64,000 nucleotides of DNA from an uncultured Acidobacteriota bacterium (GTDB taxonomy: Bacteria; Acidobacteriota; Vicinamibacteria; Vicinamibacterales; UBA2999). The first letter of the stretch is position 1, and every line of letters begins with the position of its first letter. The stretch is taken from positions 91,930 to 155,929 of the forward strand of contig CAVZXA010000007.1 in assembly GCA_963779175.1 (NCBI GenBank), read 5' to 3'. The translations under genes were made by a program, and so were the position numbers. The notes below the pieces were generated by a model, which saw only the letters and a list, made by a program, of their open reading frames with translations, had not been told where the DNA came from and made no database searches. Shown here piece after piece: positions 1 through 64,000 of the stretch.

Positions 1-22
1 GTCGCTGTCCGTCGTTCCCAGT

Positions 23-40
23 CCCGAGCCCCGAGCCCCG
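23..40. repeat. Tandem heptamer CCCGAGC (about 2.5 units) directly upstream of the first gene
   Basis: gtCCCGAGCCCCGAGCCCCgcATG. It shows the same 7-bp periodicity as the CTAGCGG-type arrays elsewhere in the window. Confidence 0.4.
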
Positions 41-41
41 C

Positions 42-962
42 ATGTCCAATGTCCTGACCGGCGTCTTCAACATCACGCCCACGCCGTTCCTGGCCGACGG
101 CGCCATCGACCATGCCAGCCTGACGCGCCTCACGCACTTCACCCGCGATGCCGGCGTGAACGGCATGACCATCCTCGGCGTGCTGGGCGAAGCCGACAAG
201 CTCACCGAAGCCGAGCGCGACGCGGTCATCGAGACGACGATGGCCGCGGCCGGCGCCGACTTCCCGATCTGCATCGGCACCACCCACGCCGGCACCGACG
301 GCTGCATCAGCTGGAGCCGGCGGGCCCAGCAGCTCGGCGCCGTGGCCGTGATGGTGGCGCCGCCGAAGCTGGCGCGCTCGAACGACGCCGCGCTGCACCG
401 GCACTACGTGGCGGTGGCCGACGCGCTCGACATCCCGGTCGTGGTCCAGGATTTCCCGCCCGCCGTCGGCGGCATCACGATGAGCCCGGAGCTCATCGCC
501 GGCCTCGCGAAGGCCTCGCCGAAGCTGCAGCATCTGAAGCTCGAAGACGAGCCGTCGCCGATGAAGGTCAGCCAGGTGCTGGCGCTCAATCCGGCCGTCA
601 GGATCTTCGGCGGCCTCGGCGGGATGATGTTCCTCGAGGAACTCCGGCACGGCGCCATCGGCACCATGACCGGCTTCGCGTTTCCCGAGATCCTCGTGAG
701 GATTCATCGCGCCTTCGCCAGTGGCGACATCGACGGCGCCACGGAGATCTTCTACAAGTACTGCCCGCTCATCCGCTTCGAAAACCAGCCGCGCATCAAT
801 CTGGCGCTGCGCAAGCACATCTACCATCGGCGCGGCGTCATCGCCACGCCGCGCGTGCGGGCGCCGTTTTCGCCGGTCGACGACGGCACGCTCGCCGACC
901 TCGACGACCTCATGACCCGCCTCGGCCTGCAGCCGCAGGCGCCCTGCAGCCGCCAGCCCTGA
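42..962 (+). CDS. Dihydrodipicolinate synthase / N-acetylneuraminate lyase family aldolase (DapA-like)
   Basis: 306-aa ORF with ATG start. N-terminal GVFNITPTPF..DG.ID and GVNGMTILGVLGEADKLTxxER pattern, plus a lysine in LKLEDE, are typical of DHDPS-family TIM-barrel enzymes. Confidence 0.8.
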   Translation: MSNVLTGVFNITPTPFLADGAIDHASLTRLTHFTRDAGVNGMTILGVLGEADKLTEAERDAVIETTMAAAGADFPICIGTTHAGTDGCISWSRRAQQLGAVAVMVAPPKLARSNDAALHRHYVAVADALDIPVVVQDFPPAVGGITMSPELIAGLAKASPKLQHLKLEDEPSPMKVSQVLALNPAVRIFGGLGGMMFLEELRHGAIGTMTGFAFPEILVRIHRAFASGDIDGATEIFYKYCPLIRFENQPRINLALRKHIYHRRGVIATPRVRAPFSPVDDGTLADLDDLMTRLGLQPQAPCSRQP

Positions 963-966
963 CCAC

Positions 967-997
967 TTAGCCGCTAGCCGCCAGCCCCTAGCCGCTA
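967..997. repeat. Heptamer array of the CTAGCGG / GGCT(A/G)GC family, reverse orientation
   Basis: ttagccgctagccgccagcccctagccgcta, lying between the stop of the aldolase gene and the SDR gene. Confidence 0.7.
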
Positions 998-1010
998 TTC
1001 GGAGATCCAC

Positions 1011-1799
1011 ATGGACTTGAAGCTCACCGGAAAACGCGCCCTCGTCACCGCCGCCAGCCGCGGCCTCGGCTTCGCCACCGCGCTGGGCCTGGCCCGCGAG
1101 GGCGTGTCGCTCGTCATCTGCAGCCGCGACGAGGCCCGTATCAACGACGCGGCCGGGAAGATCCGCGCCGAGACCGGCGCCCAGGTCGAGGCGCTGGTCG
1201 CCGACGTCAGCTCGTCGGACGAAGCCGCGCGACTGGTCGCCCACGCCGTGACCGCGCTCGGCGGTCTCGACATCGTCGTGCACAACGCCGGGGGGCCGCC
1301 GGCCGGCGACTTCCTGTCGATGACCGAGGGCCAGTGGCAGAAGGCGTTCGACCAGAACCTGATGAGCCTGGTGCGCCTCGTGAACGCCGCGGTGCCCGAG
1401 ATGAAGAAGGCCGGCGGCGGCCGCATCCTCACCATCGCGTCGTCGTCGATCAAGCAGCCGATTCCGGGCCTGGTGCTCTCGAACGCGTTCCGCACCGGCG
1501 TTTACGGCCTCATCAAGACGCTGGCGAAGGAACTCGGGCCGTCGAACATCCTGCTGAACGTGGTGGCGCCCGGCCGCATCCAGACCGAGCGCATCGAAGA
1601 ACTCGATCAGGCGACGGCGTCGCGGCGCGGCCTCGACCTGCAGCAGGTGAAAAAGGAGTCGGTGGCCTCGATTCCGCTCGGCCGTCTCGGCACGCCGGAA
1701 GAGTTCGCCAACCTGCTGGTCTTCCTCGCCTCGGATGCCGGCCGCTACATCAGCGGGCAGGCCATCATCGTGGACGGCGGCGCAACGGCCGCGCTGTAA
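1011..1799 (+). CDS. SDR-family oxidoreductase (3-oxoacyl-ACP reductase-like)
   Basis: 262-aa ORF with VTAASRGLGFA cofactor-binding motif, NAG motif and catalytic Y-x3-K (VYGLIK). Confidence 0.9.
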   Translation: MDLKLTGKRALVTAASRGLGFATALGLAREGVSLVICSRDEARINDAAGKIRAETGAQVEALVADVSSSDEAARLVAHAVTALGGLDIVVHNAGGPPAGDFLSMTEGQWQKAFDQNLMSLVRLVNAAVPEMKKAGGGRILTIASSSIKQPIPGLVLSNAFRTGVYGLIKTLAKELGPSNILLNVVAPGRIQTERIEELDQATASRRGLDLQQVKKESVASIPLGRLGTPEEFANLLVFLASDAGRYISGQAIIVDGGATAAL

Positions 1800-1809
1800 C
1801 TCGCCGCGG

Positions 1810-2658
1810 ATGAAACCTGGCGACTTCTTCGACTTCGTTCCTCTCGAGGCGACACGGCTCCGGGTCACGACCGCGATCAATCTCCTTCTCGGCGCCGGTT
1901 GCGCCGTGGTCGCAACGGCATGGCTGGTCGGGCAGCCGGTGCTCTACTCGGCCTCGTCGCCGGTGCTGTCGCCCTTCACGGCGCTGTCGCTCTTCCTGAT
2001 GGTGGCGGTGCGCCAGGCGCAGCTCCGTCTCGACACCTGGCCGATGGCGCTCAGTCTGGCGATGACCGGGCTGGTGCTGGGCGGTAACGTGTCATCGATC
2101 GTGATGCTGGCGATGACACCGGCCGAGCTCTGGGCGAGCTTCCCCGGCCTCGTGCTCACGTCGGTGATGACCTCGATCGGCCTCGTCATCTTCTGCGCCT
2201 ACGACCTCGTCATTTCGCTCCGGCGCACGCCCGACTCGGCCTTCATCCTCGACGACCTGCTCATCCATCTCGCGCTGGTGCCCGGCGGCCTGAGCCTGCT
2301 CGGGTACCTGCTCGGCAACCCCACGTACCTGAGCATCCACGCCGATCCGCGGGTGGGCATCTCACCGCTCGAGATGGCGTTCCTGGGGCTGTATGCCGTG
2401 GCGGCGGTGGTCTCGAATCCAGGGCTCTTCCTGTGGCGCTTCCTCGCTGCCGGCTGGGCGAACCGCGCCGTATTCGCCGTGCTGTTCGGCAACCAGTTCC
2501 TGGCGCCCCTGGTGGTGGCGCTGTGGGTCGCCAGGCCCGGCGCCAGCGGTCCGGGCGTCGAGCTCTACGTGATGCTCGCCGGCGTCGTGGCCACGATGTC
2601 GTTCCTGCTGGTGCAGGCGCGCCTCATGCAGCGCGGAGGCGGCATCGCCACCCCGTAG
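1810..2658 (+). CDS. Hypothetical polytopic membrane protein
   Basis: In-frame ATG at 1810 (MKPGDFF..) within ORF 1735..2658. It contains many consecutive hydrophobic segments and no recognisable motif. Confidence 0.55.
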   Translation: MKPGDFFDFVPLEATRLRVTTAINLLLGAGCAVVATAWLVGQPVLYSASSPVLSPFTALSLFLMVAVRQAQLRLDTWPMALSLAMTGLVLGGNVSSIVMLAMTPAELWASFPGLVLTSVMTSIGLVIFCAYDLVISLRRTPDSAFILDDLLIHLALVPGGLSLLGYLLGNPTYLSIHADPRVGISPLEMAFLGLYAVAAVVSNPGLFLWRFLAAGWANRAVFAVLFGNQFLAPLVVALWVARPGASGPGVELYVMLAGVVATMSFLLVQARLMQRGGGIATP

Positions 2659-2676
2659 CCCCGAGCCGCGCTAGCC
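2654..2676. repeat. Degenerate heptamer array spanning the stop codons of two convergent genes
   Basis: cgtagcc ccgagcc gcgctagcc. It contains the TAG of the + gene (2656-2658) and the CTA of the - gene (2671-2673). Confidence 0.4.
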
Positions 2677-2994
2677 TTTCAAGTCTTCGCGCACGGGCGA
2701 GAAGACATCGAGCACGCGGGTCGCGACCAGCGCCGTGCCAGCGTGAGGCACGTTGCCGGGGATCGCGAAGACCGTTCCGGGCGTCAACCGATGGGGCGTG
2801 CCGGCGACCACGAGTTCGAGTTCGCCCTCGAGCACGATGACGGTCTGCTCGTGCGGATGCTGGTGCTCGGGAAACGCCGCGCCGGCCGTGCAGGTCACGA
2901 ACGACTGCGTGACCAGCGGCGTGTGGACGAGGCGGGCCGTGAAGCCGGGGAAGAGCTCGCGCGTGGGCAGGGTCTCGATCTCGAGGAAGGGCAT
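2671..2994 (-). CDS. Cupin domain protein
   Basis: Internal ATG at 2994 (MPFLEIETL..) of ORF 2671..3138. Cupin motifs: GAAFPEHQHPHEQTVIVLEGE and GTVFAIPGNVPH. Confidence 0.75.
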   Translation of the reverse strand: MPFLEIETLPTRELFPGFTARLVHTPLVTQSFVTCTAGAAFPEHQHPHEQTVIVLEGELELVVAGTPHRLTPGTVFAIPGNVPHAGTALVATRVLDVFSPVREDLKG

Positions 2995-3067
2995 GGCGTC
3001 TCCGGATTGAGCCGTCAAGCATAGCGCGGCTGACTTCACGACGACACTGGCCCCGGACGCGGCGCGC

Positions 3068-4141
3068 GTGCACAATGGAAGCATCACTTCCATGACGACG
3101 CTCAGGTTCGTACGAGTCGCCCTGCTCGCCGCCGTCACCGGCGTCGCCGTGATGCCCGCCGCGCTCGGCGCGCGTCAGGCGCCGGTGCCGGAGCCGGCGG
3201 CCGACGAGCCGGCGCGCTTTGCGGCGTTTCTCGACGACCTCAAGGCCGAGGCGGTCAGGCGTGGCATCTCCGAAGCCGTGGTCGCCCGGGCCCTCGACGG
3301 ACTCGAGCCCCTGCCGGTCGTGCTCGAGCGCGATCGCGGCCAGGCCGAAGCGGTGCTGAGCATCGACGACTACGTGCGTCAGCGGCTCACCGCGGCCACG
3401 GTGCGTCAGGCGAAGCGTATGGCCACGACGCACCGGGCCGTGCTGGCGCGCGTGAGCAAGGCGTATGGTGTGCAGCCGCGCTATCTCGTGGCCGTGTGGG
3501 GACTCGAGTCGAACTTCGGCCGCTTCACCGGCGTGCGGCCCACCGTGCAGGCGCTGGCGACACTTGCCTACGATGGCCGCCGCGGCGAGCTGTTCAGGAA
3601 CGAGCTCTTCGACGCGCTGCGCATCGTCGAGAAGGGCCACATCGATCTGCCGCGGCTCAAGGGCTCGTGGGCGGGCGCGATGGGGCAGCCGCAGTTCATG
3701 CCGTCCAGCTACCTGAAATACGCCGAAGACTTCGACGGCGATGGCACGCGCGACATCTGGGGCAATCACGCCGACGTCTTCGCGTCGATCGCCAACTACC
3801 TCAAAGCCTACGGGTGGGACGGCGACGCGACCTGGGGGCGCCAGGTGCGGGTGCCCGGCCCGGTGGCCGAGCTGGCCGAGCGGGCCGGTTCGCGCGGCGA
3901 AGGCTGCCGCGCCGAACGCGCCCTGTCGCGCCGGCGGTATCTGTCGGAGTGGCAGGCGATGGGCGTGCGCGCGAGCGACGGCCGCGACCTGCCGGCGGTG
4001 GAACGCCAGGCGTCGCTGCTCGATGCCGGCGATCGCCAGTTCCTCGTCTACGCCAACTACGAAGCCATCCTCGGCTACAACTGCGCCAACGCCTACGCGC
4101 TCAGCGTGGCGATGCTCGGCGATCGCATCACGCTGCCATGA
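3068..4141 (+). CDS. Lytic murein transglycosylase (MltB / SLT_2 family)
   Basis: 357-aa ORF with a signal-like N-terminus. Motifs: WGLESNFG (catalytic Glu), GQPQFMPSSY and DVFASIANYL. The start could instead be the ATG near 3092. Confidence 0.85.
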   Translation: MHNGSITSMTTLRFVRVALLAAVTGVAVMPAALGARQAPVPEPAADEPARFAAFLDDLKAEAVRRGISEAVVARALDGLEPLPVVLERDRGQAEAVLSIDDYVRQRLTAATVRQAKRMATTHRAVLARVSKAYGVQPRYLVAVWGLESNFGRFTGVRPTVQALATLAYDGRRGELFRNELFDALRIVEKGHIDLPRLKGSWAGAMGQPQFMPSSYLKYAEDFDGDGTRDIWGNHADVFASIANYLKAYGWDGDATWGRQVRVPGPVAELAERAGSRGEGCRAERALSRRRYLSEWQAMGVRASDGRDLPAVERQASLLDAGDRQFLVYANYEAILGYNCANAYALSVAMLGDRITLP

Positions 4142-4359
4142 GACAATTCCATCCGGGCCCCATGCCGCCATCGTCCTCGCCCGTCACGCCGCCGTTCTGG
4201 CAGGTCGTCGCCACCGCGCTCGGCGCGGTCGCCTCGATGATCGCGGCGCTCTACTTCGCCGGCCAGCAGCTCACGCCGATCGCGCTCATCGGCACCACGC
4301 TCTTCGTCGGTCTCGGCGGGCTGAGCTTCGAGCTGGCCCGTCGCCGCGCCTCTCGCTAG
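4138..4359 (+). CDS. Small hydrophobic protein (hypothetical)
   Basis: ATG 4138 overlaps the upstream stop (ATGA). It encodes 73 aa with two hydrophobic stretches and has no homology signal I can recognise. Confidence 0.35.
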   Translation: MRQFHPGPMPPSSSPVTPPFWQVVATALGAVASMIAALYFAGQQLTPIALIGTTLFVGLGGLSFELARRRASR

Positions 4360-4383
4360 GGCCCGCGTGGTAGTCTGAGCGGC

Positions 4384-4911
4384 ATGGATGCCAAGCTGCT
4401 CAAGGGCATGAACGAGCACCTGAAGCTCGAGTTCAAGGCCTCGCACGAATACCTCGCCATGTCCGTATGGCTGTCGTCGAACGACCTGCCGGGGTTTGCG
4501 ACCTGGATGCGTCAGCAGTCGGCCGACGAGCTCACGCACGCGCAGAAGTTCATCGATCACCTGGTCGATCGCGACCAGAAGGCGGTGCTGCCGGCGGTGG
4601 CGCAGCCGCCCTCGACGTGGAAGACGGTCGAAGCACTCTGCGCGCACGTGCTGCAGAACGAACAGGCCGTGACCGCGTCGATCAACAACCTCTACGCGAT
4701 GGCCGAGACCGCGAAAGACCGCCCGGCCATCGTGCTGCTGCAATGGTTCGTCAACGAGCAGATGGAAGAAGAAGCGGCGGCCCGCGCCATCCTCGGCCGC
4801 ATCAAGCTCGGCGGCACCACCGGCGTGGGCCTGCTGATGATCGATCAGGAGCTGGCCAAGGGCTCGATGCCCGGCATGCCGGCCTCGGCCGACGCCGGCG
4901 GCGCGCAGTAG
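4384..4911 (+). CDS. Ferritin (non-haem, Ftn-like)
   Basis: 175-aa ORF. The ferroxidase-centre pattern E..ASHEYLAMSVW .. ELTHAQKFIDHL .. NEQ is typical of bacterial ferritins. Confidence 0.9.
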   Translation: MDAKLLKGMNEHLKLEFKASHEYLAMSVWLSSNDLPGFATWMRQQSADELTHAQKFIDHLVDRDQKAVLPAVAQPPSTWKTVEALCAHVLQNEQAVTASINNLYAMAETAKDRPAIVLLQWFVNEQMEEEAAARAILGRIKLGGTTGVGLLMIDQELAKGSMPGMPASADAGGAQ

Positions 4912-4920
4912 GCCACGGCC

Positions 4921-5241
4921 GTGCAGGTGCGGCGGTGGAACGCGGCCGCCGACGGGCCACTGGATGAAGCCGCGGTGCGCGCGAAGCTCGAAGCGCTCGG
5001 CTACGTCGTGGCGCGCTACGTCTATCCGCCAGGCACCCGCTTCCCCGACCACGCCCACGACGTCGACAAGATCGACGCCGTCGTGAGCGGCCACTTCCGC
5101 ATCGTCATCGGCGGACACACCGCGGCGCTCGGCCCCGGCGACTGGGTCGAAGTACCGCGTGGCCGCCGCCACAACGCCACGGTCATCGGCGACCACGCGG
5201 TGGTGAGTCTGGACGCGATCAGGCTGGCGGCTAGGGGCTAG
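4921..5241 (+). CDS. Cupin domain protein
   Basis: 106-aa ORF with a non-ATG start in the track. Cupin motifs: PPGTRFPDHAHDVDKIDAVVSG and GDWVEVPRGRRH. The last codons and the TAG lie inside a heptamer repeat. Confidence 0.6.
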   Translation: MQVRRWNAAADGPLDEAAVRAKLEALGYVVARYVYPPGTRFPDHAHDVDKIDAVVSGHFRIVIGGHTAALGPGDWVEVPRGRRHNATVIGDHAVVSLDAIRLAARG

Positions 5242-5380
5242 CGGCTGGCGGCTAAGAGATGGCAGCTCGCGCGAAGAAGTGACGTTCCTGGCGGGGCGCG
5301 TAGCAAGTCTCGGACGGCCGGCGCCCAGGTGAACTCCCTCAGGATGTCGTCCAGCCGCTAGCCGCCAGCCGCTAGCCGCT
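5222..5380. repeat. Inverted pair of heptamer arrays flanking a ~95-bp spacer (MITE/REP-like or terminator-like structure)
   Basis: Left arm 5222-5256 is ggctggcggctaggggctagcggctggcggctaag. Right arm 5352-5380 is cagccgctagccgccagccgctagccgct. The arms are reverse complements of the same GGCT(A/G)GC unit. Confidence 0.65.
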
Positions 5381-5404
5381 TCCCCCGCCAGCGAAAGGTC
5401 AGAC

Positions 5405-6334
5405 ATGAAAATCGTGATGTTCGGCGCCGGCGGAGTCGGCGGCTACTTCGGGGGACGGCTGGCCGCGGCGGGCGCCGACGTGGCCTTCGTCGCGCGGGGC
5501 GCGCATCTCGAGGCGCTGAGGCGCGACGGTCTGCGCATCACGAGCCCGAAGGGCGACGTCCACGTGCCCAGCGTGCGGGCCAGCGCCGACCCGGCCGAGC
5601 TCGGCACGGCCGATGTGGTCTTCCTCACCGTGAAGATGTACGACGTGGATACGGCGGCCTCGGCCATCGGACCGCTGGTCGGGCCCGACACCATGGTCGT
5701 CACGCTGCAGAACGGCGTCGAAGCCACCGACATGGTGGCCCGGCGCGTCGGCCGCGGGCACGTCGCGGGCGGTGTGGCGTACGTGGCGGCGGTCATCAGC
5801 GAGCCCGGGTCCATCCGGCATACCGCCCTCGATGCGCTCATCGTCGGCGAACTCGACGGCGCCATGTCACCGCGGCTGCTGGCGCTCAGGGACGCCGCCA
5901 CGGCAGCCGGTTTCGCCTTCACCGCCAGCCCCGACATCCGCAAGGACCTGTGGTCGAAGTTCGCGCGTCTGTCGGTCTTCAGCGGCATGACCGGCGCCGT
6001 GCGCTCGCCGCTCGGCGTGCTGCGCGCCTCGCCGGGGCTGATGGCGCTGCTCGAGGCCGCGGTGGACGAGACGCTGGAAGTGGGCAGGGCGATGGGCGTC
6101 GACCTCGACGAACGGGTGCGCGACGAGGTGTTCACGATGTACCGCGCCATGCCCCCGCAGGCGAAGTCGTCACTGCTCGAGGACCTCGAGCGTGGCCGGC
6201 CCCTGGAACTGCCGTGGCTGAGCGGCGCTGTCGTCCGCCTGGGGCGGGAGGTGGGCGTGCCCACGCCGATGCACGCCCTCCTCGAGACGCTGCTCACGCC
6301 GTTCGTGCGCGGCGGATCGCCGCCGATGGTCTAG
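5405..6334 (+). CDS. panE: 2-dehydropantoate 2-reductase (ketopantoate reductase, ApbA/PanE family)
   Basis: 309-aa ORF with Rossmann motif MKIVMFGAGGVGGYFGGRLA and overall PanE-like layout. Confidence 0.8.
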   Translation: MKIVMFGAGGVGGYFGGRLAAAGADVAFVARGAHLEALRRDGLRITSPKGDVHVPSVRASADPAELGTADVVFLTVKMYDVDTAASAIGPLVGPDTMVVTLQNGVEATDMVARRVGRGHVAGGVAYVAAVISEPGSIRHTALDALIVGELDGAMSPRLLALRDAATAAGFAFTASPDIRKDLWSKFARLSVFSGMTGAVRSPLGVLRASPGLMALLEAAVDETLEVGRAMGVDLDERVRDEVFTMYRAMPPQAKSSLLEDLERGRPLELPWLSGAVVRLGREVGVPTPMHALLETLLTPFVRGGSPPMV

Positions 6335-6346
6335 CCGGACTGCGGC

Positions 6347-7084
6347 TCACATCGACCGCGCCTTGCGCAGCGCCGGCACCAGCATCGGCACGGTGCGGCG
6401 ATAGGCGGCGTATTCGGGATGCGCCCGCGCCAGGTCGCGCTCCTCGAGCTGAATGGCGATGAGGATGTAGCCGGTCGTCATGACGGCAAAGAGCAGGTGC
6501 GTGACGGTCATCGTCGGCGTGCACCAGAAGGCGAAGAGCCAGCCGACATAGAGCGGATGCCGCACCATGCGGTAGAGCCACGGCGTCTTGAAGGCCAGCG
6601 GCGTCTGCGCCTGTCCGCGAAAGCCGTGCCACGCCTGCCGCAGCCCGAAGAGGTCGAAGTGATTGATGGCGAAGGTCGCCACCAGCACCAGCCCCCATCC
6701 GAAGGCGAAGCCTGCCAGCAGCAGCGCGCGTCCGGCCGGTGCCGTCACGTCCCACACCACCCCGCCCAGCGGCCGCCACTGCCAGAAGAGCAGGATGAGC
6801 GCCAGGCTGCTCGCGAGCACGTAGGTGCTGCGTTCGGCGGCCTCCGGGATGACGCGCGTGATGAGGCGCTTGAACGCCGGCCGCGCCATCACGCTGTGCT
6901 GCACTGCAAAGAGCGCCAGCAGCGCCAGGTCGACGGCCAGCGCGACCGTCCACGGATCGGTCGGCCCGGAGTCGAGCGACTTCGGCACCCAGACGTTGCC
7001 GATGAAGCCGATGGCGTAGAGGAAGGTGGCGAGGAACAACGCGTAGGTGAAGGCCCCGTAAATCGCGAGCAGCGTGCCGGTCAT
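6347..7084 (-). CDS. Membrane methyltransferase of the ICMT/PEMT superfamily (MddA-like)
   Basis: ATG at 7084 (MTGTLLAIYGAF..) inside ORF 6347..7156. It is multi-TM, with INHFDLFGLRQ and C-terminal RHPLYVGWL..E motifs typical of this family. Confidence 0.65.
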   Translation of the reverse strand: MTGTLLAIYGAFTYALFLATFLYAIGFIGNVWVPKSLDSGPTDPWTVALAVDLALLALFAVQHSVMARPAFKRLITRVIPEAAERSTYVLASSLALILLFWQWRPLGGVVWDVTAPAGRALLLAGFAFGWGLVLVATFAINHFDLFGLRQAWHGFRGQAQTPLAFKTPWLYRMVRHPLYVGWLFAFWCTPTMTVTHLLFAVMTTGYILIAIQLEERDLARAHPEYAAYRRTVPMLVPALRKARSM

Positions 7085-7192
7085 GTCATCTCCAGTCGAG
7101 GGGCCCGGCCTGTGGGTGGAGGCCCCTGTCTGGAAATCGCGAACGGCGGCGTGCAATCCGCCAGCCGGCAGGCTCCCGGCGCGTCGAGGCCG

Positions 7193-8948
7193 CTACCGGC
7201 CGTCGAAGGCGACGGCGCCGCCGACCACGGTGAGTCGCACCCGGCCGGCGAGCAGGGCGGCCGGGTTGCTCGCGCCGAGCGTCATCGGATCGACCGACAG
7301 CGCCGAGAGATCGGCCAGACGTCCGGCCGCGATCTGGCCTGCCTCGGCCTCCGCGAACGCGGCGTAGGCCGCCCACGTGCTGTAGCCGCGCACCGCCTCT
7401 TCCGGCGTCATGCGCTGCGCGGGATACCAGCCGCCGGCGGGCTGCCCGCTCTTGTCCTGCCGCGTGATGGCCGAGTGCAGGCCGTAGAAGATGTCGTGGT
7501 CGGAGCCGGTGAGGTCGGAGTTGAAGATGAGCCGCGCGCCGGCCTGGCGCAGCGTGCGCCACGCATAGGCGCCGGTGATGCGCGTCGGCGCCGACGCGCG
7601 CTTCCGCCCAGCCCTTGTCTTCGACCGCGTGCGGCGGCTCCATCGAGGCGATGACGTTCATCGACGCGAAGCGGGGGATGTCAGCCGGACTCACGACCTG
7701 CGCGTGTTCGATCCGGTGCCGTCCCTCACGGGCACGCGCGTTGTCCTTGAGCACGCCGTCGAGAAAGTCGAGCGACTCGCGGTTACCGGCATCGCCGATC
7801 GCGTGCACGCCCACCTGAAACCCGGCGCGCATCATCGCCGCCACGACGTCTTTGTCGAAGCCGTAGCCGGCGCCGCTGACGCCGCGGTGGCCGGGGGTGT
7901 CGCTGTAGTCGTCGAGCAGGCGCGCGCCGCGCGAGCCGAGCGCGCCGTCGTAGTAGGCCTTGACCGCGCGCACGACCAGCATGTCGGACGGCGCGCCCTG
8001 CGGGCCCTTGGCCTCCCACTCGCGGCACAGCTCCGGATCGCGCGCCGAGAGCATCACGTAGACGCGGATCGGGAGCTGCATCTTCGCGTCAAGTGCGAGA
8101 TAGCCGTCGAGCATCGCGCGATCGACGCCGGCGTCGTGCACGGCGGTGTAGCCGGAGCGTGCCATCTCGGTGAGCCCGGCCAGCAACTGGCTCTCGACCT
8201 GCGCCGGCGAGGGCGCCGGCACCGCGCTCGCCATGATCGTGGTGGCGCGGTTCAGGAAGATGCCGGTGGGCTCGCCGCTGGCGTCGGTGCGGATCTCGCC
8301 GCCGACCGGCGTGGCGGTGGTGCGGGTGATCTTCGCCGCATCGAGGGCGCGGCGGTTCGCCCACACGCCGAAGCCGTGCAGCGAATACAGCACGACCGGA
8401 TGGTCGGGGACCTTCTGGCTGAGGAGCCGCCAGTCGGGATAGCGGTTCGCCCAGGCGCCTTCGTCCCAGCCGCGGCCGGTGATCCACTGGCCCTTCGGCA
8501 CCGTCGCGGCGTAGGCGGCGACGCGGTCGATGGCCTCGGCCTCGGTCGTGACGCCCACGAGATCGACCGACTGGAGCTTCGCGCCCAACTCGAGGATGTG
8601 CGAATGCGAGTCCACCAGGCCCGGCACGAGCGTCGCGCCACCGAGATCCACCACCTGCGTGCGCGGGCCCTGGTGCGCCTCGACGGCGTCGCGCGTGCCG
8701 ACGCGCGTGATCCGTCCGCCGGTGATGGCCACGGCGGCGGCATCGGGCCGCCAGCCGCGCCCGTCGTGGGGCGCGCCGGCGGCCGGCGTGCCGTCGGCGG
8801 CGGGATCGGGCCACGTCATCGTGTAGACCTGCGCGTTCACGAGCAGCAGGTCAGCGGCCGGCGGCGGCTCCGACGTGCAGGCGGCGACCCCGGCCGCGAG
8901 GGCGCCGACGGCGACGACCCGACGCATGGCGAGCATCGAGCCACTCAT
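7193..8948 (-). pseudogene. Amidohydrolase (YtcJ-like metal-dependent hydrolase) with one apparent frame break
   Basis: Lipoprotein-like start MSGSMLAMRRVVAVGALAAGVAAC. Motifs: LVPGLVDSHSHI, GVHAIGD and HRIEHAQ. The frame breaks near 7585-7600 after ..KGWAEARVGA. It resumes as ..ITGAYAWRTLRQAGARLIFNSD..MTPEEAVRGYS (ORF 7193..7411). The start overlaps the PAP2 stop (ATGA). Confidence 0.8.
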
Positions 8949-9551
8949 CGCGTGGGCACACCGGCGGCGCTGAAGGCCACTGCCAGCCAGCTGAGACAGA
9001 TGGCGACCGTGCCGATGGTGTCGCTGGGCCAGTGCGCGCCCGGCACGATGCGCGCGCAGGCCGCCGCCACCAGCACGATCACACCGGCCACGATGACGCC
9101 GGTGCGCAGCGCACTCGGGCGCTGCCGCCACGCCAGCACCACCAGCGCGCCGATGGTGACGCTGTAGAGGGTCATGAACGTCGAAGGAAACGAGAGACCC
9201 GTCGGGTTGCCCATCACGGCGACCAGATCGCGGGCCGGCCGTGGCCGGCCGAACAGCGACTTCGACGCTTCGCCGAGTGATCTGCTCGAGGGCGAGCGCG
9301 GCGATGACCACGAGCGCGGCGCGCACGCCGGCCAGGCGCCAGGCGCCCAGCACCGCGATGGCCATGAGGCCGTACTTGAACGGCGCGCTGGCCGTGCCGA
9401 CAAATGGCGCCACCCAGCCGGTGCCGGGCGACAGCCCCTGAATCACGCCGGCCAGCGCCGGATCGCCCGGCAGGTACGGCAGGAAGCGCGCCTGCGCGCC
9501 GAAGACGATCGTGACCAGCAGCGCGAGGCGGACGAGGTGTCGGGTGCTCAT
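8945..9551 (-). pseudogene. PAP2-family phosphatase (membrane) with one apparent frame break
   Basis: The N-terminal TM part (MSTRHLVRLALLV..) is in the frame of ORF 7086..9575. The C-terminal part is in ORF 8945..9403, with motifs KSLFGRPRP and ARIVPGAHWPSD. The break is near 9272-9284. Confidence 0.7.
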
Positions 9552-11006
9552 CGGCCCGCCATTATTCCCCAACACCCGCGGCCAGCGTCAGCGTCGTCGA
9601 GATGTCGGCAAAGCGCGCCCACCGCACGGCGTTCGTCGCCGCTGCCGAGCGCTGCGGTCACCAGCCGGCGCCCCAGCGGGTAGGCGAGCAGGTGGGTGCG
9701 CTGCTTCTCGATGAACCCGACCATGCCGGCCGGATCGAGCACCAGCGCGTCGTCGCGCAGACGCGCCGTGGCCGCTTCGCTGCTGAGCGAGGTGTCGAGA
9801 TAGTCGGCGGCGATGTAGGCGACTTCGAGGTCGAGCGCGGCAGCCCGCCGCTCGACGCGCACGAGTTGCGCGGCCAGCGCCGGCGGTTGTCCCGCGGCCG
9901 GCAACAGCAGTTCGGCGAGGATGCGGATGCGCGTCTCCTCGGGCAGCAGCAGCGCGGCGCCGGCTTCCGCCGCGCCCTCGGCGCACAGCCGATGCGGACC
10001 GAAGGCTGGATGCAGGTGCCGTTCGCTCCAGCCGCGTCCCTCGGCGAGCGCGACGCGTGCCAGGACGTGCTGCGCGTGATGGCCCGGCGTGCCCTCGTGC
10101 GCGGCCAGTTGCAGCAGATGCGCGGCATCGGCGCCGCCGCCGCGCGCCACCCGCAGCTCGGAGCTGCGCGGGCCGGATGGCCGCGAGAACGCCGCCCATC
10201 CCGTGGTGTCTTCGGCGCGTGTGGTCAATGTCTCCCCGGCGGGCAGCGGCAGGTGCGCCGCGGCGGCGGTGCGGCACCAGTCCACGGCGGCGCGGAACAC
10301 CGCTTCGACGCGGTCGGGCGGCACGGCGGCGGATTTCCGGAACGCGGCGTGACGTTCGGCCAGCGAGCCGGCGCCGGGCACCAGCGCCGAGAGCTCGGCC
10401 CGCCGCGCCTCGAGGTCGGCGCCGTCGCGCGGCGGCGCCGCCGTGCCGAACGTGCGTCGCGCCTGATCGGCGAACGGGCGCGACACCCCGAGCAGCCGGC
10501 TCGCCGCGTCGTCGAGGGCGCGAATCTGTCCGGCGAGGTAGGTGACGCGGATGGCGTCGGCGACCGCGTCCATGGGCACCGGGCGGTTGGTGGCCCGGGC
10601 GTCGGCCCGCGCGCGCGCCAGCGCCGCCGACGCCAGCGGATCCGCCGCCGCGCGCTCGGCGTCGGCGAGCAGCGCCGTCAGCTCCGTCTGCAGCATCGGC
10701 CACCGGCACCCGCGGGCCGCGGGCGAGGTCGTCCGGCCCGGTCCACTGCTCGACCAGCGACGGCTGGTGTCTGGCCAACTGCAGGGTGAGACGGACGTAG
10801 CGCGCCGCGAGCGAGGCGGGCTCGACCGCCGGCGCGGTGGTGTCGCGCGACCCGAAACCGCAGCCGGAGACGACGGCGGCGGCGCCGCCCGCCAGCGCCG
10901 CCGCCGAGGCGCGCAGCATGTCGCGACGCGCGAGGCGGGTCGATTCGACGCTCACGCGAGGCCGGCGCAGGGAAACGTCGAGATTTGCGCGGCGCATCGA
11001 TGACAT
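9548..11006 (-). pseudogene. DUF885-like (HExxPGHH) secreted protein with one apparent frame break
   Basis: Tat/lipoprotein-like N-terminus ..RRDMLRASAAALAGGAAAVVSGC is in the ORF 9588..11036 frame. The body is in ORF 9548..10696 and contains HEGTPGHH. The break is near 10700-10712. The exact start is uncertain, and the stop overlaps the PAP2 start (ATGA). Confidence 0.55.
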
Positions 11007-11119
11007 CGCGAGACACGCATTTTCGCACGATCCCAATTGACTTCCGGCGCTGTGACGGTTTCAATGCGGCATCCCCGGCGTCGATCCACGGCGCCGGTTC
11101 GTTCTCGAGGAGAGCGCCG

Positions 11120-12812
11120 ATGCGCCGGCTGTCGTTCCTGTCCCTGTCGGTTCTCGCCCTCACCGCGGCCTGCTCGCAACCGGCCTCGCCGCCGGCCTCC
11201 GCGCCGGCCACGACCACCACCGCCACCGCGCCGAAGCTGGGCATCCGCCCCTACGGCGATGAAGAGATCAAGCCCGACATGACCCAGGTGCCGGCCGACC
11301 TGGCGAAGGTCTTCACGCACATCGACGAGAACATCGATCAGCACGTCGTCAACCTGCAGGAATGGATCCAGCAGCCGAGCATCTCGAACTCGGGGGAAGG
11401 CATTCCCGAGTCGGCCGAGATGGTGAAGGGCTTCTTCGACGAGCTGGGCTGCCAGCAGACGCAGGTCTTCGACGTCGGCATCACCGAATACGGCTCGCCC
11501 GGCAACCCGATCGTCTACGCCAAGTGCGACGAGGGCGCCGAGAAGACGCTGCTCATCTACTGGATGTACGACACGATGCCGGTGACGCAGCCCGACGCGT
11601 GGCAGTACCCGCCCTTCGAGGCGCGGCTGGTCGAGCAGGCGCCCTACAAGAAGGTGCTCATCGGCCGCGGCGCCACCAACTCCAAGGGCCCGCAGATGGT
11701 GCAGCTGAACGCCTTCCGCGCCATCAAGGCCGTGCATGGAAAGCTGCCGGTCAATCTGGTGTTCGTGGCCGAAGGCGACGAAGAGCGGATGGACATCGGC
11801 CTGCGCAAGTGGGTCAAGGATCACCCCGAGCTGCTCGAAGGCGTCGACGGCATGATCCGCTTCGGCAGCCAGGGCGCCAGCGGCGGCGGCGGCTTCGGCG
11901 GCGGCTCGGAAGGCTGCGTCTACGTCGAGCTGACCACCTCGGGCACGGCGTGGGGCCGCGGCCCGACCGTGTCGGACATCCACGGCAGCAACAAGCGCGG
12001 CACCGACAGCCCGGCCTGGCGCCACATCAAGATGCTGGCCTCGCTCGTGAGCTGACGACGGCAACACGCCGCTCATCGACGGCTTCTTCGAAGGCATCCA
12101 GCCGCTCACCCCGGAACAGGAAGCCAGCCTGCGGGCCGGCGCGAAGAGCGCGGACCTGAAGGTGGCGGCCGAGAACCTCGGCGTGGCGCGCTTCATGTTC
12201 GACGATCCCTACGAAGTGCTGAAGACGCAGCGCTACGGCACCTCGTTCAACCTCGATGGCATCTGGGGCGGCAACATGTATGCGGGCGGCGCCGGCGCCA
12301 TCCTGCCCAACAAGATCACCTCGAAGCACAACTTCCGCTACGTGCCCAACATGACCGGGCCCGACATCGTGAAGAAGCTGCGCGCGCAGCTCGACAAGAA
12401 CGGCTACAAGGACGTCGAGGTGAAGCTGATCGGCGACGTGCCGTGGGCGCTCATGAACTCCGACAACGACGCCGGCCGCGCCATGGCGCGCGCCTACGAC
12501 ATCATGGGGATTCCGCACGGCGCGCTGCGCGCCGACTGGGGCATCGGCGGCGGCGCCGGCGCCGGCGGCTACTGGCCGGCCTATCTGTTCGGCAACGGCG
12601 AGGTGGGTGAGCGGGTGTCGCCCTTCAAGGGCGTGCCGATCGTCGGCGGCGGCGGCGGCCACGGCGGCCGCGCGCACGCGGCCAACGAATATTGGGTCAT
12701 CGAAGGCGCCGGCAAGGTGCTGGGCATGGCGGGGGCGGAGAAGTCGATCGCCGCGGCGGTTTACGCCTACGCGGGCAAGATCCCGCCGGCGCCCGCGAAG
12801 TCTACGAACTAG
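11120..12812 (+). pseudogene. M20-family peptidase, tandem copy 1, one-base insertion
   Basis: Lipoprotein-like start MRRLSFLSLSVLALTAAC. It is collinear with copy 2. CTCGTGAGCTGACGAC here versus CTCGTGAGCGACGAC in copy 2 shows an extra T at 12053, creating a TGA. The downstream part continues in ORF 12162..12812. Confidence 0.85.
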
Positions 12813-12848
12813 CGGCTAGGGACTAGCGGCTGGCGGCTGGCGGCTAAG
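12810..12848. repeat. Heptamer array TAGCGGCTAGGGACTAGCGGCTGGCGGCTGGCGGCTAAG overlapping the stop codon
   Basis: TAG occurs at offsets 0, 7 and 14 from the gene stop, giving stops in all three frames. CTAG is palindromic, so the same holds for the reverse strand. Confidence 0.8.
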
Positions 12849-12867
12849 TGATGGATTGGAGGATGTG

Positions 12868-14565
12868 ATGCGTCGGGTGTCTTTGTCGTTCACGTGTGCG
12901 GTCGCGCTGTTCGCGGCTGCGTGTCAGCAGCCCGCCGCTCCGGCCACGGAGGGTGCTGCGCAGGCGCCGGCCGCGGCTGCGCCGAAGCTCGGCATCCGCC
13001 CGTCGGGGGATGAAGAGATCAAGCCCGACATGAGCCAGGTGCCGCCCGAGCTCGCCAAGGTCTACGACCACATCGACGAGAACATCGATCAGCACGTCGT
13101 GAACCTGCAGAAGTGGATTCAGCAGCCGCGCATCTCGAACTCGGGGGAAGGCATTCCCGAGTCGGCCGAGATGGTGAAGGGCTTCTTCGACGAGCTGGGC
13201 TGCCAGCAGACCCAGGTCTACGATCCGGGCGTCACCGAATACGGCTCACCCAGCAACCCGGTGGTCTACGCGAAGTGCGACGAAGGCGCCGAGAAGACGG
13301 TGCTCATCTACTGGATGTACGACACGATGCCGGTGACGCAGCCCGATGCGTGGCAGTACCCGCCGTTCGAAGCGCGACTGGTCGAGCAGGCGCCCTACAA
13401 GAAGGTGCTCATCGGCCGCGGCGCCACCAACTCCAAGGGCCCGCAGATGTCGCAGCTGAACGCCTTCCGCGCCATCAAGGCCGTGCATGGCAAGCTGCCG
13501 GTGAACCTGATCATCGTCGCCGAGGGTGACGAGGAGCGGATGGACATCGGCCTGCGCAAGTGGGTCAAGGATCACCCGGAGCTGCTCGAAGGCGCCGACG
13601 CGATGATGACCTTCGGCGGCCAGTCGCCCAGCGGCGGCGGTGGCTACGGCGGCGGCTCGGAAGGCTGCGTCTACGTCGAGCTGACCACCTCGGGCACGGC
13701 GTGGGGCCGCGGCCCGACCGTGTCGGACATCCACGGCAGCAACAAGCGCGGCACCGACAGCCCGGCCTGGCGCCACATCAAGATGCTGGCCTCGCTCGTG
13801 AGCGACGACGGCAACACGCCGAAGATCGACGGCTTCTACGACGGCATCCGGCCGCTGACCGCCGAGCAGGAAGAGAGCCTGCGCGCCGGCGCCAAGGGCA
13901 TGGACCTGAAGGTGGCGGCCGAGAACCTCGGCGTCGCGCGCTTCATGTACGACGATCCCTATCAGGTCATCAAGACCCAGCGCTACGGCCAGTCGTTCAA
14001 CCTCGACGGCATCTGGGGCGGCAACATGTATGCGGGCGGCGCCGGCGCCATCCTGCCCAACAAGATCACCTCGAAGCACAACTTCCGCTACGTGCCCGGC
14101 CAGACCGGTCCGGACATCGTCGCCAAGCTCAAGAAGCAGCTCGTCAAGAACGGCTATCCCGACGTCGACGTGAAGGTCATCGGCGACGTGCCGTGGGCGC
14201 TCATGAATTCCGACAACGAGATCGGCCGGGCGATGCAGCGCACCTACCAGATCATGGGCATCCCGCACGCGCCGGTGCGGGCCGACTGGGGCATCGGCGG
14301 CGGCGGCGCGGCGGCGGGCGGCTACTGGCCCGCCTACATGTTCGGCAACGGCGAAGTGGGCGAGAAGATCTCCCCCTTCAAGGGCGTGCCGATCGTGATG
14401 GGCGGCGCCGGCCTCGGCGGCCGCGCGCACGCGGCCAACGAGTACTACGTGATTGAAGGCGCCGGGAAGGTCTACGGCATGGCGGGCGCCGAGAAGGCCG
14501 TGGCCACCACGATGTACGCCTTCGCCGGCAAGGTCCCGGCGGCGCCGGCCAAGTCCACGAACTAG
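12868..14565 (+). CDS. M20-family peptidase (dipeptidase-like), tandem copy 2, intact
   Basis: ATG at 12868 lies 5 nt after GGAGG (the track starts at TTG 12856). Lipoprotein-like MRRVSLSFTCAVALFAAAC. It is highly similar to copy 1 along its whole length. Confidence 0.9.
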   Translation: MRRVSLSFTCAVALFAAACQQPAAPATEGAAQAPAAAAPKLGIRPSGDEEIKPDMSQVPPELAKVYDHIDENIDQHVVNLQKWIQQPRISNSGEGIPESAEMVKGFFDELGCQQTQVYDPGVTEYGSPSNPVVYAKCDEGAEKTVLIYWMYDTMPVTQPDAWQYPPFEARLVEQAPYKKVLIGRGATNSKGPQMSQLNAFRAIKAVHGKLPVNLIIVAEGDEERMDIGLRKWVKDHPELLEGADAMMTFGGQSPSGGGGYGGGSEGCVYVELTTSGTAWGRGPTVSDIHGSNKRGTDSPAWRHIKMLASLVSDDGNTPKIDGFYDGIRPLTAEQEESLRAGAKGMDLKVAAENLGVARFMYDDPYQVIKTQRYGQSFNLDGIWGGNMYAGGAGAILPNKITSKHNFRYVPGQTGPDIVAKLKKQLVKNGYPDVDVKVIGDVPWALMNSDNEIGRAMQRTYQIMGIPHAPVRADWGIGGGGAAAGGYWPAYMFGNGEVGEKISPFKGVPIVMGGAGLGGRAHAANEYYVIEGAGKVYGMAGAEKAVATTMYAFAGKVPAAPAKSTN

Positions 14566-14587
14566 CGGCTAGCGGCTAGCGGCTAAG
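14563..14587. repeat. Heptamer array TAGCGGCTAGCGGCTAGCGGCTAAG overlapping the stop codon
   Basis: Three perfect CTAGCGG units plus CTAAG. Stops fall at offsets 0, 7, 14 and 21. Confidence 0.85.
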
Positions 14588-14595
14588 GGGATTAG

Positions 14596-15318
14596 ATGAT
14601 CGGGGTTCGCAGTCTCGAAAAGGAGTACCACGTGGGCGATCACGTGGTGCGGGCCCTGCGGGGCGTGACGCTCGACATCGCCGGCGGTGAGTTCGTCACG
14701 GTGGTCGGACCATCGGGCTCGGGCAAGTCGACGTTCATGCACATCCTGGGATGTCTCGACCGGCCGACGCGGGGACAGTACCTGCTGGGCGGCCGGGACG
14801 TCTCGACGCTGCCGCACGACGAGCTGGCGCGCGTGCGCAACGAGACCATCGGGTTCGTCTTCCAGGGCTTCAACCTGCTGTCGCGGACCTCGGCGCTCGA
14901 GAACGTCGAGCTGCCGCTGCTCTATACGCGGCAGGGCGCGGTGAAGGCGGCCGAACGGCGCGAGCGGGCGCGCCGGGCGCTGGCCGCGGTGGGTCTCACC
15001 GACCGCGAAGAGCACCATCCCAACCAGCTCTCCGGCGGCCAGCAGCAGCGCGTCGCGATCGCGCGCGCGCTCGTGAACGAGCCGTCGCTGCTGCTGGCGG
15101 ATGAGCCGACCGGCAACCTCGACACCGCGACCAGTCACGAGGTGATGGAGGTGTTCGCGAAGCTGCGCGCCGAGCGCGGCATCACCATCGTCGTCATCAC
15201 CCACGAGCGCGACATCGCGGCCTGGGGCACCCGCACCATCGACTTCAAGGACGGCGTCGTGGTGAGCGACCAGCAGCATCAGCCCACCATGGGCGCCCAC
15301 GCGCCCGTCAGCGCGTAA
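14596..15318 (+). CDS. ABC transporter ATP-binding protein (MacB/LolD-type)
   Basis: Walker [10 protein letters not shown], signature LSGGQQQR, Walker B LLLADEPT. Confidence 0.9.
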
Positions 15319-15348
15319 CCGGCTTCGCCCGCTTCAGGAGTTCCCACC

Positions 15349-16890
15349 GTGGCGTCACCGATTCAGCGTCTCCGCAACCTGCACCCGTCGATCGACATCG
15401 GGTTCAAGGCCCTGACGCGCAACCGCCTCCAGACCGGCCTGACGATGCTCGGCATCACGGTGGGCGTGGCGACGGTGCTGGCGATGATGGCCGTCGGCGC
15501 CGGCGCGCAGCGCTCGATCGAGCAGCAGGTGCGGGCGGCCGGCCTGAACCAGCTCACGATCAAAGCCGGCAACTGGAAGCCGAAGACGGAAGACTCGGGC
15601 GGCGCCGTGGCCCACCAGGGCGACGGCGAAGACACCATGCGGCTGCCGGTCGAAGAGCTGATGCCGGTGCTGCCCGACGCCGGCGATCCGTTTGCCGGCG
15701 CGGCCGACGTGCTGCCGATCGACTTCCATCCGGAAGACGATCCGATGGAGAAGCACGATCACCCGCTGGCCTGGCAGCGTCTCGGCGATCTCGAAGCCGG
15801 GCTTGGCGCCTCGACGACGCTGTCGTTCGCCGACGCCGAAGCCATCCGTGCGCTGCCCGGCGTGCAATATGTGGCCGGCGGCGTGCACGGCAACGCCCGT
15901 GTGCATTTCGGGGAGAAGCGCTGGTTCACCCGCATGCACGGCACCGACCTGCACCTGCTCGACATCAAGCGCACGTGGACCCTGCGCAGCGGGCGCTTCT
16001 TCACCGAAGAGGAACAAGACGACAAGGCGATGGTGCTGGTGCTCGGCTCGGTGGTGGCCGAGAAGGTCTTCGGCGAAAAAGTCGACCCGGTCGGCAAAGA
16101 CCTCACGCTGTGGAACCAGAACTTCCGGATCGTCGGCGTGGTGACCAGCGCCAGCTGGGTGGTGCGGCCGGCGGCCGGCGACGACGAGTTCGACGCCGTC
16201 TACATGCCGTACACGACCACCCACCAGCTGCTGAACCTGACCAAGCTGAACGACATCACCGTCACGGCGGCCTCCACCGGCGATGTGTCGGCGGTGAGCA
16301 AGCGCATCACCGAGCTGCTGCGCCAGCGCCACGGCATCACCAACGAGAAGCCCGACGACTTCACCATCTCGACGCAGGCGACGCGCGCCATCACGACCGG
16401 CGGCCTGCCGCCGAACGTCGCCGCCGCCATCGCCGGCAACGTCAAGGAACTGGAGCGGGTGACGCTCGAGCAGCTCGCCGGCACGCTCGAACGCGCCAGC
16501 GGCACCATGCGCTGGCTGCTGGCCGCGGTGGCGGCGGTGTCGCTGCTGGTGGGCGGCATCGGCATCATGAACATCACGCTGCTGTCGGTGACCGAACGCA
16601 CCAAGGAGATCGGCCTCCGGATGGCGGTGGGCGCGCGCGGCAAAGACGTCACGCGCCAGTTCCTCACCGAGGCGGTGGCCATCAGCCTCGCCGGCGGCGC
16701 CGTAGGCGTCGTGCTGGGGCTGGCGGCGTCGTATTTCATCTCGACCACGCTGCGCTGGGCGACGGTGGTGTCGCCCGCCTCGGTGCTCATCGCCTTCGGC
16801 GTCTCGGCCGCTGTGGGCGTGCTCTTCGGCTGGTATCCGGCGCGCCGCGCCGCTGAACTCGATCCCATCGACGCCCTGCGTCACGAATAG
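15349..16890 (+). CDS. ABC transporter permease (MacB periplasmic domain + FtsX)
   Basis: 513-aa ORF. It has an N-terminal TM, a large periplasmic domain and a C-terminal FtsX-like 3-TM region (..[28 protein letters not shown]..). Confidence 0.85.
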   Translation: MASPIQRLRNLHPSIDIGFKALTRNRLQTGLTMLGITVGVATVLAMMAVGAGAQRSIEQQVRAAGLNQLTIKAGNWKPKTEDSGGAVAHQGDGEDTMRLPVEELMPVLPDAGDPFAGAADVLPIDFHPEDDPMEKHDHPLAWQRLGDLEAGLGASTTLSFADAEAIRALPGVQYVAGGVHGNARVHFGEKRWFTRMHGTDLHLLDIKRTWTLRSGRFFTEEEQDDKAMVLVLGSVVAEKVFGEKVDPVGKDLTLWNQNFRIVGVVTSASWVVRPAAGDDEFDAVYMPYTTTHQLLNLTKLNDITVTAASTGDVSAVSKRITELLRQRHGITNEKPDDFTISTQATRAITTGGLPPNVAAAIAGNVKELERVTLEQLAGTLERASGTMRWLLAAVAAVSLLVGGIGIMNITLLSVTERTKEIGLRMAVGARGKDVTRQFLTEAVAISLAGGAVGVVLGLAASYFISTTLRWATVVSPASVLIAFGVSAAVGVLFGWYPARRAAELDPIDALRHE

Positions 16891-16902
16891 ACGGAACCCT
16901 AC

Positions 16903-18286
16903 GTGCTGCGACTTCTCGCCGTCAGCGGACAGATCGCCTGGAAGGCGCTCGGCCGCAACCGCCTCCGCTCGGGCCTCACCACGCTCGGCGTCGTCATCGG
17001 CGTGGCCGCCGTCATCGCCATGGTGGCGCTCGGCAACGGCGCCCGCGCCTCGGTCGAGCGCACGCTGAAGACCGCCGGCACCAGCATCGTGCAGGTGAGC
17101 GCCGGCAACTTCACCAAGGGCGGCGAGAGCATGAACATCGCCTCCGGGCCTGGGCTCGGCCACGACGCTCACCCGCGCCGATGCGGCCGAGATGCGCCGC
17201 CTCGACAACGTCGTGCACGTGGCCGCCGGGCTGCGCTCGCGCACCTTCATCGTGGCCTCGCCGGAGGCGCGGTTCTTCACGCTCGTCCACGGCACCGAAG
17301 AATCGCTCGGCGACATCCACGGCTGGACCTGGCTCGAGGGCGAGGGCTTCACGGCGGAGGACGTCGAGGCCGGCGCGGCCAAGGTGGTGCTGGGACGTAT
17401 CGCCAGCGCGCGGCTCTTCGGCGACGGCGTCGATCCGACCGGGAAGGTCGTGAAGATCCACGATCGCGACTTCGAGGTCGTGGGCATGATGCGGGCGGTG
17501 GACGCCGATCAGGACGAAGCGGCGTTCGTGCCGGTCACGACCCTGGGCGCCCTCACCGATCGCACGACGTGGCTGCAGACGATCACGGTCGGCGTGACCG
17601 AAGCCGGCGTGGCCACCTCGGTGGGCGATGCGATCACGGCGCTGCTGCGCGAGCGCCATGCGTCGCACATCAAGGCCGCCGTGGCGCGCGCCTCCGGGTC
17701 GCTCGGCGGCCTGCAGGCGCCCGGCAGCGGCAACGGCCGCATGGGGCCGGCCGACGACTTCGTGGTGAAGACGCTCGCCGGCGCGCAGGTGACCAAGGGC
17801 CTCTACACCGAGGTGGCGGCGTTCGCGCTCGCCAACATGCCGAAGCTCGACTCGGCGACGATGGAAGAGATGTCGGGCACGCTCAACCGCGCCGGTACGA
17901 CCATGACGGCGCTGCTGGCCAGCATCGCCGGCATCTCGCTGGTCGTCGGCGGCATCGGCATCATGAACATCATGCTGGTGTCGGTGACCGAGCGCACCAA
18001 GGAGATCGGGCTGCGCCTGGCGATGGGGGCGCGCCGCAAGGACGTGCTGGTGCAGTTCCTGGTCGAGGCGGTGGTGCTGAGCCTGATTGGCGGCATCGTT
18101 GGCATCGCCGCCGGCATCGGCGCCGCGCGCGGGCTCACGGCGCTGATGTCGTGGCCCACCTACGTGTCGCCGCAGGCAATCGCGCTGGCGTTTGCGATTT
18201 CGGCCGTCATCGGCATCGCGTTCGGCTACTACCCGGCGCGCCGGGCCTCGAAGCTCGATCCGATCGTCGCGCTGCGACGCGACTGA
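16903..18286 (+). pseudogene. Second MacB/FtsX-type ABC permease with one apparent frame break
   Basis: The N-terminus is in ORF 16903.. (MLRLLAVSGQIAWKALGRNRLRSGLTTLGVVIGVAAV). The rest is in ORF 17192..18286 (..[28 protein letters not shown]..). The break is near 17143-17156 in CTCCGGGCCTGGG. Confidence 0.8.
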
Positions 18287-18346
18287 GTTCGCTCGCCACG
18301 GCGCACGCCGTCGCGTCTGCGCTGACGCGGCTACACTGGCGAGCGC

Positions 18347-18896
18347 ATGACCGACGCGATGCCGCCCGATCTGTCCACGGTCCGCCTGACGCTGGTCCCG
18401 TTCACCAACGCCGACCTCGACGCGGTCCACGCGCTGTGGACCGACGCCGACATGCGCCGGTATCTGTGCGACGACAAGATCGTGCCGATCGAGCAAGTCG
18501 CGCGAGTGGCTCGAGGGCAGCACCCGCGAGTTCGCCGCGCGGCGCTTCGGGCTCTGGGGCGTGCACGACCGCACCGACGGCACCCGCATCGGCTTCTGCG
18601 GCTGTCGCGAGTGGCCCACCGGCGAGCCCGAGCTGATGTACGGCCTGCTGAGGCCGTGGTGGGGCCGGGGGCTGGCAACTGAGGCGGCGACCGCCGTTCT
18701 CGACTACGTGTTCGAGACGCTCGGGCATCCCGTCGTGATGGCCGCCACCGACCCGCCCAACGTGGCCTCCATCCGCGTGATGGAGCGTCTCGGCATGGCC
18801 TTTCACGAACGGTGCGAGATGCACGGACTCGACACGGTCGTCTACCGGCTGTCGCGCGAACGCTGGCGGCGCGGGCGCGCCGGCGCCGCCGACTGA
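18347..18896 (+). pseudogene. GNAT N-acetyltransferase (RimJ/RimL-like) with one apparent frame break
   Basis: The N-terminal part is in ORF 18347.. (..LTLVPFTNADLDAVHALWTD). The C-terminal part is in ORF 18561..18896 (..WWGRGLATEAATAVLDYVFE..). The break is near 18495-18506. Confidence 0.7.
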
Positions 18897-18902
18897 GGCA
18901 TC

Positions 18903-19421
18903 ATGGAGCCCGTGCAGGAGGGTCACTCGCTCCCGGCGCTGGCGTTCCGACGGGCCGCGCCCACCGACGCCGACGCGTTGTGGACGATCCTCCACGCCGT
19001 GCTGGCCGCGGGCGACACTTACACCTGGGCGCCCGAGACGTCGCGCGAGGACGCCCTGGCGCTCTGGCATCCGCCGGGCGGGCACACGGTCGTGGCCCAC
19101 CGCGACGGCCGGCTCGCCGGCACGTATCTGCTGAAGGCCAACCAGCCCGGCCTCGGCAGCCACGTGGCCAACTGCGGCTACATGGTGGCGCCCGACGCGC
19201 GCGGCGGTGGGGTGGGCGAGGCGCTCTGCCGTCATTCGCTCGACCTCGCCCGCTCGCTCGGCTTCCGCGCCATGCAGTTCAACGCGGTCGTCAGCACCAA
19301 CCTCGGCGCCGTGCGGCTCTGGGAGCGCTGCGGGTTCGCCATCGTCGGCACCGTGCCCGGCGCCTTCCGTCACCCGCGGCATGGCGAGGTCGCCATCCAC
19401 GTCATGCACCGGTTCCTGTGA
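18903..19421 (+). CDS. GNAT-family N-acetyltransferase
   Basis: 172-aa ORF with acetyl-CoA motif ARGGGVGEALCRHSLDLARSLGF. Confidence 0.85.
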   Translation: MEPVQEGHSLPALAFRRAAPTDADALWTILHAVLAAGDTYTWAPETSREDALALWHPPGGHTVVAHRDGRLAGTYLLKANQPGLGSHVANCGYMVAPDARGGGVGEALCRHSLDLARSLGFRAMQFNAVVSTNLGAVRLWERCGFAIVGTVPGAFRHPRHGEVAIHVMHRFL

Positions 19422-20387
19422 CGGCGGCGTCGAACGGGCAGGTGTCGGGCTCCGTCCAACCGCTCGTGACGTCCGAGCCGGTCATCCGCGTGCAGGCCCT
19501 GCGCAAGTCGTACGGCCGCACGCTGGCCGTGGACGGGGTGAGCTTCGAGGTCGCCCGCGGCGAGATCTTCGGCCTCATCGGGCCCAACGGCGCCGGCAAG
19601 ACCACCACCATGGAATGTGTGGAGGGCCTGCGCGCGCCCGACAGCGGCTCGATTGCCGTGCTCGGCCTCGATCCGGTGCGCGACGTGCGGGCGCTGCAGG
19701 AACGCATCGGCGTGCAGCTCCAGGAGGCGCAGCTCCAGAAGCGCATCACGGTGCGCGAAGCCGTGGGACTGTGGGCGGCGCTCTACCAGAGCGCCGGTGG
19801 ACGGCGACCGCCTGCTCGACCAGCTCGGGCTGCGCGAGAAGCAGCATGCGTGGTTCATGACGCTCTCGGGCGGCCAGAAGCAGCGCCTGCTGATCGCGCT
19901 GGCCCTCATCAACGATCCCGAAGTGGTGTTCCTCGACGAACTCACCACCGGCCTCGACCCGCAGGCCCGGCGCGCCATCTGGGATCTCGTGCGTGGCATC
20001 CGCGCCCGCGGCAAGACGGTCTTCCTCACGACCCACCTGATGGAGGAAGCCGAGCGGCTGTGCGACCGGGTCGCGATCATCGACCGCGGGCGGCTCGTCG
20101 ATCTCGGCACGCCGGCCGACCTGGTACGGCGTCATTGCCCGGCAGCCACGGTCGTGGCCGTCACCGACGATCCGGCAGCGCCGGCGGCCTTCGCCGCCAT
20201 CCCGGGCGTGACGTCGGTCACGCAGGATGGCGCCACCTTCACGATTCGCGGTCGCGCCGCCGATCTGGTCACCGAGGTGATCCGGTGCCTGGCGTCGCGC
20301 CAGATCCACGTGCACGACTTCCGCACCGAACTGCCGACGCTCGAAGACGTGTTTCTCGAAACGACGGGCCGCGCCATGCGCGACTGA
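19418..20387 (+). pseudogene. ABC transporter ATP-binding protein (ABC-2 / DrrA-like) with one apparent frame break
   Basis: GTG 19418 overlaps the GNAT stop (GTGA). Walker A GPNGAGKTT is in the frame of ORF 18812... Signature LSGGQKQR and Walker B VVFLDELT are in ORF 19617..20387. The break is near 19791-19796. Confidence 0.8.
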
Positions 20388-20395
20388 GGCGAGTG

Positions 20396-21139
20396 ATGCT
20401 GCGAGGACTCTGGCGACTCACCTGGCTCGAGGTGAAGATCTTCGTGCGCGAGCCGCTCGGCGTCTTCGGCACGGTGGGCGCGCCGGTGCTCGTCTTCCTC
20501 GCCGTGAATCGCCTGCTCGGGGGGCGCACGCGGCCGCCGGGCGCCCCGCCTGGATTGGCCGCTGACCTGCCAGTGGTCGTCGCGATGCTGGTCTCGGTGG
20601 GCGCGATCCTGTCGCTGGTCGCCATCATGGCGATCTACCGCGAAGGCGGCATCCTCAAGCGCCTGCGCGCGACGCCGCTACGCCCGCACACCATCCTCAC
20701 CGCTCACGTGCTCGTGAAGCTGCTGTTCTCGACGATCACGCTGGCCATCATGGCGCTGGCGGGGCGGCGGCTGGTGCCCGACGGCGTGGAGGCGCCGTGG
20801 CTGTCGTTCGGCGTGGCCGTCATCTTCAGCGCGGCGTGTGTGCTCTCGATGGGTTTCGTCATTGCGAGCATCGTGCCCACGGCGCGCTTCGCGCAGCCGC
20901 TCGGCGCCCTGGTGCTCTATCCGATGCTGGGGCTGTCGGGGCTGTTCGTGCCGGTCGAGGCGCTGCCGCCGGGACTGCAGTTGGTCGCGCGCGGACTGCC
21001 GTTCACCTACGCCGTGAACCTGCTGCGCGGCATCTGGCACGGCGAGAGCTGGGCGAGCCACGCTGGCGACGTCGGGGTGCTGGCGCTGGTGTTCGTGGTG
21101 AGCGCGGCGGTGTCGGCACGCGTCTTCCGCTGGGAGTAG
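20396..21139 (+). CDS. ABC-2 type transporter permease
   Basis: ATG 20396 (MLRGLWRLTWLEVKIFVREP..), six hydrophobic segments. It is the final part of the chimeric 775-aa track ORF. Confidence 0.8.
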   Translation: MLRGLWRLTWLEVKIFVREPLGVFGTVGAPVLVFLAVNRLLGGRTRPPGAPPGLAADLPVVVAMLVSVGAILSLVAIMAIYREGGILKRLRATPLRPHTILTAHVLVKLLFSTITLAIMALAGRRLVPDGVEAPWLSFGVAVIFSAACVLSMGFVIASIVPTARFAQPLGALVLYPMLGLSGLFVPVEALPPGLQLVARGLPFTYAVNLLRGIWHGESWASHAGDVGVLALVFVVSAAVSARVFRWE

Positions 21140-21157
21140 GCGGCGCGGCCGCCCCCG

Positions 21158-21649
21158 TCAGGGCTGCGTGGGCGGCGCCTGGATGACGAAGGGGACCTCG
21201 ACTTCGTGCGGTTCGCCCTGCATCGCGTAGGTGATCTTCACGTAGGCGTCGTTGCCGGGCACCGGCCGGCCCTTCGCGATCCACGACTCGCCGCTGTCGT
21301 CGATGGCGAGCGGCAGCACCTCGTCGGGCTCGCCGGGCCGCGTGATGACCATCCGCACGTTGGTCGCCACCGACGCCGGCAGCTCCGCGCGCACCGGGTC
21401 GGTGAACCAGATGCGGTGGGCGCCGTCGCGCGACAACACCACCTCGTAGTGGATGTCGCCGTTCATCAGCACCATGCCGCCCTTGTGCGGCGAGTGGTCG
21501 CCGTGCGCGCCGACCATCCCCTGATGCTGGGGATCGACCGGCGCCGCCGCCGCGGGGGCCCGGGCCGCCGGCGCGGCCGGCTGATTGGAACAGCCGGCCA
21601 GCAGCAGGGCGGCAGCCAGGCACACGAGGGAGCGCATCGACGGCGACAC
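21158..21649 (-). CDS. Hypothetical lipoprotein with His/Met-rich N-terminal region
   Basis: Lipobox LAGCS followed by PQHQGMVGAHGDHSPHKGGM. It is the last gene of the HupE-MBL operon on the - strand. Confidence 0.6.
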   Translation of the reverse strand: MSPSMRSLVCLAAALLLAGCSNQPAAPAARAPAAAAPVDPQHQGMVGAHGDHSPHKGGMVLMNGDIHYEVVLSRDGAHRIWFTDPVRAELPASVATNVRMVITRPGEPDEVLPLAIDDSGESWIAKGRPVPGNDAYVKITYAMQGEPHEVEVPFVIQAPPTQP

Positions 21650-21663
21650 GTGCGGGCGGGCCC

Positions 21664-22545
21664 TCAGGGCAGCTCTTTGTAGATGGCGGCCACGTTGTCC
21701 TTCGCGCGCGCCATCGTGTAGCTGCTGAAGGTCGCCGGCAGCGTCAGCTCGGCGGCGGCCTGCTCGGCGGTCTTGCCGGCCTTCTTCGCCGTCTGCACCG
21801 CGGTCAGGAACGCGCGCGTGAAGTCGCCGAACTCCACGAAGTCCTGCCAGCGCATCACGGTGCTGTGGCCGGGAATCACGGTGTCGACGTTCTTCACGCC
21901 GGCAATCGCCTTGGCGATGGTGTCGGGATAGCGGACGCCGCTGCCGCCGTTACCGGCGTCGAGCAGCGGTGTGCCCTTGGCCGAGAAGGCGTCGCCCGAG
22001 TGCATGACGCGCAGGGTGCGGAAGACGACGAAGGTGTCGCCATTGGTGTGCGCGGCACCGAAGTGGTAGAGGTCGATGGCGTCGTTGCCGCCGAGCACGG
22101 TCAGCTTGTCGGTGTAGGTCCGGTCGGGGAAGGCATGCTTCTTCGTGCCGTCGGCAAACGCCGGCATCTTCGCCATGCTGGTCGAGACGTTGGCATGCGC
22201 GACGACCTCGACCGACGCGGGGAAGAACTCGTTGCTGCCCACGTGATCGCCGTGGGTGTGGGTGTTGATGATGTGGGTGACGGGCTTGTCGGTCACCGTC
22301 TTCACCTTGTCCATGATCGCCTGGCCCCAGTTGGCGAGCTTGGTGTCCACCAGCACGACGCCGCTGGCGGTGACGAACACGGCCGTGTTGCCGCCGCCGC
22401 CGGTCACCATGTAGAGGTTGTCTTTCACCTTCTCGATGCCGGCCACGTTCGGACCCGAGGAGGGCTGCTGCGCGACCAGGGCGCGGCCGGTCAGGGCCAC
22501 GACGGCCACGGCGACGATCGACGACAACACGCGCGTGCGTTTCAT
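21664..22545 (-). CDS. MBL-fold metallo-hydrolase (secreted)
   Basis: ATG 22545 preceded by GGAGGGA. Signal peptide present, with INTHTHGDHVG motif. It is the C-terminal part of the chimeric 732-aa track ORF. Confidence 0.85.
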   Translation of the reverse strand: MKRTRVLSSIVAVAVVALTGRALVAQQPSSGPNVAGIEKVKDNLYMVTGGGGNTAVFVTASGVVLVDTKLANWGQAIMDKVKTVTDKPVTHIINTHTHGDHVGSNEFFPASVEVVAHANVSTSMAKMPAFADGTKKHAFPDRTYTDKLTVLGGNDAIDLYHFGAAHTNGDTFVVFRTLRVMHSGDAFSAKGTPLLDAGNGGSGVRYPDTIAKAIAGVKNVDTVIPGHSTVMRWQDFVEFGDFTRAFLTAVQTAKKAGKTAEQAAAELTLPATFSSYTMARAKDNVAAIYKELP

Positions 22546-23663
22546 GCGAGTCCCTCCGGAAAGAACACGCGCTGGATGAACCACCAGGCGCCGGCCACGA
22601 CGACCACGACAGAGCCTATCATCGCCACCCGGGCGGCGGCGAGGGCGCTGGCGCGTCGCAGCATCCCCAACGCCACCGCGCACGGCACGACGATGGCGAG
22701 CTGGCCCAGCTCCACGCCGACGTTGAAGCCGAAGAGCGACCAGCCCAGCGCTTCGCGCGGCAGCCCGAACTCCCGCAGCACCGAGGCGAAGCCGAAGCCG
22801 TGCACGAGGCCGAAGAGGCCCGCCATCCACGGGCGCAGGTCGCGGCCATCGGCCGGCGCCTGGCCGACCAGCAGGTTGTCCACGCCGACGAGCACGATGC
22901 TGAGCGCGATGAGCGGCTCGATGAGGAAGGCCGGCGGCGCGTACAGGTCGAGTGCCGCCAGCGACAGCGTCACGCTGTGGCCGAGCGTGAAGGCCGTCAC
23001 GATGAGGCCCAGGCGGGCGGCGCTGCCGCCGAGCAGCAGCAGGCCGATGAGGAACAGGATGTGGTCGGGCCCGATGAGGATGTGCTCGAAGCCCGACGGC
23101 ACGAACACCCCGAGCACGGCGCCGACGCCCTGCCAGGAACCCGCGTAGTACTCCATCGAGGGATGGCGGGCGTCGAGGATCGCCTGGTGACGCAGCGCCT
23201 CGCCCTCGTAGACGTTGATGAAGGTCTGGTGATTGGCGTCGTAGGGGAACAGTGCCGCCTCGACGCGCAGCCGGCCGGGGGCGCCGCTGGCCGCGACGCC
23301 CACCCTGAAGCGCAACCCCTGCCGCTCGGGCACCGGCGTGACGTCGGTGAGGGCGAGGGTGGCGGGTTGCCCGTCGAGCAGGAGACGCAGGCGTCCCTGC
23401 AGCACCGCTGCCAGCGCCGCCTCGTGACGGCGTGCCACCGTGGGGTCGAGCAGCGCGTCGGCGTCGGCCAGTCGCAGTTCGTAGGCGGCGTCGAGGTCGT
23501 GGACGGTCAGCGTCCCCGCAACACCGGACGGGGTGAGGCGCAGATCGAGATAGCTGAACGGGGCGGGATGGGCGGCCGCCGGGGCGACACTGAGGGCGAT
23601 CAGGGCGGCCAGGACGGGGGCAACGCGCAGCACGGCTCTCACGGCGACCGCCCGAGTGTACAT
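22542..23663 (-). CDS. HupE/UreJ-family membrane protein with N-terminal periplasmic extension
   Basis: 373-aa ORF with GFEHILIGPDHILFLIGLLLLG motif. It has a 4-bp ATGA overlap with the MBL gene. Confidence 0.75.
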   Translation of the reverse strand: MYTRAVAVRAVLRVAPVLAALIALSVAPAAAHPAPFSYLDLRLTPSGVAGTLTVHDLDAAYELRLADADALLDPTVARRHEAALAAVLQGRLRLLLDGQPATLALTDVTPVPERQGLRFRVGVAASGAPGRLRVEAALFPYDANHQTFINVYEGEALRHQAILDARHPSMEYYAGSWQGVGAVLGVFVPSGFEHILIGPDHILFLIGLLLLGGSAARLGLIVTAFTLGHSVTLSLAALDLYAPPAFLIEPLIALSIVLVGVDNLLVGQAPADGRDLRPWMAGLFGLVHGFGFASVLREFGLPREALGWSLFGFNVGVELGQLAIVVPCAVALGMLRRASALAAARVAMIGSVVVVVAGAWWFIQRVFFPEGLA

Positions 23664-23698
23664 GCGGGTCCGGCCCGAAGGGCGGTAGGATCATCTGC

Positions 23699-24949
23699 AT
23701 GACGCTTCGACTCGCCACCTTGGCCGTGCTCGTGCCGGCCCTGGCCGCCGCGCAGGCCGCCGATCCCGCCCTGGTCGCCCGGGCGCGGGGCATCCACGAG
23801 CGCGTGATCACGCTCGACACCCACGCCGACATCAACCCGCGCGACTTCACCAAGGCGCGCAACTACACCCAGCGCCTCGACACCCAGGTCAACCTGCCCA
23901 AGATGGAGGAAGGTGGTCTCGACGCGGCCTTCTTCATCGTCTACGTCGGCCAGGGCTCGCTGACCCAGGAAGGCTACGACCGCGCCTACGCCCAGGCGGT
24001 CGAGAAGTTCGACGCCATCCACCGCTTCACGAAGGAAATCGCGCCGCAGCGCATGGGCCTGGCGCTGACGGCCGACGACGTGCGGGCGATTGTCAAATCG
24101 GGCCGCAAGGTCGCGCTCATCGGCATCGAGAACGCCTATTCGCTCGGCACCAACCTGGCACGCGTGAAGGAGTTCCACGACCGCGGCGGCCGCTACATGT
24201 CGCTGGCGCACAACGGCCACAGCCAGTTCGCCGACTCGAACACCGGCGAGCGCGACGGCAAGTTCATGCACAACGGGCTGAACGACCTCGGCCGTCAGGT
24301 CATCGGAGAGATGAACACGTGGGGCATCATGGTCGATGTCTCGCACCCCTCGAAGCAGGCCAACCTGCAGGCGATCGCGCTCTCGAAGGCGCCGGTCATC
24401 GCCTCCCACTCGGCGGCGCGCGCGCTGGCGGATCACAGCCGCAACATGGACGACGAGCAGCTCGAGGCGCTGAAGAAGAACGGCGGCGTCATCCAGACGG
24501 TGGCTTTCGACAGCTACGTGAAGTTGAAGCCGCCCGATTCGGCCGAACGCGCCGCCGCGATTGCGAAGTTGCGCGTGGAGCTGGGGCTGCAGGGCGGTCC
24601 GGCGAGCCAGACCGACGCCACCCGCTCGCAGTTCCGCGCCCGCATGAACGAGATCGACAAGCAGTTCCCGCCGCCCCCGATGGCGACGGTGGCCGATTTC
24701 GTCAACCACATCGACTACCTGGTGAAGAAGATCGGCATCGACCACGTCGGCATCTCGTCCGACTTCGATGGCGGCGGCGGCGTGGCCGGGTGGAACGGCG
24801 CCGAGGAGACCTTCAACGTCACCCTCGAGCTGGTGAAGCGCGGCTATACCGAAGAGCAAATCGGCAAGCTGTGGAGCGGCAACCTGCTGCGCGTGATGGC
24901 CGACGTCGAGCGCGTCGCGCGCGAGATCCAGGCAGGTCGCGTGCGGTGA
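23699..24949 (+). CDS. Membrane dipeptidase (peptidase M19, renal dipeptidase family)
   Basis: 416-aa ORF with a signal peptide. Motifs: LDTHADIN, VDVSHPS, ASHS and GISSDFDGGGG. Confidence 0.9.
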   Translation: MTLRLATLAVLVPALAAAQAADPALVARARGIHERVITLDTHADINPRDFTKARNYTQRLDTQVNLPKMEEGGLDAAFFIVYVGQGSLTQEGYDRAYAQAVEKFDAIHRFTKEIAPQRMGLALTADDVRAIVKSGRKVALIGIENAYSLGTNLARVKEFHDRGGRYMSLAHNGHSQFADSNTGERDGKFMHNGLNDLGRQVIGEMNTWGIMVDVSHPSKQANLQAIALSKAPVIASHSAARALADHSRNMDDEQLEALKKNGGVIQTVAFDSYVKLKPPDSAERAAAIAKLRVELGLQGGPASQTDATRSQFRARMNEIDKQFPPPPMATVADFVNHIDYLVKKIGIDHVGISSDFDGGGGVAGWNGAEETFNVTLELVKRGYTEEQIGKLWSGNLLRVMADVERVAREIQAGRVR

Positions 24950-26247
24950 GCGAAGGTCCTGCCGGGCGGCTCGCCGTCCTGTTACCGCACCGGGTCGAGA
25001 CGCCGGCACAACGATCCCGGCCCGGCCGCGATCTCGTCGCCGACATCGGCTGGCGCCTGTGGCGGCTGGGCGGCTTTGCCGCGACCAGCGCTGCCGCCAC
25101 CGTCGCCGCCTATGTCGAGGGCGCCGGCGGTCCGCTGCGGCTGACGGCGTTTGTCGTCGCCGCCGCCGTGGCCGCCGCGGTGCACGGCCGCCTGGCGATG
25201 AGTTCGCGGATGGCCCGCTTCCACGTCGCGCTCAACACCGCCGTGCTGGTCGTGCTGGGCGCCGAATGGGAGATCATCGTCGCCGCGCTGGTGGCGGCGC
25301 TGGTGGCCGGTGAAGTGCTGGCCTCGCGCGCCAGTCGCGAGTCGATCGTCCCGGCCGGCCTGCTCGCCGGCGCCAGTGCGTCGGTGCTGCTCCTGTTCTG
25401 GATGCTGGCTGAATACGGCGTCGGCAGCTGGGACCGGACGGCGGCGGCGGTGGCCGGTGCGGCCGCCGGAGGACTGCTGGGCGCGCCGATGGCGCTGGCC
25501 GTGGGCCCGCTCGCCGAGTGGGCCTTCGACCACACGACCCGCATCACCATGGCCGAGTGGCTCAACTTCGAGCATCCGCTGCTGCGCGAGCTGGCCTCGG
25601 TGGCGCCGGGCACGTTCCAGCACTCGGTCAGCGTGAGTGTGCTGGCCGATGCCGGCGCGCGCGCCATCGGCGCCGATGCGTTCATCGCCAGGCTCGGCGC
25701 GCTCTACCATGACGTCGGCAAGCTGAAAGCGCCGGAGTACTTCGGCGAGAACCAGCACGGTGCCAATCCGCATACGTCGCTGCCGACGTGGGAGAGCGCC
25801 GCCATCCTGCGCGGCCACGTGGACGACGGTGTGGTGCTGCTGCGCTACTACGGCATGGAGCGGCCGCTGGCGCGCTTCGTCCGCGAACATCACGGCACCA
25901 GCCTCATGCCCGGCCTGGCGTCGCACCCGTCGGCCGGCGGCGACAACCGCGAAGCCTACCGCTATCACGGCCCGCCGCCGCAGTCGCGCGAGACGGCGAT
26001 CCTGATGATCGCCGACCAGCTCGAGGCGATGGCGCGGGTGGCGCCGCCGGTGGACGGCATCGCCTCCCTGGCGCTGGTCCGCCACACCATCGAGCGCGTG
26101 CGCGAGAGCGGCGAACTGAGCAGCGCCGGGCTGACGCCGGAAGACCTCGAGCGGCTGGTGCCGTCGTTCGGCTCGGCCCTCCAGGCGATGTACCACCGGC
26201 GTGTCGGCTACGGGAACCCGTCCACGGCGGCGGTGCCGCCCTCCTGA
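24946..26247 (+). CDS. Multi-TM HD/HDIG-domain protein (7TMR-HD, PgpH-like)
   Basis: GTG 24946 overlaps the dipeptidase stop (GTGA). The N-terminal half is hydrophobic. The C-terminal half has QHSVSVSVLA, LYHDVGK and REHHG. Confidence 0.7.
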   Translation: MSEGPAGRLAVLLPHRVETPAQRSRPGRDLVADIGWRLWRLGGFAATSAAATVAAYVEGAGGPLRLTAFVVAAAVAAAVHGRLAMSSRMARFHVALNTAVLVVLGAEWEIIVAALVAALVAGEVLASRASRESIVPAGLLAGASASVLLLFWMLAEYGVGSWDRTAAAVAGAAAGGLLGAPMALAVGPLAEWAFDHTTRITMAEWLNFEHPLLRELASVAPGTFQHSVSVSVLADAGARAIGADAFIARLGALYHDVGKLKAPEYFGENQHGANPHTSLPTWESAAILRGHVDDGVVLLRYYGMERPLARFVREHHGTSLMPGLASHPSAGGDNREAYRYHGPPPQSRETAILMIADQLEAMARVAPPVDGIASLALVRHTIERVRESGELSSAGLTPEDLERLVPSFGSALQAMYHRRVGYGNPSTAAVPPS

Positions 26248-26259
26248 GACGCGCGCCGG

Positions 26260-27105
26260 TCAGCCGACGATCGCAACCGTCGTCAGCACTCGGGCCGCGA
26301 GGGTGAGGTCGCCGTCGAGACGGCAGCGCTCCCGGGCCTCGTCGGCCGGGATGCCCTTGGTGAACACCCGCCAGGCGATGTCGTCACCGAGCGTCACCCG
26401 CGCCAGCGGCGCGTCCAGAGGGTCGGTCGTCAGCAGCCAGCGTGTGCCGTCGCGGTAGAGCCGCCACGTGCCGCCCGCCGCGCCCGTGATCTCCACCGCG
26501 AGGTGGCTGCCGTCGGGCGCCGCCAGGTCGCGGAAACTGTGGGGCAGTGCCCGCATGAAGCAGTCGAGCACGGGGTGGTAGAGGTCCCGCGTCATGATGC
26601 CGGGCCGGTCGAGCGCCAGGCGGATCTGCTGCTGGTGATGCCAGCGTTCGGTGAGCTCGCGCGCGAGGTCGAACCAGTGCGCGGAGGTCCGCTCCCCGGC
26701 CCAGCTCACCGGGAAGACGGCCGGCGCATCCGGCGCCCGCCCGGCGAACCAGGCGCGGAGGGCCTCCGAGGCCGGCTGCATCAGAGCGCGGACGACGGCC
26801 GGACTGAGACGCCCGTAGACTCCCACGCCTTCGGCGTTGGCGCGATCCACGAACGCACGCACATCGCCCGGCGCGCCCGACGCCGGGCCATCGAGCACCA
26901 CGCCGTCGCGCGCGACCGTGAGACGGCGCAGCGCCGTGTCGAGGAGATGGCCGGCGATGTGGCGGACGCGCCATCCCGGCACGATCGTCGGGCGATCCCA
27001 GTCATCCGGCCCCATCACGTCGAGCAGCGTGAGCAGGTGTGTTTCGGTGCCGTCGAGGGCGCCGAGCGCGTCGATGGGGCCGGCTGCGGCGGGCCGCGAG
27101 ACCAT
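26260..27105 (-). CDS. Maleylpyruvate isomerase N-terminal / DinB-superfamily protein
   Basis: 281-aa ORF. The N-terminal pattern ..W..PT.VPGWRVRHIAGHL.. is typical of MDMPI_N/TIGR03083-type proteins. Confidence 0.7.
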   Translation of the reverse strand: MVSRPAAAGPIDALGALDGTETHLLTLLDVMGPDDWDRPTIVPGWRVRHIAGHLLDTALRRLTVARDGVVLDGPASGAPGDVRAFVDRANAEGVGVYGRLSPAVVRALMQPASEALRAWFAGRAPDAPAVFPVSWAGERTSAHWFDLARELTERWHHQQQIRLALDRPGIMTRDLYHPVLDCFMRALPHSFRDLAAPDGSHLAVEITGAAGGTWRLYRDGTRWLLTTDPLDAPLARVTLGDDIAWRVFTKGIPADEARERCRLDGDLTLAARVLTTVAIVG

Positions 27106-27213
27106 GGCTCATGATACGCGGCGCGGCTGGTGTGCCGGCGGCCGGGTGCCGACGATGGCACATCCGCGCGTCCGCCGGCGTCCAACACTATGATGGCTTC
27201 CAGGACCTCTGCG

Positions 27214-29155
27214 ATGAGCGAGCCCCAGCAATCCACTCCGCCGCCCGAGCCGCGCCCGCCCCAGGCGCCGCCCGAGCGGCCGCCGCGGCCGTGGCGCACC
27301 GAAGGTCTGCCGCCGGTGCCGGACGCCAAGTCGAACCGGCCGAAGTGGTCGATCCTCGCGATGCTGGTTGCGGGCTACGCGGTGGTGTTCGCGATTCTCA
27401 CCGTGCAGGACCGGCTGGCCGCGCCTGAGCCGGTGCCGTACACCGAATTCAAGCTGCAGGTGGGCGGCAAGAACGTCTCGGAGTTGTTCGCGCGCGGCGA
27501 CTCGATTCAGGGCGTGCTTAAGAAGGGCGTGCCGGTGCCCGGGCGATGCGACGCGCACCTACGAGCGCTTCACCACCGAGCGGCCGACCTTCGCCAGCGA
27601 CGACCTGCTGGCGGAACTCACCGACGGCGGCGCGGCCGTGCGGGCGACGCCGCTGGTGCAGGAACGCGGCATCCTCACCAACCTGCTCATCTCGGTGGCG
27701 CCGTTCCTGCTGCTCATCGGCTTCTACGTCTGGATGTTCCGCCGGCAGCAGAACATGATGGGCGGCGGCCTGCTCGGCGGCACCCCGCGCAAGCCGGTGG
27801 ACAAAGACACCATCCGCGTCACCTTCGACGATGTCGCCGGCATCGACGAGGTGGAAGACGAGATCAACGAGATCGTCGACTTCCTGAAAGACCCCGGCAA
27901 ATACCGCAAGCTGGGCGCGCGCTCGCCCAAGGGCGTGCTGCTGGCCGGCGCGCCGGGCACCGGCAAGACGCTGCTGGCGCGGGCCACGGCCGGTGAAGCC
28001 AACGTGCCGTTCTTCAGCGCCAGCGCCTCGGAGTTCATCGAGATGATCGTCGGCGTCGGCGCCAGCCGCGTGCGCGAGCTGTTTGCCGAGGCCCGGAAGG
28101 TGGCGCCGGCGATCATCTTCATCGACGAGATCGACACCATCGGCCGCGCCCGCGGCGGCGCCCGGGCATTCGGTGGTCACGACGAGCGCGAGCAGACCCT
28201 CAACCAGATCCTGACCGAGATGGACGGCTTCTCGGGCCAGGAAGGCGTGGTCGTGCTGGCCGCCACCAACCGCGCCGACGTGCTCGATCCGGCCCTCACG
28301 CGTCCTGGACGCTTCGACCGGCAGATCATGGTGCACGCGCCCGACCAGAAGGGCCGGCTGGCCATCCTCAAGGTCCACACGCGCAAGATCCCGCTCGGCC
28401 CTGACGCGGACCTCGAGAAGCTGGCGGCCTCCACGCCGGGCATGACGGGCGCCGACCTCGCCAACCTGGTCAACGAGGCAGCGCTGCTGGCGGCGCGTCG
28501 TAACCAGGACACGGTGGCGCATCGCGATCTCACCGACGCGCTCGAGAAGGTGCAGCTCGGCACCGCGCGCAACGTCATCATTCCCGAAGCCGAACGGCGT
28601 CGCACGGCGTATCACGAAGCCGGCCACGCGCTGCTCGGCATGCTGCAGCCGGGCGCCGATCCGGTGCGCAAGGTCTCGATCGTGCCGCGCGGGCGGGCCC
28701 TGGGTGTCACGCTCTCGACGCCCGACACGGATCGCTACGGCTACGACGCCAACTACCTGCGCGGCCGCATCGTCGGCGCGCTCGGCGGCATGGCGGCCGA
28801 GCAGGAGATCTACGGCGTGACCACCAGCGGCGCCGAGAGCGATCTCGAGCACGTCACGCGGGTCGCCAAGTCGATGGTGGGGCGGTGGGGCATGTCCGAG
28901 CGGATCGGCCCGCTGTCGGTGCTGCCGCTCGAAGGCGATCCGCGCATGGCCGGCGTCTCCGAGACGCTGCTCAACGCGGTGGACGACGAAGTGCGGCGCA
29001 TCACCGAAGAATGCTACGCCGATGCGCGGCGGCTGATTCGCGAGCATCGCCCCCAGCTCGATGCCATCGTCACCGAGCTGCTCGCGCACGAGAGTCTCGA
29101 CGAGGCCGAGATTTACGGAGCGGCCGGCATCGTGCGCGAACACGCGCACGCCTGA
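27214..29155 (+). pseudogene. ftsH: ATP-dependent zinc metalloprotease FtsH with one apparent frame break
   Basis: The N-terminal TM part is in the ORF 27130.. frame (starts possible at 27190 or 27214). Walker A GAPGTGKT, Walker [31 protein letters not shown] and Zn site HEAGHAL are in ORF 27368..29155. The break is near 27536-27546 in GTGCCCGGGCG. Confidence 0.85.
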
Positions 29156-29214
29156 GCGGCCGGCAGGCTTCTGCCTCACAGTCGAGCCTCGAGCCGCGAT
29201 AAGATTCGCCGCGG

Positions 29215-32016
29215 ATGAGTTTGGCTCCCGGCGACCGCATCGGCCCGTACGAGGTGGCAGGCCCCCTCGGCGCAGGTGGCATGGGCGAGGTCTACCGGGC
29301 CACCGACACGAAGCTGAAGCGTCAGGTCGCGATCAAGATCCTGCCGGCGTCGTTCGCGGCCGACGCCGAGCGCCTGGCGCGTTTCCAGCGCGAAGCCGAA
29401 GTGCTCGCCTCGCTGAATCATCCCCACATCGCCGCGATCTACGGTCTCGAAGAAAGCGGACGGCATCACGGCGCTCGTGATGGAACTCGTCGAGGGCGAG
29501 GACCTGTCGCAGCGCATCGCCCGCGGCGCGATGCCGCTCGACGAAGCGTTGCCGATCGCGAAGCAGATCGCCGAGGCGCTCGAAGCGGCGCACGAGCAAG
29601 GGATCATCCATCGCGATCTGAAGCCCGCGAACATCAAGGTGCGCGCTGACGGCACCGTGAAGGTGCTGGACTTCGGCTCGGCGAAGGCGCTCGACGCGCA
29701 CGCGTCAGGCGCGACGGCGGAGGCGATGACCTCGCCGACCATCGACCGTCCGCCTGCCGTCACGCTCCGCCACGGCTACCGCGCGGCAGGCAGATGAGGC
29801 GGGGATGATCCTCGGCACCGCCGCCTACATGGCGCCGGAGCAGGCGAAGGGGCAAGGCCGTCGACGGCGCGCGGACATCTGGGCGTTTGGCGCGGTGCTG
29901 TTCGAGATGCTGACGGGCACGCGGGCGTTCGGTGGCGACGATGTCGCCGACACGCTCGCGAACGTGATGAAGACGGAGCCGGACTGGGAGCGACTGCCGG
30001 CGGACGTGCCGGCGCGGATGCGGCAGGTGTTGCGCGCCTGCCTGCAGCAGGATCCGAAGCAGCGTCTCGGCGACATCGGCAGAGCGTGCGCCTCGCGCTC
30101 GAGGGCGCGTTCGAGACGGCCGCGCCGCAGACGACGTCATCAGCCACCGCATCGGCGTCGCGCGGACGACTGCCCTGGATGGTCGCGGCTCGCCGCCGCG
30201 GTCGTGGGGATGGTCGCGCTCGCCGTTCCCGCCTGCGGCATCTGCGCGAAACGCCGCCACCCGCGCCGCCCGAGACGCGCGTGGACATCGTCACGCCCGC
30301 CACCGACCAGCCCACGGACTTTGCCCTCTCGCCCGACGGCCGGCAGATCGTCTTCGTGGCCTCGGGCGACGGCGCCTCCCGCCTCTGGCGGCGGTCGCTG
30401 GCGACGACGACGGCCCAACCGCTGGCGGGCACCGAAGGCGCGCAGTCTCCCTTCTGGTCGCCCGACAGCCGCGCCGTCGGGTTCTTCGCCAATGGCCAAT
30501 TGAAACGGATCGACCTCGAGTGGCGGCACGCCACAGACCCTCGCTCCGGCATCCAGCGGCCGCGGCGGGACCTGGAATGCCGACGGCGTGATCCTGTTCG
30601 CGCCCAACTCCGGGGGCCCGCTGCTCCGCGTGCCGGCCTCGGGCGGCGCACCGGTCGCGGTCACCACCCTCGCCGGGCAAAACAGCCACCGGGGGCCGTC
30701 GTTTCTACCCGATGGTCGGCACTTCCTGTTCTACGCGCTGGGGACGCCGGACACCGCGGGGATTTACCTGGGGACGCTCGACGCGCCCGACACGCACCGG
30801 CTGACGGCGGCCGACGCGGCGGGCGTCTTCCTGCCGTCGGTGCGTAGCACGGGGCCTGGGTCCGCCGAAGCTCGCACCGCGGCGAAGGTGGACTCGGCGC
30901 GCCGAAGCCTCGAGCGAAGGCGGCTGGCTGCTGTGGGTGCGCGCGGGGACGCTCGTGGCCCAGCGCCTGGACCTGGCGCGGGCGGCGCTCACCGGCGACC
31001 CGGTGACGCTGGCCGATGCGGTGGCGGTCGATGCGGACGGTCAATGCCGCCGCGGTGTCGGTCTCGGCGAGCGGGCTGGTGGCCTATCGGTCGGGCGCGG
31101 GCAGTCGGCGGCAACTCACCTGGGTGGACCGGTCGGGCCAGGCGCTCGGCCCGCTGGGCGCGCCGGACGAGAACAATCTGCGCCACCTGAGCGTGTCGGC
31201 CGATGGGCAGCGGGTGGCGGTGGCCCGCACGGTGCAGGGCAACTCAGACCTCTGGCTGCTGGACGGCGCCCGCACGAGCCGGTTCACGTTCGACGCGGCG
31301 CTGGACCGCTTCCCCCTCTGGTCTCCCGACGGCACTCGGATCGCGTTCGACTCGAATCGGACGGGGCCCCGCGACCTCTACTGAAGGCGGCCAGCGGCGC
31401 GGGCGTGGAGGAGGTGCTCGTGGCCTCCCCGCAGGCCAAGGTCCCCACCGACTGGTCCGCGGACGGCCGGTTCCTGCTCTATTTCAGCGTGGACCCGCAG
31501 ACGAACTCGGACCTCTGGGTGCTCCCGCTGGAGGGGGACCGCACGCCGTGGGTGTTCCTGAAGACCCCCTTCGACGAACGCGACGGCACGTTCTCGCCGG
31601 ACGGACGCTGGGTGGCCTACCAGTCCAACGAATCGGGGCGCCACGAAATCTACATCCGGCCGTTCGCGGGGCCTGCGGCGTCTGGCGCGTCCGCCAGCCA
31701 GGTGGGCGGGCAGTGGCAGGTGTCGACGGCGGGCGGCACCTATCCGCGCTGGCGGCGCGACGGCCGGGAACTCTACTACCTCGCGCCCAATGGCGCGATG
31801 ATGGCGGCGCCGATCACCGTCACCGGGGCCACGCTCGCGCCGGGCGCGCCGGTGGCGCTCTTTCCCACGCGGGTCGTCGGCGGCGGCACAGACACGAGCC
31901 AGGGCCGGCAATACGACGTGACCCGCGACGGGCGCTTCCTGATCAACACGGTGCTGGACGAGGCGGCCGCGCCGATCACGCTCATCCAGCACTGGAACCC
32001 CGAGGCGAAGCAGTAG
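29215..32016 (+). pseudogene. K1: Ser/Thr kinase - TM - TolB/PD40 propeller paralog, heavily decayed
   Basis: Homology to K2/K3 can be followed through at least eight frame changes (ORFs 29215, 29477, 29805, 30086, 30588, 30937, 31016). About 50 nt at 29744-29793 replace 12 nt in the activation segment. A hairpin-element-like insertion lies at about 30843-30925. Confidence 0.85.
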
Positions 32017-32094
32017 CGTGGCGCGGGATTGGCGGGCGCTCGACCGGCCGGCGCTGTTGAAGCGGTGATGCCGCCCCGCCTCGACGAGTGGCGT

Positions 32095-32207
32095 TGGACG
32101 TGGAAGGTGCGGTGGTGTCGGTGATCAGTCGAGAAGACTTCATCCGCAACAAGCGCGCGGCCGGGCGGCTCAATGATCTGGCCGACATCGATTCCCTCGA
32201 GCTCTGA
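32095..32207 (+). pseudogene. C-terminal remnant of a nucleotidyltransferase-like gene
   Basis: Open only from 32071. It reads ..RVALDVEGAVVSVISREDFIRNKRAAGRLNDLADIDSLEL-stop, a tail I associate with small stand-alone NTase-fold proteins. There is no N-terminal part. Confidence 0.3.
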
Positions 32208-32321
32208 CTCCGTCGGCTCTTCGGTTTCGCCCCTGAACCGCGCGATCCACGAAGGCGTACTCGCTTTCCTCCGGCCCGATGGCGCGTCCCTGGAGGTCGC
32301 CGCCGGTATACTTCCCCAGCG

Positions 32322-35031
32322 TTGGCCCTCACCCCCGGCACTCGACTCGGCGTCTACGAGATCACCGCGCCCCTCGGCGAAGGCGGCATGGGGCAGGTAT
32401 GGCGGGCGCGCGACACCCGACTCAATCGCGATGTCGCCCTCAAGTGTCTGCCCGACTCGTTTGCCAATGACCCCGATCGGCTGGCGCGCTTCACCCGCGA
32501 AGCGCAGACACTGGCTGCGCTGAATCACCCCTACATCGCGGCCATCTACGGACTCGAAGAGAGCGCCCCTTCGACCCCTTCGACCAGCTCAGGGCAGGTG
32601 GGTGTCACGGCGCTCGTGATGGAACTCGTCGAGGGCGAGGACCTGTCGCAGCGTATCGCCCGCGGCGCGATGCCCCTCGATGAAGCGCTCCCCATCGCGA
32701 GGCAAATTGCCGAGGCCCTTGAAGCCGCGCACGAGCAGGGGATCATCCATCGCGATCTGAAGCCCGCGAACATCAAGGTGCGCGCCGACGGCACCGTGAA
32801 GGTGCTGGACTTCGGTCTCGCCAAAGCGCTCGACGCGAATGCGTCGAGCGCGCCGGCGGACAACTCGCCGACGATCACGTCGCCGGCGATGACGCAGGCG
32901 GGGATGATTCTCGGCACCGCCGCGTACATGGCGCCGGAGCAGGCGCGCGGCAAGACCGTGGACCGACGCGCGGATATCTGGGCGTTCGGTGCCGTGCTCT
33001 TCGAGATGCTCACCGGCACACGCGCGTTCCGCGGCGACGACGTGACCGACACGATCGTGTCGGTCATCAGCAAGGAGCCAGACTGGAGCGCCGTGCCGGC
33101 CACCACGCCGGCGGGACTGCGCCAATTGCTGACGCGCTGTCTGAAGAAGGACGTCAGGACGCGACTGCAGGCCATCGGCGATGCGCGCGTGCAGCTTGAC
33201 GAGCTGCTCAGCGGCGCACTCGAAGACATGACCACCTCGCTGCCGACGGCGACGCAGACCGCGCCGACGCGGGGACGCGTGCCATGGATGGTTGCGACTG
33301 CCGCCGTGGCGGGGATGGTCGCCATGGCGACGCCTACGCTGCGCCATCTGCGTGAGGCGCCGCCGGCCACTCCGCCTGAAATGAGGCTGGAGATCACGAC
33401 GCCCGCTACTGACACGCCGCTGGATTTTGCCCTGTCGCCCGACGGCCGCCACATTGTCTACGTCGCGTCAGGTGATGGGCCCTCACGGCTGTGGCTGCGT
33501 CCCCTCGACCACACCGAGGCGCGACCGCTGCCGGGCACGGAGGGCGGGGAGGCGCCGTTCTGGGCGCCCGACAGTCGGTCGATCAGGTTCTTTGCGGCCG
33601 GCAAGCTTCAGCGCCTCGACGTCGCCGACGGTGCGCCGCAGGTGCTGGCGAGCACCGGAGGGAACGGCTTCGGCGGTAGTTGGAGCACGGACGGCACCAT
33701 TCTGTTTCAGCTCCAAGGCTCGGTCGGTGGCCTGTCGGGCGTCGCGGCCACCGGGGGCGAGCCGGCGGCCGTGACGCGACTGGATGCGCCGCGCCAGACG
33801 AGCCATCGCGCCCCGCATTTTCTTCCCGACGGCCAGCAGTTCTTGTTCTACGTCTCGGGCACGCCCGAGGTTGCGGGCATCTACCTGGGGTCGCTCGACG
33901 GTGGCAGTCCCACGCGGTTGACGGCGTCCGACTCGGGCGGCGCGTTCCTGCCGCCGGACCGCGTGGTCTTCGTGCAGGCCGGAACACTCGTGGCGCGCCG
34001 GCTGGATCTGGCCGGCCGGGTGTTGACCGGCGACCCCGTTCCGTTGGCCGACGGCGTCGGTGTAGACAGCCTTGCCAACGGGGGCTTCGCCGTGTCGGCC
34101 GCGGGCGCGGTGGCCTATCGCATCGGCGGCGGCGGGTCGCGCCAGCTGACCTGGGTGGACCGGACCGGCAAGGCCGTGGGCGTGGCCGGCGCGCCTGACG
34201 AGAATGCCCCACGGTATCCCGAGCTGTCGCCCGACGGCCGGCGTGTAGGGATGGATCGCACGGTGAAGGGCAACCTCGACATCTGGGTGCGGGATCTCAT
34301 TCGCGGCGGGCTCACGCGCCTGAGTTTCGATGCGATGGCCGATGTCATGCCCGCGTGGTCGCCGGACGGGCGGCGCATCGCCTTCACGTCATTCCGAACG
34401 GACATCAATGATCTCTACCTGAAACCCTCGGATGGGTCAGGCGCTGAGGAGCGGCTGCTGGACTCCCCGAACACCAGGACACCGCAGGACTGGTCACGGG
34501 ACGGCCGGTGGCTGCTGTACTACGAGGCCCACCCCACGACCGGGCGCGATCTGTGGGCGGTCGATATGACGAGCCCGGACCACACGCTGCGCCTCGTCGC
34601 CAACACGATTGCGGAAGAAGTGCTGGCGCAGGTGTCGCCTGACCGGGCGCTGGGTGGCGTATCAGACCAACGAGTCGGGCCGGTTCGAAGTGGTGGTGCA
34701 ATCGTTCCCCGACGCGGGCGGCAAGTGGCAGGTGTCGACCACCGGCGGCGTCTCGCCGCGCTGGCGCGCCGACGGCAAGGAGCTCTACTTCCTGGCGCCC
34801 GACGCCACGATGATGGCGGTGTCGGTCACCGCTGCGGGCACGTCGTTCGCGGCCGGCACGCCGGTGACGCTCTTTCCGACACGCGTCGTGGACGGCGGAA
34901 CGCTGGCCCGGAGCCGCCCGCAGTACGCGCTCGCGCGCGACGGCCGGTTCCTGATCAACCAGCCGGTGGCGGACGCCACGGCCGCGCCGATCACGCTGAT
35001 TCTGAATTGGCAGCCCCCGACGAAGCCGTAG
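32322..35031 (+). pseudogene. K2: Ser/Thr kinase - TM - TolB/PD40 propeller paralog, one apparent frame break
   Basis: TTG start 9 nt after TATACT. Kinase motifs: [37 protein letters not shown] segment VPWMVATAAVAGMVAMATP, then repeated SPDGR units. An extra C in GACCGGG (about 34643) shifts the frame, and the tail continues in ORF 34609..35031. Confidence 0.9.
32565..32606 (+). repeat. In-frame SGQA-type short repeat insertion in the K2 kinase domain
   Basis: gccccttcgaccccttcgaccagctcagggcaggtgggtgtc encodes APSTPSTSSGQVGV. It is absent from K3, K6 and K8 at the same position. Confidence 0.7.
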
Positions 35032-35077
35032 GGCGACCGTGCGCTCAGGCCGTGAGGCTTTCTGCTACGCTCTCAGC

Positions 35078-35368
35078 ATGACGCTCGACGCGGTCACTCG
35101 GTGTCTTCTCGGCCAGCGGGCGCTGTTGGTGGAACACGGCGTCTCGGCGCTCTACGTCTTCGGATCTGTTGCGAACGGACGAGCCACGGCGCACAGTGAC
35201 ATCGATCTGCTCGTCGAATTCTCACGGCCTGTCGGCCTTGTCGAGTTTGTCGGGTTGCAGCAGCGCTTGACGGCGGCGTTGGGACATCCCGTCGATCTCG
35301 TGACGCCTGCCGCCCTGAAGCCGCAGCTGAGATCTCGCATTCTTCGCGAGGCCGTTCGTGCCGCCTGA
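35078..35368 (+). CDS. mntA: MntA-type minimal nucleotidyltransferase (antitoxin of HepT/MntA module)
   Basis: ATG 35078. Motif: LYVFGSVANGRATAHSDIDLLVEF (GS-x10-DIDL NTase signature). It is followed by an overlapping DUF86/HEPN gene. Confidence 0.8.
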   Translation: MTLDAVTRCLLGQRALLVEHGVSALYVFGSVANGRATAHSDIDLLVEFSRPVGLVEFVGLQQRLTAALGHPVDLVTPAALKPQLRSRILREAVRAA

Positions 35369-35722
35369 GTCGAGATCGCGACGACTCCGCCTGGAGGATA
35401 TTCTTACGGCGGCTCTGCGGATTCAGTCTTACACCGCCGGGATGTCCGCGAGGAGTTTCAGGCCGATCTGAAGACCATTGATGCCGTCGTACGAAACTTC
35501 GAGGTCATGGGCGAAGCTGCGAGGCATATCGACGACGAATTCGTGGCCGATCACACCGAAGTGGCATGGCGAGAAGTGCGAGGCTTCAGGAACGTCCTGG
35601 CGCACGCATACTTCGGTGTGGATATCGCCATTCTCTGGCAGACGGTGTGCGACGACGTGCCTCACTTGATCGCAGTCGTGACACCGTTAGCGGCTGCTGA
35701 ACCGCCCGATCCTGAGTCGTAG
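35358..35722 (+). pseudogene. hepT: HepT-type HEPN (DUF86) toxin with one apparent frame break
   Basis: GTG 35358 overlaps the mntA end. The N-terminus ..RLRLEDILTAALRIQSYTAG is in one frame. The rest, ..EEFQADLKTIDAVVRNFEVMGEAARHI..RGFRNVLAHAY (R-x4-H motif), is in ORF 35507..35722. The break is near 35445-35450. Confidence 0.75.
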
Positions 35723-35784
35723 CAAGGCTCGGGACGCTGTCTCGACGCTCCCGCGGCGTTTCCGTCGGCCACCTGCCTCGACCG

Positions 35785-35803
35785 TATAATCACGTCACTC
35801 TTG
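35785..35803 (+). promoter_or_regulatory. TATAAT box 10 nt upstream of the K3 TTG start (near-leaderless promoter)
   Basis: accgTATAATcacgtcactcTTGgcc, with no Shine-Dalgarno sequence. The same architecture precedes K4, K6, K7 and K8. Confidence 0.5.
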
Positions 35804-38563
35804 GCCCTCACCCCCGGTACTCGACTCGGCGTCTATCAGATCACCGCGCCCCTCGGCGAAGGCGGGATGGGCGCCGTCTTCCGCGCGCGCGACACGAAGC
35901 TCGATCGCGATGTCGCCATCAAGGTGCTGCCCGAGGCGTTCGCGCACGATGCGGAGCGTCTTGCGCGCTTCACGCGCGAAGCCAGGACGCTCGCCGCGCT
36001 GAATCACACGAACATCGCCCACATCCACGGCCTCGAAGAGAGTGGGGGCATCACCGCGCTCGTGATGGAACTCGTCGAGGGCGAGGACCTGTCACAACGT
36101 ATTGCCCGCGGCGCGATTCCGCTCGACGAAGCGCTCCCGATCGCGAAGCAGATCGCCGAGGCGCTTGAAGCTGCGCACGAGCAGGGCATCATCCACCGTG
36201 ACCTGAAGCCCGCGAACATCAAGGTGCGCGCGGACGGCACCGTGAAGGTGCTCGACTTCGGTCTCGCCAAGGCGCTCGATCCTGCCGCCGCGTCGAGTCC
36301 CTCGTCGATGAACTCGCCGACGATCACGTCGCCCGCGATGACGCAGGCGGGGATGATCCTCGGCACCGCCGCCTACATGGCGCCCGAGCAGGCGCGCGGC
36401 AAGACGGTGGACCGACGCGCGGACAACTGGGCGTTTGGTGCGGTGCTGTTCGAGATGCTCAGCGGCACACGTGCGTTCCGTGGCGAGGACGTGACCGACA
36501 CGATCGTGTCGGTCATCAGTAAGGAGCCAGACTGGAGCGCCGTACCGGCCACCACGCCGGCGAGGCTGCGCCAATTGCTGACGCGTTGCCTGAAGAAGGA
36601 CGCCAGGACGCGACTGCAGGCCATCGGCGATGCGCGCGTGCAGCTTGACGAGCTGCTCAGTGGCGCAGCCGACGACGGGGGCAGCGCGACACCCACCACG
36701 CAGGCCGCAACTGTATCTGCGCGAGGTCGACGGCCGCTGCTGGCGGCCCTCGCCGCGGTAGCCGCGGCCGCCGCGGCACTGGCCGTGCCGGCGTGGCGGT
36801 ATCTGCGCGAAGCGCCGCCGCTCGCGCCGCCCGAGACCCGCCTCCACGTCGTGACGCCTGCGACCAGCGACCTCAGGTCGTTTGCGCTGTCGCCCGACGG
36901 CCGCCAGATCGTGTTCGCCGCCGACGGAGGCGGCGTCGCCGGACTGTGGCTGCGCCCGCTGTCCAGCACGACCGCGCGGGCCCTGCCGGGAACGGAGGGG
37001 GCGAACCTGCCCTTCTGGTCGCCCGACAGCCAGTCCATCGGCTTCTTTGCCGGCAATGCCCTGAAGCGGCTCGACCTTGCCGGCGGCTCTCCGCAGACCC
37101 TCGCCAGCGTCTCGGCTGGGTACGGCGGCGCGTGGAGCGCCGACGGGGTGATCCTGTTTGCGCCCAACTCGGCCGTCACGCCGTTGCTTCGTGTCTCCGC
37201 CACCGGCGGCACGGCCGTCCCGGTGCCGCATCGTGGGCTTCCCGGCGGCGGGCGCTCGACGGCGCCACAGTTCCTGCCCGACGGCCGGTTCGTGTTTTTC
37301 GTCCGCGGCGCCTCGGATGTCCAGGGCATCTATCTGGGCGCGCTTGACGGTGGTACGCCGACACGGCTGGTGGCCGCGGATGGCAACGGGGCGTACCTGC
37401 CCGTCCACACTCCTGCGGCCGGCGCGTCGGCCACCGGAGAAGGCGGATGGCTGCTCTGGCTGAGGCCTGGCACCGCCACGCTGGTCGCCCAGCCGCTGGA
37501 TCTCGCGACGGCGACCCTGGTGGGCGAACCGGTGACACTGGCCGACGGTGTCGCGACCGACTCCCGGCTCAACATGCCCGCGATCTCGGTCGCGCCGGGC
37601 CTCGTGGCCTATCGCAGTGGTGACGGCAATGCGCGGCAGCTCACCTGGGTAGACCGGTCGGGCACGCCACGCGGGGTCGTGGGTCCACGCGACTCGACGC
37701 TCACCAACCCCAGCGTGTCGTCCGATGGCCAGCGTGTGGCGGTTGCACGCGTGACGCAGCGTTACGCGAATATCTGGCTCTTCGATGGCCCTCGCGAAGG
37801 ACGGGTCACCGCTGAGCCCACGGCCGACCGGTTCCCCGTCTGGTCGGCTGATGGCGCACGCGTCGTGTTTTCGCGCGTCGAGGCGGCCGTCAATCTGTAC
37901 CAGAAGCGCCGCAACGGTTCGGGCGAGGCGGAGCCGGTGCTGGCGTCCGACGAGTCCAAGGTGGCCACCAGCGCATCAAGAGACGGGCGCTTCCTGCTCT
38001 ACAACAGCGTCAGCAGTGAGACCAACGTCGACATCTGGGTGGCGCCATTGACGGGCGATCGCACGCCCGCGGTGTGGCTGAAGACACCGTTCCGCGAGGG
38101 CTACGCGATGTTCTCTCCGGATGGGCGGTGGGTGGCGTACCAGTCGAACGAATCCGGACGACCAGAAATCTACGTGCGACCGTTCGTTCCACCTTCGCCA
38201 CAGGCTTCGGCGGACAAGCCCGGGACGCGCGACGCGTCGGCGGCCGAGTCCGACGGCCAGTGGCAGGTGTCGACGAACGGCGGCATCCACCCCGTGTGGC
38301 GGCACGATGGGAAAGAGCTCTTCTACCTGAGCCCGGCTGGCGAGATGATGGCGGCGCCCATCACCGCGACGTTCGGGGGCGTCGCACCTGGTGCCCCCGT
38401 GGCCCTCTTTCAGACGCGCGTCGTGGGCGGCGGCGTCGATGCGCTGCAGGCGCGCCAATACGACGTCGCCCCCGACGCGCGCTTCCTGATCAATACGGCC
38501 CTGGAGGATGGTGGGGCGCCGATCACGATCATCCAGCACTGGAGTCCCGAGGCGAAGAAGTAG
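35801..38563 (+). CDS. K3: Ser/Thr kinase - TM - TolB/PD40 propeller paralog, intact (920 aa)
   Basis: Single ORF with [26 protein letters not shown] and [12 protein letters not shown] segment [19 protein letters not shown], then repeated (F/W)SPDG(R/Q) PD40-like units. C-terminal [15 protein letters not shown]. Confidence 0.92.
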
Positions 38564-38590
38564 GCGCGTGCCCGCGATGCGGACGGCGCG

Positions 38591-39091
38591 CTACGCCTGC
38601 AGCCTTCGCACCAGGTCGTCAAGCCGGTCGTAGCTGAGGCCGGCGCCCCTGGCCATCCCGGTCGCCATCACCATGTCTCGCACCTGCTTCGACTGATAGC
38701 GCACGGTGGCGGTGAAGCGCGTCTTCGCGCCCTCGGCCACCAGCTCGCTCGTGACGGTGGAGGGGCTGTCGGGGAAGTCCGCGAAGATCTCCGTGAACAC
38801 GAGCCGCCCCGGGGCTTCGATTTCGAGATATTCGCCGTAGAAGGTGGCTTCGCCCTTCGGATGGCGGTTCACGAACTTCCACTTGCCGCCGACGCGCAGG
38901 TCGATCTCGCAGACCGGCACGGAGTAGCCGTCGCCGAGGCGGCCCCACCACTCCCGCACATGTTCGGGACGCGACATCGCCTCGAAGACCAGCGCCGGCG
39001 GCGCGTCGAACAACCGAGTCATGCGGATCTCTTCGTCCGACGGGGTGGTGACGGTGAAGGTGGCGCTATTGACGCCGGGGCTTGCGAGCAT
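38591..39091 (-). CDS. SRPBCC / AHSA1 (activator of Hsp90 ATPase homolog 1-like) domain protein
   Basis: 166-aa ORF with pattern ..RLFDAPPALVFEAMSRPEHVREWWG... It overlaps the upstream ArsR gene, which is a common ArsR-AHSA1 pairing. Confidence 0.75.
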   Translation of the reverse strand: MLASPGVNSATFTVTTPSDEEIRMTRLFDAPPALVFEAMSRPEHVREWWGRLGDGYSVPVCEIDLRVGGKWKFVNRHPKGEATFYGEYLEIEAPGRLVFTEIFADFPDSPSTVTSELVAEGAKTRFTATVRYQSKQVRDMVMATGMARGAGLSYDRLDDLVRRLQA

Positions 39092-39431
39092 GGCTCTTCT
39101 CCTTGGTGGCCTGCAGGCGCTGCAGGTAAGCGTCGAGACGATTCAGGCGTCCCTGCCAGAGGTGCTGGTAGTGGGCGGCCCAGTCCACGACGTGCTTGAT
39201 CGGCCCGGCCTCGATGCTGCAGTGCCGCCACTGCGCATCGGCCCGCCGCGACACCAGCCCCGCCCGTTCGAGCACGCGCAGGTGCTTCGAGACGGCCGGC
39301 AGGCTCATGTCGAACGGCTCGGCGAGCGCCGTCACGGAACACTCGCTATCGGCCAGACGGGCGAGGATGGCGCGCCGGGTGGGGTCGGCGAGCGCGGCGA
39401 AGGTGAGGCTGAGCGGATCCGAGGACGTCAT
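39066..39431 (-). CDS. ArsR/SmtB-family transcriptional regulator
   Basis: 121-aa ORF with wHTH pattern ALADPTRRAILARLADSECSVTALAEPFDMSLPAVSKHLRVLERAGLV. Confidence 0.88.
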   Translation of the reverse strand: MTSSDPLSLTFAALADPTRRAILARLADSECSVTALAEPFDMSLPAVSKHLRVLERAGLVSRRADAQWRHCSIEAGPIKHVVDWAAHYQHLWQGRLNRLDAYLQRLQATKEKSHARKPRRQ

Positions 39432-39437
39432 GTAGTG

Positions 39438-39465
39438 AACCTAATGGTTAATTAACTACTTGGTT
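39438..39465. promoter_or_regulatory. AT-rich imperfect 13-2-13 inverted repeat, candidate ArsR operator
   Basis: aacctaatggtta-at-taactacttggtt matches 10 of 13 positions as an inverted repeat. It is the only AT-rich patch nearby and lies 7 nt upstream of the arsR start. Confidence 0.5.
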
Positions 39466-39521
39466 TAATACAGCGTCGCCCACGCCCGTGTCAAGCACCA
39501 CATTGCGCTGCAGGACGCCCG

Positions 39522-40337
39522 TCAGCGCTGGCGTGGCGGCTCCGGGCAGAAGCCCGGCTCGAAGCCGCGGGCACGCTCACGCTGCTGCAGGCGGTCGGCC
39601 GGCACGGCGCGCGGCAGAATCCCGAGCCTTACGAGCTGCGGACGGAACTCGTAGCGGATGTTCACCGCCTGCGCGGGCGCGTCTTCGAGGTCGAGCCACA
39701 CCTGCTCCACGGCGTGGCCAGTGCGGCGGCCCATGCCGGTGGCGGCGTACTCGTCGGCGGACTGCTTGCTTGCGCTTGCGCCCGCACCAGCGGCGGAGGG
39801 TGCATCCCGCTCCACGGGTGACGACGGGCGGGGCGAAGGCATGGCGGTTTCGTTCGCCGTGTCGGGTCTGAACCGGGGCACGCGCTCCTTGAAGAACACC
39901 GCGGAGATCATGCCCAGGTTGGCGGTCTTGCCCAGGGCCTGCCCGTACGACCGTTCTTCGGTCGTGAACTCGAAGCGGCGCGCCTCGCTCTGGCTCGTCT
40001 GCCATCCGCTGATGGTCACGGTCTCGTAGGGGCCGAGCACCCACTTGCGCGCATCGGCCGCGGTGCTCTCGCGCGCGTCGATGGTGTTGAGGCCATCGAC
40101 CGACAGTGCCACGGCCACGCGAACGGGATAGGGATTGCGCAGGCGGATGGCGTATTCCCGCCCCTTGCGCGCCTCGACATACCATCGGCCGTCGTGCGCG
40201 TGGCGGGGTTGGGGGGCGCCGTCCACGAGCAGTTCGACGTCCGCGCTGGCGGGGCGCACGGACGACGCGGACATCACGGTGCAGGAACCGGCGGCCAGGG
40301 CGAGGCCGGCGGCGAACAGGTAAGCGATACGGGTCAT
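39522..40337 (-). CDS. Hypothetical secreted protein
   Basis: ATG 40337 preceded by GGAAGGAGGAC. Signal peptide MTRIAYLFAAGLALAAGSC. 271 aa with no family I can name. It is the internal part of track ORF 39522..40520. Confidence 0.7.
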   Translation of the reverse strand: MTRIAYLFAAGLALAAGSCTVMSASSVRPASADVELLVDGAPQPRHAHDGRWYVEARKGREYAIRLRNPYPVRVAVALSVDGLNTIDARESTAADARKWVLGPYETVTISGWQTSQSEARRFEFTTEERSYGQALGKTANLGMISAVFFKERVPRFRPDTANETAMPSPRPSSPVERDAPSAAGAGASASKQSADEYAATGMGRRTGHAVEQVWLDLEDAPAQAVNIRYEFRPQLVRLGILPRAVPADRLQQRERARGFEPGFCPEPPRQR

Positions 40338-40436
40338 CAGGTCCTCCTTCCTGTAGAACGGAGGACGCGAGGATTCTTGCAGGACCGGTTGGAGCTCCGT
40401 CCGGCCGCCTGACCGACTCGACCATATAATCTCGCC

Positions 40437-40795
40437 GTGGCCCTCACCCCCGGAACGCGTCTCGGCGTCTACGACGTGCTCGCCGCCATCGGCGAGGGCG
40501 GCCCGCCTTCGCTCGCGCATGAGGCGTGCGAGCTTCGGCGAGGTCTCGCCGTAGCCCGATGGGGCTCGACATGGTGATCGGCGAAATAATCGGGCCGTAC
40601 ACGATCATCGCGAAGCTGGGCGAAGGCGGAATGGGACAGGTCTGGCGGGCCCGCGACACCAAGCTGAATCGCGACGTCGCGCTCAAGGTGCTGCCCGACT
40701 CGTTCGCCCACGACCCGGAGCGTCTGGCGCGGTTCACGCGCGAAGCGCAGACGATCGCCAGGCACCTGCGCACGGTCGCGCCGGGGAACAAGTAA
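40437..40795 (+). pseudogene. K4: kinase 5' fragment (promoter, N-terminal stub, hairpin insertion, second N-terminus, truncated after ~60 kinase residues)
   Basis: TATAAT 40425-40430, then GTG 40437 encoding [23 protein letters not shown] 128-bp segment follows, then ATG 40571 encoding [61 protein letters not shown]. Homology stops there, and the stop is at 40795. Confidence 0.8.
40502..40560 (+). repeat. Hairpin-rich REP-like element (copy in K4)
   Basis: cccgccttcgctcgcgcatgaggcgtgcgagcttcggcgaggtctcgccgtagcc. Nearly identical copies lie at 46596-46654 and 54393-54451. Confidence 0.75.
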
Positions 40796-40853
40796 GGGAC
40801 CGTCACCGCCTAGATCGGCGAAGGCGGGCCGACGAGCCCAATTGCCAAGTTGC

Positions 40854-40873
40854 AGCGTGTAACGTGACACGCT
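40854..40873. promoter_or_regulatory. Palindrome AGCGTGT-aacgtg-ACACGCT, candidate HigA operator
   Basis: 7-bp perfect arms. It overlaps a TACACT -10-like hexamer (40873-40878) located 7 nt before the higB GTG. Confidence 0.5.
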
Positions 40874-40885
40874 ACACTTCGCGAT

Positions 40886-41176
40886 GTGCGGATCAGGGGA
40901 TTCCTCCACAAGGGGTTGCGGCGTCTGTACGCCGATGACGATCCGAAGGGGCTCCCGGCTGATGTCGTGGACAAGCTTCGGAAGATGCTGGCGTTCTTCC
41001 AGGAAATGGAGAGCGTCGACGAACTGCGTGCGATCCCGGTGTGGAAAGCGCACCAGATGAGCGGGAACCGCAAAGGCGCCTGGAGCCTTCACGTGACGCG
41101 CAACTGGCGTCTGACGTTCAGGGTGGACGTGGTCGAAGGCGAAATTCTGGATGTGAACTATGAGGACTACCACTAG
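40886..41176 (+). CDS. higB: HigB-type toxin (RelE/ParE superfamily, plasmid maintenance system killer)
   Basis: 96-aa ORF reading (V)RIRGFLHKGLRRLY..., typical of the HigB N-terminus. It is followed by an overlapping HigA-type HTH gene. Confidence 0.85.
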   Translation: MRIRGFLHKGLRRLYADDDPKGLPADVVDKLRKMLAFFQEMESVDELRAIPVWKAHQMSGNRKGAWSLHVTRNWRLTFRVDVVEGEILDVNYEDYH

Positions 41177-41489
41177 CAAGACACGCGCGACTCGGATGCT
41201 GAATCCGCCGCATCCTGGCGCCTTCCTGGCCACCGAGGTCATCCAGCCCCTGGAGCTGTCCGTCGCCGCGGCGGCGAAGGTACTCGGCGTGTCTCGGCCG
41301 GCGTTGTCGAATCTGCTCAACGGCCACGCCGACCTCTCCGGCGATATGGCCCTGCGCATCGAACAGGCGTTCGGCGTCAAGATGGACACGCTGATGCGCA
41401 TGCAGTCGTCGTACGACATCGCGCGCACCAGGGAGCGACAGCATACGATTCGCGTCCGTCGCTACCACGCGTCGGAAGCACGTCCGTAG
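41160..41489 (+). CDS. higA: HigA-type antitoxin (XRE-family HTH)
   Basis: 109-aa ORF containing PPHPGAFLATEVIQPLELSVAAAAKVLGVSRPALSNLLNGHADLSGDMALRIEQAFG. Confidence 0.88.
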   Translation: MRTTTSKTRATRMLNPPHPGAFLATEVIQPLELSVAAAAKVLGVSRPALSNLLNGHADLSGDMALRIEQAFGVKMDTLMRMQSSYDIARTRERQHTIRVRRYHASEARP

Positions 41490-41512
41490 CTCGGCGGACT
41501 CAGGAGCACACG

Positions 41513-44314
41513 CTGGCCCTCACCCCTGGCACCCGACTCGGCGTCTACCAGATCACCGCGCCGCTCGGCGAAGGCGGGATGGGCCAGGTGTGGCAGGCGA
41601 CCGACACGTCCCTCGGCCGCCAGGTGGCCATCAAGATCTTGCCCGAGGCGTTTGGCGCGGACCCCGACCGCCTGGCGCGCTTCGAGCGCGAGGCGAAGAC
41701 GCTCGCCTCCCTGAATCATCCGCACATCGCCGCGATCTATGCCGTCGAGAAGTCCGGCCCTTCGACAAGCTCAGGGCAGGCAGGCTCAGGGCAGGCGGTC
41801 GTGCGTGCGCTGGTGATGGAGCTGGTCGAGGGCGACGACCTCTCGCAGCGGATCGCTCGGGGCGCGATCCCGCTCGATGAGGCTCTGCCGATCGCCAAGC
41901 AGATCGCCGAGGCGCTGGAGGCCGCGCACGAGCAGGGGATCATCCATCGCGATCTGAAACCCGCGAACATCAAGGTGCGGTCTGACGGCACCGTGAAGGT
42001 GCTGGACTTCGGTCTCGCCAAAGCGCTCGACGCGAATGCGTCGAGCGCGACGGCGGAGGCGATGAACTCGCCCACGATCACCTCTCCAGCCATGACGCAA
42101 GCCGGGGTCATTCTCGGCACCGCCGCCTACATGAGCCCTGAGCAGGCGCGCGGCAAGCCCGTGGACAAGCGCGCGGACATCTGGGCGTTCGGCTGCGTGC
42201 TGTTCGAGATGCTCACGGGCACGCGCCTCTTCGCTGGCGACTCGGTGCCAGAGACGCTGGGACTCATCTTCTCGCGCGAGCCAGACCTCCCGACGCTGCC
42301 GGCGGGAACGCCCGCGCGCGTGCGCACGCTCATTGCGCGGTGCCTGGTGAGGGATCCGCGGCAGCGCCTGCGCGATATTGGCGAGGCGCGCCTGGCGCTC
42401 GAGGGCGCGTTCGAGCCCGCCGAGTCGCAGCCCGCCACGCCAGCGCCAGCGGAGCGTTCGCGGGCAAGGGTTGTGGCCGCCGTCGCCGTCAGCGGCCTCC
42501 TGGGTGCGCTCGTCGCTGCAGCAGCGATGTGGTCGCGGCCGGCCGCTCGTACCCCCGCACCAGAGGCCACCGCGCGCGTGTCAGTGATGGTGCCGGCCAA
42601 CCGTCCGATCTCCATCAGCGGCTCGCCCACGCGGTCGCTTGCCCTCTCGCCTGATGGCACGCAGCTCGTCTACGTGGGCACGAATCCGGACGCGCCAGCC
42701 GATCCGCTGGGCAGGCGCACGCAACTGCTGGTGCGGTCCTTGAACACTCTGGCGGTGCGCGACCTGCCGGGCACCGCCGGGGCGCGTCAGCCGTTCTTCT
42801 CTCCCGATGGCCAGTGGGTCGGCTTCTTCACCCAGACCGGCGAACTCAAGAAGGTCGCCCTCGCGGGCGGCACTCCCGTGACACTGGTCGAGAAGATCGA
42901 GGGCAGCGGGTCCAGTTTCGGCGTGTGGACGGCGCAGGGCGCGATTGCCTTTGGCACCCCATCCACGGGGCTGCGCCGGGTGTCGGCCGAGGGTGGCGCG
43001 GTCACCGAGCTCACCACGCTCGACGTCGCCAATCGTGAAGCCAGCCACTCCTTCCCGGGTCCTGACGCCATCGGGCCGGGCCGTGCTCTTCGTCGTTCGC
43101 ACCGGGAGTCTCGGCCTCCGCACCGAAGCCGTGATGCTCGACACCGGGGCGCGTCGCCAGGTGGTCGAGAACGCGCGCCCGCTTCTCGTGTTGAGCAGCG
43201 GGCATCTCGCGTTCGAACGTGACGACCAGGTTCTGGTCGCGCCGTTCGACCTGGACGGACTGGCGGTGACAGGCGCCGCGGTGCCGCTGGTGGACGCCGT
43301 GCGGCGCAGTGCCACGAGCGTGACGTCAGCCCCGACCGCGGAGTTGGCGGTGTCGAAGAGTGGCACGCTCGCCTACGTGCCTGCCATCGACGCGGCCAGC
43401 GCACTCGGGCTGGTTGGCCCGGAGGGGACCTTCGAGACGCTCGGCCCGCCGCCGGGCGATGTCTCGCGTCCGCGGGTGTCTCCCGACGGGAACGCCATCG
43501 CGTTTCTCGCGGCTCGGGGCCAGGATCTCGATGTCCAGGTCTTCGACCGTCGGCGTGGGAGCACGACGAGGGTCACACAGGACGAAGTTGCGTTTGGCGT
43601 GGCGTGGCACCCGGACGGCCGCTCGCTGGCGATCGTGCACCCGACGAAAGATAGCGCCGGGATCTTCCTCAAGCCTTTGGATGGACGCGAGCAGCTGCTC
43701 GCGACGGTGCCCCCGGGGGCCTTCATTCGCAGCCTCGCGTGGTCGCCCGATGGTTCCCAGCTGGCCTACACGGTGCAGACGGGCTTCCTGCACGACATCT
43801 GGATACTGACGATGGGCGACCCGCCTGTGACGAAGCCGTTCCTGAGTCGCCCGGCGTCCGAGTACAGCCCGGCGTTCTCACCCGACGGCCGGTGGCTGGC
43901 GTACGTGTCCGATGAGTCGGGGCGGGCCGAGGTATACCTCCAGCCGTATCCCGCGGGCGAGCGGCTTGCGGTGTCGACCGCTGGCGGCAGCGGGCCGGTG
44001 TGGCGGCGTGATGGCAAGGCCTCCTCTACCAGGGCGTCGACGCTGGTGTGTTGAAGATGATGGCGGTGGCGGTCACGCCGGATGGCGCGTCGCTGGCGCT
44101 TGGCAGGCCCACGGCGCTCTTCGACCAGCGCGTGCGGGGTGGCTCGGGTGCAGCGGAGCAGTACATGCAGAGCGGCAACACGGGCGTGGCCTACGACGTG
44201 CTGCCGGACGGACGCTTCGTGATGGTGCGCGGCGCCGACCCGAGCGGCAGCCGCGAGTTCGTGCTCGTGCAGCACTGGTTCGAGGAACTGAAGCGGCTCG
44301 TGCCGGTGCCGTGA
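41513..44314 (+). pseudogene. K5: Ser/Thr kinase - TM - TolB/PD40 propeller paralog, two apparent frame breaks, no canonical start
   Basis: A CTG sits where paralogs have the GTG/TTG start (cacgCTGgccctcacc). Kinase motifs are intact. The breaks are near 43053-43060 (TTCCCGGGT) and 44017-44024. The pieces are ORFs 41579.., 42945.. and 44048..44314. It has a C-terminal VLVQHWFEELKRLVPVP. Confidence 0.85.
41756..41797 (+). repeat. In-frame SGQA-type short repeat insertion in the K5 kinase domain
   Basis: ggcccttcgacaagctcagggcaggcaggctcagggcaggcg encodes GPSTSSGQAGSGQA, with a 15-bp unit tandemly duplicated. Confidence 0.7.
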
Positions 44315-44580
44315 CAGCAGGTGGCCTGTGGCCGAGCTCGGTCGGACTTCGCCCACAGTCCAATTGGGCCTTGTCCGTCACTGCGGATGACGGTTGCGTC
44401 GGCACCTTCGATGTTGGTCCCTATCTGGGAGACGCGGCGTGTGCGGACCTTCGCGACCACGCGCGAGTTCGTGAACGTGACCAACGGTGGGTACTGCGTC
44501 GAGTGGGACTGTGGTGCCGAAGTGTCCGCGGATACCATCGAGGCGCGCTGGCAGGTTGTCGCCGAGGCAGCTCGGGATCA
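44311..44580 (+). pseudogene. DUF2442-like remnant with frame break
   Basis: GTG 44311 overlaps the K5 stop (GTGA). One frame reads ..NWALSVTADDGCVGTFDVGPYLGDAA.ADLRDHA. The next reads EFVNVTNGGYCVEWDCGAEVSADTIEARW. There is no clean stop, and the family assignment is from memory of the DUF2442 pattern. Confidence 0.3.
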
Positions 44581-44599
44581 GGCGCCGGCGTCAGCCCGG

Positions 44600-44629
44600 T
44601 TGACAACGCCGCCTTCCTGTTGTCATAGT
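44600..44629 (+). promoter_or_regulatory. Sigma70-like promoter TTGACA-N17-TCATAG with embedded inverted repeat TTGACAAC/GTTGTCA
   Basis: ttgacaacgccgccttcctgttgtcatagt, about 8 nt upstream of ATG 44637. Confidence 0.5.
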
Positions 44630-44636
44630 CTCCAAC

Positions 44637-44933
44637 ATGAAAGCAGCCGAGCTGCTGCGCACGCGGGTGGCCCTGGCAGAAGGCGCGTTTGCGGAGCTCG
44701 TGTTGTGGCGTGTCCCGGTGCCGGTTCCCGGCTCGACGCACGGATTCAAGTACCGGCTCGCCTACGTCGTCAACGGCACCTGCGTCGTTCGCTACGACAA
44801 CGAATCGGGCAAAGGCGACCACCGGCACTTCAACACCAGGGAACGCCCCTACACATTCGAAACGCCGGAGAAGTTGATCGCGGACTTCCAGGCCGACATG
44901 GCGAGGTGGAACCGTGAAAACCGTCATTCTTGA
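44637..44933 (+). CDS. Small conserved protein, first gene of a putative TA-like pair (DUF6516/'TumE'-like; the name is recalled and unverified)
   Basis: 98-aa ORF reading ..ELVLWRVPVPVPGSTHGFKYRLAYVVNGTCVVRYDNESGKGDHRHFNTRERPYTF... It overlaps the next gene by 20 nt. Confidence 0.6.
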   Translation: MKAAELLRTRVALAEGAFAELVLWRVPVPVPGSTHGFKYRLAYVVNGTCVVRYDNESGKGDHRHFNTRERPYTFETPEKLIADFQADMARWNRENRHS

Positions 44934-45261
44934 TGTTCGTACCGCGAACTCGGCGATGCAGGATTTCGTGCGCGTGTGGCACAGCCGTAAGGCCGAGAAA
45001 TCCGCGCGCATCAGCTTTGATACGCCGGAGCTGCTGTGGAAGGTCCTGACGGCCAGGCGCCTGGAACTGCTCAAGGCGTTGTGCGGCGCCGGACCGATGT
45101 CCATTCGCGAAGCGGCACGCCGTGTGGGCCGCGACGTCAAGGCCGTCCACGGCGAGGTCACCGCGTTGCTGAAGGCCGGCGTGCTCGATCGCACTGACGA
45201 TGGCCTGATTGTGTTTCCGTACGAGGCCGTGAAAGTCGAATTCGTGCTGGCCGTGGCGTAG
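44914..45261 (+). CDS. wHTH (MarR/ArsR-like) DNA-binding protein, second gene of the pair
   Basis: 115-aa ORF. The pattern LTARRLELLKALCGAGPMSIREAARRVGRDVKAVHGEVTALLKAGVL is a winged-helix pattern. Confidence 0.65.
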   Translation: MKTVILDVRTANSAMQDFVRVWHSRKAEKSARISFDTPELLWKVLTARRLELLKALCGAGPMSIREAARRVGRDVKAVHGEVTALLKAGVLDRTDDGLIVFPYEAVKVEFVLAVA

Positions 45262-45283
45262 TGCCTGGCCTCAAGGGGCCAGC

Positions 45284-45772
45284 TCAGGACATCAGCCGCA
45301 GGCGAACATCCTGCACGCGTGCGACCATCTCGGCTGACGCGAGCTCGGGATGCTCTTCGAGCAACGCGAGCACGTCGGCCACGTCGTGTGCCCGCCTGCT
45401 GGATCGGCGCGCCGGCTCGACCGCCGCCGCCAGTTTCAGCACGATGAGATCGGCCACGCTCGCGACCCGTAGCCGCACGCCGTCGGCAAGATCCACCACG
45501 CCGGCGTGCGTGACGGCGTCAGCGATCCCTTCGTCTTCGGCGGAGAACTGCACAGCGGTACGTCGCTTCAGAGGTCCAGAGCCGGGCGCGCGCCAGTTGT
45601 CGCTGTGCTCATGACGACCAGTGTGCTCGAAGCCGGCGGCGAGCAGTGCCTGGCGGGGTACGTCGGCATAGGTGGGGACGGCGAGCTCGATATCGAGGGT
45701 CGTTCGAGGATCCGCGGTGTGCAGCTGCACGGCAACGCCACCGATGAGGGATAGGGCACGCCCTCCCGTTCG
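45284..45772 (-). pseudogene. 5'-truncated copy of the 208-aa minimal nucleotidyltransferase
   Basis: Collinear with 49395..50021 from ..EREGVPY.LIGGVAVQLHTADPRTTLDIELAV to the stop. Homology ends abruptly near 45773, where the RHH-PIN cassette operator begins. Confidence 0.75.
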
Positions 45773-45780
45773 GCTTGGCC

Positions 45781-45800
45781 TGTGCTACAATGGTAGCACA
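45781..45800. promoter_or_regulatory. Perfect palindrome TGTGCTAC-aatg-GTAGCACA containing TACAAT, candidate RHH operator/promoter
   Basis: 8-bp arms. TACAAT at 45786-45791 lies 9 nt before ATG 45801. Confidence 0.55.
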
Positions 45801-46106
45801 ATGCCCACGATGAAACGAACGGTGGGTCAAGGAGCCCGGCGGCCTGGTCGCACCGAAAAGATCAGCGTCTCCCTCGATCGCGCCGACGTGGCCCTCCTTC
45901 AGAAACGCGCCAGGCGCTTGTAAGGCGGCAATCTCTCCGCCGCGATCGCCGATGGCGTGCAGCGGGTGAAGGAGGAAGAGGGTCGAGAAGCCCTGGTCGG
46001 CTGGCTCGGGGAAGCCGCCCGCTTGACGAGCGAGCAGCGCGAGTCGATTCGTGCCGAGTGGCACGGGGTGCCCGCGCAGCACCGTCGCCGTGGGCGCGTC
46101 GCGTGA
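45801..46106 (+). pseudogene. Ribbon-helix-helix antitoxin interrupted by an in-frame TAA
   Basis: MPTMKRTVGQGARRPGRTEKISVSLDRADVALLQKRARRL-TAA(45921)-GGNLSAAIADGVQRVKEEEGREALVGWLGE.., all in the same frame. The stop TGA 46104-46106 overlaps the PIN GTG (GTGA). Confidence 0.7.
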
Positions 46107-46480
46107 TCGCCGGATTGACCCAGGACACCGGTGCACTCATCGCTCTCGAGCGCCGCCGGCAGCGCATGAGTCGGGCGTACGCGGCGGCGGTGGCCGACCG
46201 TCTGCCGGTGACAGTTCCAGCCGTCGTCATCGCGGAATGGTGGCGTGGCCGGTCAGCCGCCCGCGAACTGATCGTGCGCGGCGTTCGCGTGGAGAACACC
46301 ACGGCGGAAGTGGCGCAGCTGGCAGGCCAGGCCCTGGCCGTCGTGCCGGGCGCCGCCGCCATCGACGCGATCGTCATGGCGTCGGCGGCGTGTCGGGGCG
46401 ACCTCGTCTACACCTCTGACTTCGGGGACGTGGAGCGTCTGCGCGCCTACTTTCCGGCGGTGATGGTGTTGGCCGTCTGA
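46103..46480 (+). CDS. PIN-domain toxin (VapC-like)
   Basis: GTG 46103 reads (V)IAGLTQDTGALIALE.., followed by ..IDAIVMASAA..LVYTSDFGD. Acidic residues are spaced as in PIN domains. The track ORF begins at 46058. Confidence 0.7.
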   Translation: MIAGLTQDTGALIALERRRQRMSRAYAAAVADRLPVTVPAVVIAEWWRGRSAARELIVRGVRVENTTAEVAQLAGQALAVVPGAAAIDAIVMASAACRGDLVYTSDFGDVERLRAYFPAVMVLAV

Positions 46481-46518
46481 CGCGAGGCGCAGCGCAGAGC
46501 CAACGCCGGCGGCACCCG

Positions 46519-46671
46519 TATAATCACGCCGTGGCCCTCACCCCCGGCACCCGCCTTGGCGTCTACGACGTGCTCGCCGCCATCGGCGAAGGCGGCCCGC
46601 CTTCGCTCGCGCATGAGGCGTGCGAGCTTCGGCGAGGTCTCGCCGTAGCCCGATGGGGCTCGACATGGTGA
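46519..46671 (+). promoter_or_regulatory. K6 5' region: TATAAT-N6-GTG promoter, 46-codon kinase-stub uORF, hairpin element, uORF stop overlapping the K6 ATG
   Basis: TATAAT 46519-46524, then GTG 46531 encoding [22 protein letters not shown]. Hairpin element at 46596-46654. TGA 46669-46671 overlaps ATG 46665. Confidence 0.6.
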
Positions 46672-49392
46672 TCGGCGAAGTAATCGGGTCGTACACGATC
46701 ATCGCGAAGCTGGGCGAAGGCGGAATGGGGCAGGTGTTTCGCGCCCGCGACACCAAGCTGAATCGCGACGTGGCGCTCAAGGTGCTGCCCGACTCGTTTG
46801 CCCACGACCCGGAGCGCCTGGCGCGGTTCACGAGGGAAGCGCAAACGCTGGCGGCGCTGAATCACCCGCACATCGCGGCCATCTACGGCCTCGAAGAGTC
46901 ACACGGCGTCCGCGCCCTCGTGATGGAGCTGGTCGAGGGCGACGACCTGTCACAGCGCATCGCCCGTGGCGCGATCCCGCTTGATGAGGCGCTGCCGATC
47001 GCCAGGCAGATCGCCGAGGCGCTCGAAGCCGCGCACGAGCAAGGCATCATCCATCGCGATCTGAAACCCGCGAACATCAAGGTGCGGCCTGACGGCACCG
47101 TGAAGGTGCTGGACTTCGGTCTCGCCAAAGCGCTCGACGCGCACGCGTCGAGCGCGACGGCGGACGCGATGAACTCGCCCACGATTACCACACCCGCCAT
47201 GACGCAGGCCGGGATGATTCTTGGCACCGCGGCCTACATGAGCCCTGAGCAGGCGCGCGGGAAGGTCGTGGACAAGCGCACCGACGTGTTTGCGTTTGGC
47301 GCGGTGCTCTACGAGATGCTGGCCGGCGTGCGCCCGTTCGCGGGCGAAGACGCGACCGAGATGATTGCCGCGGTGGTGAAGTCGACGCCGGACTGGTCGG
47401 CGCTGCCCGCCGACGTGCCGCGTCCGCTCGTCACGCTCATCCAGCGGTGTCTCGAGAAAGACCGCAAGGCGCGGGTCGGCGACATCGCGGTGGCGCGCTT
47501 CCTCTTGGCGGACGCCGCCACGCTGGGTGCCTCGATGCCGGGCGTGGTATCGCCCGCCGCGGTGCCGCGCTCCGCGGCGGCACGCGCGCTGCCGTGGGCC
47601 GTCGCTGGCGCGCTCGGGGTCGGGCTGCTGGCAACGCTCGGGCTGTGGGCGCCGTGGCGCACGGAAGCGCCGGTGGATCGCCCGCTGGTCCGGCTCGACG
47701 TCGACCTGGGCGCAGGCGTGTCGTTGCCCGCTCCGAGTCAGGCAGGCACCAGCGTCGTCATCTCCCCCGATGGCACGCGACTGGTCTACGCCTCCGGCAC
47801 GCCGCCCAGGCTCTTCATTCGCCGGCTCGATCAACCGAACGCCGTGGAGCTCCCAGGAACGCAAGGCGCGATTGCGCCGTTCTTCTCTCCCGATGGGCAG
47901 TGGGTGGGATTCGCTACCGCTCGAGGGGCCAGCAAGATCTCCGTCGAGGGCGGCGCCGTCGTCCCGTTGGGGGATGCCGCCGTGAGGGGTGCGAGTTGGG
48001 ATGCAGACGGCAGCCTCGTCGCGGGCGTTGGGCGCGAGTTGCGGCGGATTGCCACCACGGGCGTCTCACAGGCCCTCGCGGCAATCAGACGACGGCGAAC
48101 TTGGCCTCTATCAACCACAGGTGCTTCCCGGCGGCAGGGCGATCCTGTTTACGGCAGACAATCCAGGTGACGTCGACAGGACCACCATCCAGGTGCTCAC
48201 CCTGGCCGATGGCCGGAAGAAGACCGTGATTCGTGGCGGCGCATCTGCCCGGTATCTGGCCACCGCGAACGGTGCCGGCCATCTGGTCTACGTCAACAAG
48301 ACCACTCTGTTTGCCGTCCCGTTCGACGTGACGACGCTGGACACGCGCGGGGCCGCGGTGCCCATCGTGGACGACCTCGCGTATGACAACACCACTGGTG
48401 TCGGTCAATTCGATGTCTCCGGCACTGGCACGTTGATCCACCGGCGGGCCAGCGGCCGCGGCGAGTCAGGCCAGAAGATTCTGCAGTGGGTCGACTCGGC
48501 CGGCAGGAGGGAACCGCTGCCGGCCGCTCCGGCCAACTACCTCTCGCCAAGAGTGTCCCCGGATGGTGCCAGGGTCGCACTGTGGACCATCGGGCAGCAA
48601 GGCGACCAGGACGTGTGGACGTACGACCCGAAACGAGACGCCATGACGCGACTCACGTTCGGCGAGGTAAACACCCGGCCCATCTGGAGCCCTGACGGGC
48701 GTTACGTGGTGTTCAGCCGTGCGGGCAGCGGGGTGTTTCAGGTGCGCGCCGACGGCGCCCGACAGCCGCAAGCGCTAGTCGCGAGTAAGGTCGTGCTGTA
48801 TCCGTGGTCGTTCACGCCGGACGGTCGGCGGCTGGCCTACTCGGAGGTCGTCACCGGCGCGTCGCAAATCTGGACCGTGCCGCTGGAGGACCGCGGTGGC
48901 GAGTTGAGCGCCGGGACACCTGAGCCGTTCCTCAGGAGCGAGTTCTCCGACACGACGCCGGCGTTCTCACCCGACGGGCGCTGGCTGGCGTATCACTCGA
49001 ACGAATCAGGCACGAATGAGGTCTACGTGCGCCCGTTTCCACCGCCCGCGTCCGGACAGGGCAGCCGTTGGCAGGTGTCGAATAGCGGCGGCACGGCGCC
49101 GCGGTGGTCGCGGAATGGGCGCGAGTTGATGTACCAGGCGGGCGACTCGATCATGGCGGCGGGCTACACGGTGAGCGGGGACGCGTTCGTGGCCGACAAA
49201 CCGCGGGTGTGGATCGCCGCACTCGGCGGCACCAGTGCAACGCTGGGCGGGTGGGATCTGGCACCGGACGGCAAGCGCGTGCTGGTGGTGACGCCGGTGG
49301 AGAGCGCAGACGCGACGAAGGCGGAGCACCACGTCGTGTTCCTGCAGAACTTCTTCGACGAGCTGCGCCGCAAGGTGCCGCTCGGGAAGTAG
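46665..49392 (+). pseudogene. K6: Ser/Thr kinase - TM - TolB/PD40 propeller paralog, one apparent frame break
   Basis: ATG 46665 begins MVIGEVIGSYTIIAKLGEGGMGQVF. Motifs: [27 protein letters not shown]. The break is near 48081-48086, and the tail is in ORF 47989..49392, ending VFLQNFFDELRRKVPLGK. Confidence 0.9.
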
Positions 49393-49394
49393 GC

Positions 49395-50021
49395 TCAGGA
49401 CAGCAGCCGCGTGCGAACATCCTGCACGCGTGCCACCAACTCGGCTGACGCGAGCTCGGGATGGGCTTCGAGCAACGCGAGCACGTCGGCCACATCGTGG
49501 GCCCGCTTGCTGGGGCGGCGCGCAGGCTCCATGGCTGCCGACAGTTTCAGCGCGATGAGGTCGGCGACGCTCGCGACTCGCAACGGCACGCCGCCCTCGA
49601 GCGTTACCACGCTGGCGTGGGTAACGGCCTCGGCAATTCCTTCGTCTTCGGCGGAGAACTGCACGGCGGTACGCTGCTTCAGCGGTGCTGAGCCGGGCGC
49701 ACGCCAGTTGTCGCTGTGCTCGTGACGGCCAGTGTGCTCGAAGCCGGCGGAAAGCAGTGCCTGGCGGGGCACGTCGGCATAGGTAGGCACGGCGAGATCG
49801 ATGTCGAGCGTGGTTCGAGGATCTTCGGTGTGCAGCTGCACGGCGACGCCACCGATGAGGGCGTAGGGCACGCCCTCCCGTTCGAGCAGCTGCGCCACGA
49901 GCCGTAACGGACCTTCTTTGGTGTCCCCATCCGGCAGGCCCATGGTCTCACTCCAGAGGCGATCGAGGGCATACGCCGTGGCCAGACGCTCGCGCGCTTC
50001 CGTGGTCGTTGGCGCCTTCAT
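49395..50021 (-). CDS. Minimal nucleotidyltransferase-fold protein (208 aa), copy 2
   Basis: LIGGVAVQLHTEDPRTTLDIDLAV (GG-x14-DIDL), with C-terminal ..VASVADLIALKLSAA..RAHDVADVLALL. Its stop is 2 bp from the K6 stop (convergent). Confidence 0.75.
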   Translation of the reverse strand: MKAPTTTEARERLATAYALDRLWSETMGLPDGDTKEGPLRLVAQLLEREGVPYALIGGVAVQLHTEDPRTTLDIDLAVPTYADVPRQALLSAGFEHTGRHEHSDNWRAPGSAPLKQRTAVQFSAEDEGIAEAVTHASVVTLEGGVPLRVASVADLIALKLSAAMEPARRPSKRAHDVADVLALLEAHPELASAELVARVQDVRTRLLS

Positions 50022-50085
50022 CGTGCTCGAAGTCTAGCATCGGAACCCCGGCTCCAGACGGCACCGCCGCCCGTCTAATCACGCC

Positions 50086-50193
50086 GTGGCTCTTACCACC
50101 GGTACTCGTCTTGGCGTCTACCAGGTCATCGCCAAGATCGGCCAGGGCGGGATGGGAGAGCCGCGTGTTGGACCGCGTTTCCCGGTGGTATGA
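50086..50193 (+). pseudogene. Orphan kinase N-terminal stub (35 codons)
   Basis: Degenerate -10 TCTAAT 50074-50079, then GTG 50086 encoding [25 protein letters not shown]. Homology to the kinases then stops and the MazEF-type cassette begins. Confidence 0.7.
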
Positions 50194-50206
50194 TGATTCA
50201 TCATAC
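50188..50206. promoter_or_regulatory. Perfect palindrome GTATGATGA-t-TCATCATAC, candidate operator of the RHH-MazF cassette
   Basis: 9-bp arms. It contains TATGAT and CATACT -10-like hexamers and lies just upstream of ATG 50211. Confidence 0.55.
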
Positions 50207-50210
50207 TGCC

Positions 50211-50450
50211 ATGCCCAAGACCAAAGTCGCCTTGACCCTGGATTCCGAGTTGCTCCAGCGCGTGGACCATCTTGTCGCACGCGAGCGCTTCAGAAACCGC
50301 AGCCAAGCCGTGGAGACGGCGCTCGCCGAGAAGCTCGCGCGTTTGGCGCGAACCCGGCTTGCTGAGGAATGCGCGAAGCTCGACCCAGCGGAAGAGCAGC
50401 AGCTCGCTAATGAAGCGCTCGGAGCGGATGCCGCATGGCCCGAATACTGA
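50211..50450 (+). CDS. Ribbon-helix-helix (CopG-like) antitoxin
   Basis: MPKTKVALTLDSELLQRVDHLVARERFRNRSQAVETALAE... The track ORF starts at 50190. It overlaps the MazF gene by 16 nt. Confidence 0.8.
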   Translation: MPKTKVALTLDSELLQRVDHLVARERFRNRSQAVETALAEKLARLARTRLAEECAKLDPAEEQQLANEALGADAAWPEY

Positions 50451-50770
50451 GAGGTGAGGTGCGATGGGCCGATCTCAATCCGGTCCGTGGACACGAACAG
50501 GCCGGCGAGCGCCCCGTGTTGGTACTCAGCCATGATGTCTTCAACGAACGGTCAGGCACGGTGATCGCTGTCGCGCTGACCAGCCAGGAGCCGCGCGCGG
50601 GCTACCCCCTGACGTTGGAACTGGCCTCGGCGAAGCTACCCAAACGCTCGTGGGTGAAGACCAGTCAGATTCGAACCCTGTCCACCGAAAGAATTGGGCG
50701 TCGGTTGGGCCGTGCCTCCGACGAAGAAGTCGGCCGAGTCATCGAAGGGCTGCTGGAAATCGTGGGTTAG
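50435..50770 (+). CDS. mazF: MazF/PemK-family toxin (mRNA interferase)
   Basis: 111-aa ORF reading LRGEVRWADLNPVRGHEQAGERPVLVLSHDVFNERSGTVIAVALTS...WVKTSQIRTLS. Confidence 0.88.
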   Translation: MARILRGEVRWADLNPVRGHEQAGERPVLVLSHDVFNERSGTVIAVALTSQEPRAGYPLTLELASAKLPKRSWVKTSQIRTLSTERIGRRLGRASDEEVGRVIEGLLEIVG

Positions 50771-50831
50771 TGTCTCGGTCAGCGGTTCAACGAATAGACG
50801 ACGCATCACATCGCCACGGCCGCTTGGCCCG

Positions 50832-50846
50832 TATAATCTCGCCGTG
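50832..50846 (+). promoter_or_regulatory. TATAAT-N6-GTG leaderless-type promoter of K7
   Basis: gTATAATctcgccGTGgct, with no SD sequence. Confidence 0.55.
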
Positions 50847-53633
50847 GCTCTCACCCCCGGCACCCGCCTCGGCGTCTACGACGTGCTCGCCGCCATCGGC
50901 GAAGGCGGCATGGGGCAGGTCTGGCGGGCGCGTGACACCAAGCTGAATCGCGATGTGGCGCTCAAGGTGCTGCCCGACTCGTTTGCCCACGACCCGGAGC
51001 GACTGGCGCGGTTCACGCGCGAAGCGCAGACGCTGGCGTCGCTGAATCACCCGCACATTGCGGCCATCTATGGCCTCGAGGAATCGGCCCCCTCAGGCTC
51101 AGGGCAGGCGGGCTCAGGGCAAGCCAACGTCGTTCGCGCCCTCGTGATGGAGCTGGTCGAGGGCGACGATCTCTCACAACGCATCGCCCGTGGCGCGATC
51201 CCGCGCGATGAGGCGCTGCCGATCGCGAAGCAGATCGCCGAGGCGCTCGAAGCCGCGCACGAGCAAGGCATCATCCATCGCGATCTGAAACCCGCGAACA
51301 TCAAGGTGCGGCCTGACGGCACCGTGAAGGTGCTGGACTTCGGCCTTGCCAAGGCGCTCGATCCGGCCACCGCGTCGAGCCCCGCGGCGATCAACTCGCC
51401 CACGATGACGTCTCCCGCGATGACGCAGGCGGGCATCATTCTCGGCACCGCGGCCTACATGTCGCCCGAGCAGGCGAGCGGCAAGGTCGTGGACAAGCGC
51501 GCCGACGTCTGGTCGTTCGGCGTCGTGCTGCTGGAGATGCTCACGGGGCAGCGCCTCTTCGACGGCGAGACGGTGGCCCATACCCTGGCCGATGTGCTGC
51601 GCGGGCCCCTGGATTTCAGTACGCTGCCCGCCGACACGCCCGTGGCGATCCGCGATCTACTGCGGCGCTGTCTGACGCGCGACGTCAAGAAGCGCACGCG
51701 CGACATCGGCGATGCGCGCATTGCGGTCGACGAGGCGATGACGTCGGCGGCCGACGGCACGGCAGCGGGTCCGTCTGAGTCCGGACGCCTTAACGCACAA
51801 CCCGTGTCGACCGGGCGTCACCTGTTGCCGTGGGTGTCGTCGGCTGCGGCACTTGCGTTTGCGATCGCGTGGATGACCACGTGGGCGCCGTGGCGCACGG
51901 AAGCGCCGGTGGATCGCCCGCTGGTCCGGCTCGACGTCGACCTGGGCGTAGGCGTGTCGTTGCCCGCGCCGAGTCAGGCAGGCACCAGCGTCGTCATCTC
52001 CCCCGATGGCACGCGACTGGTCTACGCCTCCGGCACGCCGCCCAGGCTCTTCATGCGCCGGCTCGATCAGACGAATGCCGTGGAACTCCCGGGAACAGAA
52101 GGCGCCACCGCGCCGTTCTTTTCGCCGGACGGGCAGTGGGTGGGTTTCGCTGCCGGTCGCGGGATCAGCAAGATCTCCGTCGATGGCGGCGCGATCGTCC
52201 CGCTTGGGGACGTCGCCGCGTTCCGTGGCGCGAGTTGGGACGGCGATGGCAGCGTCGTGGCGGCAACCGGGCGCGAACTGCGGCGTACTGTCACGAACGG
52301 CGCCCCAGAGGCCCTCGCGCTCGCGGCAGCAGGAGACGGCGAGATTGGCCTGTATCGGCCTCAGATTCTTCCCGGCGGCACGGCGGTCCTGTTCACGGTA
52401 GACAATCCAGGCGACGTGAACCAGTCCACGATTCAGGTGTCGACCGTGGCAGATGGTCAGAGGAAGACCGTGATTCGGGGCGGCGCATCTGGCCGCTACC
52501 TCGCCACGACGGACGGCGCCGGCCATCTCGTCTACGTCAACAGGTCCACGCTCTTTGCGGTGCCGTTCGATCTGACGACGCTGGAGACGCGGGGGGACGC
52601 GGTGCCGATCATCGACAACGTCGCGTCCGAAGACACGGTGGGCATCGGGCAATTCGATGTCTCCGGCGCAGGCACGTTGATCTACCGGCGCGACACCGGC
52701 CGCGGGTCAGCACTGAACACGTTGCAGTGGGTCGATTCGGCCGGCGGGAGGGAACCGCTGCCCGCCGCGCCGACCAGCTGGGTGGGGCCACGCGTGTCTT
52801 CGGATGGCACACGGGTCGCGCTGGGGACCGTGGGGCAGCAGGACACGGACGTGCGGATCTACGACCCACAACGGGACGTCACGACGCGATTGACCTCCGG
52901 AAACCGTGACGCCTTGCCGATCTGGAGTCCTGACGGGCGTCACGTCGTGTTCAGGCGCGCGGGCGTCGGACTGTTTCAGGCGCGCGCCGATGGCGCCCGT
53001 GAGCCGCACGTGCTCGTGCCGGGCAACACCGCGGTGGCTCCGTCGTCGTTCACGCCCGACGGTCGGTGGCTGGCCTACTCGGTGACGGCCACCGGCACGC
53101 GGCAGATCTGGACCGTGCCGATCGAAGACCGCGGCGACGAGTTACACGCGGGCACGCCGCAGCCGTTCCTCGAGAGCCAGTTCGTCGATACGGAGCCGGC
53201 GTTCTCGCCCGACGGGCGCTGGCTGGCGTATCACTCGAACGAGTCAGGCACGAATGAGGTGTACGTGCGCCCATTTCCGCCGCCTGCGTCCGCACAGGGC
53301 AGCCGCTGGCAGGTCTCGAACACCGGCGGCACGGCGCCGCGCTGGTCGCGGAGCGGGCGCGAGCTGATCTACCAGGCAGGCGATCAGATCATGGCGGTGC
53401 GCTACACCGTGAGCGGCGACGCGTTCGTGGCCGACAAACCGCGGGTGTGGATCGCCGCACTCGGCGGCACCACCACCAATGGGCCATCTGCGTGGGACCT
53501 GGCGCCGGACGGCAGGCGCGTGCTGGTGGTGACGCCGGCGGAGGGCGCGGACGCGACGAAGGCGGAGCACCACATCGTGTTCCTGCAGAACTTCTTCGAC
53601 GAGCTGCGCCGCAAGGTGCCGCTGGGGCAGTAG
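50844..53633 (+). CDS. K7: Ser/Thr kinase - TM - TolB/PD40 propeller paralog, intact (929 aa)
   Basis: GTG 50844 begins [31 protein letters not shown] (uninterrupted N-terminus). The kinase motifs, the TM segment LLPWVSSAAALAFAIAWMTTWAPW and the PD40-like repeats are all present. It ends VFLQNFFDELRRKVPLGQ. The track ORF starts further upstream at 50694. Confidence 0.9.
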   Translation: MALTPGTRLGVYDVLAAIGEGGMGQVWRARDTKLNRDVALKVLPDSFAHDPERLARFTREAQTLASLNHPHIAAIYGLEESAPSGSGQAGSGQANVVRALVMELVEGDDLSQRIARGAIPRDEALPIAKQIAEALEAAHEQGIIHRDLKPANIKVRPDGTVKVLDFGLAKALDPATASSPAAINSPTMTSPAMTQAGIILGTAAYMSPEQASGKVVDKRADVWSFGVVLLEMLTGQRLFDGETVAHTLADVLRGPLDFSTLPADTPVAIRDLLRRCLTRDVKKRTRDIGDARIAVDEAMTSAADGTAAGPSESGRLNAQPVSTGRHLLPWVSSAAALAFAIAWMTTWAPWRTEAPVDRPLVRLDVDLGVGVSLPAPSQAGTSVVISPDGTRLVYASGTPPRLFMRRLDQTNAVELPGTEGATAPFFSPDGQWVGFAAGRGISKISVDGGAIVPLGDVAAFRGASWDGDGSVVAATGRELRRTVTNGAPEALALAAAGDGEIGLYRPQILPGGTAVLFTVDNPGDVNQSTIQVSTVADGQRKTVIRGGASGRYLATTDGAGHLVYVNRSTLFAVPFDLTTLETRGDAVPIIDNVASEDTVGIGQFDVSGAGTLIYRRDTGRGSALNTLQWVDSAGGREPLPAAPTSWVGPRVSSDGTRVALGTVGQQDTDVRIYDPQRDVTTRLTSGNRDALPIWSPDGRHVVFRRAGVGLFQARADGAREPHVLVPGNTAVAPSSFTPDGRWLAYSVTATGTRQIWTVPIEDRGDELHAGTPQPFLESQFVDTEPAFSPDGRWLAYHSNESGTNEVYVRPFPPPASAQGSRWQVSNTGGTAPRWSRSGRELIYQAGDQIMAVRYTVSGDAFVADKPRVWIAALGGTTTNGPSAWDLAPDGRRVLVVTPAEGADATKAEHHIVFLQNFFDELRRKVPLGQ
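51087..51125 (+). repeat. In-frame SGQA-type short repeat insertion in the K7 kinase domain
   Basis: gccccctcaggctcagggcaggcgggctcagggcaagcc encodes APSGSGQAGSGQA, with a 15-bp unit duplicated. Confidence 0.7.
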
Positions 53634-53635
53634 GC

Positions 53636-54262
53636 TCAGGACAGCAGCCGCGTGCGAACATCCTGCACGCGTGCCAGCAACTCGGCTGACGCGAGCTCGG
53701 GATGGGCTTCGAGCAACGCGAGCACGTCGGCCACATCGTGGGCCCGCTTGCTGGGGCGGCGCGCCGGCTCCATGGCCGCCGACAGTTTCAGCGCGATCAG
53801 GTCGGCCACGCTCGCCACTCGCAACGGCACGTCGCCCTCGAGCGTTACCACGCTGGCGCGCGTGACGGCCTCGGCAATCCCTTCGTCTTCGGCCGAGAAC
53901 TGCACGGCGGTACGCTGCTTCAGTGGTGCTGAGCCGGGCGCACGCCAGTTGTCGCTGTGCTCGTGACGGCCAGTGTGCTCGAAGCCGGCGGCAGGCAGTG
54001 CCTCGCGGGGCACATCGGCATAGGTGGGCACGGCGAGATCGATGTCGAGCGTGGTTCGAGGGTCTTCGGTGTGCAGCTGCACGGCAACGCCTCCGATGAG
54101 GGCGTAGGGCACGCCCTCCCGTTCGAGCAGCTGCGCCACGAGCCGTAACGGACCTTCTTTGGTGTCCCCATCCGGCAGGCCCATGGTCTCACTCCAGAGT
54201 CGATCGAGGGCATACGCCGTGGCCGGACGCTCGCGCGCTTCCGTGGTCGTTGGGCCCTTCAT
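53636..54262 (-). CDS. Minimal nucleotidyltransferase-fold protein (208 aa), copy 3
   Basis: Nearly identical to 49395..50021. Its stop is 2 bp from the K7 stop. Its start faces the K8 promoter across 65 bp. Confidence 0.75.
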   Translation of the reverse strand: MKGPTTTEARERPATAYALDRLWSETMGLPDGDTKEGPLRLVAQLLEREGVPYALIGGVAVQLHTEDPRTTLDIDLAVPTYADVPREALPAAGFEHTGRHEHSDNWRAPGSAPLKQRTAVQFSAEDEGIAEAVTRASVVTLEGDVPLRVASVADLIALKLSAAMEPARRPSKRAHDVADVLALLEAHPELASAELLARVQDVRTRLLS

Positions 54263-54315
54263 CGTGCTCGAAGTCTAGCATCGGAACACCGGGCTCCCGA
54301 CGGCATCCCAGCCCG

Positions 54316-54468
54316 TATAATCTCGCCGTGGCCCTCACCCCCGGCACCCGTCTCGGCGTCTACGACGTGCTCGCCGCCATCGGCGAAGGCGGCCCGCCTT
54401 CGCTCGCGCATGAGGCGTGCGAGCTTCGGCGAGGTCTCGCCGTAGCCCGATGGGGCTCGACATGGTGA
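54316..54468 (+). promoter_or_regulatory. K8 5' region: TATAAT-N6-GTG promoter, kinase-stub uORF, hairpin element, uORF stop overlapping the K8 ATG
   Basis: TATAAT 54316-54321, GTG 54328, hairpin element 54393-54451. TGA 54466-54468 overlaps ATG 54462. Confidence 0.6.
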
Positions 54469-57191
54469 TCGGCGAAGTAATCGGGTCGTACACGATCATC
54501 GCGAAGCTGGGCGAAGGCGGAATGGGGCAGGTGTTTCGCGCGCGCGACACCAAGCTGAATCGCGACGTGGCACTCAAGGTGCTGCCTGATTCGTTTGCCC
54601 ACGACCCGGAGCGCCTGGCGCGGTTCACGAGGGAAGCGCAAACGCTGGCGGCGCTGAATCACCCGCACATCGCGGCCATCTACGGCCTCGAAGAGTCACA
54701 CGGCGTCCGCGCCCTCGTGATGGAGCTGGTCGAGGGCGACGACCTGTCACAGCGCATCGCCCGTGGCGCGATCCCGCTTGATGAGGCGCTGCCGATCGCC
54801 AGGCAGATCGCCGAGGCGCTCGAAGCCGCGCACGAGCAAGGCATCATCCATCGCGATCTGAAACCCGCGAACATCAAGGTGCGGCCTGACGGCACCGTGA
54901 AGGTGCTGGACTTCGGTCTCGCCAAAGCGCTCGACGCGCACGCGTCGAGCGCGACGGCAGACGCGATGAACTCGCCCACGATTACCACACCCGCCATGAC
55001 GCAGGCCGGGATGATTCTTGGCACCGCGGCCTACATGAGCCCTGAGCAGGCGCGCGGGAAGGTCGTGGACAAGCGCACCGACGTGTTTGCGTTTGGCGCG
55101 GTGCTCTACGAGATGCTGGCCGGCGTGCGCCCGTTCGCGGGCGAAGACGCGACCGAGATGATTGCCGCGGTGGTGAAGTCGACGCCGGACTGGTCGGCGC
55201 TGCCCGCCGACGTGCCGCGTCCGCTCGTCACGCTCATCCAGCGGTGTCTCGAGAAAGACCGCAAGGCGCGGGTCGGCGACATCGCGGTGGCGCGCTTCCT
55301 GTTGGCGGACGCCGCCACGCTGGGTGCCTCGATGCCGGGCGTGGTATCACCCGCCGCGGTGCCCCGTTCGGGGTCGGCACGCGCGCTGCCGTGGGCCGTC
55401 GCTGGAGCCGCTCTGCTGACGGCCGGCGTGATGCTGACGCTATGGGCGCCGTGGCGCACGGACCCGCCGGTGGATCGGCCGCTGGTGCGACTGGACGTCG
55501 ACCTGGGCGCCGACGTGTCGTTGCCCGGGCCGAGTCAGGCCGGCAGCAGCGTCGCCATCTCGCCTGATGGCACGCGACTGGTCTACGCCTCCGGCACGCC
55601 GCCCAGACTTTTCATTCGCAGGCTCGATCAGCCGAATGCCGTGGAGCTTCCGGGCACGCAAGGCGCCACTGCGCCGTTCTTCTCTCCCGATGGTCAGTGG
55701 GTGGGCTTCGCTGCAGACCGCGGGATCAGCAAGATCGCCGTCGAGGGTGGAGCCGTCGTCCCGCTTGGAGACATCGCCACGTTCCGAGGCGCAAGTTGGG
55801 ACGGCGATGGCAGTGTGATCGTGGCCTCGGGTGTCGAGCTGCGGCGTGTTGGCACAAGCGGCACCCCATCGGCTCTCGCGACGCCAGGAGACGGCGAGCT
55901 TGGTTTGTTTGGGCCCCAGAGTCTGCCCGGCGGCACGGCGGTGCTGTTCTCGGTAGACAAGCAAGGCGACGTGAACCAGTCCACGATTCAGGTGTTGACC
56001 CTGGCCGATGGTCAGAGGAAAACCGTGATTCGTGGCGGCGCGTCGGGCCGGTATCTCGCCACGGCGGAAGGCGCCGGCCATCTCGTCTACCTCAACCAGT
56101 CCACCCTCTTTGCGGTGCCGTTCGATGTGACGACGCTCGAGGTGCGGGGGGACGCGGTGCCGATCCTCAACGACGTCGCGTCGGAAGACCTGGCGGGCCT
56201 CGGTCAATTCGATGTCTCCGAGGCGGGCACGCTGGTCTACCGGCGCGACAGTGGCCGCGGGTCAGCACTGAACACGCTGCAATGGGTTGACGCGACAGGC
56301 GGGAAGGAGTCGCTGCGCGCCGCACCGACCAGTTACCTGGGGCCACGCGTGTCGCCAGACGGCACACAGGTGGCACTGTTTACCGTGGGTCGGCAGGGCA
56401 CCGATGTGGTCATCTACGACGCGCAACGAGACGTGACGACACGACTGACCTCTACGAACCAGGACAACTGGCCGATCTGGAGTCCTGACGGACGTCACGT
56501 CGTGTTCCGGCGCAACGGCGTCGGACTGCTCCAGGCGCGTGCCGATGGTGCACGTCAGCCGCAGGTGCTCGTTCCCGCCAATGCCGGGCTGTCGAGTGGG
56601 TCGTTCACGCCCGATGGCCGGCGGCTGGCCTACACGTCGATGGCTACCCGCACGCAGCAGATCTGGACCGTGCCAATCGAAGACCGCGGCGGCGAGTTAC
56701 ACGCGGGAACGCCTGAGCGGTTTCTCGCGAGCCAGTTCGTCGATACGCAGCCGGCGTTCTCGCCCGACGGGCGTTGGCTGGCCTATGTGTCGAACGAGTC
56801 AGGCACGGAGGAGGTCTACGTGCGCCCGTTTCCTCCGCCAGTGTCCGGACAGGGCAGCCGGTGGCAGATCTCGAACACCGGCGGCAGGACGCCGCTCTGG
56901 TCGCGGAGTGGGCACGAGTTGATGTACCAGGCGGGCGATCAAATCATGGCGGTGAGCTACGCCGCGAGCGGGGACGCGTTCGTGGCGAATAGGCCACGGG
57001 TGTGGATCGCCGCGCTCGGCGCGGCCAACACGCGCACCACTATTGCCAGCATGTGGGACCTGGCACCGGACGGCATGCGCGTGCTGGCTGTGACGCCAGC
57101 GGCGGCAGAGCCGACGAAGGCGGAGCACCACGTCGTGTTCCTGCAAAACTTCTTCGACGAGCTGCGCCGGAAGGTGCCGCTAGGGAAGTAG
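54462..57191 (+). CDS. K8: Ser/Thr kinase - TM - TolB/PD40 propeller paralog, intact (909 aa)
   Basis: ATG 54462 begins MVIGEVIGSYTIIAKLGEGGMGQVF. The kinase domain is almost identical to K6, while the sensor part differs. It ends VFLQNFFDELRRKVPLGK. Confidence 0.92.
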   Translation: MVIGEVIGSYTIIAKLGEGGMGQVFRARDTKLNRDVALKVLPDSFAHDPERLARFTREAQTLAALNHPHIAAIYGLEESHGVRALVMELVEGDDLSQRIARGAIPLDEALPIARQIAEALEAAHEQGIIHRDLKPANIKVRPDGTVKVLDFGLAKALDAHASSATADAMNSPTITTPAMTQAGMILGTAAYMSPEQARGKVVDKRTDVFAFGAVLYEMLAGVRPFAGEDATEMIAAVVKSTPDWSALPADVPRPLVTLIQRCLEKDRKARVGDIAVARFLLADAATLGASMPGVVSPAAVPRSGSARALPWAVAGAALLTAGVMLTLWAPWRTDPPVDRPLVRLDVDLGADVSLPGPSQAGSSVAISPDGTRLVYASGTPPRLFIRRLDQPNAVELPGTQGATAPFFSPDGQWVGFAADRGISKIAVEGGAVVPLGDIATFRGASWDGDGSVIVASGVELRRVGTSGTPSALATPGDGELGLFGPQSLPGGTAVLFSVDKQGDVNQSTIQVLTLADGQRKTVIRGGASGRYLATAEGAGHLVYLNQSTLFAVPFDVTTLEVRGDAVPILNDVASEDLAGLGQFDVSEAGTLVYRRDSGRGSALNTLQWVDATGGKESLRAAPTSYLGPRVSPDGTQVALFTVGRQGTDVVIYDAQRDVTTRLTSTNQDNWPIWSPDGRHVVFRRNGVGLLQARADGARQPQVLVPANAGLSSGSFTPDGRRLAYTSMATRTQQIWTVPIEDRGGELHAGTPERFLASQFVDTQPAFSPDGRWLAYVSNESGTEEVYVRPFPPPVSGQGSRWQISNTGGRTPLWSRSGHELMYQAGDQIMAVSYAASGDAFVANRPRVWIAALGAANTRTTIASMWDLAPDGMRVLAVTPAAAEPTKAEHHVVFLQNFFDELRRKVPLGK

Positions 57192-57222
57192 CCTGCCCCT
57201 CACCCGGCCGCACGCCCCAGGA

Positions 57223-57627
57223 TCAGTCCAGGAAGTCGTAGGGCACGCGCACGCGGTCGTAGGTGATCCGCGCTCGCTGATCCCGCGTCACAAGGGTGGC
57301 GCCAGCATGTAGGACTGTGGCCGCGATCAGCGCATCGTAGATGGCGCCGCCAGTGAGCCCCTCGCGGCTTGCCATCTCGATGAGCCCCATGTACCCCCGC
57401 GCCGGCAGCATCAGGGGCGCGTCGCCAAATCGCGCTGCCAGAAACGCCTGCACCACATCCGCGGGCGCCCGATGCGGGGGCGGCAGTCGGGTCAGCACCG
57501 AGAACGTCTCAATCACGACGTGCGCGGGAATCCGCGGCGCTCGTGCGAGCACCGCCGCTGCCGAGGCGTGCCCCTCGTGCCAGCTGGCAAAGGCCGCCAC
57601 CACCACGCTCGTATCGACGGCGATCAC
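57223..57627 (-). CDS. vapC: PIN-domain toxin VapC
   Basis: 134-aa ORF: MIAVDTSVVVA.. then ..GGAIYDALIAATVLHAGATLVTRDQRA. It has a 4-bp overlap with the upstream antitoxin. Confidence 0.85.
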   Translation of the reverse strand: MIAVDTSVVVAAFASWHEGHASAAAVLARAPRIPAHVVIETFSVLTRLPPPHRAPADVVQAFLAARFGDAPLMLPARGYMGLIEMASREGLTGGAIYDALIAATVLHAGATLVTRDQRARITYDRVRVPYDFLD

Positions 57628-57890
57628 CGCCGTGTTCCCTCGAGTGCGGCTCGAACCATGGCGTCGGTCAGTGGCGGCAGGGGCTCCTCCGGAACGGCCA
57701 CCAGGCCACTGCCTCGTTGCTCGAGAGACATCACCGTGGCCACCGGCTCGATCTCCAGCAGCCCGTCGCGTTCGCGAATCTCGACCACTTTGCCGGCCTC
57801 GAGTCCCAGCCGCGTGCGAATGGCTTTTGGAATGACAATTCTCCCGGCGCCATCGATGGTGGTTTGCATGGCATTATTATGCCATTTCAA
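57624..57890 (-). CDS. vapB: AbrB/SpoVT-type antitoxin VapB
   Basis: ..IDGAGRIVIPKAIRTRLGLEAGKVVEI.. is a swapped-hairpin motif. The true start may be the MQTTIDG Met at 57869. Confidence 0.8.
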   Translation of the reverse strand: MKWHNNAMQTTIDGAGRIVIPKAIRTRLGLEAGKVVEIRERDGLLEIEPVATVMSLEQRGSGLVAVPEEPLPPLTDAMVRAALEGTRR

Positions 57891-57934
57891 TGTGGTTCCA
57901 GTGCCCGGTGGCCCGGATCGCGACTACCCCGCGG

Positions 57935-57963
57935 TTGACGGCCGTTTCGTCGGCACCTAGAAT
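57935..57963 (+). promoter_or_regulatory. Sigma70-like promoter TTGACG-N17-TAGAAT for the second RHH-PIN operon
   Basis: ttgacggccgtttcgtcggcacctagaat, followed by direct repeats CGTGCTG..CACGTG..CGTGCTG as a possible operator. Confidence 0.5.
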
Positions 57964-58003
57964 CGTGCTGCACGTGAACGACGTGCTGCCCCAAAGGCCT
58001 GCT

Positions 58004-58237
58004 ATGAAGACCAACGTGACGCTCAAGCTGGACGTCGATCTGCTCCGCGAGGCTCGCGTCGTGGCGGCCGAAGAGGGGCGGTCGATCAGCGGATTGCTGA
58101 CGGACCGGCTCGAGGCCATCGTCCGTGAGCGGAAGGCCTTCGACAAGGCCCGGCGCCGGGCGCTCGCGCGGCTGCGCGAAGGCCTCGACCTGCAGTGGAC
58201 CCCGCCCATGTCGCGCGACCAGCTCCATGAGCGATAA
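58004..58237 (+). CDS. Ribbon-helix-helix-type antitoxin
   Basis: ATG 58004 begins MKTNVTLKLDVDLLREARVVAAEEGRSISGLLTDRLEAIV... It overlaps the PIN gene by 11 nt. Confidence 0.75.
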   Translation: MKTNVTLKLDVDLLREARVVAAEEGRSISGLLTDRLEAIVRERKAFDKARRRALARLREGLDLQWTPPMSRDQLHER

Positions 58238-58655
58238 GTGTTTCGTCGACACCAACATCCTGATGTACGCCCACGACGCCGACGCGGGTGAGAAGCACGA
58301 ACGCGCCCGGGCCTTGGTCGAAGAGCTGTGGCGGGATCGGACCGGCGTGGTGAGCACACAGGTGCTGCAGGAACTCGTCGTGAACCTGCGGCGCAAGGCG
58401 GCAAGGCCGCTCGACCCCGCGGCAGCGCGGGACGTCGTCGTCGACTACCTGGCGTGGCAGGTCGTGGTGAATACCGGTGAGTCGATCCTCCACGCGCTCG
58501 ACCTCGAGCAGCGGTACCACATTTCGTTCTGGGACGCGCTCATCGTCCACGCTGCGGACGTGTCCGGTGCGTCCGTGCTGTATTCCGAGGACCTGTCCAG
58601 CGGCCAGCGCTACGGTGCGGTCACGGTCGTCAACCCGTTGATTCCGACCGCATAG
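58227..58655 (+). CDS. PIN-domain toxin (VapC-like)
   Basis: ATG 58227 begins MSDKCFVDTNILMYAHD.., then ..STQVLQELV.., FWDALIVHAA and LYSEDL. The PIN acidic residues are present. Confidence 0.85.
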   Translation: MSDKCFVDTNILMYAHDADAGEKHERARALVEELWRDRTGVVSTQVLQELVVNLRRKAARPLDPAAARDVVVDYLAWQVVVNTGESILHALDLEQRYHISFWDALIVHAADVSGASVLYSEDLSSGQRYGAVTVVNPLIPTA

Positions 58656-58659
58656 GCAC

Positions 58660-61289
58660 TTGACGCTCGCTCCTGGCACTCGTCTCGGCGTCTACGAAGT
58701 GATCGCTCCCATCGGCGCCGGGGGCATGGGCGAGGTGTACCGGGCGCGCGACACCCGGCCCGAACTGGCGCGCGAGGTGGCCATCAAGACCCTCGCGGGC
58801 GTGGCCGCCGACCCCGAGCGGCGCCGCCGCTTCGAACTCGAGGCGCGGGCCACGGGCGCGCTGAACCATCCCAACATCCTCGCCATCTACGATGTGGGTA
58901 GCCACGACGACTCGCTCTATCTGGTCGAGGAGCTGCTTGACGGCACCACGCTGCGCGATCCGCTCGAGCGGGGCGCGCTCGCGCCGCGCAAGGCCGTGGA
59001 GTACGCCCGCGCCATCGCGCAAGGCCTGGCCGCGGCGCACGCCAAGGGCATCACGCACAGGGATCTCAAGCCCGAGAACGTGATGATCACCGCCGATGGG
59101 CGTTTGAAGATTCTCGACTTCGGCTTGGCCAAACTGCACGAGCCGTCGAGGAGTTCAGACGCCGCGACCACCGCGCACCAGACCGACGCCGGCACCGTGC
59201 TGGGCACCGTGGCCTACATGTCGCCCGAACAGGTGCGCGGACAGTCCGTCGATCCGCGCTCCGACATCTTCAGCCTCGGCGTCGTGCTCTACGAGATGCT
59301 GGCGGGTGCGCGGCCGTTCGTTGGCCCGACCTCACAAGACACGCTCGCGGCGATTCTGAACGCCGAACCGGCGGATCTGCCGATGGCCGAGCGCGCCATT
59401 CCGCCCGCGCTGGAGCGTGTAGTGCGGCGCTGCCTCGAGAAGCAGCCCGAGCAGCGGTTCCAGTCGGCCAGCGACCTCGCGTTCGCGCTCGAGGCGCTAT
59501 CGTCGCTGTCGACTTCGTCATCGGCGTCCGGACCCGCCATGGCTGCGGCCGCGCCGCAGAACCGGCTGTGGGACCGCGCCGGGTGGCTCGTGGCCGCACT
59601 CGCGTCGGTGGCGGCCATCGGGTTCGCCGTGGCCCCGCGCCGGGCGGCGCCGGAGGAGACGGATCCGGCGTCCATCCACTTCACGCAGCCCGTCGTGACT
59701 CTGCCGGTCACCACGGGAGCTCTGCCAGTTCCCGCGATATCCCCTGATGGGCGGCATCTCGCCTATGCAGCACCCAGGGGGCAGGGCGGAGCCGTCTTCC
59801 TGTGGGTCCGCTCGTTCGACGACGTGGACGCCAGGGTCATCGAGGGCACGGACGGCGCGCTTTACCCCTTCTGGTCTCCCGACTCGCGCTCGGTGGGGTT
59901 CTTTTCTGCAGACAGGCTGAAGGTGGTGTCGCGGGACGGTTCGCGGCTTCGCGAGTTGTGCGCCGTTTCCCAGGGCAGACGGGGCACGTGGGGTGCCGAC
60001 GATGTGATCCTCGTCAGCACGAATTCGAACCCACGCATCCTGCGGGTCTCGTCGAGCGGAGGCGAGCCCACGGCGATCACCACCCCGGACGTCGCGCAGG
60101 GCGAGCGTCGGCATGGTCAGCCAGCGTTTCTGCCTGACAGCCGGCGCTTTTTGTACCTGAGCCAGACCGACCAGGGCAGCTCGGTGATGGTGGCCTCGCT
60201 CGACGGCGGCCCGGCGGTGCGACTCGTGGCGTCCACCACGGTCGCGCAGGTCCTCGAAGGGGCACCTGCTCTACCTGAGTGGCACGACGCTCACGGCGCA
60301 GCCATTCGATCCCGATACGCTTCGTCTCGGTGCCCAGGCCGTGTCGGTCACCGCCGACGTGAAGATTGAGCCGCAAAATGGCGAGGCGGCGTTCTCGGCC
60401 TCGGAATCCGGCACGCTGGTCTACATGGCCGGCACATCCCCGACATTCGAAATGTCGTGGTTCGATCGCGTGGGTCGCAAAGGGGTAGCCGTGGGCGAAC
60501 CAGGGCCGTGGACCCAGATGGCGCTCTCCCTGGACGACCGGCAGCTCGCCGTGCAGCGCGGCGGCACGGTGGTTGGCGAACTCTGGCTGTTCGACGTCGT
60601 GCGCTCCGTGTCGTCCAGGTTCACCACTGACGGCGGCAACCATGGACCCGTGTGGTCGCCGGACGGCAAGACGCTCGCCTTCCGCAACAACCGCAGAACC
60701 GTGAACGAGGTGTTCCGTAAGCCGCTCGGCGGTGACGACGCGGTGGCGTGGAACGGGATTCCCGCCGAACGTCTCGAGGACTGGTCGCGGGATGGGCGCT
60801 ACCTCCTGATGGGCCGGATCACTGGCGGCCTGCTGGTCGTGCCGACGACTGGTCAGGCCACTGTGGTGGACGCGTCCGCGGCGAACACCGATGAATCACA
60901 GTTCTCACCGGATGGCCGCTGGATCTCGTACCTACTCTGCGGTCTCGGGTCGCAGCGAGATCTACCTGCAGCCGTTTCCGGGCCCTGGCGAGCGCGTCAC
61001 CGTGTCGTCGAGCGGCGGCGTTCAGGCCAAGTGGCGCGGGGACGGGAAGGAACTCTTCTATCTCACGCCTGAGGGCACGATGATGTCGGTCGAGGTGCGG
61101 CCCGGGGCGCGGCTCGACCTCGGCACGCCGAGGCCGCTCTTCACGACCAGACTGCGCCCAAACATCTCTTCGGATCAGTTCGTCGTGACGGCCGACGGTC
61201 AGCGGTTCATCGTCATGGAACCGCCAGCTGACGCACAACTCGACGCCTTCACGATCGTGACGAACTGGACGACGCTGCTGAAGAAGTAG
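58660..61289 (+). pseudogene. K9: divergent Ser/Thr kinase - TM - TolB/PD40 propeller paralog, two apparent frame breaks
   Basis: The TTG start is 4 nt after the PIN stop. Motifs: GAGGMGEVY, HRDLKPENVMI, DFGLAK, GTVAYMSPEQ. The breaks are near 60250-60262 and 60928-60934. The pieces are ORFs 58660.., 60341.. and 60891..61289. Confidence 0.85.
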
Positions 61290-62303
61290 TTACCGCTGTA
61301 CGGGAGACCAGGTGACGCCGTCGGGGCTGTTCTGCACCTCCACTCGCGCCAGCGTCTGGCCGGTCGTAAGATCCAGCACCAGCATCGAGTTGTCGTTGCG
61401 CACGGTCACGAACGCGTGCCGGTTGTCGGGATGCGGGAACACCCCAGCGGTGGAGGGCTTCTCGATCTTCGTCATCCCGAGCGGGATGGACTTCAGGATG
61501 GTCTGCGTGGCCACGTCGGCGACGACCAGGGACGACGCGTTGGCGTGCGGCACGAGCGCACGCGTGCCGTCGGGCGTGAACTGCACGCGGTAGGGGAAGC
61601 CGGGGGACGCGATGCGCTTCACCACTTCGAGCGAGCGCGTGTCGATGATCGAGATCGAATCTTCGGCGCGGTTACCGGCCCACACCCACCGCCCATCGGG
61701 CGTCACGCCCACACCTTCGGCCTCCTTGCCGGTCGGCACGTCCTTGATCTTGGCGCCGGTGGCGAAGTCGAACGCGGTGATGCTGCCGTCGCGCATGTTG
61801 GAGCAGTAGAGCCGCGTGCGATCGGTGGAGAGCGCCAGCATGTGCGACACGGCCAGCCCGGTCTTGAACACGCGCTCGACGGCGCCGCTTGTTACGTTCA
61901 CGAGCAGCAGGGCCTGGCTGCCTTCTACGGTGACGACCACGCGCGAGGCGTCGACCCAGCGGACGTCGTGCGGCGCGCGGTAGTCGCCGAGGTCGATGGT
62001 CTTCACGGTGTCGCCGCTCGGCAGCGCCAGCAGGCTGAGTGTCTTCTGCTGACCCACGCCCTGCTTGTTGTAGTTGGTCACGAGCACCAGGCGTCCATCG
62101 GGCGACACGGCGGCTTCGTGCGGGCCTCCCACCACCGGCACATGACGATAGGCCGTCAGCGTCGCGAGATCGATGAGCGTCACCGAGTCGGACTGCTGGT
62201 TGACGACCACGACCGTGCCGCGCACGGACACCGCCGGCTGGCTGCGGATGGGCTGCAGCGTGAGGGTGGCCAGCAGCAGGATGGCGGGGAATGCGGCGCG
62301 CAT
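61290..62303 (-). CDS. Secreted YVTN/lactonase-type beta-propeller repeat protein
   Basis: 337-aa ORF with a signal peptide and repeated ~40-aa units with (V/F)(S/T)PDG(R/T). Its stop directly abuts the K9 stop. Confidence 0.75.
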   Translation of the reverse strand: MRAAFPAILLLATLTLQPIRSQPAVSVRGTVVVVNQQSDSVTLIDLATLTAYRHVPVVGGPHEAAVSPDGRLVLVTNYNKQGVGQQKTLSLLALPSGDTVKTIDLGDYRAPHDVRWVDASRVVVTVEGSQALLLVNVTSGAVERVFKTGLAVSHMLALSTDRTRLYCSNMRDGSITAFDFATGAKIKDVPTGKEAEGVGVTPDGRWVWAGNRAEDSISIIDTRSLEVVKRIASPGFPYRVQFTPDGTRALVPHANASSLVVADVATQTILKSIPLGMTKIEKPSTAGVFPHPDNRHAFVTVRNDNSMLVLDLTTGQTLARVEVQNSPDGVTWSPVQR

Positions 62304-62415
62304 GTGCTCACCCTAGCGGCCTCGCCCGCTCGCGGCAAGGGGGATGTCGGCCGCGGCCGGCGAAACGGCCATACGATCCGAGGCGTCCAAACGACGAACC
62401 CTTTCGAGGAGTGAC

Positions 62416-63366
62416 ATGACAGACAAGAAGATCATCGCGGTCGTCGGCGCCACCGGCGCCCAGGGTGGGGGCCTCGTGCGGGCCATTCTGGCCGACCCGC
62501 AGGGCGGCTTCACCGCGCGCGCGATCACCCGCAACCCCGATTCCGACGCCGCAAAAGCGCTGGCGGCCGCCGGCGCCGAGGTCGTGGCGGGGGATGTCGA
62601 CGACGCGGCCAGCCTCGAGCGTGCCTTCGCCGGCGCCTACGGCGCCTACTGCGTCACGTTCTTCTGGGACCACTTCTCGCCCGAGAAGGAGCAGGCCCAG
62701 GCGAAGCACATGGCCGACGCCGCCAGGACTGCGGGGCTGCAGCACGTCATCTGGTCCACGCTCGAAGACACGCGCCACTGGATGCCCAAGGGCGACAACC
62801 GCATGCCCACCCTGATGGGCAAGTACAAGGTGCCGCACTTCGACGCCAAGGGCGAGAGCGATCGGTTCTTCACCGACGCCGGCGTGCCCACGACGTTCCT
62901 GCTGGCCTCCTTCTATTGGGACAACCTCGTCGGCTTCGGCGCCGGCCCCAAGCGGGATGCCGAGGGCCTGCTCCAGTTCACGCTGCCGATCGGTGACGTG
63001 CCGATGGCGGGCATCGCCGCCGAAGACATCGGGCGCTGCGCCTACGGCATCTTCCAGCGCGGCAGCGAGTTCATCGGCGCCCGTGTCGGCGTGGCCGGCG
63101 AACATCTGACCGGCGCCGAGATGGCTGAGGCCATGACCCACGCGATCGGCCAGCCGGTGCACTACAACGCCGTCACCCCCGCCGCCTACCGCGCCTTCGG
63201 GTTTCCAGGCGCCGAAGATCTGGGCAACATGTTCCAGTTCTATCGCGACTTCGAGCCCGACGTGAACGGCATCCGCAACGTCGCGCGCTCACGGTCCCTG
63301 AACCCGGCGCTGCAGTCGTTCGACGCCTGGCTCAGCGCCAACGCCAGGCGCATCCCGCTTGGCTAG
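62416..63366 (+). CDS. NmrA-family NAD(P)-binding protein
   Basis: ATG 62416 follows GAGGAG. It has Rossmann motif KKIIAVVGATGAQGG and an NmrA-like body (..VPHFDAKGE..). Confidence 0.85.
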   Translation: MTDKKIIAVVGATGAQGGGLVRAILADPQGGFTARAITRNPDSDAAKALAAAGAEVVAGDVDDAASLERAFAGAYGAYCVTFFWDHFSPEKEQAQAKHMADAARTAGLQHVIWSTLEDTRHWMPKGDNRMPTLMGKYKVPHFDAKGESDRFFTDAGVPTTFLLASFYWDNLVGFGAGPKRDAEGLLQFTLPIGDVPMAGIAAEDIGRCAYGIFQRGSEFIGARVGVAGEHLTGAEMAEAMTHAIGQPVHYNAVTPAAYRAFGFPGAEDLGNMFQFYRDFEPDVNGIRNVARSRSLNPALQSFDAWLSANARRIPLG

Positions 63367-63378
63367 CGGCGGCGATGG

Positions 63379-64000
63379 TCACGGCCGCGGGGGCTCGTGG
63401 AAGAGTCCCTGCGGCGGTGGCGCGTAGATGCCGTCCACGCGGCCGTCGCGGGCCCAGACGGCGCCGGCTGGCGGGTGCACGTAGGTCGGCTCGCTGCTGG
63501 TGCGGGCGCGGGCGAGCAGTTCCGGCAGATAGGCGGGATCGATCCGGAACCGTTCGGCCAACAGGCCGGCGCTCTCGCGGTTCACCAGCATCTTGGTGAC
63601 CTCGCCGCTCGGGCGGCCGTGTGCGACCGGCAGGGCCACCATCCAGCCGCTGTGACGTCCCTGCAGCATCCACACCGGCGGCGGTTCACCGTGGGCAGAC
63701 CGCTCGAGGAAGATCTCGTAGGGCGGGTTGTAGAGCGCCGGCGCGTCCTGCATCACCCGGCGGGCAATGGCGCGATGCTCGAGCCAGTTGGCCGGGCCCG
63801 GCGGATCGAACAGCAGGATGGCGCCCGAGGTGACGACCGCCGCACCAACAATCAGTCGCCGCGCGCGTCCCTCCCACGCTTCGAGGATCAGCCACGCCAG
63901 GATCGGCAGCATCCAGACCAGGTAGCGATGCATGCCGCGGCCGTCGGAGTTCCAGTTCACCTGCACCTGCACCGCGGCCAGCAGCCCGGCCAGGGCGAGG
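63379..64000 (-). CDS. Hypothetical membrane protein, C-terminal part (gene runs off the window)
   Basis: The reading frame is open to the window end. It has hydrophobic segments near 63830-63960 and no recognisable motif. Confidence 0.4.
   Translation of the reverse strand, partial: LALAGLLAAVQVQVNWNSDGRGMHRYLVWMLPILAWLILEAWEGRARRLIVGAAVVTSGAILLFDPPGPANWLEHRAIARRVMQDAPALYNPPYEIFLERSAHGEPPPVWMLQGRHSGWMVALPVAHGRPSGEVTKMLVNRESAGLLAERFRIDPAYLPELLARARTSSEPTYVHPPAGAVWARDGRVDGIYAPPPQGLFHEPPRP

Follow-up and report, generated by a model that had tools for sequence, protein, structure and literature searches.

The window, the whole 64,000-nt stretch of DNA analysed here, contains nine kinase/transmembrane/PD40 loci in one orientation between 29.2 and 61.3 kb (tblastn with K3; Pfam), with every Pkinase and PD40 copy on the + strand. 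Seven of the loci are full-length, K1 is a pseudogene and K4 a 5′ fragment, and there is an additional orphan 5′ stub. The encoded proteins combine a cytoplasmic Hanks-type Ser/Thr kinase, one transmembrane helix and a periplasmic PD40/TolB-like beta-propeller. A first-pass annotation had described a co-oriented kinase/propeller array with toxin-antitoxin (TA) genes in almost every junction, and we identified TA-type genes in seven of the eight kinase junctions using Pfam. The array half (32 kb) includes seven bicistronic TA-type pairs plus solo and remnant genes; none was found in the remaining 29 kb of the window. The array lies in tandem on the chromosome of a Vicinamibacteria-type Acidobacteriota and is inherited vertically, the host being described as a soil bacterium.

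K3 (35801-38563, +; 920 aa) and K7 (50827-53633, +) are intact by tblastn and Pfam, and K3 has a TTG start codon with a TATAAT box 7-8 nt upstream. K2 (32322-35031, +; tblastn, Pkinase and PD40) has one frame switch near 34643, K5 (41513-44314, +; tblastn, Pfam) has two, K6 (46515-49392, +; tblastn, Pfam) has a single 1-bp indel at 48083, and K9 (58660-61289, +; tblastn, Pfam), the most divergent copy, is spread over three frames. The K6 leader consists of a TATAAT box and an N-terminus A uORF (46532-46596) and a 116-bp insert (46597-46712), after which the kinase/PD40 body begins. K8 (54311-57191, +; Pfam) is likewise preceded by the N-terminus A uORF and an insert (54394-54509) that is 100% identical to that of K6, whereas K7 lacks the insert and has N-terminus A joined straight to the kinase.

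Frameshifts occur across the window at about one per 5-7 kb, housekeeping genes included, and affect FtsH, an amidohydrolase, an ABC ATPase and an M20 peptidase. As the frame-break rate of K2, K5, K6, K9 and HepT is about that of these ordinary genes, their breaks cannot be read as decay, and in both groups they are probably long-read assembly errors. Clear decay is confined to K1 (29215-32016, +), a kinase/PD40 pseudogene with tblastn fragments in three frames. Consistent with its earlier description as decayed, it carries nine frame-disrupting indels relative to intact orthologs, including insertions of 31, 49, 4 and 2 bp. Its ortholog in L025, one of the related loci (designated L below), has 14 such indels at different positions.

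The first-pass annotation had placed a nucleotidyltransferase (NTase) remnant between K1 and K2 (32100-32205, +). This possible C-terminal remnant, whose frame ends in ISREDFIRNKRAAGRLNDLADIDSLEL before a stop, has a tail that we take to be NTase-like, but the call was not confirmed, as it found no Pfam, NCBIfam or tblastn support. The K2-K3 junction encodes an MntA-type nucleotidyltransferase, the antitoxin of an MNT/HEPN pair (35039-35368, +; PF01909, E = 9.5e-14; PADLOC PDC-S09), and a full-length HepT/HEPN RNase toxin (35370-35722, +; PF01934, E = 5e-15 over 35507-35722), the N-terminal portion of which is in the adjacent frame owing to one switch near 35440. Downstream of K3, on the - strand, are two non-TA cargo genes, for an AHSA1/SRPBCC protein (38591-39091; PF08327) and an ArsR-family regulator (39066-39431; PF12840/PF01022), and a gene for a secreted protein (39522-40520; DUF7918, PF25534, E = 4e-4, under the cut-off). 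The latter is a conserved junction resident, with 93.7% identity to L025 positions 13413-14281. HigB (40886-41176, +; PF05015) and a HigA-type HTH antitoxin (HTH_3; 41160-41489, +; PF01381) precede K5.

The K5-K6 junction begins with a DUF2442 remnant (44341-44578, +) that is missing its DUF4160 partner. The remnant shares 72-78% amino acid identity, in two frames, with an intact L025 ortholog that is paired with DUF4160, which confirms the earlier call. It is followed by a TumE-family toxin (44637-44933, +; PF20126, E = 1e-16) with its HVO_A0114 wHTH partner (44914-45261, +; PF25212, E = 5e-28), and by a truncated AbiEii-type NTase, copy 1 (45284-45763, -; PF08843, E = 4.5e-6), which matches residues 50-208 of the full copy at 85% amino acid identity. 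Before K6, where an RHH-PIN pair had been proposed, the PIN-like toxin (46058-46480, +) has a weak match (PIN, E = 3.3e-4, under the Pfam cut-off) and the putative RHH (45797-45923, +) has no profile match. Copy 2 of the AbiEii-type NTase is solo and convergent with K6 (49395-50021, -; PF08843, E = 5e-11; PADLOC AbiEii, E = 7e-15), and copy 3 (53636-54262, -) shares 96% amino acid identity with copy 2; Pfam supports all three NTase calls. Between these copies are the orphan kinase promoter and 5′ stub (50069-50157, +; tblastn), which ends at the Gly-loop codons, an RHH antitoxin (RHH_1; 50190-50450, +; PF01402) and a MazF/PemK toxin (50435-50770, +; PF02452, E = 9e-31). K8 is followed by a PIN toxin (57223-57627, -; PF01850, E = 2e-15) and an AbrB/MazE-type antitoxin (57624-57890, -; PF04014, E = 4.5e-11). 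In the RHH-PIN pair proposed before K9, the PIN/VapC toxin (58227-58655, +) is well matched (PF01850, E = 2.4e-11; NCBIfam VapC, E = 9e-8, sub-threshold), and the RHH-like, DUF6364-like antitoxin (57965-58237, +) weakly so (PF19891, E = 6e-5, under the cut-off). The MntA-HepT, HigBA, TumE/wHTH, RHH-MazF and - strand MazE/AbrB-PIN pairs all matched Pfam.

L025, an independent MAG, is collinear with the window over K1, K2, K5, K8 and the downstream TA genes. Identity is 78% in flanking housekeeping genes, 76% for K1 and 86.5% for K5, and a K8 ortholog is present. The junctions, in contrast, carry different cargo: HicBA where the window has nothing, Phd-PIN in place of MntA-HepT, AbiEii in place of ArsR/AHSA1 (missing from that junction of L025), PIN in place of the K4 fragment and HigBA, and DUF4160-DUF2442 where the window has the DUF2442 remnant and then about 9.7 kb more. 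Only the content after K8 is common to both, with the PIN and AbrB/MazE pair (57223-57890) kept. In L025, HicBA stands in for the 5′ 1.6 kb of K2, and K6, K7 and MazEF are missing, so kinase DNA was lost or gained directly beside TA cassettes. The kinase genes are a conserved scaffold, and the short stretches at their borders are hot spots for the accumulation and turnover of small TA modules and a handful of other small genes.

The paralogs are recombination mosaics that exchange sequence among themselves, and the similar kinase domains and divergent periplasmic parts noted in the first-pass annotation reflect domains homogenised by gene conversion and propellers that diverge. Between 46556 and ~47566 (~1 kb), identity of K6 and K8 is 96-100%, and it falls to 65-90% thereafter; a block that starts at 48953 and extends through the NTase is 92-98% identical between K6 and K7. 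One segment of L025 kinase 5 is K7-like and ~1.4 kb, covering the K8 propeller, is 97-99% K8-like in DNA, in contrast to flanks that are only 78% identical.

Near-identical 1-kb repeats such as those of K6 and K8 are typical of sequences that assemblers mishandle, and together with the frameshift background they raise the question of whether the array and stubs are mis-joins or collapsed repeats in an error-prone long-read MAG. We consider this very improbable given the collinearity of L025. Moreover, the MazEF-kinase junction occurs in the independent short-read contigs L002 (96.8%, gapless) and L001, from other samples, and the K6/K8 leader, in which the 116-bp insert leads on to the start of the kinase, shows 90% conservation in L024, another species. 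HigBA is also linked to a K5-type kinase in L006, a different species, where the HigA-kinase junction is 84% conserved, and dozens of unrelated assemblies show comparable arrays and stub-cargo layouts.

Among 80 related loci, sampled via kinase homology only, we compared 119 small genes ≤500 bp from a kinase with 150 small genes >2 kb away, both sets being the product of a crude custom gene caller applied to MAGs, often ones full of frameshifts. The near set included PIN (15), MazE (6), DUF433 (5), PemK, ParE and PrlF (3 each) and VapB, HicA, Phd, DUF5615 and AbiEii (2 each) by Pfam, whereas the MntA-type NTase (overlapping models NTP_transf_2 and Polbeta) was the sole TA-type family with at least two members in the far set. 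For PIN, the difference has a Fisher p of 2.8e-5, assuming at most one PIN in the far set, for which single-member families were partly listed. Tight small-gene pairs reach 32.9 per 100 kb within 500 bp of kinases, against 0.8-2.6 per 100 kb at distances over 2 kb (Poisson p ~5e-34). TA density at kinase borders is thus 12-40 times higher, across species, and with the differing L025 cargo at fixed junctions this supports well the earlier suggestion that the array is a hot spot for cargo.

An association specific to kinase borders in many species could also reflect functional coupling, in which kinases act with the adjacent TA/NTase genes in an immune-receptor-like defence island; growth arrest or abortive infection could, for instance, be set off when a surface-sensing kinase phosphorylates an antitoxin or toxin. 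AbiEii-type NTases occur directly after kinases in L003, L025, L070, L012 and L024 and three times in the window, the kinase domains match the PADLOC kinase-defence models PD-T4-6, mad6 and MkoA, and diverging propellers on homogenised kinase domains recall diversifying receptor families. Nonetheless, we find coupling distinctly unlikely. The PADLOC matches are confined to the generic Hanks kinase domain, many kinases have no neighbouring TA, and non-TA cargo (ArsR/AHSA1, lipoproteins) is present too. The cargo comprises many unrelated TA families, in both orientations, that differ between close relatives at one junction, and thus behaves as selfish insertions rather than co-evolved partners.

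The K4 fragment (40410-40795, +), which had been counted as an array member in its own right, contains a TATAAT box, N-terminus A, a 116-bp insert and N-terminus B to about codon 65. Its ortholog in L025 is the start of kinase 4, promoter plus roughly the first 200 nt, and homology ends at 40753. K5 is a mosaic, its leader and approximately first 85 codons being L006-like and the remainder L025-like. Comparison of K4, K5, L025 and L006 ruled out K4 as the remains of a separate gene; judged from these alignments, it is the promoter and 5′ end that K5 originally had, now displaced. HigBA appears to have come to K5 along with the 5′ end of a foreign kinase, the resident one being left as the K4 stub. 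MazEF is flanked on both sides by a kinase promoter and 5′ end, and stub-then-cargo layouts recur in other species, in L053, L061, L048, L052, L009, L069 and L013. L080 has a 3′ stub and then MazF, the sole demonstrated 3′ anchor scar among the many TA pairs 3′ of solitary kinases. Stub breakpoints are concentrated at the Gly-loop and LARFxREA motifs, and cassette arrival damaged the kinase gene in at least two cases (the K4 stub and L025 K2). No obvious microhomology was established at the left-hand joins of captured cassettes, and neither an excised nor an incoming form of a cassette was observed.

The first-pass annotation had proposed that TA modules act as anti-deletion locks: post-segregational killing would remove cells with RecA-mediated paralog deletions, so that TA genes are kept in the junctions, mirroring what TA cassettes do in the Vibrio superintegron. 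Paralog recombination genuinely occurs in the window, the K6/K8 repeats are direct and enclose MazEF and two NTases, and the stabilisation of the V. cholerae superintegron by TA cassettes is a precedent (PMC11551772). In principle, stub-TA-kinase layouts could be deletions halted at TA genes, with stubs as leftovers of internal deletions of whole kinase copies and TA kept since its loss is lethal. However, TA-like pairs per kinase border are as frequent at solitary kinases (10/60, most of them on the 3′ side) as in arrays (24/152), and tight arrays of at least three kinases with cargo-free junctions persist in L013, L030, L057 and L073. The L025 comparison also counts against a lock, as K6, K7 and MazEF are missing there and the 5′ DNA of K2 is gone exactly at the position of HicBA. 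Further, the K4/K5 mosaic records an insertion of foreign DNA rather than a deletion, and the solo, truncated and remnant modules (NTase copies, DUF2442) better suit turnover. We therefore regard locks as unlikely.

A sequence search and ORF inventory of the window revealed neither an integrase, a transposase or a tRNA nor any recurring attC-like inverted repeat. To the earlier remark that the cassettes have no obvious mobile platform, the answer appears to be the conserved kinase DNA itself, serving as a recombination anchor. On balance, we favour as reasonably probable that the array is an integrase-free recombination hot spot, with kinase-homology-anchored cassette capture and retention by TA addiction. 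The capture mechanism is inferred from scars at a few events. A cassette would travel in physical linkage with a kinase-gene end and integrate by recombination anchored in conserved kinase DNA on one side and a non-homologous join on the other. Capture would leave the resident promoter and first 22-67 codons as an orphan stub, and could also delete resident kinase DNA. Given the established addictive behaviour of TA modules, inserted modules would be preferentially retained, biasing cargo towards TA. As read from the scars, capture resembles homology-facilitated illegitimate recombination, which is rare in measured cases (PMC5361080). If the TA modules also protect the array against deletion, that would be a by-product and not the reason for their presence; such a stabilising side effect may exist where the K6/K8 repeats bracket MazEF.

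Kinase loci were mapped by tblastn with the intact K3 protein as the query. This placed K1 at 29215-32016, K2 at 32322-35031, K3 at 35801-38563, a 5′ fragment (K4) at 40437-40759, K5 at 41513-44314, K6 at 46659-49392, K7 at 50844-53633, K8 at 54456-57191 and K9 at 58660-61289, along with short N-terminal stubs at 46531-46596, 50086-50157 and 54328-54444, all on the + strand. Every substantial copy has a Pkinase domain followed by PD40 repeats in Pfam searches: PF00069 matched K2, K3 and K5-K9 with E-values of 1e-43 to 1e-53, and PF07676 (PD40) matched C-terminal to the kinase domain with E-values of 1e-16 to 1e-28. Both approaches uphold the co-oriented array of kinase/PD40 paralogs described in the first-pass annotation. 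The VAIK lysine and the HRDLKPxN, DFG and APE motifs are legible in the K3 translation and present in the intact copies, and the single hydrophobic segment between the kinase and propeller of K3 is a putative transmembrane segment. This domain architecture and these catalytic motifs are those of Hanks-type Ser/Thr kinases with TolB/PD40 propellers (PF00069 plus PF07676), next to which the window proteins are unremarkable; the point of interest is the genomic behaviour of the family. An exact-sequence look-up of K3, with either L or M as the first residue, returned no match, and that of MazF returned one. The window has a G+C content of ~70%, and its nearest relatives are Acidobacteriota MAGs, mostly of Vicinamibacteria/Vicinamibacterales.

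Self-comparison revealed that K6, K7 and K8 are a segmental triplication, including the AbiEii-type nucleotidyltransferase (NTase) behind K6 and K7. Between K6 and K8, identity is 96-100% over a stretch that starts at the promoter and takes in the entire kinase domain (46556 to about 47566), and it drops to 65-90% in the propeller, in agreement with the earlier impression that the kinase domains are very similar while the PD40 parts diverge. K6 and K7 share a block of 92-98% identity from 48953 through the NTase. The mosaic pattern of identity along the K6-K8 units indicates that gene conversion keeps the kinase domains homogeneous, whereas the sensors diverge.

In nearly every kinase copy a TATAAT box lies 7-8 nt before the GTG or TTG start. 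TATAAT-like boxes at this distance from a GTG, TTG or ATG were located at 35770-35803, 40395-40445, 46505-46535, 50815-50847 and 54300-54332, and such boxes also precede cargo genes of related loci (L003 12790-12805 and L006 9725-9745). Kinases and cargo genes share this arrangement, so leaderless transcription is probably widespread in the lineage. At the 5′ ends of K4, K6 and K8, a first N-terminus is followed by a 116-bp insert and a second N-terminus. The old N-terminus and the insert make up a 46-codon upstream frame (40438-40630, 46532-46724 and 54329-54521). Its TGA stop and the ATG at which the kinase proper begins overlap (ATGGTGA), and this leaderless frame may act as a leader with translational coupling to the kinase. 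K6 and K8 have the same insert sequence (100% identity), K4 has a 98% identical one, and a kinase start in L024, from another species, has a 90% identical one (4623-4726); apart from short partial matches in the related loci L051 and L032, the insert is confined to the 5′ ends of kinases. In K7 and in kinase 5 of the syntenic relative L025, the first N-terminus is fused straight to the kinase. A regulatory RNA in the insert (hairpin, attenuator or REP element) was considered and rejected, as the leader fold was not significant (z = -1.1).

The junctions between kinases hold small genes, mostly toxin-antitoxin (TA). Pairs above the Pfam cut-offs are MntA/HepT, HigB/HTH_3, TumE with an HVO_A0114 winged-helix protein, RHH_1/PemK (MazF) and a MazE/AbrB-type antitoxin with PIN, the last on the minus strand. 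In each, adjoining or overlapping small genes match a toxin family and a DNA-binding antitoxin family, from which toxicity and neutralisation are predicted. Most TA calls of the first-pass annotation stood; those still weak or unconfirmed are the “NTase remnant” between K1 and K2 and the RHH gene at 45797-45923, which have no profile support, and the PIN gene at 46058-46480, which falls below the Pfam cut-off. Both genes of the RHH and PIN pair at 45797-46480 are thus weak, and the antitoxin match in the RHH/PIN pair at 57965-58655 is sub-threshold. The DUF2442 remnant is genuine, because it can be aligned to the intact DUF4160-DUF2442 pair of L025. NCBIfam searches left the NTase, TumE, the PIN gene at 46058 and the remnants unnamed. 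ArsR, AHSA1 and the secreted protein are non-TA cargo on the minus strand, and an AT-rich 42-bp palindrome (TGTAGTGAACCTAATGGTTAATTAACTACTTGGTTTAATACA) at 39431-39472, directly upstream of the ArsR-family gene, is probably its operator.

Three AbiEii-type NTases, one of them truncated, are on the minus strand (PF08843; PADLOC AbiEii), convergent with the kinase and partnerless: no AbiEi-like antitoxin/regulator was found upstream of any of them, because a kinase promoter or stub begins ~48 bp away. In relatives the NTase is on the same strand as the kinase (L003 12802-13676, L070 12930-13804 and L025 12756-13385), and it is preceded in L003 and L070 by a 98-aa product that matches no family. 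No TA-like pairs were found in the non-kinase 29 kb of the window. The apparent lack of dedicated mobility genes and attC-like sites was confirmed, with no integrase or transposase among the called genes of the window and no recurring attC-like element at cassette borders in an inverted-repeat scan of 29-62 kb. A tRNA-linked island was ruled out by the absence of tRNA genes.

We compared 80 loci from other species, with genes called by a simple codon-usage caller. Co-oriented kinase arrays are numerous among them, some tight and free of junction cargo (L013, L030, L057 and L073) and others with wide junctions. A seed-based homology search for TA in these relatives was seed-biased and was replaced by Pfam scans of 119 small genes ≤500 bp from a kinase (near set) and 150 randomly chosen small genes >2 kb away (far set). 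The near set included 15 PIN, six MazE-type, five DUF433, three each of PemK, ParE and PrlF, and two each of VapB, HicA, Phd/YefM, DUF5615 and AbiEii, as well as HepT and DUF4160. The far set consisted of ordinary metabolic and regulatory families, and of the TA-type families just one, the MntA-type NTase, had two or more members (via two overlapping Pfam models, NTP_transf_2 and Polbeta). For PIN, the difference between near and far sets has a Fisher's exact p of 2.8e-5 assuming at most one PIN in the far set, an assumption made because single-member families are only partly represented in that tally. As a family-independent proxy, we counted tight co-directional pairs of small genes by distance from the kinase border, and found 32.9 pairs per 100 kb at 0-500 bp, about 7.7 at 0.5-2 kb, 2.6 at 2-4 kb and 0.8 beyond 4 kb (Poisson p ~5e-34 for the excess at kinase borders). 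Pairs occur as often per border at single-kinase loci (10/60) as at array loci (24/152), and nine of the ten at single-kinase loci are just downstream of the kinase stop. The TA association is general across kinase borders and not specific to arrays. Kinase 3′ flanks of several relatives (L031 2770-2860, L042 8372-8420, L049 12750-12850, L067 12740-12840, L070 12767-12810 and L018 4090-4180) also contain short repeats in tandem, such as (CTGCCCC)n, (AGAAAGA)n and (GATTGAC/GGATT)n.

The first-pass annotation had offered two explanations for the TA cassettes, as anti-deletion locks of the kind proposed for superintegrons, or as cargo accumulating at a hot spot. A long co-oriented array with TA scattered through it and repeats flanking the cargo does resemble the Vibrio cholerae superintegron, one of the sedentary chromosomal integrons with TA cassettes (PMC11551772), and here too TA addiction plausibly biases which cargo is retained. 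However, the kinase array has no IntI integrase, attI, attC sites or Pc promoter, and its repeats are 2.7-kb functional genes. Locking may occur as a side effect, but it is not needed to explain the pattern and fits it poorly, given that TA are equally common at solitary kinases, that cargo-free arrays exist and that kinase loss in L025 adjoins TA. The hot spot is favoured both by the enrichment at kinase borders across species and by the differing cargo at fixed junctions in L025. Functional coupling of the kinases to the neighbouring TA is disfavoured by the diversity of the cargo, its variable orientation and its turnover; PADLOC matches to the kinases, which might have indicated a role in defence, were rejected as generic kinase-domain matches.

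L025 aligns to the window over the upstream housekeeping genes (78%), K1 (76%), the 3′ part of K2 and a K2/K3-like copy, and further on over the secreted-protein gene (93.7%), K5 (86.5%) and a stretch made up of K8 and the AbrB-PIN and RHH genes that follow it (86.8%). On this conserved kinase scaffold the cargo turns over. After K1, the window has about 300 bp and L025 has HicB/HicA in place of the 5′ 1.6 kb of K2. MntA-HepT after K2 corresponds to a Phd-type antitoxin and PIN in L025, ArsR/AHSA1 after the K2/K3-like copy to an AbiEii-like NTase, and the K4 fragment with HigBA before K5 to PIN. Following K5, the window encodes the DUF2442 remnant, TumE/A, the truncated NTase, PIN, K6, an NTase, the orphan kinase stub, MazEF, K7 and another NTase, whereas L025 has the intact DUF4160-DUF2442 pair and then the K8 ortholog. 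Kinase 5 of L025 is itself a mosaic: one of its segments is K7-like (94%), against only 58% identity to K6 and K8 there. The K8 propeller and L025 kinase 5 share 97-99% DNA identity over about 1.4 kb (window 54510-56900 and L025 19800-21587), far above the ~78% of the flanks, a sign that this stretch was recently exchanged across lineages within the array. Variation extends to the upstream edge of the array: the interval separating the M19 dipeptidase from K1 encodes a 7TM-HD protein, a DinB-like protein and FtsH in the window (24936-29189), and a gene without a family name plus a Uma2-family endonuclease in L025 (3085-4367).

One insertion could be resolved fully. The 5′-end alignment shows the K4 fragment to be orthologous to L025 kinase 4 over the upstream flank, promoter and initial ~200 nt of that gene, and the homology ends at 40753, within the LARFTREAQ codons. 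The K5 leader lies directly after HigA and has no TATAAT box; this leader and the first ~85 codons resemble the kinase behind HigBA in the relative L006, and from a common small insertion onward K5 resembles L025 kinase 4. Because K4 is L025-like, the start of K5 is L006-like and the remainder of K5 is again L025-like, the comparison shows a mosaic in which a segment comprising HigBA and a kinase 5′ end entered a resident kinase. The right crossover is inside the kinase homology near codon 85, the left join at 40753 is non-homologous, codons 1-65 were duplicated and the resident promoter was stranded. Read from their junctions, such scars have the signature described for homology-facilitated illegitimate recombination (HFIR), the products of which have one-sided homology and duplication or deletion of recipient DNA (PMC3240628): one junction is in homology and the other is not, and recipient DNA was duplicated (K4-HigBA-K5) or lost (1.6 kb of K2 at the L025 HicBA).

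Similar arrangements occur elsewhere. MazEF is flanked by two copies of the kinase promoter/5′ end (50069-50157 and 50827-50914), and the MazEF-kinase junction was recovered in short-read contigs of other samples. Among the relatives, a 70-aa stub in L053 is followed by AbrB-PIN and these by a kinase whose N-terminus is ~92% identical; a stub followed by cargo was also found in L061 and L048 and, with non-TA cargo, in L052, L009, L069 and L013, and a duplicated kinase C-terminal stub adjoins MazF in L080. The stub breakpoints are grouped at the two DNA motifs that are best conserved in the kinase 5′ region. An assembly artefact is an unlikely source of the array and its stubs, because independent collinear sequences and junction-spanning sequences exist.

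HFIR is likewise the mechanism proposed to underlie T6SS effector-immunity arrays and Rhs orphan tips (PMC5361080), with sequential displacement building both the T6SS orphan immunity-gene arrays (Kirchberger et al., 2017, PMC5361080) and the orphan 3′ tips at Rhs/CDI loci of polymorphic toxin systems (PMC3482391). As in those systems, small modules accumulate at a fixed locus without an integrase, a conserved coding segment provides the homologous anchor while the other end is joined illegitimately, fragments of the resident gene are displaced and left as orphans, and the mosaic arrays are swapped between lineages by homologous recombination. In contrast to them, the anchors are housekeeping-type receptor kinases rather than a toxin-delivery gene, the TA modules carried are generic (type II/IV) and functionally unconnected with the anchor (such coupling being disfavoured), the displaced pieces are 5′ promoter/N-terminal stubs rather than 3′ toxin tips, and the kinase family gives many landing sites per genome, in arrays and as solitary copies. 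Cargo turnover between conserved flanks, insertion by one-sided homology and duplication or deletion of recipient DNA are also features of chromosomal integration hot spots (PMC3240628). The flanks here, however, belong to one multi-copy paralog family homogenised by gene conversion, so that each genome has many copies of the hot spot.

We infer that kinase-anchored recombination is the general route by which cassettes arrive, and that TA addiction biases which of them are retained. We tentatively propose, as a reading that is plausible but falls somewhat short of probable, that the receptor-kinase paralogs, a large and dispersed family, are an integrase-free cassette platform across Acidobacteriota, in which ultra-conserved DNA motifs would be portable recombination anchors and TA modules would spread within and between genomes, remodelling the kinase repertoire. 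The anchors would be the promoter and N-terminus, the Gly-loop, LARFxREA and the C-terminal NW...K tail, and the remodelling would comprise stubs, uORF leaders, chimeras and copy-number changes. If this is true, selfish TA modules would have a novel means of moving that needs no dedicated recombinase. The parts are ordinary (Hanks/PD40 kinases, common TA families, gene conversion and HFIR-like scars). In a limited literature search we found no description of a receptor-kinase paralog family as a TA recombination platform across a phylum, and nothing relevant on a link between PD40 kinases and TA in Acidobacteria. The movement and clustering of chromosomal TA are poorly understood outside integrons, plasmids and prophages. 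With its duplicated 5′ stubs, mosaic genes, cross-species enrichment and syntenic genome pair with differing cargo, the array and its relatives are a concrete, testable case of a host gene family that provides the recombination substrate, and they show how the passage of TA can remodel a family of signalling genes, here in a soil phylum that is abundant but little studied.

Several ordinary genes of the window are split over frames: an amidohydrolase (7086-9587 and 7193-7657, both on the minus strand), an M20 peptidase (10790-12812), an ABC ATPase (18683-21139 and 19542-20387) and FtsH (27115-29155). The Amidohydro_3 domain is divided between two frames, the ABC_tran domain is divided too, and FtsH changes frame near 27,560. 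A tandem M20/M25/M40 peptidase duplication (11220-12831 and 12971-14584, 88% DNA identity) has a frameshifted first copy and an intact second copy. With at least four breaks in ~27 kb of ordinary genes, the background is ~1 frameshift per 5-7 kb. Breaks in K2 (one), K5 (two), K6 (one), K9 (two) and HepT (one) occur at the same rate, K6 and K8 differ by a single 1-bp indel (the other five indels are all multiples of three), and the L025 MAG is likewise full of frameshifts; for these reasons the breaks are most simply consensus errors of long-read assemblies. Decay of K2, K5, K6 and K9 was rejected, the split Amidohydro_3, ABC_tran, M20 and FtsH genes setting the background. The window is probably an error-prone long-read assembly, so pseudogene calls in it need read-level checking, and, as a practical warning, apparent pseudogenes in paralog arrays of long-read MAGs must be weighed against the background frameshift rate. 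The decay reported earlier for K1 was borne out: nine indels disrupt its frame, among them insertions of 31 and 49 bp, and its L025 ortholog has fourteen, while the other orthologs are clean. We looked for frameshifts common to K1 and the L025 ortholog, and none were at the same column. By these alignments K1 is a genuine pseudogene, eroding independently in the two lineages.
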